Below, one piece after another: positions 1 through 64,000 of a stretch of DNA of 64,000 bases. The stretch is taken from positions 1,088,001-1,152,000 of the forward strand of contig CAWCLO010000004.1 of assembly GCA_963796455.1 (NCBI GenBank), written 5' to 3'. Origin of the DNA: Candidatus Sulfomarinibacteraceae bacterium (GTDB lineage Bacteria; Acidobacteriota; Thermoanaerobaculia; Thermoanaerobaculales; Sulfomarinibacteraceae). The notes under the pieces are model-generated. The model was given only the letters and a program-made list of their open reading frames with translations, had not been told where the DNA came from and ran no database searches. Each line of letters opens with the position of its first letter. Position 1 is the stretch's first letter. The position numbers and the translations under genes are program-made.

Positions 1-420
1 GATCTCGTGTTCGACGGATGCGTTGCCATCGGGGGTCGGAGTTTTTCCCCGGAGCACCATTTTTCCGTCCTCGATTCCGCCGTCGAGAAGGAGCAACATG
101 CCATTGGTGTCGACCCAGGTCTGGTGCCATTCTTCCCGGTGCTTGGCGTAGATGTTGAAGCTCGAACCACGGGTTCCCTGGGCGCCCTCCCAGTTTTCCT
201 GGATGGCGCAACCATTGAAGACCTTTTCCACCCGATTGGTTCCCTGAAAGTTCCCCTCCTCGTCCGCTACCCGCCAGTTCCCGACCCAGAAGTCGAATTG
301 TAAATACTCGAATGAGGTGCAGGGTTTTGCCGGCTGTGTTTCCTGGGCAACGGAAATGGTTGCCGACGCAACCACGACGACCGAAAAACAAATGGCCGCA
401 GTGAATCTGACCGATTTCAT
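1..420 (-). CDS. Secreted DUF1579-like hypothetical protein, 3' end outside window
   Basis: Not in ORF track. Manual translation from ATG 420 (RBS GGAGG upstream): MKSVRFTAAICFSVVVVASA signal peptide, then QFDFWVGNW...GCAIQENW...WHQTWVD; open to the window edge. Confidence 0.75.
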   Translation of the reverse strand, partial: MKSVRFTAAICFSVVVVASATISVAQETQPAKPCTSFEYLQFDFWVGNWRVADEEGNFQGTNRVEKVFNGCAIQENWEGAQGTRGSSFNIYAKHREEWHQTWVDTNGMLLLLDGGIEDGKMVLRGKTPTPDGNASVEHEI

Positions 421-448
421 GTTTCCTCCGCTGTGTTGATGCGGATGA

Positions 449-1042
449 TTATGACTGATCCGGCCGTCGTCCGCGGGCAGCGCTGCAGAACTGCTGCAGT
501 TCCGCCACATCCGCCTCGACGTCGTCGGTCGCGGGCAACGGCGCTCGAAAACGAATCTCACCCGTCGGGTAGTCGAATGCGATCGCAATGATCGGCACAC
601 CCGCAGCCACCGCGATTCGATGAAAGCCTGTCTTCCAACCTGCAACGGCGCTTCTCGTCCCCTCCGGCGCCAGCGCCAGGATCATCTGCTCGGTTGAGCG
701 GAACATTTCGCCAACCTGTTCGACGACGCCGCGAGGGTCGCTGCGGTTCACCGGGATCCCTCCGAGCGAACGCATGAGTATTCCCAGGGGCCCTTTGAAA
801 AGCGTGTGTTTGCCGAGAAATCTGGCATCGAGATCGAGGGCCAGCATCGCCACGACTCCGACGATGAAGTCCCAGTTTGAAGAGTGGGGAGCGACGGCCC
901 AGACCGCCTTGGGTGAATTGGGGACCTCGCCATGAAAGGACCAACCAGCCATCTTCATGATCAGGCGTCCAAAGGCCCGCCCAACCCGCCAGCCTCGGGT
1001 TGGCACGAGTGGTCCGAGCTGTGGGAAACAGGTGTCAGGCAT
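449..1042 (-). CDS. 1-acyl-sn-glycerol-3-phosphate acyltransferase family (PlsC-like)
   Basis: PHSSNWD (HX4D) and APEGTR acyltransferase motifs. Confidence 0.9.
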   Translation of the reverse strand: MPDTCFPQLGPLVPTRGWRVGRAFGRLIMKMAGWSFHGEVPNSPKAVWAVAPHSSNWDFIVGVVAMLALDLDARFLGKHTLFKGPLGILMRSLGGIPVNRSDPRGVVEQVGEMFRSTEQMILALAPEGTRSAVAGWKTGFHRIAVAAGVPIIAIAFDYPTGEIRFRAPLPATDDVEADVAELQQFCSAARGRRPDQS

Positions 1043-1112
1043 CAGGACGCATTATAAGCCCGACTGAACGTTTCGGATGCGCATCCGTCGTCCCTCGCGT
1101 CACGATCGGCAC

Positions 1113-1137
1113 AAAAAAACCCGCCCCGAAGGGCGGG
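1113..1137 (-). terminator. Rho-independent terminator after TonB receptor 1
   Basis: Minus strand CCCGCCC-TTCG-GGGCGGG followed by a T7 tract, ~20 nt after the stop at 1159. Confidence 0.9.
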
Positions 1138-1158
1138 CTGGAATTGCATATGCGGTGC

Positions 1159-3967
1159 TCAGAATTCGATCCGGAGGCCGATTTCCCAACTGCGCGGCAG
1201 CGACCAGCTGGTCGCCTCACCGAGGTCAAACTCGGGTGTGGGAATTCCATTGACAAAGATCACTCCGCAACCTTGGATCGCGGTGCAGACTCCAGTGACG
1301 TTTTCGCTCGAAAAGGCGTTGTAAACAGAACCGATCAAGGCCAATCGAACACCGCCGATGGAAAAACCCTTGGTCAACTGGAGATCGGTCCGGTACGCCG
1401 AATCGCCCTCACGATTGCCGCGTGGCTCGACAAAATAGAGGCCGTAGGGGATGGCCGGAAACTGTTGACCTTGCCATTCCTGACCGCTCCACGCGAAGTT
1501 CGCATGAGGTTCCCAACGAAAGGCCGAAGACCAACTCGTGTCGAAGGCGATGATCCAATCACCCTTGAAGGCGAAGAACCCGTTGAGCTTGAAGCGGTGC
1601 TGGCGGTGGTCGTTGAGATATCCGTATCGATTGTCGAAGTGCGCCGGGTTGACATCGAAGTCTTCGTTGCTGCCCTGGCTCAAGCCGAGGCTTCCCTTGG
1701 AATTGGAATAGGTATAGGAGGCGAGCAGCGTCAGCCAGTCGAAGGACCGGGTTTCGTATTTCAGGATGAACGCGTTGTAGTCCCGAGCCAGTTGCGGCAG
1801 GTTCCCCAGGACATATGAACTGCACTCAGTGGTCGGGCCGGAAAAATCCGGCAGGTTGCTGGTACAGGTGTCCTCGTAGAGATCTTTGGTCTTTTTGTCC
1901 ACATATGAGACCTCGATCGAGGCCCGGCGCCCGACTTCACGTTCGTAGGCAAGGCTGAAGGTCTCGGCATAGGTCGGCGCCAAACCCGGGGCGATGGTCC
2001 CTGGCTCGTTGCCGGTGACATTCGCCGGGTCCAACACCCAGCCCCAGGGGTCACGATCGGGATCGTAGCCCTGGCCCGAGTACCCCCATCCAAACGCGCC
2101 TGCCCAGAACTCGCACTCCGCGGGCGAAGTGATCGGAAGTCCGAACACACCAACCATGAAGCCCTGGCACGAATACCATGTTGATGTCGGTTCGACGGCC
2201 TGGCGAACGTAGTCCGGCAGACTCAATGTGCTCGGGTCCATGAACTGCCCCCAGTTGGCGCGCACCAGGTTTTTTCCGTCCCCACTGATGTCCCACGCCA
2301 CGCCGATCCGCGGCTGGAGCTTGTCCAACTCGGCGATTCGTGAACCCACCTCGTTGTCGTAGCTCACCTGGTCGTATCGGAGACCGAGCTTGAGGGTGAC
2401 AGTCCGGCCGACCCTCCACGAGTCCTGGACGAAACCGGTCCACAGCGCGCCCTTGTAGGTCGTGGTTCCCGCAGTTTCGCTCTCGATTTGAGCAAAGGGC
2501 CCCCCGAAGAAGTCCTGATACTGATAGCCGACGGACCCGGGTGAACAGGCGCCGCCGGTGGTCCCGGTGGAACAGGTGGCCGATCGAGCATCGGTCCCGG
2601 AATACTGGATCCCACCCTTGATTTCGTGCGATCCTCCAAGCCCATTGACGAACCACGTCAAATCTGTCGCTATTTCATCCCGGCTTCGCTCGGTGTACTG
2701 CTGGTTGGTGAAGTTGTCGCTCAAGGCCCCGGATGCCAGATCAAGGGTGCCTGCGGTCACGAGATCGCCAGATTGCGGCCGCAGATCCACATCGGAACGG
2801 TAGAGACCGACCATCGTGTTCCACATCAGGGAATCCGACAGCATTCCGTTCGCCTCGAAGGTCACCAGATCGATGCCTTGTTTCTGGAACGCGGCGGCCT
2901 CCGGCTCGACGAATCGAAACGCGTTTTGGTTTTTGATCTCCGCCGGTGTGCCCGCGAGTTTTGCGACGAGTCGCCATTTTTGAGAGGCTTGCCAGGTCAA
3001 CTTGAGGTCGAAATCCTGACCGCTGAACTCGCGTGTCAGCACCGAGCCGTCCGGCGTCCGTTCGGAACCGGTGTACTGGTAACCGAGGAAAAACCACAGT
3101 TTGTCCCGAAGAATCGGGCCGCCGAGGGTGAGCGCGAGGTTCTCAAAGGTGGTCTCGCGGGTTGACGAATCGTAATGGTCGCCACTCTCCTGGAAGGAGT
3201 TGCCTCTGTAGCGGATATCGGCGGTGCCGCTGAACTGATTTCCACCCGATTTGGTGATCAGGTTGACGATCCCTCCGGTTGCCCGCCCGAACTCCGCTTC
3301 GAAACCGGAAGTCTGAAACTCAATTTCTTCAAGCGCGTCAAAGTTGTAGCGCACTCCCCAGGTACCGGTGAGCGGGTCGGTTGTATCCTGGCCGTCTATG
3401 AAATAGGCGTTCTCGGAGATCGTCGAACCAAAAACCTGCGGGTTGGCATCCCCCGAACCGACCACCCCCGGGGTCTGGGCGAGCATCGAAAGGTAGCTTC
3501 GATTCGTGGCGCCGATCGCCGCGTTCTGCATGTATGTCCCGGTCAAAAACCTGTTCCGTGTTGACCTGTGTCGTGTCGACAACCGCCGCCTCGGTGGAGA
3601 CTTCGATTTCGCCCTCGAACGAGCCTTGGGGCATCTGTACAAAAAGCGATGCGGCACCCCCGAGCGGGACCTTGACTTCGTTCCGCTCCTGTCCGACAAA
3701 CCCTGAAAGCAATACACTTACGAGGTAATTTCCCGGCGCGAGACTGATGAACTGGAACTGGCCTTCGGCACCGGTCAACTGGACACGTTCACCGCCGATC
3801 AGAGCCTCCGAACCGATTGTCACCGTCGCGCCCGGTAAACCCTGTCCGCTTTCGTCAGTGACAACGCCGATCAAACGCCCCGTGGTGGTCTGAGCATGCA
3901 AACCAACGACCACCATGAGGGTGACTGCAAAAAACAGAATTGTCCTGCAATTGAACGCGCGGGTCAT
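1159..3967 (-). CDS. TonB-dependent receptor (Oar-like) with N-terminal carboxypeptidase-regulatory-like domain; one frameshift near 3535
   Basis: ORF 3338-3967 gives the signal peptide and GLPGATVTI domain; ORF 1159-3717 gives the plug (AEFGRATGGIVNLITKSGGN) and a barrel ending LRIEF. Removing one base gives 936 codons. Confidence 0.9.
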
Positions 3968-4035
3968 TTTTCTTCCTCCTTGACTCCTGCGGATATCCCC
4001 AAAAAAACAGCTAACTAAATATTATGGCACTTTTC

Positions 4036-4050
4036 GCAATTACCGTGCCA
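4036..4050 (-). promoter_or_regulatory. sigma54 (-24/-12) promoter for TonB receptor 1
   Basis: Minus strand TGGCAC-GGTAA-TTGC, exact consensus, ~70 bp upstream of ATG 3967. Confidence 0.75.
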
Positions 4051-4322
4051 GAAAAATCCGTTCTTTGAACAAAAAAAATGGATTTTCCGTCCGAGACACC
4101 GGACTCGAACCCGGCTTTTCGGGTGCAATTACAGTGGACTTCTTACTGTTATGATGGCTATCGGAAAACGATCCTCGAGGATCCGCACCCAGAAATGGCG
4201 ACCGTAACCGCGAAAGACACTACAATCAAGTACATCATAATGAGGTTCGTTCGTCGGCTCGATCAACGGACCCAATGGTCTCCGGCTGACAACAGGCACT
4301 TCGGACCGAGAGTGGGAAAAAA

Positions 4323-7151
4323 ATGAAACAACAGATACGAAAAAGCACCGTGAGAAGGCGATTCGAAATCGGGATATTGATCAGCCTTACGATGAGCGCT
4401 GCCGCCTTGGCCGCAGATGGCGAGCATGACCTCGTGAAAATGGCTCGAACGGAATTGGCCGCCGCGAGCGGTGGAACCGCGCGGGTCCAGGTACAGCAGG
4501 CAACGGGCACTCCCGGCATGATCCGCTTCCCGAAGGGACTCCAAACCCTGAGCGGGGACAGCGCCGAAAAACGAGCCCGCAGCTTTTTCAGCCAGTATGG
4601 ACGAAGCTTCGGAATCGCCTCTCCGGACAGGGATCTTCAGCTCGAGGCGAGCATTGTCGATCGTTACGGAATGGCCCACGTTGCATTCAGTCAAAGCTAC
4701 TTCGACGTGCCGGTATTCGGCGCCATGGTGCGCACCCATTTCAATGCCGATGGAACCCTCGCAACGGTCAACGGAACCCTGGTTCCCGGCTTGACGCTCG
4801 ATCCCGAGCCCACCATTTCGGCCGGAGAGGCATCCGACCTGGCACGGATCGCATTGGCCAAGGACCACAGTTTTCTCCCCTTTGCGTTCGACGTCGACTC
4901 CTCGCGACTCATGGTCTATCGGACGGGTCTGGCCCGCAACGTCCCTGGGGAAAACCACCTCGTGTGGGAAATCGAGGTTGCCCGCCTGCCTTCCGTACGT
5001 GAGTTCTTTTACGTCGATGCGCACTCGGGCGCCATCATCGACCGCATCCAGGGAATTCATTCTTTGACCCGATCCGTGCGCCACCAGACCCTCCAGAATC
5101 GGATCTGGAACGAGGGTGATCCACTGCCCTTCTCCGGTCTCAGTGCCAGCCAAAACATCGATGTCAACACGCTGATCAGCAGCGCAGAAGAGACCTACAA
5201 CCTGTTTTCAAACATCACCGGCGGTTCGTTCATCTCGTACAACGGCAACGACGCGGCGATGAACGCGATCTACGAAGCCGAGTTCCTCGAGTGTCCGAAC
5301 GCCTCCTGGAACGGGCTCACCACCAATTTCTGCGCCGGGCTTGCGGTGGACGACGTGATCGCCCACGAATGGACGCACGCATATACCGGGAGCACCCATG
5401 ACCTGATCTACCAGTGGCAACCGGGTGCCCTGAATGAGGCCTACTCCGACATATTCGGCGAGGTCGTCGACCTGCTGAACACGACCGGGCTCGACCAACC
5501 TGACGAGCCGCGCAATGCGGACGAATGTTCCGCGTTCTTCGGATCCGCCGGTGCCAGACTCGAGGTCGAATCACCGCAATCGGTTGCAGGATCCTACTCC
5601 GTTCGCGCCGGTGTCTTCAGCCCTGATCCGCCATGGTCCGTGAGCGGCCAACTCGAAGTCGTCAACGATGGAACGGGCGTCACCTCCGATGGTTGCCAAG
5701 AGATTGTCGGCTTCACGGCCGGTCGTATCGCCTTGATTGATCGCGGCGAATGCCCTTTCACCGACAAGGCAGCCAACGCCGAGGCGGCGGGGGCCATCGG
5801 AGTCATTGTCGTGAACAACCAGGGAGACGATCTGGTCAGCATGGGTGGCGTCCCTCCGGAAGGCTACGACACTCCTGTCATCTTCATCGGTCAATCCGAC
5901 GGAGAGAGCCTCGAAGCCGCCGCGCCCGATGGCGTCACCGCAACCATGGACCACTTGATCGCAAGCGACAATTCGGTCCGCTGGCTGGTCTCCGAGGACT
6001 CGCCCAACGGCGCGATTCGAGACATGTGGAACCCATCCTGCTTTGGTGATCCCGGTCGAGTCTCGGACTCCAACTACTGGTGCCGCGATCTCGACAACGG
6101 CGGAGTCCACATCAACAGCGGCATCCCAAATCATGCCTTCGCGCTGCTGGTCGACGGCGGAACCTCCAACGACTCCGAGATCACACCGATCGGGATGACA
6201 AAGGCCGCCCATATCTACTGGCGCTCGATGTCCGTCTATCAGGTTCCAACCACGAATTTTGCGGATCACGCCGACGCCATCGAACTCAGCTGTGCCGATC
6301 TGATCAATCAACCGATCACCGACCTCGTCACGGGAAATGTTTATCCCGAGACCATCGACGCCGGTGACTGCCAGCAGGTCACCCTCGCGCTGCAGGCCGT
6401 CGAGATGCGTCTGGAACCGACCCAGTGCGATTTTGAGCCCATTCTCGACAACCCCGCACCCATCGTGTTGCTGCCTTACGAACTTTTCTCCGAAACCTTT
6501 GAAACCGACCCCTCGGAGCGATGGACCTTGAGCAGTGAAGGAGTCTTCGAGGAGTACACACCGCGCAACTGGCGCTGGACCAACTTCCCACCGGAAGATC
6601 ACGAGGGCTCGGTTCTGCACGCGGTCAACAGCCCCTTTGTCGGCAACTGCCAGCCCGGCAACGACCAATCGGGAGTCAGCCGGGCGGAGAGCCCCGCCAT
6701 CACCCTCCCCTCGTGGACCCAGAAGGCGATGCTGATTTTCGATCACTACATCGCCACCGAGGATGGTTGGGATGGGGGAAACCTCAAGATCAGCGTCAAT
6801 GGCGGCGACTATCAACTCGTGACCGCCGAGACCTTTGAGTTCAACCCCTACAACGGCGCCATCATCGACACCGAAACAATTGACGATGAAGAGGTCAGCA
6901 ACACCAATCCTCTGGCGGGCGAAGCGGGTTACACCGGGCTCGATCAGGGCGAGATTTCCGGGAGCTGGGGCCAGTCACAGATCGATCTCTTAGCCTTTGC
7001 CGGAGCCGGAGACACGATTCGTTTCCGTTTCGACTTTGGTGTCGACGGCTGTACCGGAATCGAGGGCTGGTATCTCGATAACGTGGTGGTCAAGACCAAT
7101 GCGCCGGCCACAGCCATCGTCCGCCGCCCGTCCGGCAGGATGATCCCGTAA
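4323..7151 (+). CDS. Secreted M4 (thermolysin-family) metalloprotease with FTP/PepSY propeptide, inserted PA domain and C-terminal beta-sandwich
   Basis: HEWTH, GALNEAYSDIF and DNGGVHINSG motifs; PA signature IALIDRGECPFTDKAANAEAAGAIGVIVVN; signal peptide. Confidence 0.92.
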   Translation: MKQQIRKSTVRRRFEIGILISLTMSAAALAADGEHDLVKMARTELAAASGGTARVQVQQATGTPGMIRFPKGLQTLSGDSAEKRARSFFSQYGRSFGIASPDRDLQLEASIVDRYGMAHVAFSQSYFDVPVFGAMVRTHFNADGTLATVNGTLVPGLTLDPEPTISAGEASDLARIALAKDHSFLPFAFDVDSSRLMVYRTGLARNVPGENHLVWEIEVARLPSVREFFYVDAHSGAIIDRIQGIHSLTRSVRHQTLQNRIWNEGDPLPFSGLSASQNIDVNTLISSAEETYNLFSNITGGSFISYNGNDAAMNAIYEAEFLECPNASWNGLTTNFCAGLAVDDVIAHEWTHAYTGSTHDLIYQWQPGALNEAYSDIFGEVVDLLNTTGLDQPDEPRNADECSAFFGSAGARLEVESPQSVAGSYSVRAGVFSPDPPWSVSGQLEVVNDGTGVTSDGCQEIVGFTAGRIALIDRGECPFTDKAANAEAAGAIGVIVVNNQGDDLVSMGGVPPEGYDTPVIFIGQSDGESLEAAAPDGVTATMDHLIASDNSVRWLVSEDSPNGAIRDMWNPSCFGDPGRVSDSNYWCRDLDNGGVHINSGIPNHAFALLVDGGTSNDSEITPIGMTKAAHIYWRSMSVYQVPTTNFADHADAIELSCADLINQPITDLVTGNVYPETIDAGDCQQVTLALQAVEMRLEPTQCDFEPILDNPAPIVLLPYELFSETFETDPSERWTLSSEGVFEEYTPRNWRWTNFPPEDHEGSVLHAVNSPFVGNCQPGNDQSGVSRAESPAITLPSWTQKAMLIFDHYIATEDGWDGGNLKISVNGGDYQLVTAETFEFNPYNGAIIDTETIDDEEVSNTNPLAGEAGYTGLDQGEISGSWGQSQIDLLAFAGAGDTIRFRFDFGVDGCTGIEGWYLDNVVVKTNAPATAIVRRPSGRMIP

Positions 7152-7208
7152 GGAGAAAGGGAGAACCGTCCCGGAGGCCCTGTTGGTGATAAGGGGCGGG
7201 TATTAATA

Positions 7209-7257
7209 AAATTCCAAATTCCAAATTCCAAATTCCAAATTCCAAATTCCAAATTCC
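7209..7257. repeat. Heptamer tandem repeat (AAATTCC)x7
   Basis: Seven perfect copies followed by TGATCCCTT; a related 3-copy array is at 10649-10669. Confidence 0.95.
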
Positions 7258-7331
7258 TGATCCCTTGTCCCTATTTGACCTCCCCCGTCCCAGCCTGAGA
7301 CAGCCCTTCTCCCGCACATAGCGCAGAATAC

Positions 7332-7346
7332 TGGCACGGAGCTTGC
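7332..7346 (+). promoter_or_regulatory. sigma54 promoter
   Basis: TGGCAC-GGAGC-TTGC, 46 bp upstream of ATG 7392. Confidence 0.75.
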
Positions 7347-7391
7347 TCAAACCCTGATTGACCGAAAGGCGCGACGTTTCAGGGGGTCACA

Positions 7392-7856
7392 ATGAGCAAC
7401 CCAGCAGAATTCATCGGCAAACACGAACGCGAGATCGAAGACCTGCGAGATCCATCCGCGATCCCGGATATGGTCCACGTCGTGGTTTCGACCCGTGAGG
7501 AAGAACTGTTGTGGGCCGTGTTCGACGGATTTTCCGAACTGCCCACTGTCCGCGTGACCGGTTGCTCGACCCTGCCGCAGACCCGCCAGATTTGTGCCGC
7601 CGATCCTCCGGGATACCTGATCATCGACATGACTCTGCTCGACCACGAACCGATGGACCTGATCACACTCGCCAATCTCAGCACCAGCCGCACCCATATC
7701 GTGGCGCTCACCGACCACCCGGTCTTCGAGATCGGCGCCCGCTTCGGAAAGGCCCGACTGACCTTTCTCCAGAAACCCGTATCAGCTCACGACCTGTTGC
7801 TCCTGCTCCGGCTTCGCCTCGGCGACGGGAACGAACAGCTTGCCGGTGTCTGCTGA
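7392..7856 (+). CDS. Stand-alone, atypical response-regulator receiver-like protein
   Basis: LIIDMTL, IVALT and FLQKPVS match the receiver D/T/K positions; the N-terminal acidic pair is missing. Confidence 0.6.
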   Translation: MSNPAEFIGKHEREIEDLRDPSAIPDMVHVVVSTREEELLWAVFDGFSELPTVRVTGCSTLPQTRQICAADPPGYLIIDMTLLDHEPMDLITLANLSTSRTHIVALTDHPVFEIGARFGKARLTFLQKPVSAHDLLLLLRLRLGDGNEQLAGVC

Positions 7857-7889
7857 TTGTTGAAATCTCGTCGCAAGTTATTGAATCGG

Positions 7890-7918
7890 TTGACAAATTA
7901 ATTTAATGCTTATATATT
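7890..7918 (+). promoter_or_regulatory. sigma70-type promoter
   Basis: TTGACA(7890)-17 bp-TATATT(7913) with an AT-rich spacer. Confidence 0.8.
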
Positions 7919-7924
7919 CAATTA

Positions 7925-8098
7925 GTAGTCGAGGGGCGGCACGAGGCCGCAACTCACAAACTCGTTCGAAATCGGGCCCGTGATCCAACCATCCCCACAA
8001 CATTCGCCCACCTCAAAATCCAATCAAAATCCAACCAACCATCCCACCAGCCACACGGGCTCTCGACGAGTTTGTGTGTTCTGATCAGAAGGTTGCGG
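7925..8098 (+). ncRNA. Candidate structured small RNA (long stem closing a 71-nt C/A-rich loop)
   Basis: Directly downstream of a consensus promoter; 7951-7982 pairs with 8054-8080; loop has only 2 G. No family recognised. Confidence 0.5.
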
Positions 8099-8206
8099 TT
8101 ACTTGAACCCACCGATTTTCAGAGAAACCGCGCCCCCGTTTGAGTCGTAGGAGAGAGATATGATGCTCTCCGTGTTCAACGGCAATAAAACAGACCGCCG
8201 CCACCG

Positions 8207-10337
8207 TTGGTTGAATCGATGCCTCTGATTCTTGCCACTTGTCTCGCCCTGTTGCTCGCCCCTCCGGCGATTGTTGCGGCCGAGGTCGATCTGCCCAAGC
8301 CCGGTCAGAAGTGGATCGAGCTGAAGACGACCAATTTTCGCTTTTTTTCAAATGCCGGCCGCGGCGCGACTCAGCGAGTGGCCATTGATCTCGAAGAACT
8401 GCGCTCGGTCCTGGCCGAACTCAGCGATTTCGAGCTGCAATCACCGGTACCGACCACGATCTACGTTTTTCGAAACGACCGTTCCTTCGAGCCCTTCAAA
8501 ATCCGGCACAACGGCGAACCAGCCGAGATCACCGGCTATTTTTCTCGTCAGGAGGGCGGCAACTACATCGCCGTCAGCGCCGATTCGCCGAGTGTCTCAG
8601 GGGTTGTCTTTCACGAATACGTCCACTTCATCACCGCCAACAATTTCGGCGAACTTCCGGTGTGGCTCTCCGAAGGGCTTGCCGAGTTCTATGAGACTTT
8701 CGAGGTCATCCGAGAGACCGTATTTATCGGTTTGCCTCTCCGATCGCATCTTTTTCATCTCCGCGGCACCCTGCCGATTCCTCTGTCCGAACTCCTTCTG
8801 GTTGATCATGAGTCTCCGCTGTACAACGAAACCGAGCGTCGAGGCGATCTTTATGCGGAATCCTGGGCCCTCACCCACTATCTGTTGCTCGGCAACCACG
8901 ATCGGCGCCGCCAGCTTACGAACTACCTCCATCTGTTGAACCAGGGTGCGACCTATTACGATGCATTTACCACGTCCTTCGGAGCCGACCTCGAAAAGCT
9001 GCAAGGCGAATTGCACGCCTACATCCGGAACCCCCGCATCCCCCACATCGAAACCCGGGCCGAGGTCGATCTCGAAGACAATATCGATGTCCGCCCATTG
9101 TCCTACTCAGAGGTGCTTTACCGGCTTGGTGATCTGCTGGCCAATCTGGCCGATGAACGCCCCGATCGGGTCGCCTTCTTCGAAGCCTCTGTCGCTGCCG
9201 ATCCCCGGAACGGATTGGCGCTGTCCGCTCTTGCTCTGGAGGCCGAGTATCGTGCCGATTGGAAGACCGCCCGGGACCTGCACCTGGACGCACTGAATGC
9301 AAATCCTGACGATCCCCTGATCCTCCATCGGTGGGGTGAGTACCTCACTGCGAGGGGCTCCGACTACCAGGCCGCATTGGTCGCGCTCAAGCGGAGTACG
9401 GAGATCGATCCGTCCTATGGGCCTTCATGGGTCGCGTTGGCCGACGCCCTGGCCGAAGCCGGCGTGACCGACGCCAAAGGGCTCGAGGCGGCCGAGACCG
9501 CCCACCGCCTGCTGCCGACCGATACCCGGGTGTCCAAGGACCTGGCACGGATCTATCTCCGGTTGGACCGCCGAGAGGATGCGGTTCAGCTGGTCGAGAC
9601 TTCTTTTCGTTCCCGCCCCGATCTCTATGCCCAGGCATGGGGAATGATTCTGCAGCGGGACATTCTCAGTAGCCGGGAGCTCCTGAGCGAAGGTCGCATC
9701 GACGAGGCGTCCCGGAGGTTGGCGCTGGCGAATGAGGCGGTCCAGAAAACGGGCAACCCCGGGCTTCATGAGCGAAGCATCCAGGCTGCAAACAACTCGA
9801 TCAATGACCATTTGATGGCAAAACAATGCGAAGAGGCCGAGATCCTGTACGCTTCCGGCGATGTCGAGGCCGCCAAGACAATCCTGCACAACGCGACCAC
9901 GATGAAGGACGAGGGACCGGTTGCGGCGGCTTGCCGCCGGCTCTCGAACACGATCCAGGGAGTCGATGATCCGCAGATTCAGACCGATCAACCGGGTGCA
10001 CGGGCGATTACGCCGCGATGAGGTCGAAAGGCTCAATCAGCTCCTCGCCAATCGTGATCTCGAAGGTTCTCGTGCCTATCTCGAGGAGCTTCGCGGCGGA
10101 CTTGCCGGTGAGCCCTTGTTCTGGGTTGACGAAAAGATTCGTGAGATCGAAGGAACGATACGATACAACCGCTATATCGATGACTATAACCGCGCGGTGG
10201 ATCTCTACAACGATGAGGACTATGGGGCGGCGATAACGATACTTGAACGGATCATTTCGACCCTGCCGCCGGGGCAACAGGCGCAATTCGCCAAGGCCCT
10301 CCTCAACGACGCCAGAAAGGCGGCCGATGCGGAGTGA
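8207..10337 (+). CDS. Secreted DUF1570-like gluzincin metallopeptidase with TPR repeats; frameshift near 10015
   Basis: FHEYVH...WLSEGLAEFY...YAESWALTHYL, then TPR-like helices; continues in ORF 9921-10337. Confidence 0.75.
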
Positions 10338-10381
10338 ATTGTCTGTTATGCCTCGGCGCGTTGTCGTTCCGTGCGTGCCAT

Positions 10382-10636
10382 AGATCCTTCGACTTCGCGC
10401 CGGGGGCGCTTCGCTCAGGATGACATATTGAGAAGACCCACCGCACCTTTATGCAGGATGACAGATTGAAACGCCGCACCGTGCCCAAATCCAGCCTGGC
10501 CTATCGAAATGACCCTCGCGCGCAGTTTAGGTTGGTGGTCCCAATCGTCCTCAGAGGCCGAACCGACTGGCGACGCCCTCTCCCTATGTCATCCTGAGCG
10601 GAGGCGCCATCCGATGGCGCCGCAGTCGAAGGATCT
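10382..10636. repeat. Inverted doublet of GTCA-headed REP-like palindromes (copy 1)
   Basis: AGATCCTTCGACT...CGCTCAGGATGACA (10382-10425) and TGTCATCCTGAGCG...AGTCGAAGGATCT (10587-10636); the same pair recurs at 15065-15439. Confidence 0.85.
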
Positions 10637-10676
10637 ATGGAATGACCGGAATTCCAAATTCCAAATTCCCGATCCC

Positions 10677-11363
10677 TTAGTCCCCCTCCAACTCACACCA
10701 CTTCTCGAGCGCCTCGAGGCAGCCATCGTCGAAATCGACAAAGCGAAGGGCAAATCCGGTGACCCGCTCGCGTCGCGGTTTTGCGTGACGGACCACCTCT
10801 CCGCGGCCCGAAATGACTTCGCCGTGCGGTAGGCCGAACTCGAAGGCACAGGTGGCGCCGACCGGGAGCATCGGTACATCGGTCACCAACATGCCGGAAC
10901 TGGAAAGATCCGCGACCCAGCCCCTTTGCGCATCCTTTCCTTTGTCAACCGAGGCGCGAAGCCAGGTGCTGATCCGGGGCGCATATCGTGGTGCAACCTG
11001 GAGCAGGTGGGCAGCGCCCTGTCCCAGTGAACCGAGGGGCTCCTGTCCCGAGAAGACCAGAAACGGGCCACCGGCAGCACCGAAGCCCGCTTCGGTTGCC
11101 ATTTCGGGGATGGTGAGAAGCAGCAAGGAACTGCTCTTGCTCGCGCTTTGGTTTTCGCGCAGGGTGGCGAGGAACTCACGCAGTTTCATGTCCGGAAGGG
11201 GGTAACGGCACACGACGAGGTGCTGTCTTTCGCGACGAGCGAGAGTCAGGGCTTCCGAGGCCTGTTCAGCCTTCTGCACGCCGAGACTGCTGCGCGAGAG
11301 AATCGGCAGAATGCGTGCAAATGTCTCGTCGTCGAGCGCCACTGTTAGGATCGCCTTCTTCAC
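10677..11363 (-). CDS. Receiver-like domain fused to a PilZ domain (c-di-GMP receptor)
   Basis: PilZ motifs RYAPR (RxxxR) and DLSSSG (DxSxxG); C-terminal GFALRF. Confidence 0.8.
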   Translation of the reverse strand: MKKAILTVALDDETFARILPILSRSSLGVQKAEQASEALTLARRERQHLVVCRYPLPDMKLREFLATLRENQSASKSSSLLLLTIPEMATEAGFGAAGGPFLVFSGQEPLGSLGQGAAHLLQVAPRYAPRISTWLRASVDKGKDAQRGWVADLSSSGMLVTDVPMLPVGATCAFEFGLPHGEVISGRGEVVRHAKPRRERVTGFALRFVDFDDGCLEALEKWCELEGD

Positions 11364-11546
11364 GAATACCGATCCTTGTCAGGGAGAACGAGCATCCGTA
11401 GGAAAAAGCCAAACTGAGACATACAACAAGTTTAGCTCAACAGTCCGCCTGAGTGGAACAAAGAGTCAACCTGGATAGTAGGAGCCACCAAAGGATTGCC
11501 CAAATTGAAGGTTATACTCGAGCGACTCAGCAGGGGGTGACAACAG

Positions 11547-12476
11547 ATGATCACGGTGGAGAGGCTGCGCAAAAGCTTTGGTTCATTGGTGGCGGTAGAC
11601 GACGTTTCTTTCTCGGTCGACAAGGGCGAAATCTTTGGCCTCCTGGGCCCGAATGGCGCCGGCAAAACCACCAGCATCAATATGATCTGCGGCGTTCTCA
11701 AGCCCGACAGCGGGAGGGTTCTGATCGGCGGCAAGGATATCTGGCTGGAGCCCAAGACCGTGAAACGAGGTCTCGGTGTGGTGCCCCAGGAGATCGCCGT
11801 TTACGAGGATCTCTCGGCCCGCGACAATCTGAATTTCTGGGCTTCACTCTATGGGTTGTCCGGCAGCGATCTACGATCACGGGTCGACGAATCCCTGACG
11901 AGGGTCGGTCTTTCCGACCGCGCCGGCGACAAGGTCAAAACCTTTTCCGGCGGTATGAAACGGCGCCTCAACCTCTGCATGGGGCTGCTCCACCGCCCCG
12001 CCCTGCTGCTGCTCGACGAACCGACGGTCGGGATCGACCCGCAGGCGAGGCTCAATATTCTCGAGGTGGTTCGCGAGGTGGCTGAGGCGGGAACCACGGT
12101 GTTGTACACAACCCATTACATGGAGGAAGCGCAGGAGCTCTGCGATCGAATCGCGATCGTCGATCACGGCAAGATTCTCACCGTAGGCACCCTGGACGAA
12201 CTCACGCGGCTCGCCGGCGAGGCGGAGGTTCTCAGGCTTACCGGCGATTTCCAGGATCCATCGGTACGTGAACGCCTGGCCGCTTTGGACGGAGTGCGCA
12301 TCTTGAAGACAGACGACCGGCTCGTAGTGCTTTCGGTCGAGGCCGATGGTCCCGGTCTCCTGGCCATTCTCCCTCAGGTTCTGGGGGCTGAATTCGAGGT
12401 TGAAGATGTCTCGATCCAGCAGCCGAATCTCCAGAGTGTTTTCATCAGCCTGACCGGCGAAGAGTTGCGCGACTGA
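11547..12476 (+). CDS. ABC-2 type exporter ATP-binding protein
   Basis: GPNGAGKT, FSGGMKRR, LLLLDEPT and TTHYMEEA motifs. Confidence 0.95.
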   Translation: MITVERLRKSFGSLVAVDDVSFSVDKGEIFGLLGPNGAGKTTSINMICGVLKPDSGRVLIGGKDIWLEPKTVKRGLGVVPQEIAVYEDLSARDNLNFWASLYGLSGSDLRSRVDESLTRVGLSDRAGDKVKTFSGGMKRRLNLCMGLLHRPALLLLDEPTVGIDPQARLNILEVVREVAEAGTTVLYTTHYMEEAQELCDRIAIVDHGKILTVGTLDELTRLAGEAEVLRLTGDFQDPSVRERLAALDGVRILKTDDRLVVLSVEADGPGLLAILPQVLGAEFEVEDVSIQQPNLQSVFISLTGEELRD

Positions 12477-13723
12477 TGGGCCCCACAACCATCCTCCGTC
12501 GCGACCTCGTTCGCTATTGGCGCAACCCGCTCCGAACCGCACTGCTCTTTGCGCTGCCCCTGGTCATGGCGGCGATCTTTGCTCTTGTTTTTGGCGGCGG
12601 CGGCACGGATCAGATAACAATCAAGGTCCTGCTTTTCAATGAAGACGACGGTCTGCTGTCGACCGCCCTTGAAAATGCAGGCGGGTCGTCTGAAATGGAC
12701 CAGAATCTGGAGATCGTTCCGGTCGGCGAAGAGGGCTACGAGATGATGGAGCGCGGCGAGGCTTCGGCTTTGATCCACCTGCCACCGAAAATGACTGCCG
12801 ACTATCTCGCCGGAAACCCGACTCTCATCGAGGTCGTCAAAAACCCCTCTGAACGTTTTCTCCCGATGATTGTGGAAGAGGGCATTCGGATCGGGGTCGT
12901 CGGTCTGTCGGAGGCATCGCGGGTCTTTCGTTCCGAACTCGAACAGATCGGAACCTTCACCGCCCAGAATGGATTTCCAAGCAATCTTGCAGTCGCCACC
13001 CTCTCCTCCGATTTCAATCAAAAACTGGGCGGCGCCCAGGCGGTGCTTTTTCCACCGGTAATCACACTCGAAGCGGTGACGCTCGAACCCGAGAAACCGG
13101 AAGAAGAGGCATCGAATCTGAATATCCTCGCCTACTTTCTTCCCGGATTATCGATCATGGGAATCCTCTTCCTCGCACAATCGGCGACCCGCGACATCCT
13201 GCACGACCGTGAATCAGGTCTGCTGCGCCACCTCCTCACCGCACCGGTTTCAGTCGGTGACTATCTGTTTGGAAAGTGCCTTTCGGTCTTTGTGGTGACC
13301 GCGTTCGGCTTCAGCCTGTTGGTGGCGATCGGTGTGGCAGCGGGTATCAACTGGGGCCCGCCTGTCGCCGTGGCAGCGCTGGTCCTGGCCTCGGCCCTGG
13401 CGGTTGGAGGACTGCTCCTCTTGATCATGAGCCTGGTCAACAGCGAGCGCCAGGGAGACTCCCTGACAACCATCGTGATCATCGTGTCGTCGATGCTCGG
13501 AGGCGCCTTTATTCCGGTCTCCCAGATGCCGTCATTTCTTCGCCCGGTCTCTGCCATGACCATCGTTTTCTGGGCAACCGATGGCTTTTCCAAAATGATC
13601 GTCAAGGGTCTCGGTGTCGCCGCTGTCCTTCCGAACGTTGCGATTCTGACGCTCGCCGGCACCATCTTCATGGGCCTCGGCGCCTTCATCCTGCGGCGCA
13701 AGATCATCGGCGGAGGTGCGTGA
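12476..13723 (+). CDS. ABC-2 type exporter permease
   Basis: N-terminal TM, extracytoplasmic loop, C-terminal TM bundle; TGATG overlap with the ATPase. Confidence 0.9.
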   Translation: MGPTTILRRDLVRYWRNPLRTALLFALPLVMAAIFALVFGGGGTDQITIKVLLFNEDDGLLSTALENAGGSSEMDQNLEIVPVGEEGYEMMERGEASALIHLPPKMTADYLAGNPTLIEVVKNPSERFLPMIVEEGIRIGVVGLSEASRVFRSELEQIGTFTAQNGFPSNLAVATLSSDFNQKLGGAQAVLFPPVITLEAVTLEPEKPEEEASNLNILAYFLPGLSIMGILFLAQSATRDILHDRESGLLRHLLTAPVSVGDYLFGKCLSVFVVTAFGFSLLVAIGVAAGINWGPPVAVAALVLASALAVGGLLLLIMSLVNSERQGDSLTTIVIIVSSMLGGAFIPVSQMPSFLRPVSAMTIVFWATDGFSKMIVKGLGVAAVLPNVAILTLAGTIFMGLGAFILRRKIIGGGA

Positions 13724-14886
13724 TGCGAAACATCTTCGTCATCGCCATCCACGACCTCCGTCTCACCCTTACCGACCGGGGTGCGCTGGCATGGCTCTTT
13801 TTGCTGCCGATTGTTTTTGCGACCTTTTTCGGCCTCGTCATGGGTGGCGGTTCTTCGCCGGTTGACATCGCCGCCGAATTGGCGGTCGTCGATCTCGATC
13901 AGACCCCGATCTCGCAAGGCCTGATCGACGAGATCGAGGGCGAAGGCGTCAACATCACCGAACTGACCGAAGAAGAACGCCGAATCGATCGCGAGCTCGT
14001 CCGCGTGCTGGTCATTCCGGAGGGTTTTGCATCCGGGGTGCTGACCGGCGAACAACAGGTTCTCCGCTTGGAAAAAGAGCCCGACACCTCGCAGGAGGCG
14101 GCGCTGGTCGTCCAGGCGAGGATTGTCGCCGCCATCGCCCGACTGCTCGGCCGATTGGTGGAAGCCGGCCAGGGCGTCGACCAGAGCGAGGCCATCTCCA
14201 CCGAGGCGTTTCTCGCTGTCGAAGTCCCTGCTGACCTTGTAACCATGGAGGTGAAGGTGGCCGGCGGCGCCTCGGTTATCCCGGATGGCTTCGCCCTGTC
14301 GATCCCAGGGAACGCGGTGATGTTCGTTTTGCTGGTCGCCCTCACCTACGGCGCGGCATCGATTTCGGGCGAACGCCGTTCGGGCAACCTCCGGAGGCTG
14401 GTCACCGCACCCGTCCGGCGAGGAGAAATCATCACCGGAAAGATCGTCGGCCGCTTCACGATCTCGGCCCTCCAGATCACGGTCATGGTCCTGATTGCGG
14501 TCATCGCAAATCGCACTCTTGGTGTCTACATCGGCGATCACCCGACTCAGACATGGATGGTTCTCCTGCTTTTCGGGGCGGTTGTCGCGCCGCTCGGGGT
14601 TCTGGTGGGCGGCATGATCGCGGACCCCGATCGCGCCGCGTCGGTGGGGGTCATCCTGACCATGGTGATGGCGGCCTTCGGTGGCTGTTGGTGGCCGCTC
14701 GAAGTCGTGTCAAAACCTCTCAAGACAGTGGCCTTGCTCTTTCCCACCGGCTGGGCCATGCGCACCCTGCACGGACTGATCTCATTTGGTCAGACACTCG
14801 GTGACCTGAAGATCAACCTGTTGGTCCTGGCGGGGTTCGGCCTCGTCTTTTTTGCAATCGCCTGGCGATCGCTTCGAGTGGATTGA
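13723..14886 (+). CDS. ABC-2 type exporter permease
   Basis: Start at ATG 13723 (TGATG overlap), MRNIFVIAIHDL; ERRSGNLRRL and FGGCWWPLE motifs. Confidence 0.9.
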   Translation: MRNIFVIAIHDLRLTLTDRGALAWLFLLPIVFATFFGLVMGGGSSPVDIAAELAVVDLDQTPISQGLIDEIEGEGVNITELTEEERRIDRELVRVLVIPEGFASGVLTGEQQVLRLEKEPDTSQEAALVVQARIVAAIARLLGRLVEAGQGVDQSEAISTEAFLAVEVPADLVTMEVKVAGGASVIPDGFALSIPGNAVMFVLLVALTYGAASISGERRSGNLRRLVTAPVRRGEIITGKIVGRFTISALQITVMVLIAVIANRTLGVYIGDHPTQTWMVLLLFGAVVAPLGVLVGGMIADPDRAASVGVILTMVMAAFGGCWWPLEVVSKPLKTVALLFPTGWAMRTLHGLISFGQTLGDLKINLLVLAGFGLVFFAIAWRSLRVD

Positions 14887-14929
14887 GGCCGTTGAAATGC
14901 CGGCCGGCTCCCCTCAGTCCATTTTCTTG

Positions 14930-15028
14930 AACCGCAAAGATCGCGAAGAGCGCGAAGAAGATTCCATTGTTCGCGGAACGCAAATGATCCATTGCGATGT
15001 CTTTGCGTTCTTGGCGTTCTTGGCGGTT
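14930..15028. repeat. Inverted repeat built from 9-mer units (CGCRAAGAN)x3, 41-bp spacer
   Basis: AACCGCAAAGATCGCGAAGAGCGCGAAGA (14930-14958) versus the reverse complement of 15000-15028, AACCGCCAAGAACGCCAAGAACGCAAAGA. Confidence 0.85.
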
Positions 15029-15064
15029 TCATCTGGCATTCGATTCTACGAGCAGCATTCACTG

Positions 15065-15439
15065 AGATCCTTCGACTTCGCGCCCGGGGCGCTTCGCTCA
15101 GGATGACATCCGGAAAGCCTACAAAAACTACCGCCTCGTAACGACTTCGTGATGGTCGGTGCCTGCAACGCCATCGACACCGTGCCGGCTCGTCCAACCA
15201 AGGCTTCCCAATGTCATCCCGGGTGGAGCACACGGTTCGGATGCACTCTGAGCACACGAGTCGCCTCCCGATGCCGTCCTGGTGGAGAACGCGGTTCGGA
15301 TGCTCTCTGAGCACACGGGTCGCCTCCCGATGCCGTCCTGGTGGAGAACGCGGTTCGGATGCACTCTGAGCACACGGGTCGCCTCCCGATGTCATCCTGA
15401 GCGGAGGCGCCATCCGATGGCGCCGCAGTCGAAGGATCT
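15065..15439. repeat. REP-like inverted doublet (copy 2) enclosing three 59-60 bp tandem units
   Basis: REPs at 15065-15108 and 15390-15439; tandem units at 15211-15270, 15271-15329 and 15330-15388. Confidence 0.9.
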
Positions 15440-15483
15440 ATGCTGCGCTCAAGACGGAAAAGTTGGTCGTGGTACAAAGAGCC

Positions 15484-16248
15484 ATGATCGATCTCCCGGC
15501 CACGCTCCAGACCACCGGCTACGATCGCCAAGAGGCTGAAAAGCTCAGCCGGCTGATCGATCTTTTCCTCGCCCTCCCAGACCCGCCGGATCCGCACGAT
15601 GTTTTTTCCGATTGGCCGCGACTGCGGGACCGCCTGGCCATGGCGATCGAAGATGAAGATGCCGACTCCATCGAAGAGCGCTTTCTCGAACTCTATGCCC
15701 ACCTTCACATGAATGAGGGGCACTACTCCGCCGCCGAACGCGACCGGATGGATGCAGCCGGTGGGTATTGGAATCACGCCGGTGGTATCAGCCCCGTCTT
15801 CAAGGCCGAACCGTGGATCGGCAAAGAAACCATCAGCGCCGATTTTGGCGCCGGCAACGGTCTCCAGGGTCTCCTGCTCCAGACCCTGTACCCTCACGAA
15901 GAAACGGTGCAGATCGAAATCTCCCATCGGATGGCTGAGATCGGCGATGGCCTCCGGTCCTGGTTGGGCATACCCTCCGACCGTGTTCGGTGGGTGGTCG
16001 ACGACGTCATGAACGTTTCGGCCGCGGGCTACGGCTTCATCTATCTCTATCGCCCGGTCCGTCCAGAGGGCCCCGGTAAGAGTTTCTACACCCGTTTTGC
16101 GGAAGAAGTGGAGTCCGAAACCGAAGCGCCGGTGATCTTTTCCATCGCCGATTGTCTTCGGAAATTCCTTTCTGATCGATTCGAGATCTTCTATCGCGAC
16201 GGGCATTTGACCTGCTTTCGCGCCGCCGCACGAATTGACCAGAGGTGA
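15484..16248 (+). CDS. Putative class I SAM-dependent methyltransferase
   Basis: SADFGAGNG motif I, QIEIS, DDV and IYLYRP; start uncertain (15463 or 15484). Confidence 0.65.
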   Translation: MIDLPATLQTTGYDRQEAEKLSRLIDLFLALPDPPDPHDVFSDWPRLRDRLAMAIEDEDADSIEERFLELYAHLHMNEGHYSAAERDRMDAAGGYWNHAGGISPVFKAEPWIGKETISADFGAGNGLQGLLLQTLYPHEETVQIEISHRMAEIGDGLRSWLGIPSDRVRWVVDDVMNVSAAGYGFIYLYRPVRPEGPGKSFYTRFAEEVESETEAPVIFSIADCLRKFLSDRFEIFYRDGHLTCFRAAARIDQR

Positions 16249-16304
16249 TCCCGGTCACCACCACTGGCTTCACGAACTGATAAATATCAAGGTGGAGGGT
16301 GCCC

Positions 16305-16520
16305 ATGATTCTGATCAACACACCGCTGCCTATCGAGTTGGTGAAGGGCCTCGACCGCGCCGCCCAGACCACCAATTGCGACCGCACGGAGATCATCCAG
16401 AAGGCGGTCGAGTCCTATCTCCGCGACTTCGACGACCAGAAGTCGACGCTCGACCAGCTCAATTTCTCCCGCGAACTCGAAATCGATTGGCACGAGATCG
16501 AGCACTACTTCGGTACCTGA
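16305..16520 (+). CDS. Ribbon-helix-helix (CopG-family) protein
   Basis: INTPLPIELVKGLDRAA...RTEIIQKAVESYL pattern; GGAGG RBS before ATG 16305. Confidence 0.75.
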   Translation: MILINTPLPIELVKGLDRAAQTTNCDRTEIIQKAVESYLRDFDDQKSTLDQLNFSRELEIDWHEIEHYFGT

Positions 16521-16541
16521 TACAGGAGGATCTGCGCTACT

Positions 16542-17162
16542 TCAGGTTCCGTACAATCGATCCCCAAAGTCCCCGAGGCCGGGAAGAATATATTTTCGGT
16601 CGTTGAGTTCTCGATCGAGGGCCGCCGAGTAAATCCTCGTGCCCGGTATCCGCCTCGAGATCAGATCGACCCCTTCCGGTGCCGCCACAATCACGACCAG
16701 ACGCACATCCTTCGCGCCGCGTGCCACGAGTCCCTCGATCGCCATGGCAGCCGATCCCCCTGTAGCCAACATGGGATCGAGCAGATAAACCACAGCGGCG
16801 CCGAGATCCTGCGGCACCTTTTCGTAATAACAGCGAGCCTGGGCGGTCTCCTCGTCCCGTTCGAGACCGAAGTAGCCGACTTCGGTCCCGGGCACCAGAT
16901 CGACGAAGGCCTGCAGCATTCCGATTCCGGCCCGCAATACCGGAACCGCCACCACCCGCGAGGCGATCCGTTTCGCGGTCGTGGTCTCGAGTGGAGTCTC
17001 CACCTCCTCATCCCGCATCGGCAGGTCTCGGGTAGCTTCCGCGACGAGGAAGGTCGACAGTCGGTAGGTCAGCGCTCGGTAGTCTTCAGATGAGGTGCGC
17101 CGGTCGCGCAATCGAGCCATGATGTCGTGCAGCAATGGATGGTCAACGATGTGCAGTGTCAT
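16542..17162 (-). CDS. upp: Uracil phosphoribosyltransferase
   Basis: HIVDHPL, PVLRAGIGM, LDPMLATGGSA and YILPGLGDFGDRLYGT motifs. Confidence 0.97.
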   Translation of the reverse strand: MTLHIVDHPLLHDIMARLRDRRTSSEDYRALTYRLSTFLVAEATRDLPMRDEEVETPLETTTAKRIASRVVAVPVLRAGIGMLQAFVDLVPGTEVGYFGLERDEETAQARCYYEKVPQDLGAAVVYLLDPMLATGGSAAMAIEGLVARGAKDVRLVVIVAAPEGVDLISRRIPGTRIYSAALDRELNDRKYILPGLGDFGDRLYGT

Positions 17163-17287
17163 GTCTATGGAAGTTAACACGGTCTCCGCATCGATATGCG
17201 GTGTCGCTCGAAACCGCCACTTCGCCGGCAACCCGTGTTAGCATCACCTCCAAGAAGAGACAGATTCTCGAAATGAAAGGTCAATAT

Positions 17288-18292
17288 ATGAAAACTCACA
17301 GGGGAGCGTTGTTGTTCTTGATCGCGATCGTCATGTTGACCGGTGGACTGGGTTCGGAGACCGGATTCGCCTCTGAAGGCGAAGAAACAGCCGCGGCAAA
17401 AACCCAGAAAGCGGTTCTCGTCACGGGTGCGAGCACCGGAATCGGGAGAAGCATCACGGAGGTCCTGGCCGCCAAGGGAGTTTTTGTCTACGCCGGTGCG
17501 CGCAAGGCCGAGGATCTGAAGGAGCTCGATGCAATCGAGAACGTCAAGTCGATCCGCCTCGACGTCACCATCCAGGAAGAAATTGACGCGGCGGTGGCAA
17601 CCATCAAAAACGAGGGCCGGGGGCTCTATGGCCTCGTCAACAACGCCGGCGTGGCCATCGTCGCTCCCCTCATCGAGGTTGAAGAATCGGAGCTCGACTT
17701 CCTCTTTGACGTCAATGTCTACGGCCCCTACCGCATCACCAAAGCTTTCGCTCCTTTGCTGATCGAATCAAAGGGCAGGATCACCACCATCTCCTCGATT
17801 TCCGGCATCCTCTCCGGCACCCTGTTCGGCCCGTACAGCATGAGCAAACATGCCATGGAGGCATACTCCGACTCGCTTGCGCGGGAAATGCAGCGCTTCG
17901 ACGTCAAGGTCAGCGTGGTGGAGCCTGGAAACTACAGCTCGGCGATCGGGGCGACTCTGAAAAAACGTATGGAAAAGAAGGGTATCGACCTCGAGGGCTC
18001 GCCTTATGAAAAGGAGATGACCGGAATGCTCGAGCGGGTCGGGGACCGGTCGGAACTCAAGGATCCCGTGGATGTTGCCAATGCGGTATACCACGCGCTC
18101 TTCGATCAAGCACCAAAGATGCGCTATCTGGTCGTTCCCAATCAGCAGGAAGCCATGTGGACGATCAGGAAGGCGATCCAGGAGCTCGTCGAGCTCAATG
18201 AAGACCAGGAGTTCAGTTATGACCGTGACCAGTTGATCGAGATGCTGGACACGGCTCTGGGGGCCAAGGCAAATAACGGCGGCGCCAACTGA
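17288..18292 (+). CDS. Short-chain dehydrogenase/reductase with an N-terminal signal-like peptide
   Basis: TGASTGIG, NNAG and YSMSK motifs; hydrophobic N-terminus. Confidence 0.9.
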   Translation: MKTHRGALLFLIAIVMLTGGLGSETGFASEGEETAAAKTQKAVLVTGASTGIGRSITEVLAAKGVFVYAGARKAEDLKELDAIENVKSIRLDVTIQEEIDAAVATIKNEGRGLYGLVNNAGVAIVAPLIEVEESELDFLFDVNVYGPYRITKAFAPLLIESKGRITTISSISGILSGTLFGPYSMSKHAMEAYSDSLAREMQRFDVKVSVVEPGNYSSAIGATLKKRMEKKGIDLEGSPYEKEMTGMLERVGDRSELKDPVDVANAVYHALFDQAPKMRYLVVPNQQEAMWTIRKAIQELVELNEDQEFSYDRDQLIEMLDTALGAKANNGGAN

Positions 18293-18347
18293 CGCCATGT
18301 GCTGAGATCTGGGTTTGATTTTCGGTTATCCGAAGTTTTGCAAAGAC

Positions 18348-18376
18348 TTGCATAGTTGCTTCGCAGAGCTGATAAT
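18348..18376 (+). promoter_or_regulatory. Possible sigma70 promoter
   Basis: TTGCAT-17 bp-GATAAT upstream of ATG 18424. Confidence 0.5.
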
Positions 18377-18423
18377 CTAATGAACAGACATGGAGACAGA
18401 GACGCAACGCCAAAGGAGCTCCC

Positions 18424-18870
18424 ATGCCCGATATCGCAACTGTCCTTCGTGAAGAGATCGCCCGGTTGGCCCGCAAGGAGGTCAAAAAACAGGTCGGTCC
18501 GCTCAAAAAGTCCAACACAGAGCTTCGCCGCACGGTGTCAACCCTCAAGACCGAGGTCGCCGAGTTGAAGCGAGCGATGCGGTTTCTTCAAAAACAGGAG
18601 AAACGCCGTCTCGAAAAACCGGTGGAAGCCAGCCCCGAGAAAACCGTCCGGTTTTCGCCTCGATGGGTCAAAGCGGACCGTCAACGTCTGGGTTTGGCCG
18701 CAAAAGACTATGCCCGCCTGATCGGCGTTTCCAGCCTGACCATTTACAACTGGGAGCATGGGAAATCGAAGCCCAACGCCGATCGGCTGGCCGCGTGGGC
18801 GGAGGTGCGGGGCATCGGCAAACGGGAGGCTCTTCGCCGCCTGGAATTACTGACCGGCCGCGAAACCTAG
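18424..18870 (+). CDS. Coiled-coil plus XRE-family HTH DNA-binding protein
   Basis: RQRLGLAAKDYARLIGVSSLTIYNWEHGKSKP HTH; N-terminal LREEIARLARKEVK coiled coil. Confidence 0.88.
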   Translation: MPDIATVLREEIARLARKEVKKQVGPLKKSNTELRRTVSTLKTEVAELKRAMRFLQKQEKRRLEKPVEASPEKTVRFSPRWVKADRQRLGLAAKDYARLIGVSSLTIYNWEHGKSKPNADRLAAWAEVRGIGKREALRRLELLTGRET

Positions 18871-18896
18871 AGAAAATCCACGGCAGCAATGTTCAT

Positions 18897-18928
18897 AGGG
18901 CGGGGTTGATCCCCGCCCTTTCTTTTGC
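18897..18928 (+). terminator. Hairpin with T-rich tail (terminator or REP-like)
   Basis: AGGGCGGGG-TTGAT-CCCCGCCCT followed by TTCTTTT. Confidence 0.6.
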
Positions 18929-19024
18929 AAACCCTGCAACCGCCGTCGGACCAAGACTAGTTGGTGCTATCGCCGATATGAAATGAGTTGGTGCCGGTGC
19001 GCGTATGATCATCAGGGAGTCACC

Positions 19025-19522
19025 ATGCGAAGCCTGACCGCTCTCGTTGGTACCGCCGCAGCAGGCGTGTTCCTCGCCGCCTTTCACTGGGAGCGGCTGC
19101 CGGAACGGGTGGCAAGCCACTTCGACTCCTCGGGGGTTGCCAACGGTTGGATGAGCAGGGACGCTCATTTCCTGTTCTCGATCGGTCTCGTTCTCGGTCT
19201 GTCGACCATGTTCCTGGCGGTTGCCTTCATGATCCGCCGCGTGCCGAAGAAGTGGGTCAACATCCCCAACAAAGACCACTGGTTTGGACCGGATCACGAA
19301 GAGGCCACCCGGCGCTACGTCGCATCCTGGGCGCTCGGATTTGGCGCCGTGATCAATCTTTATATGATCTTCGTCCTGCACATGGTTTTTCTGGCCAGCC
19401 GGGCCGACCCGGTAGCCGTCAACAACAGAACCATGATCCTCGGGCTGATCGTGTTTCTGGCGATCTCCGTATTGAGTACCGTCGGGTTACTCCGGCATTT
19501 TGCGAAGCCTCCCTCTTCCTGA
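19025..19522 (+). CDS. DUF1648-domain membrane protein
   Basis: LPERVASHFDSSGVANGW signature; four hydrophobic segments. Confidence 0.85.
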   Translation: MRSLTALVGTAAAGVFLAAFHWERLPERVASHFDSSGVANGWMSRDAHFLFSIGLVLGLSTMFLAVAFMIRRVPKKWVNIPNKDHWFGPDHEEATRRYVASWALGFGAVINLYMIFVLHMVFLASRADPVAVNNRTMILGLIVFLAISVLSTVGLLRHFAKPPSS

Positions 19523-19638
19523 TTGCCGGGATGGAGTACTCCCCTCTTCAGCTCACTGCTGTCTGAGATCCGGGCGACAGCGACAGCAAGCTGCAAACAG
19601 GGGTGTTCAAAGGATGGAGAAACCTGTGTGCGTATCCG

Positions 19639-19937
19639 AGCCGTGAAATATACCGACCCGGTACCTGAGGCTAACGTCCCTTTTCGGGGGCTCGCAGCCA
19701 GGACGACAGAATCTACCGCTGAGTGCGCATCCGAGCCGCGAAGCGGCGAAAGAGAATAGCCTGGGGCGTGAGCCCCAGGTTTCCAACCCCACACAAATAT
19801 GCGAGCCCTGAAGGGGCGACAGACTCAACTGCCGCCGCTTCGCGGCTGTGACAAAAAAATACCGACCCGGTAGCTGGGGCTGACGCCCCAGGCTAATATC
19901 TGGCGCCCCTACGGGGCTCACAAAAAGGACGACAGAA
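19639..19937. repeat. Composite palindromic repeat element plus a degenerate half copy
   Basis: Nested hairpins 19733-19919 (GAGCCGCGAAGCGGCG...CGCCCCTACGGGGCTC; TAGCCTGGGGCGT...ACGCCCCAGGCTA); ATACCGACCCGGTA...GGACGACAGAA occurs at both ~19650 and ~19860. Confidence 0.75.
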
Positions 19938-20125
19938 CACCGCCCCTGATGACCGATCGCTGACGCTGCCTGCCGTTCACGGTCGCTGTCCCTGATCGGC
20001 GTCCGAGACGCTTTCATTCAACAGAGTGTCCAGGAGACAGAATCGACGAATCAGGATGCGGCTCTGAAGGTGGGCCTTGGCCCACCTTCAGGCTGCCCGA
20101 AATCCTCTCTCGGAAAGGCGTGTCT

Positions 20126-20935
20126 TCAATTCTGGACGGCCCGCTGCAAGACATCCACGAAGTTCTCAGGTTGGAACCAGTGCGGATTGTGGCCGCCTTC
20201 CATGACAACGACCTGCCACCCTCGCGATCGCGCCCGGTCGGCAAAAACACCGAAGTTGTCGGAGTCCTCTCCTTTTTCCACTGTCAGGATGTAAACTGCG
20301 TGAAGCGCGGTCGCCTCCGGATTGTCGATCACGATTTCTTCGGTGAAGGTGAGGAGGGGCTGCGGTACGTCAACCGGCGGCGGTTTTCCGGCCTCGACCC
20401 ACCTCGGGACGAGTTGCCAGGCCTCGGCATCGCCGGCTCCCGCCGTCGCCATCGAATCGATGGCGTCGCCAAAGAGACCGGAGACCGATTCGCCTTCCTC
20501 CGGAAGAATGGCGTCGAGATAGACCAGCGTGCGAATCCGTTCCGGGACACGCTCGGCAACACCGGTGATCACCATCCCGCCGTAGCTGTGTCCTACCAGC
20601 ACGATCTGGTGAAGATCCTCGAACTCGAGCACGTTGACGATGTCTTCGATGTGGGTCGAAAGCCCCACATCGGCGGCGGCCAGGTGAACCCTTTCACCGA
20701 GACCGGTCATCGTCGGCCTCAGAACAGAGTGACCCTCCGCCTCGAGCAGGGGCTGGACTTTGGCGAATTGCCATCCTCCACCCCAGGCTCCATGAACGAA
20801 GACGATGGTCATCGCCTCCGAATCGGATCTCCCCTGCTGCGGCTTTGAGGAACTGCACGCGGTTGTAGCCATTAGAGCCAGAGCCACGATCAGGAACGGC
20901 AGCAAACCACGCCCGTTCAATCCTGCTGGTTTCAT
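20126..20935 (-). CDS. Alpha/beta hydrolase (esterase), probable lipoprotein
   Basis: VHGAWGG, GHSYGG, YLDA and GGH motifs; lipobox-like TTAC; GGAGG RBS before 20935. Confidence 0.88.
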   Translation of the reverse strand: MKPAGLNGRGLLPFLIVALALMATTACSSSKPQQGRSDSEAMTIVFVHGAWGGGWQFAKVQPLLEAEGHSVLRPTMTGLGERVHLAAADVGLSTHIEDIVNVLEFEDLHQIVLVGHSYGGMVITGVAERVPERIRTLVYLDAILPEEGESVSGLFGDAIDSMATAGAGDAEAWQLVPRWVEAGKPPPVDVPQPLLTFTEEIVIDNPEATALHAVYILTVEKGEDSDNFGVFADRARSRGWQVVVMEGGHNPHWFQPENFVDVLQRAVQN

Positions 20936-21081
20936 CAGTCCTCCCTTTGCCCGGGCCCATCCTAAGCGATTGCGGATCGACCGAAGATGGAGCCAAAAAC
21001 CAGAATGGGCCATTTCTGTTCGGCAACTGCATCAAATCAAGACATTTCTCCTGTGACGAGCCTTTGATTCGGCTCCAGAAG

Positions 21082-21096
21082 TGGCATCAGTCTTGC
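21082..21096 (+). promoter_or_regulatory. Possible sigma54 promoter
   Basis: TGGCAT-CAGTC-TTGC, but very close to ATG 21111. Confidence 0.45.
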
Positions 21097-21110
21097 TCTT
21101 TGGAGTGATC

Positions 21111-23789
21111 ATGAGGACATTCGAGAGAGCCCTTTCATTCTTCGCCATCGCTTTCGCCGCCCTTTCTATTCTGGCGTTCGGGCCCGCAGCCCAAGCCGCC
21201 TATCTGGAAAACGTGCCACAGGTCCTGATCCAACCGGACGGCTCCCGAATCGAGTGTTTTGCCAGTGGTGACGAGCACTATCACTGGTTGCACGATGCCG
21301 AGGGCTTTGTCATCGTCCGCGATCCGGAGACCGGCTTCTGGGTTTGGGCGGAAGCGGCTGAGGGCGACCTCGCACCGACCGAGTACGTGGTCGGCCGCAT
21401 TCCACCGCGCTACCTGGATCTCGAGCCGAACATCGCTCCTGACCGAAGTGTGCTGGAAAACCGGAACGCGAACCTCTTCCAGGCGCCACCATCGCAGCCC
21501 GCTCCCGCAACCGGAACGATGGAAAACATAGTGATCTTCATCCGATTCAGTGATGAGGCAGAATTCGGCGAAGCCATCAGCGGCTACGATGAAGACTTCA
21601 ATTCAACCACACCGGGCGACAGTTCGATGAAGGCATATTTTGACGAGGTCTCGTACAACCAGCTCACCATCAATTCCACGTTCTATCCAACCCCCGGCAC
21701 CAACGTGGTTTCCTACCAAGACGCCCAACCCCGCGCCTACTATCAGCCTTATAACGCAGCCACGAACATCACGGGATACAGCACCTCCGGCGAAAGGACG
21801 ACCCGCGAACACACCCTTCTCAAAAACGCCGTCGACGCCGTCTCGTCGCAGGTTCCGGTAGGACTCGATGTAGATGGCGACAACGACGGGCGGGTCGATA
21901 ATGTCGTTTTTATCGTCAAGGGTTTCCCGGATGGGTGGAGTGACCTCCTCTGGCCCCACCGTTGGGCCCTCTATTCACAAACGGCCTCGATCAATGGCGC
22001 AACGGTCTGGGACTACAACCTCCAGCTGAGCTCTGCGATCGGGGTCGGTGTGCTGTGCCACGAAATGTTCCACTCCCTGGGGGCTCCTGATCTCTACCAC
22101 TACACTTCAAATGGAGTCCGTCCCGTCGGGCGGTGGGATCTGATGGAACAGAACGCGAACCCGCCGCAGCACATGACGATGTATATGAAGATGCGCTACG
22201 GCGATTGGGTCGCCTCGATCCCGACGATTACAACCAACGGGACCTACACCCTCAACCCGGTGACCTCCTCCACCAACAACGCTTACAGGATCGCCTCGCC
22301 CCACACTACCGGAGAGTACTTTGTCGTCGAATACCGGCGGAAGACCGGTACCTTCGAAAACTCGGTGCCCGGTTCGGGGCTGATCGTCTATCGAATCAAC
22401 ACCGCCGCGGATGGCACCGGGAATCGCAACGGCCCGCCCGATGAGGTCTACGTCTATCGCCCGGGCGGGAGCAACTCCGTCAACGGCGACCCCTACTCCG
22501 CCCATTTCAGCCTCGACACCGGCCGGACCCAGATCAACGACTCCACCGACCCGTCGTCTTTTCTTCAGGACAACAGTTCCGGTGGCCTCGATATCTCGGA
22601 TGTCACCGCCGCCGGGGCCACGATTTCGTTCGATGTGATCGTGGAGCCCGACGACGATTTCAGCATCAGCGCCACCCCGCCCAGCCAAGAGGTCTGCCAG
22701 GGATCCAACGCCGACTTCGAGGTGGCCGTTCAGCAGATCGCCGCCTTTTCGGGCCCGGTGTCTCTGAGCGCCGGCGGAACGCCCTCCGGAGCGACTGGTG
22801 CATTCTCCACCAACCCGGTCAACACGGTTCCCGGAACCAGCACCTTCACGGTGAGCAACACCGCGGCGGCTTCACCCGGCACTTCGACCATCACAATCAC
22901 CGGCACCGGGAGCCCGGGAAGCCACGACGACACGGTAGATCTCACCATCATCACGACCCCCAGCTCTGCGACCCTTCAAAGCCCACCCAACGGCGCCACC
23001 GGTATTTCGATAGCACCCATCTTCATCTGGAATGCGGTCGCCGGCGCCACTTCTTACACCATCCAGATCGCATCCGACGCAGGCTTCCAAAGCATCGTCG
23101 ACAGTGCCGTTGTCCAGGTCACGAATTACTCGGGCGCGACCCTCGACCCGGACACCACGTATCACTGGCGGGTTTTCGCCTCCAACTCCTGCGGACCGGG
23201 AAGCACCTCGGCACCCTTCAGCCTGACCACGGACGACGGATCGACGGTGTGCAGCAACATCCTCACGGAACCCGGCTTCGAGGCCGGGACCGGCTCAGCC
23301 TGGTCGGAGAGTTCGAGCAATGGGTGGATTCTCATCGATGATACTAACCCCCGTACCGGCACCTACTCCGCCTGGTTGGGTGGTGACGACGAGGAGACTT
23401 CAAATGTCTGGCAGGTGCCGGATATCGACGCATCGGCCTCATCCGCGACATTGAAATACTGGTACTTCATCGACTCGCCGGATTCTTGCGGCAATGATAA
23501 CGGTGGCCTCGAGATCAACGGGACGCCGGCAAGCGGCCACAATTATGACCTGTGTACGACCACAGATACAGGAGTCAACTGGCTCGAGTCCGCCACCGTC
23601 GATCTGCTTTCCCTGGCCGGTTCGTCCCCGACGATCACGTTCTTTGCCACCACGGACGAATCATCCATAAGCCACCTGTTCATTGATGACGTCACACTTG
23701 AAGTCTGTGTGCCGGGAGCTCCGCCCGCCATGTTCAGCGACGGCTTCGAATCGGGAGACACATCCTCCTGGACCAGCGCCGTGCCATAG
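21111..23789 (+). CDS. Secreted M6 (immune inhibitor A-like) metalloprotease with Ig/FN3 and CBM-like domains and a C-terminal DGFES motif (copy 1)
   Basis: HEMFHSLGAPDLY, WDLM, EYFVVEYR and GLIVYRIN motifs; ends MFSDGFESGDTSSWTSAVP. Confidence 0.92.
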   Translation: MRTFERALSFFAIAFAALSILAFGPAAQAAYLENVPQVLIQPDGSRIECFASGDEHYHWLHDAEGFVIVRDPETGFWVWAEAAEGDLAPTEYVVGRIPPRYLDLEPNIAPDRSVLENRNANLFQAPPSQPAPATGTMENIVIFIRFSDEAEFGEAISGYDEDFNSTTPGDSSMKAYFDEVSYNQLTINSTFYPTPGTNVVSYQDAQPRAYYQPYNAATNITGYSTSGERTTREHTLLKNAVDAVSSQVPVGLDVDGDNDGRVDNVVFIVKGFPDGWSDLLWPHRWALYSQTASINGATVWDYNLQLSSAIGVGVLCHEMFHSLGAPDLYHYTSNGVRPVGRWDLMEQNANPPQHMTMYMKMRYGDWVASIPTITTNGTYTLNPVTSSTNNAYRIASPHTTGEYFVVEYRRKTGTFENSVPGSGLIVYRINTAADGTGNRNGPPDEVYVYRPGGSNSVNGDPYSAHFSLDTGRTQINDSTDPSSFLQDNSSGGLDISDVTAAGATISFDVIVEPDDDFSISATPPSQEVCQGSNADFEVAVQQIAAFSGPVSLSAGGTPSGATGAFSTNPVNTVPGTSTFTVSNTAAASPGTSTITITGTGSPGSHDDTVDLTIITTPSSATLQSPPNGATGISIAPIFIWNAVAGATSYTIQIASDAGFQSIVDSAVVQVTNYSGATLDPDTTYHWRVFASNSCGPGSTSAPFSLTTDDGSTVCSNILTEPGFEAGTGSAWSESSSNGWILIDDTNPRTGTYSAWLGGDDEETSNVWQVPDIDASASSATLKYWYFIDSPDSCGNDNGGLEINGTPASGHNYDLCTTTDTGVNWLESATVDLLSLAGSSPTITFFATTDESSISHLFIDDVTLEVCVPGAPPAMFSDGFESGDTSSWTSAVP

Positions 23790-23832
23790 GAAGCGCGGCG
23801 CCGGTCGAGGGGATGGCGGCGTACCCCGCGGC

Positions 23833-24645
23833 CTATGCCTGGTGCACCACGATCTGATCGAAGGGAATCTCGATGCCCGCCGCTTCGAGGGCATTGTAGA
23901 TTTCGATCCGGACGTTGTGCTGCATCGTTGGGAAGTTATCGGGCAAACTCCACGGCCGGGCATACAGATCCAGCGACGAGGCGCCGAAACCGCCAAAGGC
24001 CACATCCGGTGCCGGGTCCTCGAGCACGAGATCCGCTTGCACGCAGGCCTTCTGGATCACATCCATTGCCTTCGCCATATCGGTGCCGTAGGCGACGCCG
24101 ATGGAGATATTGGCCCGGACCTTTCCCTGCATCGCATAGTTGATGATCGAATCATCGGTGATCTTCGAGTTCGGAATGATGATTGTCTCGTTATCGGGAG
24201 TCCGCAACGTGGTCGCAAAAAGACCGATTTCTTGAACCCCACCGGTATGGCCTGCGACTGTCACCCGCTGACCGATATCGATCGGCCGGAAGACCAGCAT
24301 CATCACGCCGGCCGCAAAGTTCGACAAACTTCCCTGGAGGGCAAAACCGACCGCCAGGCCCGCTGCACCCAGGATGGCTACCAGACTCGTGCTCTGGACG
24401 CCGACCTTGCCGAGCGCCGCAATCACCGCGGCGGCAAGAATGCCGTATCGCACGATCGAGGCCAGGAATCGTCCGAGCGCCTGGTCCAGATTCCGTTTCG
24501 TGATCATCCTGACGACCACCCGGTAGGCCCATTTGGAGATCATCCAACCAATGATCAGAATCAGCAGGGCGGTCAATGCACCCACCAGTAACGGCGCATA
24601 GGGATCCAGGGCGTCGGGCAACAGAACTCTCATCGCTTCGAGCAT
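23833..24645 (-). CDS. mscS: Small-conductance mechanosensitive channel
   Basis: GAAGLAVGFALQGSLSNFAAG, IIIPNS and GIEIPF motifs. Confidence 0.93.
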   Translation of the reverse strand: MLEAMRVLLPDALDPYAPLLVGALTALLILIIGWMISKWAYRVVVRMITKRNLDQALGRFLASIVRYGILAAAVIAALGKVGVQSTSLVAILGAAGLAVGFALQGSLSNFAAGVMMLVFRPIDIGQRVTVAGHTGGVQEIGLFATTLRTPDNETIIIPNSKITDDSIINYAMQGKVRANISIGVAYGTDMAKAMDVIQKACVQADLVLEDPAPDVAFGGFGASSLDLYARPWSLPDNFPTMQHNVRIEIYNALEAAGIEIPFDQIVVHQA

Positions 24646-24723
24646 TTCAATTCCTCCTTGTGCTGTGTTGACAGAGGGATTCTACAGAAAGTCACATGGG
24701 AGGGCGAACGGGTTACGAATATA

Positions 24724-24826
24724 GCTATGGGGCTATGGGGCTATGGGGCTATGGGGCTATGGGCCGTGAGGTTCTCTCAACGCAGTGTTAGGACCTCATC
24801 GCCTCACTGCCCCACTGCCTCATAGC
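24724..24826. repeat. Octamer tandem (GCTATGGG)x5 with a degenerate inverted counterpart
   Basis: Five perfect copies at 24724-24763; CCTCATCG-CCTCACTG-CCCCACTG-CCTCATAGC at 24794-24826 approximates the reverse complement. Confidence 0.85.
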
Positions 24827-24830
24827 AACG

Positions 24831-24856
24831 AAAAAGGGGCTGCCGAAGCAGCCCCT
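24831..24856 (-). terminator. Rho-independent terminator after TonB receptor 2
   Basis: Minus strand GGGGCTGC-TTCG-GCAGCCCC-TTTTT. Confidence 0.9.
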
Positions 24857-24888
24857 GGTTGTGCGTGTGAACGCTGTTGATGAAAGCC

Positions 24889-27800
24889 CTAGAACTCGAA
24901 CTTGAGGGTCAAGCGGAGTTCGCGCGGCGCCTGGACGGCGTTGTCCAAACCGAACGCGACATCAAGGGCATCCGGACCGAGGCTCGCCAGCAGCGCAGAA
25001 TAATCATAGCCGGCAATGACATCGTCGGCGTCGATTGGAACGTCCTGCAGGGCAGTTTTGTTCCAGATCGAGGTCACTGCCGACTGGTCGAAGAGGTTGA
25101 GCACGGTCAGACCGACTGTGAAGCCCAGTCCCCGGCCAAAGGTAAAGGTATAGAAAAGCGAGAGATCGGTCTGGGTGATCCACTCGGTCCGGCCCAGATC
25201 GCCACGTCCAAAGGGATAGAACTCATTCCCCAGTGGCACTGTGCCGACGGTCGTGAGGGGAGTACCGCTGCCAAAGTATTGGTTAGCACCAACGTTGAGG
25301 CCCATCGGGAAACTATAGAGGAACTGTACACCGAGCTGATGGGTGCGGTCTGTCGGCAGGTCGCCGTATACGAGATCGCCGTCCTCATCGTAGTAGCCGA
25401 AGACCGAGTCGTAGAGCCGACTGACGTTCGGCGAACGGCGAGCTCCGGTTCCGGCGGCGTTGCGCGGACTGTAGAAATTGTTCATTTCGTCCGAATTGGC
25501 GAGACCGGAGTAGTTGCCGTAGAGGCGGCTGAGGGTGTAGTACGCCCGCAGCGACCAGTTGTCGGCAAAACGTTTGTCGAAGGTAAACTCGAGCGCATCG
25601 TAGTCGCGCTGCGGTTTCGGAAAACGCAGACCGTTATCGGTCGGCTCTTCGGTAAGGCCTTCGCCCGGATTGCCGATGACATAGACCTCACCGATGCCGG
25701 GGAAGAGGAAGCCGATGTCCTCGATCGAGCGCTTGAGCTCCTTGTGAACCAGGCGAGCACCCAGTTGCATTGTGTTGTTGAGTTGATGGTCAACACCGAT
25801 CTGGTATTCATAGTTCTCCATCGGTTTGATGTCGGGGTCGACGAGCGGCACGCCGATCGCTTCCCACTCCGCCGGGTCTGCGGCGTTATGCCGGCGATCC
25901 ACTGGCTCGATGAAGGTACCCGCGCCACAGACCGGGCGCTCATTGATCGTGTTGGTTCCGACACGGCAGCCGGCCGCGGTGTTGAGACCCGGGTTGGGCG
26001 AGTCCATTGTGTAGAAGAAGTCAACCCATTTGTTACCGCCGAAGGATCCACGTGGCATCTCGTACTTGGTCACATCGTAGTATTTGCCCATGGAACCATA
26101 GAGCTTCCACTTGGCGTTGTTCATGATGTCCCAGGCAAAACCGATACGCGGGGCGATCTTCTCACCGAAGTTGAACTCGATCGCCGGGTCGGGGCCGGTG
26201 GCGCCGAAGTTCGGGATCGCCTCATGCTCGGAACGGATGCCGAGGTTGAGGGTCAGGTTGGGCAGCACGCTCCACGCATCCTGGATGAAGATCGCTTCGT
26301 TGTTGGTCTCCACAGCACCGAAGGCCGAAATGTTGAGCAAACGGAAGTAGCCGTAATCTCCGGTCACGCTCTCCGATGACGTGGTTGTATAGGACTGATC
26401 CCAGTAATAGATAATACGATCTGCGTTATATCCCGATGCGACATCGTTGGCGATCTTCTCGTTCTGGTATCCGAATTTCAGCGAGTGGTCGCCGGCGCCA
26501 CGGAAGTACGCGGTGCCGTCGATTGCGTAGGCGGTCCGTTCGTAGATGTCACGAATGTCCACACCAGTCCTCAAGTTGTCACTGAGCCATCCGCGATCAT
26601 GCTGCCATTCCGGTGGGATGTCGGGATGCCGATCCACGAAACCGGCGAGACCGAAATAATTGTGAATGACCGGGAAGATGGGGATACCGGTGTCTTCACT
26701 GTTGGTCTTGTAATAGCCGACGCGGCCGCTGACGACAAAGCTGTCGCTGGCGATCCAGTCGGCATTCAAGTAATAGGTCTCACGCTCGCCCTTGACTCCA
26801 AGCGGTGAATAATTGTCATCGTCCGGAAGGTCGGAACGACCGTCAGGGTTGGGGAGCAGGCCATCCGTCTCATAAGGCGAGAGGTTGAGGCCGGCCTTCA
26901 ACAGCAGCGCACTCGAGATATTGGCGGACAGGTTCGCGGTCGCATAGTCGATCTGGAAGTCCTGCTTATAGGTCTGCGGATCATAGCTCACCCAATCCAC
27001 ATAACGCTCGGTCGAGCGAATGCCGGGGATATATGACGCAAAAAACCACAGACGATCCCGAAGGATCGGACCGCCGATCGAGAAACCCGGATCCCAGCGG
27101 GTCTCGTTGTCCTTTCTGTAGGTCTCGCGATACGCGAGGGTCGGATCCTCGAGGTCGTACTCGATCTCACCGCGCTGGGCGCCGTTCCAGGAATTATCCT
27201 CGTAGTCGACAAAGACCGAGCCGTGGAACTCGTTTGAGCCCGACTTGGTCACGGCGTTCACCACGCCGCCCATCGCGCCGCCATACTCGGCCATGTAACC
27301 GGCCGACTTGACCTGGACCTCTTCCATCATCTCGGCGCGAATCGGCACCGAGCTGTTTCCGATCTGAGGATCGGTGGTGTCGAGGCCGTCGATGATGAAA
27401 CGGTTCTCGAGACCGGAAGCGCCATCAACCATGATGCCGCCGCCCTGGTCCTCGGTCGTCGCGCCGGCAGCAAAGCTCACCACATCGGTGAAGTCCCGAC
27501 CGCGCGGAAGGAATTCGATCTCCCATTCGCGGACACTGAGTTCCGTCTGGCTCTCCGTGAAATCGATGGCGATCGTGTCCTGGTGGACGATGATCTCCTC
27601 CGAGAACGTCTGCTGAAGTGAGAAGTTGACAGTCGTGGACTGACCGAGCACCACCGTCATATCAGCCGACATCGGCTGAAAACCTTCAAAGGTTGTCGAC
27701 ACGGTGTAGGATCCTGGCGCCACCCTTGGAAAACGGAAGCGGCCATCGGCGGCAGAAACGGTTGACACCGTGCCGCTGGTACCACTCGCATTGACGAGCG

Positions 27801-27933
27801 CGCCGGCGATCGGCGTACCGACGTCGTTAACGACGGTACCGGTAATTGATCCTGTGGTTTCCTGCGCCACGACCGCGGTGCTGCCGAGCACCAGGATCGC
27901 AACCGCACACGAAATGATAAATCGTCTGGACAT
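24889..27933 (-). CDS. TonB-dependent receptor (Oar-like) with carboxypeptidase-regulatory-like N-domain
   Basis: Signal peptide, AEYGGAMGGVVNAVTKSGSN plug, APRIGFAWD, C-terminal LKFEF. Confidence 0.93.
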   Translation of the reverse strand: MSRRFIISCAVAILVLGSTAVVAQETTGSITGTVVNDVGTPIAGALVNASGTSGTVSTVSAADGRFRFPRVAPGSYTVSTTFEGFQPMSADMTVVLGQSTTVNFSLQQTFSEEIIVHQDTIAIDFTESQTELSVREWEIEFLPRGRDFTDVVSFAAGATTEDQGGGIMVDGASGLENRFIIDGLDTTDPQIGNSSVPIRAEMMEEVQVKSAGYMAEYGGAMGGVVNAVTKSGSNEFHGSVFVDYEDNSWNGAQRGEIEYDLEDPTLAYRETYRKDNETRWDPGFSIGGPILRDRLWFFASYIPGIRSTERYVDWVSYDPQTYKQDFQIDYATANLSANISSALLLKAGLNLSPYETDGLLPNPDGRSDLPDDDNYSPLGVKGERETYYLNADWIASDSFVVSGRVGYYKTNSEDTGIPIFPVIHNYFGLAGFVDRHPDIPPEWQHDRGWLSDNLRTGVDIRDIYERTAYAIDGTAYFRGAGDHSLKFGYQNEKIANDVASGYNADRIIYYWDQSYTTTSSESVTGDYGYFRLLNISAFGAVETNNEAIFIQDAWSVLPNLTLNLGIRSEHEAIPNFGATGPDPAIEFNFGEKIAPRIGFAWDIMNNAKWKLYGSMGKYYDVTKYEMPRGSFGGNKWVDFFYTMDSPNPGLNTAAGCRVGTNTINERPVCGAGTFIEPVDRRHNAADPAEWEAIGVPLVDPDIKPMENYEYQIGVDHQLNNTMQLGARLVHKELKRSIEDIGFLFPGIGEVYVIGNPGEGLTEEPTDNGLRFPKPQRDYDALEFTFDKRFADNWSLRAYYTLSRLYGNYSGLANSDEMNNFYSPRNAAGTGARRSPNVSRLYDSVFGYYDEDGDLVYGDLPTDRTHQLGVQFLYSFPMGLNVGANQYFGSGTPLTTVGTVPLGNEFYPFGRGDLGRTEWITQTDLSLFYTFTFGRGLGFTVGLTVLNLFDQSAVTSIWNKTALQDVPIDADDVIAGYDYSALLASLGPDALDVAFGLDNAVQAPRELRLTLKFEF

Positions 27934-28114
27934 GTTTCATTCCTCCTCGAAAAATGGATGACGATGCCGCACCGGGTGGTTTTGAAACCCCCGACCCGAT
28001 CCGGCGGCCGCGTGGGCCTGCCCCCTTCGCACCTTGGAGCCTCCTTTCAATCGATCAACAAGAAAATTGGGTTTTGACTGCATAATTCTGGTTGAATTCA
28101 TTCAATAAACGTTC

Positions 28115-28163
28115 CCCACCCGATGCCCACCCCATCCCCATAATTTGCCCACAACTACCCCAT
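28115..28163. promoter_or_regulatory. Five direct repeats CCCAY at an exact 11-bp period (candidate operator)
   Basis: CCCA at 28115, 28126, 28137, 28148 and 28159 in the divergent intergenic region. Confidence 0.55.
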
Positions 28164-28413
28164 ATCAGAATTGGTTAACGCTGGTATTAAGAGGCTTATA
28201 CATTTTTACCGAACGTTCGTTTGGCGTTTCTTCCATAAACGACCGGCTTTTTTAATCCGATTTTCCGAACGAAGATTTCATAAACCGTACAAAAGAAGCG
28301 TCAAAGTTCAAATCCACCCGCGGCCGAGATCGCTTCACCGGGGAATCGTTCAGATCATGTGAATTCGACCAGTGCGCTGTCGGTGGTGCTAGGCTGCTGC
28401 GCCGGAGAATCAG

Positions 28414-29145
28414 TTGAAGCCGAGAATCCTTCTATTGCAGGCGCGGGACGACGACGATCCCATGGCGGAACACGAGCACAGATGTTTTGCCGATCAGAGC
28501 GGATTGCCGATTGAAAACGTGGTGGTCCACGATCTGTGTGCGGGACCGCCAACGCTTGCGCAGGTACGAGACTTCGACTGCCTGATGGTGGGCGGTGCCG
28601 GAGACTATTACGTCTCGAAGCAGAACCTCCCCCACTTCGAAGAGACCCTCGATCTCCTTCGCGAGATCGTCGCGGCACGACACCCGACCTTTGCGTCGTG
28701 CTTTGGTTATCAGTGCCTGGTGGCGGCCCTCGGCGGCGAGATCGTTTTTGACGCCGCCAACACCGAGGTCGGGACCTATGATCTGATGCTGACCGAAGAG
28801 GGTCGCCGCGATGAGCTCTTCGGCGCGATGCCCGATCGATTCCCAGCCCAGCTGGGTCGCAAGGACCGCGCAGTCCGCCACCCCGATGGCATTCCGAATC
28901 TTGCCCAAAGCGAGGCCTGCCCGCTGCAGGCCCTGCGGGTGCCGGGTGCACCGATCTGGGCAACCCAGTTCCACCCGGAACTCGACCGCGAAACCAATGC
29001 CGATCGCTACCGACACTACCTCGTTGGCTACGCGCCCCATATGAGTGACGAAGAAATGGCGGCTGCCCTCGAGCGCTTTGTCGAGAGTCCCGAGGCCTCC
29101 AGCCTGCTACAGCGGTTCCTCGATCTGGTTTTCAGCACCGGGTAG
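28414..29145 (+). CDS. Class I glutamine amidotransferase
   Basis: ASCFGYQ nucleophile elbow and QFHPE. Confidence 0.9.
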   Translation: MKPRILLLQARDDDDPMAEHEHRCFADQSGLPIENVVVHDLCAGPPTLAQVRDFDCLMVGGAGDYYVSKQNLPHFEETLDLLREIVAARHPTFASCFGYQCLVAALGGEIVFDAANTEVGTYDLMLTEEGRRDELFGAMPDRFPAQLGRKDRAVRHPDGIPNLAQSEACPLQALRVPGAPIWATQFHPELDRETNADRYRHYLVGYAPHMSDEEMAAALERFVESPEASSLLQRFLDLVFSTG

Positions 29146-29232
29146 TTTCGCCGTTTTTCACGCGCTTTTGAGAAGAATCTACATAGGGCTGTTTCGACCA
29201 TAGATATTTGACACCTAGGCTATAATTAGAAG

Positions 29233-29847
29233 GTGTCAAAAAGAACATTTTCCCTGTTTCACCTGGTGTTGATCTCTGTCCTCGTGACGGGCGGCGCTTT
29301 CGCGGCGGACCTCGTCTCCAACGGTGATTTCGGATCCAACACCAACGATTGGCGTCAGGTAGGACGCGGAACGATGACCCACGATGCCGACGGCGCGGTG
29401 GCGGCCGGATCCCTGAATCACGACGCCGGGCTCGCAGGAAACGCGAGCCAGGCCATCGCCGGCCAATGCATCAGCGGCGTACCGGGCGGCCAGGAGCTCC
29501 AGTTTCAGGCGTCGGTGAAAATCGTCGCTGGAAGCCCCTCCTATTGCCGGGTTGCTCTTTTTGAGAGCGAAGGCGACGACTGCCTCTGGATAGAGCTCGG
29601 GGCCGAGGCACGCCGAGCATTCTTTGGTGCGAACTGGAACACGATTGTCGGAGCTTCTCACACAACATCTCTGACAACCGGATCGGTTGAGTTGCGGCTT
29701 CATTGCGCAAAAACGACCGGCGACACCGCCGCCCTCGAGGTCCGATGGGACGATGTCGCCGTAACAACGGTCGGTCTTCCAACCCTGATCTTTGACGACG
29801 ATTTCGAGAGTGCGGACACCACCGAGTGGACCGCAACCTCACCCTGA
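29233..29847 (+). CDS. Secreted CBM4/9-like beta-sandwich protein with a C-terminal DGFES-type motif
   Basis: Signal peptide ending AFA; LVSNGDF...WDDVAV; ends IFDDDFESADTTEWTATSP. Confidence 0.75.
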   Translation: MSKRTFSLFHLVLISVLVTGGAFAADLVSNGDFGSNTNDWRQVGRGTMTHDADGAVAAGSLNHDAGLAGNASQAIAGQCISGVPGGQELQFQASVKIVAGSPSYCRVALFESEGDDCLWIELGAEARRAFFGANWNTIVGASHTTSLTTGSVELRLHCAKTTGDTAALEVRWDDVAVTTVGLPTLIFDDDFESADTTEWTATSP

Positions 29848-29899
29848 AATCTTATACAAACAGCTTCTCCGCTTGATGGCGGAGAAAGGAGCTAGAAAA

Positions 29900-31450
29900 A
29901 TGCTGAACACGACTGCCTGCAAATATTCACTGGTTTTTCTCGGTGTCTGCGTTCTCGCGTTGTTGACGCCGTATCACGCTGCCGCGTCCAATGCGGGTGA
30001 GACCCGCACCCCGTCCGCTATCGCCTGGGCTCCAACCTTCGAGTTTCAAGCTGCCACCATTGCCGTTTCCGGTCCGGCCGGCGTCACCAGTTGGACCGTT
30101 GCCAAGGGCGGTCAGCTCTTGATCGATGCGGCAAGCCTCGAAGGGTGGGCGAAACGCCGCGGCTATTCCGTGGACGGATCGTACAACTTCGAGATTCGTT
30201 TTTCCGGCCAACCCAATGCCGGGACCCGTGCCTCCCAGGAAGCAACTCCAAAGGAATCCTCCGGACGTGAACACGAGGTCGCGGTCACAATGGTCAAGAT
30301 GCCGGTGTTGAGCGGGCATTTTCGCGTGGTGGACGGTTCGATCCTCACCGTTGATCCCGATACCGCCGAGACCGCAACCGCCAAAGACATCGTTCACGCC
30401 GACGACGTCATCACCCAATTCAGCCAGTGCATCGGCAACGATTGCGTTGACGGCGAGAGACTTCGGATTCGACACCTTGAGGCTCAAGGAAAACAACCTT
30501 CGGCTCCACTTCGACGACACCAGCGCTTCGGGGAGTTTTCCCGCCAACGACTGGAGGCTCATCGCCAATTCATCGGACAACGGTGGTCTGAACTACTTCG
30601 GCCTCGAGGACTCGACCGCCGGACGCAACCTCGTGGTTTTTGAAGCGGGCGCCCCGGCCAATTCGCTCTACCTTGATGACGCCGGCCGTTTGGGCCTGGG
30701 CACCTCGACACCGGCCGTCGAGCATCACATCGTCGATGGCAATACTCCGACAGTACGGCTCGACCAGGATAATACCCAGGGATGGCCAGCATACGTCTGG
30801 GACGTGGCCGCCAACGAAGCCAACTTTTTTATTCGCGATGTTACCGGCGGCTCCGATCTTGCGTTTCGCATCCAGCCCGGAACTCCTGAAAATGCATTGA
30901 CGCTTCGGTCGTCGGGCTATGTGGGACTGGGCACATGGGCTCCCGCCGAACCACTCGTCGTCCAGACCAGTGGCGAACCCGCAACCGTGCTCCTCAACAA
31001 TGTGGGCAACGGTACCTGGTATCTGACCTCCGCTGACGACGGCAGCTTCTCGATCAGTGAGACCGGCGTCGACGGCCAGGAACTGCTCGTCCTCGACAAC
31101 CTCGGCAACCTCACTACCTCAGGGACAGTCAACGGCATCTCGGACCGCGACCGCAAATTCGGATTCACCCCGGTCAACTCGGCACAGGTCCTCGAAGCGA
31201 TTGCCGGCATGTCCATCACCTCGTGGAGCCTGATCGGCGACACCCCGGGAGTCCGTCACGTCGGCCCCACCGCCCAGGACTTTTACGCAGCCTTCGGCCT
31301 CGGCAAGGACGAGCGCCACATCACCATGTCGGATGTGGGCGGCGTGGCCCTGGCCGCCATCAAGGCGCTTTCAACCGAACTCGCCGAACGCGATCTTTTG
31401 ATCGAGAACCTCGAGCAGCGCTTGCAAAGACTCGAAAAAGGGCACAGTGA
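29900..31450 (+). CDS. Secreted fibre-like protein with a Peptidase S74 intramolecular chaperone domain; frameshifts near 30460 and 31440
   Basis: Signal peptide and CIGNDCVDGE (frame of 29792) continue as FGFDTLRLKENNLR (frame of 30351); SDRDRK...HVGPTAQDFYAAFGLG plus coiled coil. The stop at 31450 is inferred. Confidence 0.78.
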
Positions 31451-31458
31451 CAACCATC

Positions 31459-31686
31459 ATGGATATCTGTTCAGACCTGGAAGACTGCCGGTATTTCAAC
31501 GAGGTGTTGACTTCGATGCCCGACGTTGCGGAGTTGATGAAGCAACGCTTCTGCCAGGGCCACCCGGAAAAGTGCGCTCGAAGATCAGTACAGGAGGCGG
31601 TGGGAGGCCAGCATGTGCCCCTCCACCTCGCACCTGATGCTCTCGAAAAGGCTCTGCGAATCATCCAAAAATGGAGCTTCCCCTGA
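31459..31686 (+). CDS. Small Cys-rich hypothetical protein
   Basis: C-x5-C-x-YF...MP...K-x2-FC-x6-CAR...VP-x2-LAP pattern, four Cys. Confidence 0.65.
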   Translation: MDICSDLEDCRYFNEVLTSMPDVAELMKQRFCQGHPEKCARRSVQEAVGGQHVPLHLAPDALEKALRIIQKWSFP

Positions 31687-31813
31687 GCTGAATTCGAGCT
31701 GCAAGACCTGATAGCGGGTCCTTGCTTCATGACAGATTTCCGCTGATATCCGATCGAATTGGCAAGACCCGCGGTGTATGCTCTGGGCTCAGTCGCAATG
31801 CGGGAGAGCAGCC

Positions 31814-32971
31814 ATGGCGGAACCGTTCAAGAACTTGTTCAACCCGGATACGATTCGCGATCTTGCGCAAATGCTCGAAAGCGGTGGCCCCCTCGATCTC
31901 GATGCCTTCATGGAGGACGCGCTCGACGGCCTCGAAGAGCTCGAACTCAAGGATCGGATTCGTCTTCTCAGCAAGGTGATGCGTCGCCACCTCGAGCCCG
32001 AATACCCCGCCGCGTTGGCCCACGTTCTCCGGTCCCTGCCGCCGCCACTCGTGGACGGCGAAAAGCTGAGCGGAGGAATTCTGGTCTGGCCCTGTTGCCA
32101 ATTCGTGGAAGACCACGGCGTGGACGACCCCGATCATTCGCTCCCGGCTCTGTATGAATTGACCCGCCGCTTCAGCGCCGAATTCGCCATCAGACCCTTT
32201 CTGGTCAACTACCCCGATCGCACTCTCGCGCTGCTTCATGAGTGGACAACGGACGTCGATCTCCACGTGCGCCGGCTGTGCTCCGAAGGCAGCCGCCCGA
32301 GGCTCCCGTGGGGCCTCCGTCTCCAGTTCCTGGTGGATGACCCCTCCCCCACTCTTCCGATTCTCGAGACGTTGCGCGACGACCCGGAAGAATATGTGCG
32401 CCGGTCGGTCGCCAATCACCTCAACGACATCGCCAAGGACAACCCCGATGTGGTCGTGGATGTCTGCCGCCGATGGCTGAAGGGCGCCCCGAAGGAGCGC
32501 GAGAAGCTCGTCAAGCACGCCCTCCGCAGCCTGGTCAAACAGGGCAATCCCGATGCCCTCACGTTGCTTGGTTTCGGCCCCCCGAAGATCGAGGTGGTGC
32601 GCTTCACAGCCCCCGATGCAGCCGAAGTCGGGGGTTCCGCCGAGCTCGAACTCGAACTCAAAAGCACCTCGAAAAAGAAACAGAACCTCGTCATCGACTA
32701 TGCCTTTCACTTCCCGGGTGCAAAGGGCAAGACCAACCGCAAGGTCTTCAAGTGGCGCACTGCCACCATCGAGCCCGGCGGCACGCTGCGCTGTCGCAAA
32801 AGCCACTCTTTCAAAGAGGTCTCTACCAGACGCACCTTGCCGGGAACCTATCGCTTCGAGGTCATGGTGAATGGTGAGAGCTTTGGGGAGGTGGGGGTGG
32901 CGGTTTCAGAGCCGCGAGGGTTGAGCGCCAAACGTCCCATCCGCTCAAATCCACCGCGTGGCAAGTGTTGA
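31814..32971 (+). CDS. DNA alkylation repair protein (AlkC-like HEAT-repeat glycosylase)
   Basis: FSAEFAIRPF, HVRRLCSEGSRPRLPW and YVRRSVANHLNDIAKD motifs; C-terminal Ig-like domain. Confidence 0.9.
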   Translation: MAEPFKNLFNPDTIRDLAQMLESGGPLDLDAFMEDALDGLEELELKDRIRLLSKVMRRHLEPEYPAALAHVLRSLPPPLVDGEKLSGGILVWPCCQFVEDHGVDDPDHSLPALYELTRRFSAEFAIRPFLVNYPDRTLALLHEWTTDVDLHVRRLCSEGSRPRLPWGLRLQFLVDDPSPTLPILETLRDDPEEYVRRSVANHLNDIAKDNPDVVVDVCRRWLKGAPKEREKLVKHALRSLVKQGNPDALTLLGFGPPKIEVVRFTAPDAAEVGGSAELELELKSTSKKKQNLVIDYAFHFPGAKGKTNRKVFKWRTATIEPGGTLRCRKSHSFKEVSTRRTLPGTYRFEVMVNGESFGEVGVAVSEPRGLSAKRPIRSNPPRGKC

Positions 32972-32996
32972 CAAACGGCACACATTGTACGACATT
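32968..32996 (+). promoter_or_regulatory. sigma70 promoter of the TA operon
   Basis: TTGACA-17 bp-GACATT, ending 6 nt before ATG 33003. Confidence 0.6.
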
Positions 32997-33002
32997 AGTC
33001 TT

Positions 33003-33278
33003 ATGAAATATTTCTCCTGGAGCCCAGGGAAAAACCGATTGCTTCAGGAGACCCGAGGTATTTCATTTGAGGAGGTTGTATTCCACGTGGAGAGGGGCGA
33101 TGTGCTCGATATCTTGGAACACCCAAATCTGGAGAAATACTCGGGGCAACGGATCATGGTCGTTCATGTCGAAGGTTACGCATACCTCGTACCGTTCGTC
33201 GAAGACGATTCAGAGGTCTTTCTGAAAACGATCATTCCCAGTCGCAAAGCGACGCGGGATGATCTCGGAGGTGCCTGA
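33003..33278 (+). CDS. BrnT-like type II toxin
   Basis: FSWSPGKN...RGISFEEV...YAYLVPFV...FLKTIIPSRKATR. Confidence 0.85.
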   Translation: MKYFSWSPGKNRLLQETRGISFEEVVFHVERGDVLDILEHPNLEKYSGQRIMVVHVEGYAYLVPFVEDDSEVFLKTIIPSRKATRDDLGGA

Positions 33279-33553
33279 TGGCCAAACTGGACAAAGAAGA
33301 GAAGGAACTCCTCAAATCATTCGAAGATGGGGAATGGAGATCGGTTTCCAACAAAAAACGGGAAGAGGGTCGTCTCCAGGATTACGCGGCCGCGACCTTC
33401 AAGAAAGACCGTCGAATCAACATCAGGATTTCGAGCAAGGACCTCAATGCACTCCAGAAGAGAGCGCTCGAGGAAGGAATCCCGTATCAGACTCTCGTTT
33501 CGAGCGTCCTCCACAAGTACGTTTCAGGACGTCTTCGTGAAGAATCAGCCTGA
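33278..33553 (+). CDS. BrnA/CopG-like antitoxin
   Basis: KDRRINIRIS...A-x3-GIPYQTLVSSVLHKY; TGATG coupling to the toxin. Confidence 0.87.
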   Translation: MAKLDKEEKELLKSFEDGEWRSVSNKKREEGRLQDYAAATFKKDRRINIRISSKDLNALQKRALEEGIPYQTLVSSVLHKYVSGRLREESA

Positions 33554-33888
33554 CACGTCGTTCCGACGGGCTCTCACCCATGCCCGGTTGCTGACGGCCC
33601 ATGGGTGCTCAAGGCACCCCTAAAGGAAAATCAAAGTACATCCGGAATGGGTCTCCTTGATGAGATCAGGGCTTCTCTCGGTTACAATTGTTTCGAGAGT
33701 GAGACCCGAAAACCGGCCCAGGCTCTGGCCCCGATCCAGCGATTGCCGGGTTGGGAGGACATTGAATGAACAGTGCACAACCCCGAGAATCCGGACTGAT
33801 CGGTCCGACCCGAACCTCAGGGAATTGTCCGACATTCAATCTCCGCACGATCCCCGGTCGTAGCGAACGAACACAAGTAGAGGTGATC

Positions 33889-36576
33889 ATGAAGAATCCC
33901 GCCCACGCCACCGTAATCGCCGCAGCATTGATCGTCGCCACCGTCGTCCTCCTGTTCGCGCCACCTTCCGAAGCCGCATACCTCAGGGACGTGCCCCAGG
34001 TTCTCATGCAACCTGACGGCTCGCGAATCGAGTGTTTTGCAAGTGGTGACGAGTATTACAACTGGCTGCACGATGCCGACGGATTCGTCATCATTCGTGA
34101 CCCTGACAGCGGGTATTGGGTATGGGCCGAAAAAGTGCAGGGTGATCTTGCCCCGACGGACTTTGTCGTCGGACGCATCCCACCCCGTTTTCTCGATCTC
34201 GAACCGCGGGTCGCTCCGGATCAAAGGATCCTCGAGCTGAGGAGATCCACCCTCTTCCAGGCTCCACCCGCCGAACCGGCGCCCTCGACGGGAACGATGG
34301 AAAACGTCGTCATCTTTATTCGTTTCAGTGATGAATCCGAATTCGGGCAACCCATCAGCGGCTACGACGACAGTTTCAATTCCACGACGCCGGGCATCAG
34401 CTCGATGAAGGCCTACTATCGAGAGGTCTCCTACAACCAGCTCACCATCAACTCGACCTTCTACCCCACTCCGGGCACCAACGTCGTCTCCTACCAGGAC
34501 GCTCAACCGCGCGCCTACTATCAACCCTATGATGCCACCACGAACCCGATCGGTTATACGGGAGGCAACGCGGGAACCGAGCGCACCACCCGCGAGCACA
34601 CACTGTTGAAAAACGCGGTCGATGCGGTGTCGTCACAGGTGCCAGGGAGCCTCGATGTCGATGGCGACGATGACGGTTATGTCGACAACGTGGTTTTCGT
34701 CATCTACGGCTCACCCACCGGCTGGAGTTCGCTCCTGTGGCCTCATCGGTGGTCCCTCTACACGCAGACAGCCTATATCAACGGAGCGCAGGTCTCGGAC
34801 TACAACTTCCAGCTCAGCGCGGCCTTCGGCGTCGGCGTCCTCTGCCACGAGATGTTTCACTCTCTTGGTGCGCCCGACCTCTACCACTACACATCGAACG
34901 GTGTTTCCCCTGCCTACAAGTGGGACATCATGGAATACGACCTGAGTCCGCCGCAACACATGACCATGTATATGAAAAAGAGGTACGCCAATTGGATCGC
35001 CTCCATCCCGGAGATCACGAGCAACGGCACCTACACCCTCAACCCGGTGACGTCTTCAACCAACCATGCCTACAAGATCGCCTCGCCTCACACCGCCAAC
35101 GAATACTTTGTCGTGGAGTACCGGCGCAAGACGGGTACCTTCGAGAGCTCGATCCCCGGTTCCGGTCTCATCGTCTATCGCATCAACACGGCGGCGGACG
35201 GAGTCGGCAACCGCAACGGTCCGCCTGATGAACTCTATGTCTATCGCCCCAACGGCTCCAACACGGTCGAAGGCGACCCGACTGACGCAAACTTCAGCCT
35301 CGATGTCGGCCGGACCCAGATCAACGACTCCACCAACCCCTCGGCCTTCCTCCAGGATGACAGCTCGGGCGGTCTCGATATTTCCGATATCACCGCGGCC
35401 GGGGCCACCATTTCATTCACGGTGACCGTGGATCTCGGCGACGATTTCTCGATCTCGGCCACCCCCTCGAGCCGCGAGGTCTGCCAGGGATCGAACGCCG
35501 CGTTCGACGTGTCCGTGCAGCAGATCGGCTCCTTCACCGGTTCCGTGACGCTCAGTTCAAGCGGCACGCCCACCGGCACAACCGCGGGATTTTCAACCAA
35601 CCCGGTGAATCCGGTCCCGGGCACCAGCACCTTCACTGTGAGCAACACCGGCGCCGCGTCGCCGGGCACATCAACTATCACCATCACCGGCACCGGGAGC
35701 CCTGGGACCCACAACGACACAGTCGATCTCACCATCGTCACGACACCCGCCACCAGCACACTGCAGAGCCCCGCGAACGGTGCAACCGGACAATCGACCT
35801 CGCCTACCTTCCAATGGACCGCGGTCGCCGGAGCCACCTCTTATACGATCCAGATCGCGCGCGACTCCGGATTCCAGAACATTGTCAACAGCACCGCCGT
35901 CCAGACCACCAACTACTCCGGTGCCACCCTCGACGCCGCCACGACCTACTACTGGCGGGTCACCGCCTCGAATACCTGCGGCGCTGGAGCCGCTTCGGCA
36001 ACGTTTTCCCTGACCACCGACGACGGATCGACCCAATGCACAAATGTCCTTCTCGAACCCGGATTCGAGGCAGGGGGCGGATCCGCGTGGTCGGAGTCCT
36101 CGGGCAATGGTTGGGCCATCGTTACTACCGACTATCCGCGCACCGGTTCCTATTCCGGATGGCTGGGCGGGGGGAACAACGAAAGCGCTGATCTCTCGCA
36201 GGCGCCGGCCATCGCCGCCGGGGCCTCCTCCGCCACCCTCACATACTGGTACCTGCTCGATTCGAGCGATTATTGCGGCTACGATTATGGCGGCGTCGAG
36301 ATCAACGGAACACCTCCGGCCGGACACAATTACGACCTCTGCACCACGACCGACACCGGTTCGAGTTGGACCAAATCGGCCGCTGTCGATCTGTTGTCCC
36401 TCGCCGGCACTTCGCCCACCATCAACTTCTTTATAACGACCGATGGATCAAACTCGAGCAGCGTCGTCGTCGACGATGTGATGCTCGAGGTCTGTGTGTC
36501 TTCGGGAACCCCGGCAATGTTCAGCGATGGTTTCGAATCCGGGAGCACATCCTCCTGGAGCAACACCGTGCCGTAG
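33889..36576 (+). CDS. Secreted M6 metalloprotease, paralog of 21111-23789 (copy 2)
   Basis: Same HEMFHSLGAPDLY motif and domain order; ends MFSDGFESGSTSSWSNTVP. Confidence 0.92.
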   Translation: MKNPAHATVIAAALIVATVVLLFAPPSEAAYLRDVPQVLMQPDGSRIECFASGDEYYNWLHDADGFVIIRDPDSGYWVWAEKVQGDLAPTDFVVGRIPPRFLDLEPRVAPDQRILELRRSTLFQAPPAEPAPSTGTMENVVIFIRFSDESEFGQPISGYDDSFNSTTPGISSMKAYYREVSYNQLTINSTFYPTPGTNVVSYQDAQPRAYYQPYDATTNPIGYTGGNAGTERTTREHTLLKNAVDAVSSQVPGSLDVDGDDDGYVDNVVFVIYGSPTGWSSLLWPHRWSLYTQTAYINGAQVSDYNFQLSAAFGVGVLCHEMFHSLGAPDLYHYTSNGVSPAYKWDIMEYDLSPPQHMTMYMKKRYANWIASIPEITSNGTYTLNPVTSSTNHAYKIASPHTANEYFVVEYRRKTGTFESSIPGSGLIVYRINTAADGVGNRNGPPDELYVYRPNGSNTVEGDPTDANFSLDVGRTQINDSTNPSAFLQDDSSGGLDISDITAAGATISFTVTVDLGDDFSISATPSSREVCQGSNAAFDVSVQQIGSFTGSVTLSSSGTPTGTTAGFSTNPVNPVPGTSTFTVSNTGAASPGTSTITITGTGSPGTHNDTVDLTIVTTPATSTLQSPANGATGQSTSPTFQWTAVAGATSYTIQIARDSGFQNIVNSTAVQTTNYSGATLDAATTYYWRVTASNTCGAGAASATFSLTTDDGSTQCTNVLLEPGFEAGGGSAWSESSGNGWAIVTTDYPRTGSYSGWLGGGNNESADLSQAPAIAAGASSATLTYWYLLDSSDYCGYDYGGVEINGTPPAGHNYDLCTTTDTGSSWTKSAAVDLLSLAGTSPTINFFITTDGSNSSSVVVDDVMLEVCVSSGTPAMFSDGFESGSTSSWSNTVP

Positions 36577-36666
36577 TCCGGTCACCGACGCGCCGCGGAA
36601 ACAGGCCGCGGGTCGTGCCGACTTCCGATCTCGGGCATTTTCCGCCCGCCGGTCTACAATTGGGCC

Positions 36667-37785
36667 ATGGCCCACAAACAGAAATTCGACGTCGAAAACT
36701 GGCCGGGGTTGATCAGATCCCGAATCACGAAACAGCGGCACCAGCCCGGCACCGCCCCCGGAACCCTCCCTTCACCCGCCGATAGGACGGGAGAGAGCCG
36801 AACACGGGTCGTCGCCTTCAATTCCACTGATCTGACGGACCTCGCCCACCCGGATACTGGCAGTCTGTCCGGAATCGGGGATAGCATGACCACGTGGGTG
36901 AACGTCGAAGGCCACGGCGTGGCACAGATCGCGGATCTCGGCGCGCGGCTCGAAGTTCATCCTCTCGCACTGGAGGATGTTCTTCATGTGGGCCAACGAC
37001 CAAAGGTCGAGGACTTCGAGGAATCCCTCTTTCTCGTTATCGATCATTTTTCGATGACTGCCGACGGCGGCGGGCTGACCAAGGAACAGGTCAGCCTGGT
37101 GATTCAGAACGGTCTCGTGCTGTCGGTTCGGGAACACGCCTCCGATCTTTTCGAACCGGTGTATCAGAGGCTGAAGTCCGGCAAGGGTCGAATCCGGGTC
37201 GGTGGCGCCGGCTATCTCGCCTACGCGCTCATCGACACCGTCGTGGATCACCTGTTTCCGGTGTTGGAACACATCGGTGATCGACTCGATATCCTCGAGG
37301 CTTCGATCCTGGACGACCCGTCCCAGGATGATCTCAGCACGCTCCACCTGATCAAGCACGACCTGCTTTTGTTGCGGAAGTCGATGTGGCCGACACGGGA
37401 GCTGCTTCGCAATCGGCTGCTGATCGATTCACCTCTGATCGGAGAACAGACCCAACTCTATCTTCGAGACGTCGCCGACCACGCCACAGTGGCGGTCGAC
37501 ATGATCGAAAGCTACCGCGAAATGGTGGCCAGCCTCAACGATCTGTACCTGACGAACATATCGATCAGATCCAACGAGATCATGAAGGTGCTGACCACCA
37601 TCGCGACCATTTTCATTCCGCTTTCGTTCATCGCCGGTCTGTACGGAATGAACTTCAACACCGCGGCAAGCCCGCTGAACATGCCCGAACTCAATTGGCG
37701 TTGGGGCTATCCGATGGCGTTGATCCTTATGGCCGCGGTCGCCGGAGGCCTGCTCATCTACTTCCGGCGCAGACGTTGGTTTTGA
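36667..37785 (+). CDS. corA: Magnesium/cobalt transporter
   Basis: HPLALEDV...QRPKVE, YGMNF and MPEL motifs. Confidence 0.96.
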   Translation: MAHKQKFDVENWPGLIRSRITKQRHQPGTAPGTLPSPADRTGESRTRVVAFNSTDLTDLAHPDTGSLSGIGDSMTTWVNVEGHGVAQIADLGARLEVHPLALEDVLHVGQRPKVEDFEESLFLVIDHFSMTADGGGLTKEQVSLVIQNGLVLSVREHASDLFEPVYQRLKSGKGRIRVGGAGYLAYALIDTVVDHLFPVLEHIGDRLDILEASILDDPSQDDLSTLHLIKHDLLLLRKSMWPTRELLRNRLLIDSPLIGEQTQLYLRDVADHATVAVDMIESYREMVASLNDLYLTNISIRSNEIMKVLTTIATIFIPLSFIAGLYGMNFNTAASPLNMPELNWRWGYPMALILMAAVAGGLLIYFRRRRWF

Positions 37786-37802
37786 CGCTCTTCACCTCAA
37801 GA

Positions 37803-37838
37803 CGGGGCACCTATGCGTCACATTCCTGGGGTGCCCCG
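37803..37838. repeat. Inverted repeat with GGCACC core at the left island border
   Basis: CGGGGCACC...GGTGCCCCG between the convergent corA and 37865-38875 genes; may simply act as a terminator. Confidence 0.5.
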
Positions 37839-37864
37839 AAAAAGAGACAGCCTATGATCCGCAC

Positions 37865-38875
37865 CTAGTTGTGGACGTACGAGACATTCCGTGAACCCTC
37901 GGAGTTGAGATAGATAAGGATTGAAGTACGGGCGACCTCACGGTCATCTTCGACCGCAATAATCGGCCGACCGGTCACCATGCCCTTTCCGTATTTGCCG
38001 TTGACCCGACAGTAAAAGAATACTTTCTGCGGGCTCTCGGCAGCCGCAAGTTCAAGGCTGGGTTCATAACCCTTGTCAGGGGCTTCGGTCATCCCCCTCA
38101 TCGCGATTTCGGGGCGGAAAGGGATCTCGCCAGGGTCGTAGACGACAAAGCCGTCACCCACGGAAGGATGACTGAACCTGATCCAGCCCTGTTCGAGCCC
38201 TTTCTGCGGGTACCGTCGACCCTCCACTTCGAGATCCGACTTTGGGAGTGCCGTTCCATACCCTTCGGCGGCGACGAGAAAGACATGGGGCCAGTCGAAG
38301 TCCCGTTTTTCTCCATTCCTCCAGAGCCACGATTCTCTATTTCCTTGCCTTTTGACCTCGACAACAGAGACCGGGCCCCGCGTATCGGCACGCAAGATCC
38401 CCTGCCGTTTCTCCAGCGGTGCTCTCTCTGCCTGTTTCTCGAGGACGATTTCAATCTCCACGATTTCGGCCCCTCCCGGATTTGTCCGTGGGGTCTCTTC
38501 ATTGAACGAAAATGACCACTGCTCGGAATAGAACCCGGGCTTCAAAAACGAGAGATTGACCGACGAGATGTCGCTCCGCTCGATTCGGAATTCGCCATCG
38601 GCACGAAGGCTCTCCCTGACGATTTCTTTTCTCGCGACGACGTCGCCAAGCTTTCGGAAATAGTAATTGACCTTCACGTCCATCAACGGTTGGCCGTTTG
38701 TTGAAACCACGCGGCCGCGAATATCGATATCGCCCTTCAGCATTTCAGTCCAGGCTTCCAACTGGCGAAGCATTTCTTCCTGATTCGGATACTCCTGCGC
38801 CCAGACCGGGCTGACCAGGAGGAGCAGTAAACTGAGAGCGAATCCAGTCTTCAATTCAACCCAAAATCTGTGCAT
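37865..38875 (-). CDS. Secreted protein, paralog of 56532-57536; putative orphan immunity protein
   Basis: Signal peptide; shares DIRGRVVS, MRGMTEAP, YGKGMVTGRPIIA and YLN-x2-GSRNVSY with 56532-57536. Confidence 0.7.
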   Translation of the reverse strand: MHRFWVELKTGFALSLLLLLVSPVWAQEYPNQEEMLRQLEAWTEMLKGDIDIRGRVVSTNGQPLMDVKVNYYFRKLGDVVARKEIVRESLRADGEFRIERSDISSVNLSFLKPGFYSEQWSFSFNEETPRTNPGGAEIVEIEIVLEKQAERAPLEKRQGILRADTRGPVSVVEVKRQGNRESWLWRNGEKRDFDWPHVFLVAAEGYGTALPKSDLEVEGRRYPQKGLEQGWIRFSHPSVGDGFVVYDPGEIPFRPEIAMRGMTEAPDKGYEPSLELAAAESPQKVFFYCRVNGKYGKGMVTGRPIIAVEDDREVARTSILIYLNSEGSRNVSYVHN

Positions 38876-39038
38876 TTGTTGATTCCCCCTGAGGCCGCCA
38901 GTTTGGTCTATCGATTGGTTTCGATATTGGTGCTGTTCCGTCGAACCTCAAGCTTACTCCAAGAGATTGAAATGAATCGGCTCGGTTCAGGCTGCCGATG
39001 ACCTGTCGGCGACTTTCGGAAATCTGGCACATTGACCT

Positions 39039-40529
39039 TTACGGGCTCCGCCAGTTTTCGTCAAAATCCAACCCGAAATGCTGTTCGACGATGGCCCGGG
39101 CAATGTTTTCCGCCAGCAGTTCGTTTGCGAGATCGGTCAGGTGACCGAAATCGCCGGCAAAGAGATCGGAGAAATAGACCTCAACCCCATCTCTTTGCAC
39201 CAGTTCGGTAAAGAACGAGTTGTCAACATAGATGGATCCTTCATCGTGATCGAAGATCTGTTTGAGCGACTCAACCCTCCGACCCGGGTACTGGACGGCG
39301 ACATGGTCGATTCCGTTACTGTCGAGGATCCCCCGCACCTTTAGATAGTTGCTCCGCGTTCGAGGATTGACATAGTCTTCACGGATTCGCGTTTCGAGGA
39401 CCCTCAGCCTTTCGGCCTCCTCCATTCTCCCGTGCCGTTCACAGAACTCGATCAGCCATGGATAATATCGAGAATCCCCGGGGCTGATACGGTCGACGAT
39501 CTCTCGCAAGTACTGCTCCGCACGATCGATGTTTCCTGCCTTCTCGTGGACCCGGGCAAGAGCTCCCGCGTAGTGGATCTGGGTATTGGTGTCATCTTCT
39601 GAAACGAGATCGTTCCGCAGCTCGAGCAATGATTCGATCGCACAATCCAATTGGCCCAGATTTTCGTACGAAGTGGCGAAACCGTCAACGATGTCGATTG
39701 AAGGTCCGGGGATCGACTCAGCACCCTGGACAAGGATTTGATGCGCGTTGTCCAAATCACCGATTTTCGTGTAAATGAAGAAAAGCTCGACATAAGCTCC
39801 TACCGTGGTCGGTTCAGAAACGAGGATGTCGAGGAGAATGCGCTCAGCTTCCTCAAACCTCGATTTCGAAAAGAGGGTGCGAGCCTGCGACAGCAGGATT
39901 TCGGTAGCCTCATCGGGGCTCGATCGAAAGCTCGGAACCCGCGCGTTCTCACGACCGCCGATTGAACCGGTTTGATCGCTCCAAACGATTCCTTCAGCCA
40001 CCTTCAACCTCTCAACATCGGCGGCGCCGAAAAGCCTTTTCTGAACCCCTACTCGCAGAACCCGATAGAGCTTGTAGATCCTCATCGAGCCATACCATCT
40101 TCCTCTGCCTGGTTCGATCAGACTTCCATAGGTGTGGGTCCTGCCGGCGTCGTTGACACCCATCATCGTGACTACCAGATGAGGCTCATAAGTGGCGATG
40201 TCTTCTTCCAGAAAGGCAAGGATTTCGCCTGTAATAGTGCCGAACCGACCTCCGTTGATGACGCTGACCTGTACTCCGCTGAACTGGGCGTCGAAGATAG
40301 CCTGAAGATATTCGGGATAACTACGGGTCCAGGGCTCACCTATTGTGGTCGACTCGCCGAGGCAGAGAACCCGGAACTCACCGCCCTTTTCGAGCTGAGC
40401 TCGATTTTCCCCCGCCTGCCGGTAGTCCAACGCCCACCCGGCAGCCCGCATGCCCCCTTCGAGCAGGAGGACGGCGAGCAGGATGCCAAAAACAACGAGC
40501 CCGATACGGGCCAACCAGTTGTTACCCAC
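39039..40529 (-). CDS. Membrane-anchored SGNH/GDSL hydrolase with a TPR insertion
   Basis: CLGESTT (block I), NGG, GVND (block III), DFGH (block V); TPR-like helices between blocks III and V. Confidence 0.8.
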   Translation of the reverse strand: MGNNWLARIGLVVFGILLAVLLLEGGMRAAGWALDYRQAGENRAQLEKGGEFRVLCLGESTTIGEPWTRSYPEYLQAIFDAQFSGVQVSVINGGRFGTITGEILAFLEEDIATYEPHLVVTMMGVNDAGRTHTYGSLIEPGRGRWYGSMRIYKLYRVLRVGVQKRLFGAADVERLKVAEGIVWSDQTGSIGGRENARVPSFRSSPDEATEILLSQARTLFSKSRFEEAERILLDILVSEPTTVGAYVELFFIYTKIGDLDNAHQILVQGAESIPGPSIDIVDGFATSYENLGQLDCAIESLLELRNDLVSEDDTNTQIHYAGALARVHEKAGNIDRAEQYLREIVDRISPGDSRYYPWLIEFCERHGRMEEAERLRVLETRIREDYVNPRTRSNYLKVRGILDSNGIDHVAVQYPGRRVESLKQIFDHDEGSIYVDNSFFTELVQRDGVEVYFSDLFAGDFGHLTDLANELLAENIARAIVEQHFGLDFDENWRSP

Positions 40530-40576
40530 TGAAACATGTTACCTAAGGTGGCTCAACGGTTGGTGGGGTCGATCGG

Positions 40577-40630
40577 AAAGGTGCCATGCGCCCCCTGGCA
40601 CCTTTATTGGAACCTGGCACTGATGGCACC
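40577..40630. repeat. Cluster of GGCACC(TTTA) cores of the transposase-end family
   Basis: AAAGGTGCCA-9 bp-TGGCACCTTT(AT), then ACCTGGCAC and TGGCACC. Confidence 0.8.
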
Positions 40631-40642
40631 GATGTCACGCCG

Positions 40643-43600
40643 TCACGGAGAGGTCCCCGACCACCTCGATGTGTCTCCGGATTCGAAATCGTCGACGAAG
40701 ACATTTTCGTTCGCGATAAAAATCACCGCTGCTTCATCACAGGGTCCGGGGCTAAATGTTCTCACCCAATACCATCCCGAGGCAGATGCCGGGATCTCGA
40801 TCGCGGAGGTGGTCTCCCCCGTGATCCACTGGTATCCATCGAAATCGCCATCGACCATCAAGGCTGTGGACTCGATTTTCGCGATCGACCTGATGGAAGG
40901 GGCAACGCATCCGGAATCGGCCGTCATCGCAGTGACCGTTGGGGTCGAGTCGCTGAAAACCATGTTCGTGTTGTTCTCGTGCGGCTCAGTGAAGGTCGAC
41001 ACTGCGAAATCATACGGAGAGCCTGGCTGGAGCCACGTGACCGGGTAGCTGTCGTTGGCCTTTGTCCAGGTCCAACCGGCGGATTCCCAATCCTCGGATC
41101 CAGCGAGTTTCGAGAAGGGCTCGTAGGCTCCGACATCTGCCGAATACGGAATCGGCACCCAGCTCAACCACACCGTGTGGTCGCCCACAGAAACGATCTC
41201 GAGCAGGCCGGGGGCCACTGTCTGCGTGTCTCCCCAATAACCGTCGAAGGTCCCATGCTTTTGGTCCACAAATTCCCTTGTCTCTTCATTCTCAGCTTGA
41301 AGCGCGTTCCAGGACAGCCTCAATCCGCTGCCGTCCCACAACTGCTTCAACTCGGTGATCCGCGATGGAATCTCCCCGGACAGACGGTTGGATCTCAGAT
41401 TCGCGTTCTCAAGCGCCGAGAGGTCGCAAAACTCGTTCGGGATGAGACCGCTCAAAGCGTTTGCCGCCAGGTTGAGATCCGCCAACTGGCTCAGAAATCC
41501 AATTTCGGTCGGGATCGGCCCGGTGAATTCGTTGAAACTGAGATTGAGGGTTCTCAGCGCGCTCAGGTTCCCGAGCTCAAGCGGAACGGTACCGACGAGG
41601 TTGTTCGATTCCAGGTCGATCGTAACGATCTGCGGGACACTGTTGCACCACACTCCAAACCACGAACACTCTGTACCCCGATCGTTGAAATCAATGTCGT
41701 CGATGCGCCAACCTGTACGGTCGGTCCAGTCAGCGCCGTTGGCTGCGTTGTAGAGCGCGATGAGCGTCGCCCGCTCATCCTCCGGAATGGCGGTAGGCGG
41801 TCCCCCCGTGCAACCGAGAACATCCACCGGCACACGGACGAGATTGGTGTCCTCGGACTCTCCGGCAGTTGCCCGAACGAGATAGTGATAGGTCTCAGGC
41901 GGCGAGACCGCATGAACGTCGGTGTAGGTGGTCGTCGGCACAAGCGCAGCGATGCGGTCGGATTCCGAGGGTTGGAAGTCGGGCGAGGTGCTCCGGTAGA
42001 TTCGGTAGGACACGTCGTCGCCGCAAACGGATTCGCCGACATCGGTCCAGTCGAGCCGTACGCTGCAGACGCTATTGGGGAGGAGCACCGCCGAATCCAA
42101 CCCGGAGAAGTCCGGTTCGTCGGCCTGTCCGTCGCAGTCATTGTCTGCGCCGTCGCAGAATTCTGCCGCGCCTGGATACGTCAGTTCTTCCATGTCATCA
42201 CAGTCGTCGTCGCTGATGACATAGCCGAAAGGCGCTGTGCACCCCAGGGTCGGCCGATCCGGATCACCGTGGCCGTCGGAGTCGACGTCCATGAAGAACT
42301 GTTCCGCACAGACGCGGTAGAGTTCCCGACCGTACTCATCATCATCAGCAGAGAACACGAGGTCGTTGCCGACGGTTGGCCCGATGAACGGGGAGGATCC
42401 GGACGGCCCCGGGTTGACCTCTGCCAGCAAGCGAGTGCCTGCCGAGGTGCCGTCCGTGGTCCACAGCTCACTCCCGTGGTCCGGAGTGATGGGATTCAAG
42501 ACCAGGACGCCGTTGACCATTTTCATCCCGAACGGGTCCGAGCCCGTTGGGCCTGGCCAAAAATCAAGCACCAGCAAGGTGCCGTCAGCGGTGCCGTCTG
42601 AGCGCCACAACTCTTCGCCGTGAGCTCCATCGTCCGCAAGGAAGTACACCTCGTCGCCGCCTGCGACGAAATACCAAGGAGACGAGGCGGTGATACCAGG
42701 ATTGATGTCCTTCACCATCCAGGTACCGGCCTCGGTACCGTCACTCCGCCACAGTTCCAATCCCTCCGACACCGTACGGGCTCCGAAGTACGCGATTTCC
42801 CCCACCCTCACGATCTCAGACATGTATATTTCCCACGAGCTGCCTGGGCCCGACCGGATATCTTTCACGATCCACGTTCCGGCCTCGGTGCCGTCGCTCC
42901 GCCACAGTTCCTTGCCCGCAACCCCATCGTCCGCCCAGAAAAGAGCAAAGCCATCCATCGCGGTCAAGTTCCCCGGATCCGACCCTGTCGATCCGGTGGC
43001 GATGTCCTTGACCATCGACGTACCCATTGGCGTACCGTCGGAGATCCACAGTTCCTGTCCATTGGCTCCATCGTCGGCACGAAACAGAACCTGGTTGGCA
43101 AACGGCAGGAGGTACCACGGCCCCCCCGACTCGGGGCCGGGATTGATATCCAAAACCATCTCGGTGCCGGCGGTCGTGCCATCGCTCACCCACAACTCGC
43201 GCCCGTTGGCACCGTCATCGCCGTCGAAGAACTGTCCCCCCGGAAGTCACGGATCCGAAGACGAACGAAGCGCCGACCGGGTTGATGTCCTTGAGCAACG
43301 ACGTCCCCTCCGGAGTGCAATCGGTCGTCCACAGCTCCTGGGAATAAGACCCCGGATGTGGCAACAAAAAAAGCTGGTTTCCCAACAAGGACCGCGCGGA
43401 GGGGCTCGAGTGACCTGTCTCGTGCACGTCGAAAATCAGATTGGTACCGCCCGTTGTCGCATCGCTGGTCCAGGGCTCGGATCCGTGGGGTCCGTCGTTC
43501 GCACTGAAAAAGACATCGCCGTTTCCACAGGTTGCGAAGAAACCGACACCTCGATCGACTGGTCAGCGCCAGCGGGTCAAGCCAACAGTCCCACCTGCGG

Positions 43601-45042
43601 TTCCGTCGGTGATCCAGGGCCGGGTCACCGTCTGTTTCGTCGATGGCGTGAAAGAAAACCGCGGTGCCGGTGCTCAAAAAGCCATGGTTCGAAATCTTGC
43701 TGCTGTCGGGGCCGAGGTCGATATCTTCGATGATCACCGTGCCTTCGGCGGTGCCATCTCGGGGCACCTCCATGGTTCACTCCCATGCGTCCCGTCAGAG
43801 GCGGTGAAAACCACACCGAAGTCGGTCACAACCATCTCTGAGATCGTGGTCCAGTCAGGACCCGGAGTGATGTCTTTAACCATCGCGGTGCCCAGGGTGG
43901 TGCCGTCGGAAGCCCACAGTTCCCGACCCGAGATCCCGTCGTTGGCATCGAAAAAAACAGCGACGGGGTAGCCGCGAGGAGTTCGGGTGAGGAGTTCGAC
44001 GGCCCTTCCCAGACGTCCTTGACCATCGTCGTGCCTGCTTGGCTGCCATCGGATTTCCAGAGTTCGGTTCCATTGACGCCGTCAGATGCCGCGAAGAACA
44101 GCTGAGAATCGAAAACTCTCAAGTATCTTGGGGATGAGCTCGACGAACCACTCCGGATGTCCTTCACCATCAAGGTTCCGGAGTCTGTACCGTTGGACCG
44201 CCACAATTCGGTTCCGTTCGTTCCGTCGGAGGCTGCGAACACGACACCGGACACAAATGCCAGGTTCCGCGATGCCAGGGACGAGTTCGAACCAGGGTTG
44301 GGAGACGAGGGTCGTGCCCGGTCCGGTCCCATCCGAGATCCACAATTCGTATCCGTGTGTCCCGTCGTCCGCCCGTATTATTACCCCGCTGCTGGTCGCC
44401 ACCATGTAGTAAATCGAGGATGAGTCGGCACCGGGTCGGATATCTTTGACCATCACGGTGCCGGCCGCGGTGCCGTCGCTGACCCACAACTCTTTGCCAT
44501 GAGTACCGTCGTCTGCCGTGAAGAACAGCTTGCCCGCTGCTGCAATCGAGTATTGCGGCAGGCCGGACGGACTTCCTTCCAAAATGTCCTTGACCATCCA
44601 GGTGCCGCCGGGCGTCCCGTCAGTGCGCCACAGCTCTCAACCACCTTATCCCATCGTTGGCGGCGAAATAGACGATGTCTCCAATTCGTCTGAACCCAGA
44701 TGGCCCACTGTCGGATGAGCCGGTCGATGTCGAATAAGAGTGTCGTGCCGGCAGCCGTCCCGTCCGTATACCGAGAGTTCAACCCCCTCACGATCGTTCT
44801 GACCGTTGAAGACGACGACGCTGCCTGTCCACCCCAAGGTAGGCGTAATCCTGAAAACGATCCGCGGGGGTGGCCGGCCCAGTATTGATGTCCCGAACCA
44901 AGACCGGCGTTTGTGCACAAAGAACAGGCGTCACCAATGTCAACGCCATCGACGAATGGTGACCGCCACGGGGGCCTCCACCGCCCCGCCACGGCTCCCT
45001 CCTCGCCTGAGCACGGGACTCCGCAGCTGCGTTCACCGTCAA
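40643..45042 (-). CDS. Large secreted ELWxxDGT-repeat protein with Cys/Asp metal-binding motif, FN3, LRR and a C-terminal DGFES motif; several frameshifts in 43200-45000
   Basis: Many ELWxSDGT-x2-GT-x3-KDI repeats across ORFs 44082-44597, 43826-44332, 43186-43773 and 40643-43195; DCDD...YPGAAEFCDGADNDCDG; LxxNxLxGxIP LRRs. Start uncertain. Confidence 0.82.
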
Positions 45043-45116
45043 TGGATGGTTCCTTTCAACCCCTCGGGACGTCCCTTTCTTCAAAACAAATCACCTCAAA
45101 CAATGACTTGAACGAG

Positions 45117-45171
45117 TCAATACCCCCGTACCTGGCACCTTTATGGCACCTTTACCTTTTTGGCACCTTTA
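45117..45171. repeat. Solo transposon-end repeat with stuttered core
   Basis: TCAATACCCCCGTACCTGGCACCTTTAT identical to 56449-56476, followed by GGCACCTTTACCTTTT and TGGCACCTTTA. Confidence 0.92.
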
Positions 45172-46078
45172 TTTTCATTCTCGGCTTGTGTAACTGCAAA
45201 TAGGAGGTAACGATTTTGCTTTCGAAAAGTGTGACCGCCGTTTCGGACGACGTGACCTTGGCGATATGATCCAGTACCGGGGAAAATGCCTCGATGGTCG
45301 GCTCAACCTGATTACTATTCTTGGACAAGCTCTCCGATCCGATGTCCAGCTTTGCAGTCACAGGCGCCTCGTCTCGAGGTCCGACGATTCGCAGCGTCCA
45401 GGTCGGCGCACCATCCATGCTACCCCGGGTCAGGAGGGCGAACGATGTCGAGACATCGTCGCGCAACCGGTAGGCCGCCAAAACATCGTAGCTCACGCGA
45501 CGAGTTTTCTGTTTCAGGAGATAGACTCTCGTCGACAACCACTCAGGATAATAATCCTCACGGTCTGACCGTTCCGGAAATTGGCGGAACGCAAGAATGC
45601 CCGTGACCCGGCCGCGATCCACAATGAAATCGGTTCGATAGCCAACCAGCAACGAGCTTCCGATGCTTTCATCCACGAGAACGTCTGCAAGATGGGCACC
45701 ATTCGAAGACGAAGAAAAGACCCAGAGATGATGAGGGGGCCGTTGCCGGGATCCAAATTGAGTGATGACGACCACCGAACGCTCGTCAGTCCACGTTTTG
45801 CACCGAATCTCCACCGCGCCTGGGAACCCCGGGAGATCGGCGCCGTCCAGCCAGTCCCCGAACGCCCCGAGCACGTCCTCTGTTCCTTGGAAGCAGTCAC
45901 TCTCGATGTCGGCCCAAATCTCAACCCGACGATCACCGTAGTCATGATTCGGGGCGAGATTTTTCAACCTGCCTCTCAGATCCTCGTAACGAACGGAAGA
46001 CACCAGTTGCAGATCGACTGCCTGCGCAGCGAACGATGAGAGCATAATGGAAAAAATGACTATGAAGGGCATCTTCAT
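45152..46078 (-). CDS. Secreted hypothetical protein, putative immunity protein of the upstream transglycosylase effector
   Basis: Signal peptide ending AQA; starts 3 nt after the 46082 stop; its own stop lies inside the end repeat. Confidence 0.6.
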   Translation of the reverse strand: MKMPFIVIFSIMLSSFAAQAVDLQLVSSVRYEDLRGRLKNLAPNHDYGDRRVEIWADIESDCFQGTEDVLGAFGDWLDGADLPGFPGAVEIRCKTWTDERSVVVITQFGSRQRPPHHLWVFSSSSNGAHLADVLVDESIGSSLLVGYRTDFIVDRGRVTGILAFRQFPERSDREDYYPEWLSTRVYLLKQKTRRVSYDVLAAYRLRDDVSTSFALLTRGSMDGAPTWTLRIVGPRDEAPVTAKLDIGSESLSKNSNQVEPTIEAFSPVLDHIAKVTSSETAVTLFESKIVTSYLQLHKPRMKIKVPKR

Positions 46079-46081
46079 CTC

Positions 46082-49000
46082 CTACGGCGGAACCGTTGCG
46101 CCCCAGATGGTTGGGTCTTGAGAAAAGAGGTGCATCTGTTTGAGCACAGCGTTCGCATAGGGATCGCCCGCCCCATTATAGTCACCCAACATCTCCTTGA
46201 TCTGCTGACGAAGTGTCGCTTCCTCGCAGTTGATACCGCAAGCCGATTCGAAGTTCTGAGATTTGTTGAGGATGAAGCTGGCCAGGGCCGTGCCGACCTG
46301 GATGGAAACCGCAGGGTTGAGGACCTGGTCGAACAGATGGCTGTCTTCATCGCCGAAATCGTATTCGATCCTCATCATCTTGCCCCGTTGAGTGGGGTAA
46401 TCATGATTGAGAACTCCGTACTGCATCAACCCGAAGGAACCGGAGAGAAGGTACTGTGAATTGACGGAGTACTGCGGATCGTACAACGAGTTGTCGAAAA
46501 GATTGATCATCAGATGTTCGTGGGAGGTGCCGTCACGCATGAAGTTGAAACCACCACACCCGGTCGCACCCGCGTTGGTCGATATCCACCCGCTGATCGA
46601 AGTGGTGGTGAGATCCCCCGCGGGGAGATTTGCCGTGGGATAGATCTTGCAGTCGGGAACGTCAGCGAGGCCGTTCAGGAGGGTTTCGAGGTCGGCGATC
46701 CCGGCGGGAAGGGTGAGGATTTTTTCGCCTCTCCTGTCGGTGCCCGTACCGTAGCCGATATCTCTCTGCACTTGAGGGTACAGGGTAATCGAGAGCCCGG
46801 CAGGGGCCGCCAAACCCAGGTTCAATTGTGAACTCGCCGGACCGTACTCGATGCTGAAACGCTGCCCCACTGGTGAAGCGGCCGGGTATTCATCCATCGG
46901 GAGGTCGGCAACGCTGCCCGGTTTCCCATGCCGTCGATGCCCGACCTGAATCCAATCGTTGATTCTGGCGCCGAATTCGCCCTGAGGAGGGTTGCAGACC
47001 GGTGGTGGAGCGGAGCCCGCGTACGGTGTGATGCACGCGGGTGAATTCCTCGGCGTTACGGTGAACAACCTCAACGTCTCATTGGTCTGAAGATGACCCG
47101 CAAGACCCGCGTCAAACAGATCGAGCGTCATCGAGCCCGGCGGAATGGAGACCGCCCTGGATGGCGGATTGTTGTTTTCGGCTGTTCTGCCGGCAAAGGC
47201 GTACATGCAATAGGGCTCGACTTCAATGCGGTGGGCATTCGAGGTGTAGACCGAAAGGTCCTCGCACTTTCGGCCGGCCTGGATATCCCACCCTCCTCCA
47301 GCGAAATACTTGAAATCGAAGGTGTACGGCTCGTATTTGTAGGCGTTGGTTCGAATACGGATACTTGCAAAGACACCCGGTGTGGCCTGCCGGGTGGCAA
47401 AACCGCTTTCCTTCAGGATTAAGGCCTTGGCGACATCAGACGGGATTCCGTGACGATCGCAGAAATAGCTGATGATGTTGTCGATATTGAACCGGAGTGG
47501 ATCCGCGGGCGGGTCGGCTCCCACATTGCTGGCGCAATTGGTGTCTTCGGTACCCTGATTCTCCTGCCGACACCAATCGCTCTGGATGCGTTCCCGCGCC
47601 ACACCTCTGAGTTGGACCGTCGCCCAGTCGTTTGGATCCGCAGCGCCATTGAGCCGCACGATCATCGGAACCCGCGGGCTTCCGTAACCATAGGCCCTCA
47701 GGGCCGGATCGGGTGGCAGAAAGCTGTTGGGTATGGGTGGATTCGTTTGATCGAAGAGCGGATGGAGTTGGTCTGATGCGATGTGGAACGCGAGAATGCG
47801 TCCGGCATCGTCGGCGCCATCGGTGATGTTGCGGAAGCTCAAGGTGCGGATAGCGAAGTTCTTGGTGTCGTCGGGATCCAGGTAGTTGTACTGGATCGTC
47901 ACCGAGTTCTCGGCGGAATCAATGAGATACTCGAGCGCGCTGCCGCCGTTGACCGGATCGGTGACCGCTGAAAACCACGGCACAGCCAGCCCCGTTTCGC
48001 TCGGCCCGGCCGCGGGCCAACCATCTTTCCATTCAACAACAATCGGGTAGTCTCCGGCGCCCGGAGCACCGGTCGGCACCCTCTGCACCGCGTAGGTCAG
48101 CCGCCGGTGCTCGCCGAGCGGGATTTCTTTGACCAGGCCTTGGCCGTACATCCGGGCATCAATCCTGTCCATGGCGTCGGCGGCCGATGCGCCACCCTTG
48201 CCAACCTCGATTTTGAAGGCGGTTGCCGAGACCTCGAAATTCGCACAGTCGGTGCACGGTTCGGCCTCGCCGATAATTGCCGTCTTGGTGGGTTTGAGGC
48301 GAATCTCGGCAAGGTGGCTCGTCGAGTAGAATCCGGCCCGCGTTTCTTTGAAATTCACGGTCACGATCTCGGCGTGACCTTCGGCATCCTCGTATCGCAG
48401 CGACAGGTCATCGGGCGGTGACTTACCCGCTGTTGTGATGTACTCGAGCCAATAGGTTTTTTCGAACTCGATCTCTTCATGGGCGACCGGAGAATAATCC
48501 TCCCTCAAAAAGCGAACCCCGGCAACGAAGAAGCTGTACGACTCCCGATCCCACTCGGTGTATTGGTTGATCAACTCGGGTGCCAACGGCTCTGCATAGA
48601 CACGGTAGTACCCCGGTTCCTTTGGTGCCTTGGACACCCACACGGCCGTACCCTTGTACGATTCGGCCGATCCCCGAACCTCCCTGTGTTCGTCTGTACA
48701 TCGAGTGTCGAAGACGGATCTCCGAATGGGGTGATCACGACACCGCCGGCCCCGTCGTCATCGACAGATCCCGCGGTCATTTCGACCTCGAGATACTTTG
48801 TCGGCTTACCGTTGGAGTCAACGAGCAGGTGCGTCGCACTTGACGTCGGGCCGTTGACGTACACATGGTAAGGAATGTTGTAAAACGGATTCTGGGGGTG
48901 AGGATCGCTGAGTTCGTCCACCATCACGGGATGGATTCGGAGCCAGATTCTGTTGCCGAGGCGACCATAAACCCCCTCGCCAGGTTGCATCGGGTAGCTT

Positions 49001-52000
49001 CCGGTCCCGAGCCTGATGTAACCCTCACAGAAGAAGGAGTTGCTTTCGGGGCAGGACCAAACCGTCATGGGTACCTCATCGACAACCTCGATCGTGACCG
49101 AATTCTCGATGTAGCTCCCGTCAACCCGCCGAACTCTCAGGTTCTTCGTATGAGCCCCTTCAGGCAAGGTTGAACTCGTCTTTTGTAGGGCCCGCATTGC
49201 GTACGTAGGTATGTCCTTCGGCCAGGTGACGGCATACCACAACTGATCGCCGGGGCCGCCACCGTCGCTCAGTCCCACCTCGACAGCATTGGTGAGATCA
49301 TTCTCTTCACCCCGGTATCCCGCCTCGACGGTGATGTTTTCGTATTGATCCCGGAGGAGGAACTGCGGCCCCAGAGGGGCAAAATAGTGCACGCCTTCAT
49401 CTTCGATCATGGAATACACGGGATGGCGGATCCGCGGAATCCTTTTCACCCGGTATTCCGGTGCGAGGAACTGCACAGTTTCGGGCTGTTCGGGCTCCGG
49501 TGCCACCGGTAGCAGCCCGGTGCTATTGATTCGGCGGCGGGCGAAGTTCCCTGAAGCGCCCGATTGCTGAATCTGAACCGGAAAGGAAACCGACCCGTGG
49601 AGAATCTCGTTTGTTGCATAGTGGAACGGATCGGGTTCACCCTTGAGGAACCTCAGATAATTCGCGATGCTGCCCGGTCGATAAAGAATGGACAGGCTGA
49701 AGTCGTGCACGCTGTCGCACCATGTCGTTCCGCCGTCGATGCTGACCATCGGGTCGTGGTGGGGCCTCGAGGCCGGCAGAATGGCGCGCAGATTGATCGG
49801 CACTTGGCCAGAGATGTCCTCTTCGATCGTGGCGGGCGGGGTCGAATCGTCCAGGAAAATCGCCATCACCCGCGTCGCGACAATCCCCTCGGGTTCGAGC
49901 ACGGTCAGGTCCTCGAGCCTTTCGAGAGCTTTGTTCTCCAGATCGAGAAACTCGATTTCGACCCCTGCGAGCGCACGGGCGTGCGGCGGTAGGACCAATT
50001 TCACCACGCTGTAGCGGGGATTCAAACCGCAGTTTGTGCCAGTAGTCTTCTCTGGAGAGCCCGATAGGAATTCTTGGGTTTTCGATTCGTCCTTCGGCCA
50101 GGCGTCACGCCGGGTCTGGCGAATTCTATCGATCTCCATTCGACTCAACCGTTCGTCCCCGGAGATGGCCCCGTTGCCCAGTTTCAATATGCCTATGATC
50201 GGGTCGATTTGGCCTCCTGATGGCGCTGAGACGGGGCCATATTTTGCGCCTGTACCCGCCGGTAGAATCAGCTCAGGCTCTATCTCCACGGCTAGGTCTT
50301 CATTGAGTGTCACGGCAGTGCTGACACTCCCGTTCCATCCGGAAAGCGTCTCTTCGCCGAAATACGCCGCGCCAGAGATCAGCTTCCAGGTCACCGCAAC
50401 CGCCGATGCGGGCCGGCCGAACAGGTCCATCACATGGGCCCGCAGGGAGGTCGAAGGAGGGAGGATTTCATCGGTCGATAGATCAACCTCTCCCTCGAGA
50501 ACCAGGTGGGCGGTGGTCTCATGCGCCACGATTTCGAAGCCGTCGGTTGCCGGCTCTTCAAGGAGCTCGAGGGAGACCAGGTACTGACCGGTCCCCTGCC
50601 GGGTGGAAACGACGAAGAAATGCGAGCCCGAAACCCGGGTTGTCCACTCCACCGTGGCGTTTGTGTCGTCGGGCCCCCTGTCATCCGAGAATCCTTCAAA
50701 TGTATAGATGCCGTCTGGATCGGTTATCACCAGTTCGGGGTCGGTTGGTCGGCTGTCGTCTCCTTGACCGGAGGATCCCGGGACGGCGTCGAGCATCACG
50801 CGGACTTTCACGCCCTCACCGGCCACGAAAATGAAATAGTCCTTGTCGCCCGGTTCCCCCCATTCGCCTCGCCACACCTGGCCTGGAATGATTGGGTGTG
50901 CACATTCCGATCCCTCGCCGCCACACGAATCATCCTCTTCGTTCATGACGATCAGGGGATTCTCGGTGGTGCCGCTATTCTCAACACGGAAGGCATTCAG
51001 CCATCCGCTGCGCGATGTCCCGTTGAGGTCATCCCCGACACTCACGAAGTATGGGTTATCCAGTGGTGGCAGCTCTCCGGCCTGTGGCGTGATCTCGAGG
51101 TATCCACCTGCCTGCACCTCGCCGTAGTAGATCATGGGTTCAACGTCATCCTCGAGATCGTCATCGAGAAAGACGTACCCGTCGCCCCCGACGACCCAGG
51201 TCCGCGAATAGACGCGGAACGTCGCGTCCTCAACCACCTGACCAGGTGCCACTCCGTCAAGCGTATGGCCGACAGTCAGATTGATTGGCGGGGGCTCGCC
51301 GAAAAACCACCCGTTCGAGCCACAACCCTCCGCCGGATAACGTCCCCTCAGCACGATTTGGTAGCGGCCGACCGGCAAGCCGACATCTACCGGACTTACT
51401 GTAAGGTTCTTGTTGGCGGTCGAGAATCCGTCACCAAAGTCATCGGGTCCCAGAGTCAAGATCGGCCAATGGCGGTATATATCGTCGGCGCCGTAAACGG
51501 TCCAGCTGAATGCGAATGGCTCGAGTTCGGGAGATGTTGCATCTGCAGACAGGTCGAATTCATCCCACGGCGCCACATTGAGGGGGCCAACCGGTTCGTC
51601 AACCGACACCGTAGCCGCCCCTGGATACAAGGTACAGGTCGTCCACAACCTGACGTCATAACTGTCGCACCGCCCTTCCCCTAGTGCCCGTTCGCACGGG
51701 AGAGATCCGTTTTCAGGCCAGTAACGATCCGGAAGGTCGTCCACAGAAGCCGCAACGATGAGTCGTGCTTTGTAGTCGGAGTAGAACCCGTTATGCATGA
51801 TCGTTTTGGTGCGGAGATCTTCGAGGTCAGATGTCGGATCCATCGTCATCCTGGAAGACCACGGATATCCGGGCGAATTCTGCGATCCGATCGTCCATAA
51901 CGCAACCCCGCCCTCGGGCATCGATGATGTACTGCCGTCGAGGGGAATAATCAGGCCCGGCTTTCCGTAAACCGGGCTTTCTGACGGCTCGGTTACGACG

Positions 52001-55000
52001 GCAAAAACGAGCGGCGACTCGCGGTTTACAATGGCGGAGACGCAAGGCTCTTCGGGTGTCCCGAGTGCGAGGCCAGTTTGGTCCTCAGCGCAGAATTCGA
52101 TCGTGTTTTCGCCACGAACCAGAGGCACCTCGGCCACAAACCAGCCCCAATTTCCCTCGGACCTCAGCTGCTCGACGGCATAGAACGCGCGCACCGCCAT
52201 CGGGTTTTCCGTCGACATATTGGAGACCGTGATGACGTCGTGCCCGAGATTTTGGTCGGCATCGGTCACGCGAAAAGCGATTTCTCCCAGTGACTCCTCT
52301 TCCGGCGAATCGATGAGCACGGAATCGATGACAACATCCAGGTTTGGCGCAAGATTCGAAAAAGTGGAGTCCACGGTCAGAGGGGTGGTCGCACTGCCGG
52401 AGTCGCAATAAACGTAAGCAGAGAGGCTGTCGTTGATGAGACCACCACTGTCGTTGAGGATGTCCCTGCCGATTGCACCATAGGTATCGAATGAGGGCGA
52501 GACAGCCCGCCGGTAGAGGTCGTATTCGTCGTCGGCAAGGGTCATTGCAGGAAGTGACCATTCCCCATTGACATCCGTCCCTACGAACTGTCGATCCTGA
52601 CCTTCGAAATCGATGAGGTTGGCGTAAATGGCGTCGCTGTCATAGTCCTTGACGACGCGGTAGGTACGATCGCCATCCGTACAGTCAGGTGAGTAGCGGC
52701 TGACAGGGCCGACACCGCTCAGCGTAAACTCCGGCGTTGCGATCAAATCGCCGGTAAGAAAAGGCCTGAAGGGGCTGTACCTGACTCGGTCTTGGCCGTC
52801 AACCACGTTTTCGTGAATCACGATCAGTAAAGCCCGTTCGCTATATCCACCGTCTGGCGTCCGGACCTCGAATCGAAGCCCGTTGACTCCGAAGCGTGCC
52901 CCGTCGAGAGCGATCTGAATCCAGTCTTCACCCGAAGGAATAGTGACCTCGAGATCCGGATCCTCATTTCTTACCACGCACGCCGGCACATCTCGGCCCT
53001 GAAAATGATCGAGGTTTGCCGGCCACTCGATTCGGGCGTCTTCGCCAATACCATTCTTCTGCTGGAACGTTTCTTCGTTGAAGAAGACCCGTATGGTCGT
53101 CCCTGCGAGGGTCTGGCCGGGCTCGGCCTCCAGGCGAAGATCGAGGGAGCCCTCACACACCGTTTTGGTGGCACCGCTCGGGCAAGCCCAGTCGACCGAT
53201 AAAAGGCTGGGCACGACACGCGGAGCGGACCAAACCGGAATCTCCACCGGCAATCCAGGTCCCTGGTCGGTTCGCCCGAGATAAACGCCTCCGATCATAG
53301 TCGGCATGCGGTAGTGGTAGGTCGCGCCTTCGACCACCTGGCGATCGATAAAGAAATAGTCGGAAAGTGAATGTGGATAGTCTTCTATTCGATTCCACGT
53401 GGCGCCGCCGTCATCGCTCCGTTCGAGCCACGGTTGCTCGGGGCGTTCCCATCGAAGAAACACCCCGCCTGGCAAGGCGTAGGAAGTCTCGAATCCGCGA
53501 ACGTGTCCGTAGCCCGCCGCATCCAGGTCGACCTCAGCACTCGCGCATTCGTATCCCGTCAAACCGAAAACACAGGGCGGTTCAGCTCCCCGAAGATCGG
53601 GATCCGACGGCATGGCCTCCGGTGTCGCAATAACGACTCGCACCACGTAACCCGTATCTGCCTCGGACGAAGTGAAGCTTGTCGACAGCGACGAAGTGGA
53701 AGTGACGATCGGCATCGGATCTTCACCGTTAGCGGCCAGTACGGCGAGCCGGACTTCAAACCCGGCTGGCACCCGCGAGTCAGAGGCGTCAATATCGAAG
53801 ACGTCACCGTCGTAGAAAAATGTCCCCGGTAAGGGTAGATCTATAACCGCAGACGGCTCGTCGTCGACGATTGTCCCCGTGGCGACAAAAGATTCCCCGA
53901 GTGACGCCCCGACCGGGTTGCTCAGAACGACCGTGAACTCTTCGTCAGCCTCGGCCAGTTGATCGTTGGTGATTTCGATTTCGATCGTTCCGGCGGATTC
54001 TCCGGCGAGGATTTCCAGAACGCCTGAAACCGGAGTGAAGTCCTCACCCTCCGTCGCCGAGCCGCCTTCGGTCTCGAACTCGACACTTGCATCGACGCCG
54101 GAAACGGCTGACAACACGACCTCGAGTTCGAGGGTGCCGGCACCCTCGCTCACATCGACGGCCGACTGGGAGAACGCGATCTCTGGTGGAAGGTCGTTGT
54201 CTTCGATAGTAATCGTCGTTCGAATCTGATCACCGAGCACGGCGTTGATGGGGTTCGAGATCTCGATATCAAAGGTCTCGGTCCCTTCATACAGGTCGTC
54301 ATCGAAGAGATAGATTGGAATCGCACGGTTGTTCGACGGACCGTTGAACGACCATGACCCGTCCGGCGCCTGGAAGTCCTCACCAGCTACCGCTGTGCCA
54401 TTGGTCGAAGTGAGGGAAAAAACAACGCTGGTAAATGGCACCGTCGACAGGTAGGCGTGCGCTACGATTTGTCCGTCCCCCTCAGACGCTGAAAGTGCCG
54501 GACCTTCAAGTGTGATGATCGGGGGGTCGTCATCGATGATGTCGATGTTCTTCCACGAAGAGCCCTCGAGCACTGCTCCATCAATGGTGTCGAGTCGGAT
54601 TCTGAATGTATGGGGAGACACTTCACCAATCTCGTCGTCGACGATAGTGATCTGTATGGATCCATTCAGCTGCCCATCCGGAATAGTCGTCTCGCCAGAG
54701 ACGGGGAAGAAATCAACGCCCCCTTCCGCCGTAAGGTCCGTTGTCGACCACAGGACCGTGACCTGAGAATCGCTGGCAAAGGACAGCTCCAACTGAATCT
54801 CGATCAGACCCGCCGCCTCTTCCACGCTGTAGGATTGGTCGGCAAAACTCAGGCTCGGAGGGTCGGGAATCTGGGTGCTCCATGACGACAGGTCCCCTGA
54901 CTCAAAACCGTCGTAGAAGATCTGTTCCTGGGCTTCGCCCCAAGCCCCGGCTGACGCACTCACGATTAATAGTAGAATCGCGATCCGCGTCACATGCGGC

Positions 55001-55017
55001 GCCGGGTGGGACATCAC
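46082..55017 (-). CDS. Giant (~2,980 aa) exoprotein: DGFES motif, 3 Calx-beta, Ig/FN3/PPC-like domains, C-terminal split SLT lytic transglycosylase; one frameshift near 48670
   Basis: ORFs 48571-55017 and 46082-48643 join by adding one base in a G-run (GRFGGSAESYKGTAVWVSK). Calx-beta TAxxGxDF repeats; ALILKESGF, FGLMQ and GDYNG motifs. Confidence 0.78.
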
Positions 55018-55252
55018 TCCTCCTTTATACCTTGAAAATCCGGAGGATACTTTGCCGGTTTTGCCTTCATGGTGAACGGAGAACCCCTTTCACCCTCACG
55101 AAATCGCCCTCACTGAATACGATATGGCCCGACTCGTCCAACCGCAATGGGCCGATTGAGTGGTTTTTCTCATCAAAGTGAGTGGTTTTGCTCAAGTATT
55201 CGTCTGATTCTTGGACATTATGCGAGCAAAAGGGCCTGTTGTTCCGTAAAGG

Positions 55253-55371
55253 TAAAGGTGCCAGGTACGGGGGTATTGATGTTTTGGCTCACAACGGTTC
55301 CTCCGCTCGCGCGAGGATTGCTGAATCGACTTCATTCATCTTATCGCCGAACTGGCTGTCCTCGACTCTGA
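55253..55371. repeat. 119-bp tandem duplication of the transposon end
   Basis: 55253-55371 is identical to 55372-55490 (end repeat plus the 3' tail of the transposase gene). Confidence 0.93.
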
Positions 55372-56476
55372 TAAAGGTGCCAGGTACGGGGGTATTGATG
55401 TTTTGGCTCACAACGGTTCCTCCGCTCGCGCGAGGATTGCTGAATCGACTTCATTCATCTTATCGCCGAACTGGCTGTCCTCGACTCTGAGGTCAGAGGC
55501 CTTGCTCACCCATCGGCTCGCTGTTTCGATGTACTTGTTAAGGCCGAAAGCCATCTCCTTGACCGAAAACCCATACAATTCGACGCCAAGCCACGCAAGT
55601 GTCATCCGAGCCGTTACGATCGGCTCACTTCGTTTTCGACTCCTGAGGTCATTCAACGAGATGCCGCAAGCTTCTGCACCCAGTCCGAGGAATTGTTCCA
55701 GGTCGACCTTGGGTCTCACCATGACTGTGCTCAGTCCATCCATGCCGATTCTCGGTCGATTCTGGTCAACCGCGATTTCATCTCCACTTGCTTGTTTTGG
55801 AGGACGACCGATTCGCCACCACGGAAGCCGACCTGGGCCCTCCTTCTGCCACTCCTCTGAACGCCCATGCGTCATCGCTGCTCGGTATCCAGCTTTTGCT
55901 CGACTACGGTTTGGATCGAAAGCAAAAAGCGTTTCGTCTCGATCGATGAGTCCCCGTCCGACGGCCCTGCCGATCACCTCCCGATGACCGCTCCATCGGT
56001 ATTTAGCTGGGTTCGGAACGATTCCGGCAGTCACTGGGTTGAGGTGGATGTATGCAATCAGTTTTCTGAGGTATTCAGGATCATCCACGAACCGGGAACG
56101 ATAGCGACCCTGCCAAAACGGACCAAAGACCCGATGACGGCCGTTGTAGCTCTGCGAAAACCGGTGATGGATGGTTCGCATCGAACGCGACAGCGCCACC
56201 TCTCCCATACGAACGGCAAGGTGGTAGTGGTTGGACATGATGCACCAGGCCAGGATCTGAAGATCATCCCGCTTTTTCACCCTGGCGATAAGATCCTCTA
56301 GGCGCTCCGCTTCATCCTCGTTGCGAAAGATGTGCTCACCGCGGGAAACCCGGTTGTAAACGTGATAGATGCCGCCCGCAACCAGAATCCTCGGCCGTCG
56401 TCCCATGTTTTGACCCCACCAGAATGAATTGGTGGAGGGATCATAACATCAATACCCCCGTACCTGGCACCTTTAT
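55371..56476 (-). mobile_element. HUH/Y1 transposase element, copy 1, with perfect 32-bp terminal inverted repeats
   Basis: ATAAAGGTGCCAGGTACGGGGGTATTGATGTT at 55371-55402; its reverse complement at 56445-56476. Confidence 0.9.
55408..56406 (-). CDS. Y1 (IS200-like/RAYT-type) HUH transposase with C-terminal HTH
   Basis: YHVYNR, CIMSNHYHL (HUH), FWQGRY, YIHLNPV and YRWS motifs. Confidence 0.93.
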   Translation of the reverse strand: MGRRPRILVAGGIYHVYNRVSRGEHIFRNEDEAERLEDLIARVKKRDDLQILAWCIMSNHYHLAVRMGEVALSRSMRTIHHRFSQSYNGRHRVFGPFWQGRYRSRFVDDPEYLRKLIAYIHLNPVTAGIVPNPAKYRWSGHREVIGRAVGRGLIDRDETLFAFDPNRSRAKAGYRAAMTHGRSEEWQKEGPGRLPWWRIGRPPKQASGDEIAVDQNRPRIGMDGLSTVMVRPKVDLEQFLGLGAEACGISLNDLRSRKRSEPIVTARMTLAWLGVELYGFSVKEMAFGLNKYIETASRWVSKASDLRVEDSQFGDKMNEVDSAILARAEEPL

Positions 56477-56531
56477 GTGGCACCTTTACCTTTATGGCAT
56501 TTTCTTTGTTTACCTTTACGAAACTATGTTG

Positions 56532-57536
56532 TCAATCGTGGAGGTACGAAACGTTTCGAGATCCGTTGGGATTCAGATACAAAAGCAATGCTGCGCGAGC
56601 AACTTCACGATCATTTTCGAGCGCGATAATCGGCCGACCTGTCACCATACCCTTCCCATAATTGCCCTGAACCTTGAAGTAGAAATAGACCGTCGACGGG
56701 CTTCTTGCGGCCGACAACTCGAGGTTGTCCTGATAACCGGATTCGGGTGCTTCGGTCATTCCTCGCATCCCGATTTCGGGCCATACACCCACCTCTCCGG
56801 GATCGTAAACAACAAAACCATCGCCGTCATCGAGGTCATTGAATCTGAGCCAACCGAGGCCTAGACCCTTTCTGGCACGGCTGTCGCCCTTCTTCTTGAA
56901 CTCTGCGGCAGGCAGTCGGGAGTTTTTGCCCTGGTCCGCTTCAAGATAAACGTACGGCCAACTCAACTCCTGCTTCTTCCCGTCTTTGATGAGCCAGGTT
57001 TCTCCGGCTGTCTGGCGTTTGACACCGACGACCAACACCGGGCCCTGATACTCGGCCCCGAGTATCCCCTCATGTTTCTTCAAAGCAACCGGAATAGGTT
57101 CCTTTTGTAGAACGATTTCGATATCCAATTTTTCAACCCCACCGGGATTTTGTCGGGGAACCTCTGGATGGAATGCAAACGACCATATTTCCGGGTAATA
57201 GCCGTCCTTCAGTATTGAGAGGTTGACAGAGGAAATCCGGCGTCGACTTATTCGAAAATCTCCGTCGACTTCGATGCGCTTATAGTCGATCTTCCTGTTG
57301 GATACTTGATCACCAAGATCCCGAAAATAGTACTTAACCGCAACTTCACTCAACGGCGTGCCGTTCTCGGAGACAACTCGACCACGGATATCGACGTCGC
57401 CAACATGAGAATCTACGATTTCCCGATCAATCTCAAGTAGAGATTCCTGAGATTCTTGGGCGCACGCAGAGCATACGAACAAGAACAGAAAACCCGAGAC
57501 TGGAATCAAGAGGCGTCCAATTACTATCTCCCTCAT
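56532..57536 (-). CDS. Secreted or lipoprotein, putative immunity protein for the upstream hydrolase toxin tip
   Basis: Signal peptide (VCSACA); starts 4 nt after the inferred stop of the toxin fragment; paralog at 37865-38875. Confidence 0.7.
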   Translation of the reverse strand: MREIVIGRLLIPVSGFLFLFVCSACAQESQESLLEIDREIVDSHVGDVDIRGRVVSENGTPLSEVAVKYYFRDLGDQVSNRKIDYKRIEVDGDFRISRRRISSVNLSILKDGYYPEIWSFAFHPEVPRQNPGGVEKLDIEIVLQKEPIPVALKKHEGILGAEYQGPVLVVGVKRQTAGETWLIKDGKKQELSWPYVYLEADQGKNSRLPAAEFKKKGDSRARKGLGLGWLRFNDLDDGDGFVVYDPGEVGVWPEIGMRGMTEAPESGYQDNLELSAARSPSTVYFYFKVQGNYGKGMVTGRPIIALENDREVARAALLLYLNPNGSRNVSYLHD

Positions 57537-57540
57537 CCGA

Positions 57541-58348
57541 CTACTCCGTTCCGGCAGGAATTATGCCGTTTGGTTGTTCATCCGTTTTCACCGAAAAGTT
57601 TTGGTACCACCGCCAAATCTCGGCAGGCGGCCCCTCGAAACCAGCTATGTTCTTTTGGTCGCCAGCCGAAAAGCGAAGAATCAATACTATAGAAGTTCTC
57701 AGCCGAAGACTCACCTTGGTTTATACTCGGCCATCCCAGCGGGTTTGCTAACCTTCTTAAAAACAATGACACGCCACCGTTGGGGAAGTCAGGATTGGCA
57801 TGGCGGGGATTTCGTACCAAAGGTCTGGACGATTCCCTGGTTCATGCACCTGAAAGTCATCTGCTACGGGAACCCTGTTGCTCTGGCTAATCCGCGTCCA
57901 ATTATCCTCCTCACCCTGGGACAATTATCGTTTCCAGGATCCTCGAACTGGGGCAACGTGGTCCTACTAAGAGGAAGGGCGTCGTTGTATTTCATCAGTT
58001 CGAGCACGAAGTCCTCTGAGGCAAAGCTGTTGAATAGCGCATCCATCTGCTCTGATACCGGGTGCCCCTCTTGACCAAACCAGAACGCCCAAGATCCACG
58101 CATTAACTCCTCGACAGAGAAGCTGACGGTGCGCGCTGTAGATTGCCGGGCGCTGATCCCACAGAGTTTCTTCCAAATTGCCGCTTCAACGGAGATCATA
58201 TTGTGGATGAGCTTCTGGTCACTCTCGACTGAATTTAACCGCAAGGCGTCAAGGGTCACGAGATTCCCGAGACTATGAACTAAAAGGTTCACGTTCTCTC
58301 GCTCAGCACCCCATTCACCCAGCACTATTTCTCAAAGAAACTGCTTTG
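57541..58348 (-). pseudogene. 5'-truncated, frameshifted alpha/beta-hydrolase (DUF900/lipase-like) toxin C-terminus
   Basis: VNLLVHSLGNLV nucleophile elbow, SVEAAI, SEDFVL and KEHSW across ORFs 57864-58325 and 57578-57820; begins at the transposon end at 58349. Confidence 0.65.
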
Positions 58349-59448
58349 TAAAGGTGCCAGGTACGGGGGTATTGATGTTTTGGCTCACAACGGTTCCTCC
58401 GCTCGCGCGAGGATTGCTGAATCGACTTCATTCATCTTATCGCCAAACAGGCTGTCCTCGACTCTGAGATCCGAGGCCTTGCTCACCCATCGGCTCGCTG
58501 TTTCGATGTACTTGTTAAGGCCGAAAGCCATCTCCTTGACCGAAAACCCATACAATTCGACGCCAAGCCACGCAAGTGTCATCCGAGCCGTTACGATCGG
58601 CTCACTTCGTTTTCGACTCCTGAGGTCATTCAACGAGATGCCGCAAGCTTCTGCACCCAGTCCGAGGAATTGTTCCAGGTCGACCTTGGGTCTCACCATG
58701 ACTGTGCTCAGTCCATCCATGCCGATTCTCGGTCGATTCTGATCAACCGCGATTTCATCTCCACCTGCTTGTTTTGAAGGACGACCGATTCGCCACCACG
58801 GAAGCTGACCTGGGCCCTCCTTCTGCCACTCCTCTGTACGCCCATGCGTCATCGCTGATCGGTATCCAGCTTTTGCTCGACTACGGTTTGGATCGAAAGC
58901 AAAAAGCGTTTCGTCTCGATCGATGAGTCTCCGTCCAACGGCCCTGCCGATCACCTCCCGATGACCGCTCCATCGGTATTTAGCTGGGTTCGGAACGATT
59001 CCGGCAGTCACTGGGTTGAGGTGGATGTAGGCAATCAGCTTCCTCAGGTATTCAGGATCATCCACGAACCGGGAACGATAGCGACCCTGCCAAAACGGAC
59101 CAAAAACCCGATGACGTCCGTTGTAGCTCTGCGAAAACCGGTGATGGATCGTTCGCATCGAACGCGACAGCGCCACCTCTCCCATTCGAACCGCAAGGTG
59201 GTAGTGGTTGGACATGATGCACCAGGCCAGGATCTGAAGATCATCCCGCTTCTTCACCCTGGCGATAAGATCCTCTAGGCGCTCCGCCTCATCCTCGTTG
59301 CGAAAGATGTGCTCACCGCGCGAAACCCGGTTGTAAACGTGATAGATGCCACCCGCAACCAGAATCCTCGGCCGTCGTCCCATGTTTTGACCCCACCAGA
59401 ATTGGTGGAGGGATCATAACATCAATACCCCCGTACCTGGCACCTATA
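58349..59448 (-). mobile_element. HUH/Y1 transposase element, copy 2
   Basis: End repeats at 58349-58379 and 59418-59445 (28 bp perfect); near-identical to copy 1 and in the same orientation. Confidence 0.9.
58385..59383 (-). CDS. Y1 (IS200-like/RAYT-type) HUH transposase, copy 2
   Basis: 332 aa, only a handful of substitutions relative to 55408-56406. Confidence 0.93.
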   Translation of the reverse strand: MGRRPRILVAGGIYHVYNRVSRGEHIFRNEDEAERLEDLIARVKKRDDLQILAWCIMSNHYHLAVRMGEVALSRSMRTIHHRFSQSYNGRHRVFGPFWQGRYRSRFVDDPEYLRKLIAYIHLNPVTAGIVPNPAKYRWSGHREVIGRAVGRRLIDRDETLFAFDPNRSRAKAGYRSAMTHGRTEEWQKEGPGQLPWWRIGRPSKQAGGDEIAVDQNRPRIGMDGLSTVMVRPKVDLEQFLGLGAEACGISLNDLRSRKRSEPIVTARMTLAWLGVELYGFSVKEMAFGLNKYIETASRWVSKASDLRVEDSLFGDKMNEVDSAILARAEEPL

Positions 59449-59467
59449 TAATATTACTTTAACTGTT

Positions 59468-60241
59468 TTATTGACACCATTTACCGAAAGTACCGTGAAC
59501 ACCCATGTTCAAAAAGATGCCGTCATTATTCAATGATTCGGAATGATCCAATTCTCTGAAATAGTCCGATTCATCTATGATGACCAAATTACTATTTTCG
59601 CGACCTAAATCAAGAAAAAATTTTCCCTCAAAATCATTGTCTAATATTATCCCGGTTCCGTCGTTCAAAATGGAAACAGATCTAACGCGACATTCCATTT
59701 CATTCCAAGGAAATTCAATCCGTCTTAAGATTTCACTTTCCTTGAACTGAATGATATTTACTTGTGTCTCTTTATCTCGATATGGATAGCCAGATATGTC
59801 TATACAAAACCATGTATCGTTAACTCTAACAAAGCTATCCCACAACTGCACGGGATTATGCACCGTCAAAAAGGGAAGTGGAACTACGTTCCCGTTACGC
59901 TGAATTGAATACTTTGCATTTACGAAATCTGAACGCCACATTTTCCCATCAACAGCCAATACATACCGCCCGCGTTCCAGCACTGTTACCACAACTCTTT
60001 CATCTATTCCGTTTGACTTCTTACAAACAGCCATCTCAAAAACGTGTTCTTTTTCGAATTCTGGAGAACAACCACAATAAACTGAAACGAGAATAAATAT
60101 TCCAAAAAAATTACTGAATATCCAAAAAGAATTAGATAAATTTTCGAAAACACGATCAAACTTTTGATGAGGTTCAACAGATATTAAATCGACAATATTT
60201 GAATTCAGAATCATTCTAAACCTTTGGTTAGATATATTCAC
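59468..60241 (-). CDS. AT-rich hypothetical, putative lipoprotein immunity protein of the RHS toxin
   Basis: GTGA overlap with the RHS stop; hydrophobic stretch then VYCGC; visibly much more AT-rich than the window. True start may be internal. Confidence 0.6.
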   Translation of the reverse strand: MNISNQRFRMILNSNIVDLISVEPHQKFDRVFENLSNSFWIFSNFFGIFILVSVYCGCSPEFEKEHVFEMAVCKKSNGIDERVVVTVLERGRYVLAVDGKMWRSDFVNAKYSIQRNGNVVPLPFLTVHNPVQLWDSFVRVNDTWFCIDISGYPYRDKETQVNIIQFKESEILRRIEFPWNEMECRVRSVSILNDGTGIILDNDFEGKFFLDLGRENSNLVIIDESDYFRELDHSESLNNDGIFLNMGVHGTFGKWCQ

Positions 60242-63200
60242 CTTCTCTGTGCCAGGGGATACCCATAACTTGTGGATGGAATTGATTGGCCAACGACCTC
60301 AACGGCAGAACCGAACCCGGAAAATTCTGCCCCACCCGTCCTCAAACTCTGGACAAAACGATGTTGGATTTTCGCGTGTCTGTTAAAAGATCGGATCCAG
60401 CTAGCCGGTGCACGCTCTTCCAGGTAAATGAAGGATTCGTTGGGAAAGCGAAGTCGTATCCGAGTCTTCCAAGCCAAAGACCTCGCATCTTCATTGCCTT
60501 CTACATCAAAGGTCGTGCGAACATCCTTTTCAATATGTGACCACCAGGTAGGTACACGCCCGCGTGCGATCGCCGCGCTCTCCAGGAAATTATAGGAAGT
60601 CCTGGCAGCCTCAAGGGCCTTTTCTCCCGCTCGATAGGGCTGATCCGGAGCCTGATTGTACAATCCTCCGCGAGAAATAGAAATCGCCACGGAACCAGCA
60701 ATCCCGTACCTAAGATCGAAAAAGTGGCCGATCCCGCCTCTAGGATTTAGTAGTCCCGTGAAACCCTCGTGTGCCCAGGTGTCCGCCCATGAGTGCAAGG
60801 CAATTCCTAAACTTATTAGGTTTCCGGTTCGCTCCGCTCTTATGAGGTTCAGTTTCGCAATAGGATTTGCCCTTTTCACAGGATGCCATTCAGGAGAGAC
60901 AAAGTGGAAAGAATAGAGGCGCCCTGGTAGGGATTCTAGCGAGCCCCAAAACAAAGGCAAAGGGCCTCCACCGGGATACGGTCGGGTGGTTGCGGAATCG
61001 TCAACAAACTGCGAAGCCCAGGATATTTGCGCCGCTTCATCTTGAGAGAAATCAGCTTCGCGAGCCAAGTAGTAGACAGCATAATAGTGAAAATCTATCG
61101 CATAGAGTCCTGAAGGATCCACAAAGTTGTTTGCGCTGAATTCAATCCATTTGTAAGGGTTCTGTGAAGAGTGCTTTACCGGATCTCTTCCAATAAACCC
61201 GACCTCTCCGGAACTCCACCGCGCCCGGTAGTAATACAACCCCAACTCCTCATGCCACGTCCGCCCCTGGAAGAGACTGGTGAGGCCGTAGCGGCTCTGG
61301 GCGAGCGGCGTGCTGTGGTCGGGTTTTGAGTATGCAACGAAGGTCTGATCAGTGAAGGTCGCGATGTGGGTGAAGTCGATTGACGGAAAGGCTACCGCAT
61401 TCGGAGTAGTTGCCAGGTCCTCCAGATTGATCTGGGTGACCTCGTAACGCTGCTGCGGATACCACGGAGCCCCAGTCTCGGCTGTCCACTTGAAGAGGTT
61501 TCCGCCCAGGCGTTCGCTTGATCCGGCGACGGCGTTCTCTCCCCGGTTCACAACGATTGCATCGGCAACATCCAACCCGTCAACCGGGACAACCGGTTCG
61601 TCGAAGAGGACAAGACGCCATCGGGGGCATCGAGCACCGCAAGGACCGCCGGCGGCGAGGCATCCATCAAGGTCTCATACGTCTGCGGGTCACGTCCGGT
61701 GAAGCTCAAGATCAAGCACCCACATTTCGTTTCCACTTCGATCGGTCAGACCGTCCAGGTGGAGTGCATAGCTCAGGCCGGTCTGAATCGTAGCGCCGCC
61801 AGGGTGATTCCCCGTCTGATCATCATCAAGCGTCACCACGAAATCGACGGCCTCTCCCCCATCGGGAGTCAGGGTCGCCGTCACGTTTTCAAGGTTGTCG
61901 TCGAGCAACTCGTCGAATCCGATCTCAAACACTTCTTCCCTCACGATGTCGGCCGTCGGACGCTGGCCGTCACCGGTCCACGCGACCCGGGTGGCTCGCG
62001 GTGGGGTGTCGTCCTCGGCGGAGAGGCGCGGCGTGCCGTCGGTCTGGTACTCCACTCCGCTCGACGATTCGGCCCTCGCCGTCAGTCAGAAGCTGAACGC
62101 TGCCGAGAAGATCGGTGATCGGCCACAGGGTTTCATCAAGCTCTCCGTCGGCATCGGTATCGACCTGTTCAACCGCCAGGTCATCGATCCAGCGACCCCA
62201 GTGGTGGCGGCGATCGAGCTGCCAGTCAGTGCCACCAGCTTCCTGCACGTACTCCGCTACGACCTGGTCGCCGTCATGGAGATAGACCCGACTATCGCCA
62301 GCAGCTCGCCACTTTGCCACCAGCCTCCCCAGGGGATCGACAATCAGCTTGGTCGTGGCGGAGTCCTGGTCGACGCCGACCAGCCGATCTCGCCAGTCAT
62401 GGCTGAAGGTTTCCGTGGATATAGCGGTTCCGCCCTGCATCAGATGTCGTGCCTCCGAGATTTCCGTTGTCATCCCAATCGTAGCTGAAGTTACCCGAGG
62501 CCACGACCTGGTGGAGACCATCGGAGTCGTGGTCCGGCTGGGCGTCGAACTGAAATCCATCGGAAACCCTGCGCCGGGACTCGAGTTCATCGACCTGATT
62601 GACGGTCCACCACTCCTCTATCTGCCGCGGTTCGAGACCTTCGGAGTAAGCAACCAGATCACCGTCGATACCCGCCACTGCAGGTAGGTTCTGGTTCAGG
62701 TTGCTCTCGAGGTGGCCTACACCGTCGTAGTGGAATTGCTCAATGAGTCCTCCGAGTGTCCTCACGTTCTTTGCTGGCGCCGGAGGCTCGCGTTCGGTCC
62801 AACCAAAGGCCAGCCGGTGGACCGGCGCCGAGATCACGGAATCCCGCGCCCCATAACGCCGGTTCGTCACCTCGATGGGCCTGCCCTCTCCGTCATAGCT
62901 CATAGGCCGTTGCGAGGCCGTTTGCCCGCTCGATTCCGATGAGCCGTCCACCCGCGTAATCCGCACCCCAGAGCTGCTGTCTCGCTAACCGTAAGCGAAG
63001 TCAGCCGATCGCCATCGAATCGTACCCCCGAACAAGGTTCGCCAAGCTAGTCGGGCATGCCGACGGATACCATGGACGATTGGCATCGTCGAAATACTCC
63101 GGCTCAAGGTCACGCTCGCCAAAGCCCAACACCGGCAACCCAAGGCTTTCCGAGAGCTGATTGCCGACACTGTCCCATGTGAAGCCGAGACGCACATCGT

Positions 63201-64000
63201 TGTCGAAGGCCGACGTCAAATGACCGATCTCGTCGTAGTCGAAGTCCACCGTTCCGCCCGGTTGGTCGGCCGAGGCGGTCACGGTATCGAGACGCCCGGT
63301 GGTTGTATCGATCGCAAAGGTCACGAGGGTTTGGTCAGCCCTCTTGATCCCGGCCATTTCACCATCCGGGTGGTAGGTGAAGCTTCGCTCCGAATCATCC
63401 GGGTAGACGATCGCTTTGAGACGGCCGTTCTTGTAGTAGCGGTATGTGGTGGTGTTGCCTTCGTGATCTTCATAGGCCACCAGATTGCCGCGCTCATCGT
63501 AGGTTCGGGTGATTTCCGCACCGTCGGGGCGCGTTTCCGTGACGACCCGACCAAGATCACCATAGGTCCATTTCGTAAGCCGATGGGTCGCCTGCTCGCC
63601 CTCGACGCTGGGGTTTGAGTCCGGCGTCAGCACCCTTTCCTTGCGCCCGAGACTGTCATAGAAGGTGGTTGTGGTTCGCCCACCGGGGCCTGTCACCTGG
63701 TGTACCCGACCCTGCTCGTCATATACGGTCGTCGTCGTGAGGGCCCACGAAGTCTCACCTTCATCAAAGCTCACCGTTCGCGTACGGACCTTGCCGTCCG
63801 GGTAGTACCCGGTCTCGACAATTGATCCGTCCGGGAGCGTACGCAGTATTTCCCGTCCCGCATCGTCGTAGTCGAAGGACGTGCGCCGGTCGAGCGGATC
63901 TTCGATCCACTCCACAAGACCGAGCTTGGGCCCACTGGTTTCAAAGTACTTGGTTGTAGTCGTCAGCACCTCGTCCGCATCCGGATCGTAGGCCTGCCCA
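60238..64000 (-). CDS. RHS/YD-repeat polymorphic toxin (5' end outside window, several frameshifts) with a DUF6765-like C-terminal domain
   Basis: YD repeats in 63001-63969; PITDLLGSV; FQGR...GLYYYRARW...RDP...NNFVDPSGL core; tip IDFHYYAVYYLA...SQFVDD...LHSWADTWAH. Confidence 0.88.

Follow-up and report, generated by a model that had tools for sequence, protein, structure and literature searches.

TIRtron ends at the borders of predicted toxin/immunity modules in a Sulfomarinibacteraceae genome and its relatives

The repeats that punctuate the right-hand part of the window, by which is meant the whole 64,000-nucleotide stretch of Candidatus Sulfomarinibacteraceae DNA that was analysed, are the terminal inverted repeats (TIRs) of a TIRtron, an element that encodes a Y1 HUH transposase with a DnaA-like HTH (TIRYT, subclass 2.1.2). 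These ends join unrelated DNA and often duplicate themselves, which is one-ended joining. The crowding of TIRtrons behind RHS toxin genes, the anatomy of this joining and the breakpoints at TIRs are all absent from the literature searched. From the sequence comparisons set out below, we think it probable that TIRYT supplies the non-homologous junction in a homology-anchored capture of modules, and so builds and trims an array of toxins and their partners.

The two 332-aa Y1_Tnp + Bac_DnaA_C genes of the window are 97.9% identical in amino acids and 97.3% in nucleotides, and each is framed by inverted repeats of 34-37 nt. The Y1 HUH core matches PF01797 and NF047646 and carries HYH and YIHLNP motifs, while the C-terminal Bac_DnaA_C/HTH matches PF08299 at E 6e-4, below the family cut-off here and above it in a relative. 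The preliminary description had drawn on RAYT-type enzymes and their REPs; the element is instead of the described TIRtron/TIRYT type, and its TIR lacks a stable fold (z +1.9 and +0.7) and so is not a REP. The hairpin reading of the repeats is ruled out by the same z-scores, and neither a GTAG-type foot nor a hairpin REP was found in the window's TIRs. A transposase in two 97% copies with seven repeat copies is also unlike a single-copy gene with an abundant repeat family. A 12-mer of the repeat occurs seven times in the 5.0 Mb genome, six of them inside the window, and the true TIRs are the copies at 45117, 55253, 55372, 56442, 58349 and 59415, with the core GGT(G/A)CC; the GGGGWSAS motif was not found in them. 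Of the other borders first described with the GGCACC(TTTA) core, the one at 40577-40635 is a stack of end stubs. Bare GGCACC is not diagnostic (89 matches in the window), and the site at 37803-37838 is a stable hairpin (z -4.3) with a weak connection to the TIRtron; as a terminator, it has no U-tract 3' of the hairpin on either strand. Because bare GGCACC and a loose TIR motif (matches in 328 of 1250 windows of 4 kb) are too common, both were kept out of the statistics.

As originally described, all credible genes from 37865 onward lie on the minus strand (Table 1). The RHS locus has YD repeats, an RHS core, a variable tip and a small downstream partner; the DUF6765 tip is predicted to be toxic and the 257-aa partner to be protective. 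The 336-aa protein is likely an older partner or immunity gene that was retained, and the leader block ahead of the giant Calx-beta gene is a candidate homology anchor. The giant proteins begin with signal-peptide-like starts, and no T6SS sheath gene was found in the window's genome (G000, 90.5% complete). Several genes of the window are frameshift-split, and two of its modules (ELWxxDGT and GDSL/TPR) are not toxin-like.

Table 1. Features from position 37803 to the end of the window
Feature	Position	Strand	Basis or remark
GC-rich hairpin between corA and the 336-aa gene; maybe two decayed end stubs (weak)	37803..37838		absent after corA in 15 relatives
336-aa secreted protein; 54% identity to the 334-aa partner	37865..38875	-	sequence comparison
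Degenerate end stub that provides the TAA stop of the 496-aa gene	39025..39046	-	repeat family D17
GDSL-like/TPR membrane protein (496 aa)	39039..40529	-	family search
Three short end stubs stacked, and one reversed stub	40577..40635	-	begins 8 nt past the ELWxxDGT stop
ELWxxDGT-repeat/LRR exoprotein gene, frameshifted into pieces	40643..45000	-	TIGR04534
27-nt solo TIR and stuttered end copies	45117..45175	-	source of the 308-aa protein's C-terminus and stop
Signal-peptide protein of 308 aa, predicted to partner the SLT-like tip	45152..46078	-	no family match
Giant secreted Calx-beta protein, two ORFs (2148 + 853 aa), SLT-like tip at end	46082..55017	-	
Promoter/leader block, 90-91% common to the giant RHS gene upstream on the contig	54933..55245	-	cut at TIR
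6-nt stutter and exact 119-bp tandem copy of the element's right end	55247..55371	-	
TIRtron A	55372..56475	-	TIRs 55372-55405 and 56442-56475; transposase 55408-56406
Stuttered end copies, up to 13 nt from the 334-aa stop	56476..56518	-	
Signal-peptide protein of 334 aa, predicted to be the hydrolase's periplasmic immunity partner	56532..57536	-	
DUF900 alpha/beta hydrolase, 3' piece; TIR-cut, frameshifted	57540..58346	-	
TIRtron B	58349..59449	-	TIRs 58349-58382 and 59415-59448; transposase 58385-59383
257-aa low-GC gene, predicted immunity; TIRtron end 19 nt from stop	59468..60241	-	
RHS core and DUF6765 tip (predicted toxin)	60238..61575	-	family search
RHS/YD repeats in pieces; giant gene runs on to G000:C4:1178102	61690..64000	-	

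The tip of the giant Calx-beta protein had been called an SLT effector. Its ES, GLMQ and YNG motifs are conserved in homologues, and a family match above the cut-off is absent. The 853-aa tip reached 0.91 in the atlas, and Pfam SLT appeared in one homologue only, weakly (E 0.017). Pfam and PDB searches with the tip gave no match, one search for a longer homologue found none, and the single-sequence structure model was unusable (pLDDT 32). Profile searches with the 308-aa partner gave no family match.

TIRtrons or end stubs lie 0-19 nt past five of the six module 3' ends in the window. One gene was said to stop inside a repeat and another to be truncated at one, and both are so: the 308-aa gene stops within a stutter, and the hydrolase begins 3 nt from a TIR, at residue 204 of the intact protein of a relative (G014). 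The wider claim that ends of the HUH element mark module borders has also stood, through strong enrichment at RHS toxin/immunity loci in relatives and other phyla, and through breakpoints that fall at the end when intact counterparts are compared. A block of 1154 bp that is 99.3% identical between G024:C25 and G008:C21 begins where a TIRtron end lies, 75 nt into the toxin, and so orphans a homologue of the window's 257-aa gene. Contigs from other samples diverge from the window at 58347-58349. In G096:C4 and G046:C4, from two phyla, units of TIR, RHS core, new tip and immunity gene are repeated with cores that are 92-93% alike and tips that differ; one partner in these arrays is Imm53. As a marker of toxin modules the repeat is enriched at RHS loci, but many non-toxin accessory genes genome-wide are bordered as well: G000 has 38 TIR-family stubs (7 in a shuffle), which adjoin many ordinary accessory genes. 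Alignment of the corA locus across relatives was uninformative; there an antiporter and SOD come after corA in most cases, and since both of these neighbours lie on other contigs in G000, the corA site is not orthologous.

Among 18 genomes, which are kin and whose matches are clustered, so that the enrichment P-values are overstated, a TIRYT match lies within 10 kb of 15 of the 26 RHS loci, against 0.63 expected; 14 of these matches are downstream and one is mid-array. Of the 93 TIRYT matches, 25 were near RHS genes; for five other sets of transposases, controls that have target preferences of their own, the figure was 4 of 149. Across phyla, an RHS core was present at 9 of 80 TIRYT loci, with 0.44 expected for the 50 loci whose genomes were counted, these 50 being chosen to include all nine. 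No RHS core lay inside 10 kb of the remaining 68 of 93 TIRYT matches, and 11 of the 26 RHS loci had no nearby TIRYT gene, two of these having solo TIRs. A strict scan of 20 further RHS loci from other phyla placed TIRs at the module end in only five, and the multi-tip arrays of G088, G080, G101:C14 and G047:C12 had none. IS66-, IS110- and IS21-like elements also occur inside some RHS arrays, and piles of different TIRtron types are seen at these loci.

Such a distribution would also arise if TIRtrons are selfish elements for which older stubs and the dispensable DNA that follows toxin/immunity genes are preferred landing sites or the places of best survival, with one-ended deletions trimming the flanks up to an essential immunity gene and orphan modules brought in by ordinary homologous or illegitimate recombination. 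We regard this as the main alternative, and as less likely than capture. It accounts for stop-codon spacings of 0-50 nt, truncated neighbours and the piles of TIRtron types, it agrees with stubs at non-toxin genes, with TIR-free arrays and with the other insertion sequences in some arrays, and two independent insertions followed by erosion would leave the same end-gene-end picture, which from genomes alone looks like active capture. However, the scarcity of other transposases near RHS genes speaks against it, and tandem TIR-core units with differing tips are not readily produced by erosion. Nor is AT-richness the attractor, as the outer flanks are mostly 51-66% GC; AT-rich targeting as the sole cause was rejected, with only 3 of the 14 low-GC regions of G000 near a stub.

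Considerably less probable is that a single ancestral TIRtron-RHS linkage spread horizontally as whole islands, which would make the borders a matter of inheritance. The same tip, immunity gene and stub stack do recur in G008, G024 and, more diverged, G000, and the order of hydrolase, partner and same-clade element is present in G014, but the idea is largely refuted by a quick tree, in which the RHS-adjacent elements form 10 separate branches with differing TIRs. The linkage extends over three phyla and at least 10 branches of the transposase, the tips are unrelated, and the TIR type behind homologues of the 334-aa gene differs between G000 and G008. It is very improbable that the duplicated ends and truncations are artefacts of a metagenome assembly rich in frameshifts, made by errors of the long reads or of the consensus. 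Several window genes are indeed frameshift-split, but dozens of independent assemblies, and contigs of other runs, show the same end position and stutters, and TIRtrons A and B differ at ~3% of sites.

The junctions themselves were read from 150 distinct ends, 18 of which have an end-free counterpart. Nine of these 18 break 3-5 nt outside GGTRCC, and the remaining nine have 6-15 extra nt, mostly stutter; no target consensus was found among the 18. Stutter was present at 24 of 76 ends versus a 5% background, and no target duplication of 3 nt or longer was found in 38 elements. The integron-like, repeat-by-repeat recombination first envisaged does not agree with these junctions, which run from an end to random DNA, and no tyrosine recombinase was found among 20 scanned array ORFs. 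In the sequencing runs, which gave only small-share contigs of other strains, circular or re-ordered junctions were not seen.

In the capture reading that we favour, the transposase would splice one end at a time to unrelated DNA, and TIRtron ends, here and in many other bacteria, are likely the splice points at which new toxin/immunity modules are added and old ones kept. The HTH would bind a type-specific subterminal repeat, and the HUH/Y1 core would nick ~4 nt 5' of GGTGCC and remain attached to the 5' phosphate of the end, to be resolved by a free 3'-OH from a nascent strand or incoming DNA. Depending on whether this 3'-OH lies within the element, in its flank or on foreign DNA, the outcome would be an end duplication (6-381 nt), a deletion or capture. 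The incoming tip and immunity gene would recombine by homology in the RHS core or shared leader, and the far end of the module would be joined to the resident TIR; the old toxin would be cut or displaced downstream and its immunity gene kept. Deletions would halt at immunity stop codons because immunity genes are essential, and the TAA of an element end could provide a stop codon. The chemistry has a precedent in the available text of PMC8266576, where the 3'-OH of an arbitrary oligonucleotide resolves the TnpA-REP phosphotyrosine.

A broader proposal, which we put forward tentatively, is that polymorphic toxin loci in several phyla have co-opted TIRtrons, which would form a widespread capture system, HUH-based and integron-like. 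An RHS core or leader with a TIR fused to it would be a standing acceptor, and to this the Y1 enzyme would ligate whatever free 3' end of DNA is at hand, with tips and immunity genes added in order and old immunity genes kept. The enzyme would then act as a DNA-end ligase that has one defined end and is otherwise independent of sequence, and an activity that joins such an end to any 3'-OH would be of a new kind. In the literature searched, no enzyme has been proposed for the addition of toxin/immunity modules; for the non-homologous junction of Rhs/T6SS arrays, illegitimate recombination was proposed and no integrase found (PMC5361080). Subclass 2.1 is the second largest Y1 subclass, present in 14.9% of strains according to the available text of PMC6006769, and no reaction or function for it was found in the literature searched. 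The window locus ties these two questions together, and from it a precise cut site can be named, along with strand and substrate. In a literature search, mainly of openly readable main texts, TIRYT was nowhere connected with Rhs or immunity arrays.

Among known systems, classical DDE insertion sequences with TIRs are set apart by target-site duplication, which was found in none of 38 elements here. The one-ended transposition of IS91/ISCR elements and the gene capture of Helitrons also depend on HUH transposases, which act from one end and mobilise the DNA next to it; these are Y2 or rolling-circle systems with unlike ori and ter ends, and IS91 has tetranucleotide targets. The window element differs from them in being Y1, with two equal TIRs and no target consensus. 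Closest are TIRtron/TIRYT (PMC3733652), TnpA-Y1 subclass 2.1.2 (PMC6006769) and RAYT group 1 (PMC5581495), which, as far as the available texts go, have in common with the window element the Y1 HUH core with Y---NP, the C-terminal Bac_DnaA_C-like HTH, a length of ~330 aa, long TIRs in place of REP hairpins, and solo TIR families. Those texts gave no mechanism, end position, stutters or link to RHS ("rhs" has 0 matches in all three). Most TIRs in the accessible text of PMC3733652 have the consensus GGGGWSAS, whereas the core here is GGT(G/A)CC; distant relatives do carry GGGGWSAS, and the other TIRs are described in that paper as unrelated. RAYT-REP/REPIN systems (TnpA-REP groups 2 and 3; PMC8266576, in its available text) belong to the same catalytic family, with a 5'-phosphotyrosine resolved by a 3'-OH, but they break at CT/CA near a hairpin, whereas the window's ends break at a fixed end without GTAG foot or hairpin, and the gene is duplicated and mobile instead of single-copy. 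Rhs/T6SS arrays that grow by homology-facilitated illegitimate recombination (PMC5361080) share the one-sided homology anchor, displaced toxin, retained immunity gene and integron-like order; no integrase evidence was reported for them, whereas here the non-homologous junction is a transposon end. Finally, the rAID of Bacteroidales (PMC12247911) and integrons likewise combine an enzyme gene and antagonism cargo with a co-oriented cassette array that has a motif at its borders, which in the window follows five of six module stops, but they use tyrosine recombinases at paired sites, in contrast to the HUH enzyme, one specific end and one random partner seen here, where a fixed platform is absent and toxin tips and ordinary genes alike are bordered by ends.

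The two 332-aa Y1_Tnp plus Bac_DnaA_C genes of the window are each bounded by inverted repeats of 34-37 nt, and the elements so formed, TIRtron A and TIRtron B, share 97.3% nucleotide identity, with TIRtron A also carrying an exact 119-bp duplicate of its own right end. TIR-flanked Y1 transposases are known as TIRYT or TIRtrons (available text of PMC3733652); TnpA-Y1 subclass 2.1.2 bears a Bac_DnaA_C tail (PMC6006769, in part), and this group corresponds to RAYT group 1 in the accessible portion of PMC5581495. The window elements are TIRYTs. The preliminary description had likened them to RAYTs and their REPs, an analogy that is wrong in detail because the TIR does not fold. TIRYT matches were present in 52 of the 61 genomes searched, and in most loci having both flanks the TIR opens with GGT(G/A)CC, followed by a type-specific part that tracks the transposase tree (a quick tree of 54 proteins). 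The source assembly (G000; 5.0 Mb, 10 contigs, with frameshifts that are probably long-read errors) has seven copies of the repeat 12-mer, six of them inside the window (C4:1088001-1152000), and the named homologue loci nearest to the window come from Holophagae/Sulfomarinibacteraceae MAGs.

Every family-matching gene from window 37865 onward lies on the minus strand, as was first described. Repeats had also been placed at most module borders, which held at five 3' ends: in minus-strand reading, an end or stub (a short or degenerate copy of the element end) starts 19 nt after the stop of the 257-aa gene, 13 nt after that of the 334-aa gene and 8 nt after that of the ELWxxDGT gene, while the 308-aa gene and the 496-aa gene each have their stop inside one. 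The sixth border, at the 336-aa gene, is weak. Neither the ELWxxDGT module nor the GDSL/TPR module is toxin-like, and the SLT identity of the giant's tip is at motif level only; 14 representatives of this tip were found, one being the C-terminus of a 5864-aa protein. Comparison with relatives placed the window's corA at a non-orthologous site.

Coordinates of elements and associated features (window positions; G, genome; C, contig; L, fetched locus)
Location	Feature	Remark
Window 30351-31637	ORF with Peptidase_S74 chaperone domain	exoprotein-rich stretch left of corA
Window 37803-37838	Sixth border repeat	
Window 46085-47506	SLT-like motifs	split by an insertion of ~330 aa
Window 55372-56475	TIRtron A	minus strand
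Window 58349-59449	TIRtron B	minus strand
G000:C4:664310-665304	293-aa gene	between two outward-facing ends
G000:C4:1151004-1178102	Four in-line ORFs spanning 27 kb (2700, 1866, 2507 and 1997 aa), with RHS at the end	leader in common with gene at window 55017
G000:C4:1181625-1181771	Third leader copy	
G000:C4:626000-690000, C6:1-7600, C6:265900-282300	Flexible regions	numerous solo TIRs at accessory-gene borders, from other TIRtron types
G000:C6:4908-5410	500-bp TIR pair	no transposase
G000:C8:150831-151840	Second TIRYT type, 38% identical, own TIR	then AT-rich DNA and tRNA-like sequence at contig end
L056 (G018)	Degenerate window-type TIR	directly after corA stop
L094 (G020:C26), ~12740-14000	Repeated 35-45 nt units beside TIR junction	possibly an array
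L216:7108-8073, L217:8853-9818, L220:5398-6429	Longer, subclass 2.3-like Y1 transposases adjoining RHS/immunity genes	end-like stubs right after stop codons

The proposal that HUH-element ends concentrate at toxin/immunity loci was supported for RHS loci. G000 and 17 relatives, all well assembled, have 31 RHS cores that pass the cut-off and make up 26 loci, one sub-cut-off match being dropped; 15 of these loci had a TIRYT match within 10 kb (93 matches in total), where random placement expects 0.63. In 14 of the 15 loci the TIRYT lies downstream at 1.0-5.2 kb and in one it is mid-array; two further RHS loci carry solo TIRs ~20 nt past the last ORF. Controls within 10 kb of RHS were few (other Y1 0/28, IS110 2/43, rve 0/38, Y2 1/24, DDE_Tnp_1 1/16); the Fisher values, 2e-8 by element and 0.003 by locus, are both overstated because the genomes are kin and the matches cluster. 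RHS-labelled transposases fall on 10 branches of a quick tree, labels being assigned by hand from maps. No RHS core was near 68 of the 93 TIRYT matches, and no TIRYT gene was near 11 of the 26 RHS loci. Across GTDB, 9 of 80 scanned loci, in Verrucomicrobiota, Gammaproteobacteria and Acidobacteriota, held an RHS core, against 0.44 expected for 50 genome-counted loci picked mostly by length and to include all nine; in each of the nine the RHS gene is oriented toward the element, with a TIR 5 to ~590 nt past the last toxin/partner ORF. When 20 more RHS loci of other phyla were scanned strictly, only five had a TIR at a module end; others carry stub-like text by eye, and the multi-tip arrays of G088, G080, G101:C14 and G047:C12 show none.

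Set against intact counterparts, breakpoints fall at ends. G008:C21 bears an RHS-DUF6765 gene that shares 73% identity with the window tip; after it come a 256-aa gene (60% identity to the 257-aa gene) and a stub stack. This contig has 1154 bp in common (99.3%) with G024:C25, where the copy begins at the outer end of a TIRtron, so that 75 nt of the toxin are left, and an unrelated RHS with its own partner precedes it. G014:C6 carries the DUF900 hydrolase intact, along with a partner of 335 aa and a TIRtron of the same clade; the window hydrolase match begins at residue 204 of the G014 protein, 3 nt from the TIR. Repeated units on G096:C4 and G046:C4 consist of a TIR, ~80-90 nt, an RHS core, a different tip and a partner (Imm53 in one G096 case), the second TIR of G046 beginning ~20 nt past the previous partner's stop; on G100:C45, four partner genes have stub-like sequence behind them, the strict scan picking up one and inspection by eye the other three.

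End-free counterparts were available for 18 of the 150 distinct outer TIR junctions among the loci fetched. The break lay 3-5 nt outside GGTRCC in nine, the other nine had 6-15 extra nt, mostly short end copies, and no target-side consensus was found among the 18. None of 38 whole elements had a target duplication of at least 3 nt. Stuttered ends (short end repeats) numbered 24 of 76 against a 5% background, and tandem end copies range from 6 nt to 381 nt. Contigs from three other sequencing runs diverge from the window at 58347-58349 with different flanks, and in one other-sample contig the leader runs on past 55245 with no TIR. In the simplest HUH reading, the enzyme would nick on the 5' side of the end, and the phosphotyrosine could be resolved by any free 3'-OH.

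The locus may be layered: TIRtron A would once have closed an older giant-hydrolase-partner module, a giant RHS-DUF6765 module, which shares the 250-310 bp leader, would later have entered upstream, and the right end of TIRtron B would have joined inside the hydrolase, with most of the old effector lost and the partner kept. The SLT-like, ELWxxDGT, GDSL/TPR and 336-aa modules would be older layers, each trimmed by an end as far as its stop. The four-ORF run is likely one giant secreted protein broken by frameshifts. Alternatively, the ends may mark an insertion hot spot followed by erosion, with the same one-ended chemistry and no capture; we think this less likely than capture, which is favoured by the TIR-core units in tandem and by how few control transposases lie near RHS.

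Ends that may capture modules also lie beside non-toxin genes. G000 has 38 TIR-family stubs of many types vs 7 in a shuffle, often bordering ordinary accessory genes (e.g., C4:626-690 kb), and in relatives sulfatase, peptidase and cupin genes are among the cargo lying between TIRs. At L069, L070 and L119 (G001, G006, G024), TIRs are piled up upstream of an RNase R-like/TetR gene cluster, and the cargo differs from genome to genome; the site is a possible fixed platform.

The window elements do not belong to RAYT-REP, nor to IS91. The integron-like array first suggested was supported only in part, the locus fitting neither integrons nor rAID systems (available text of PMC12247911). The accessible text of PMC10539506 and 10.64898/2026.07.13.738213 describes Rhs exchange through homologous recombination and takes up IS sites and Xer systems in other places, with 'transposase' absent from that text as searched; 10.1101/2024.07.17.603846, in the part available, handles RAYT and Rhs as separate topics, and the literature searched gave no report of a TIRYT-Rhs/toxin-array link. 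Group 1 RAYTs are ranked as single-copy and domesticated in the available part of 10.1101/2021.07.10.451892, a misfit with the duplicated elements here. The proposed history agrees with the displacement model of PMC5361080 (homology-facilitated illegitimate recombination, no integrase found, in the portion available), and the proposed resolution by a 3'-OH resembles that of TnpA-REP, whose phosphotyrosine is resolved by an attacking oligonucleotide (PMC8266576, in part). The element itself is known; its reaction signature is undescribed in the literature searched, and its tie to polymorphic toxin arrays is a strong one that crosses phyla.
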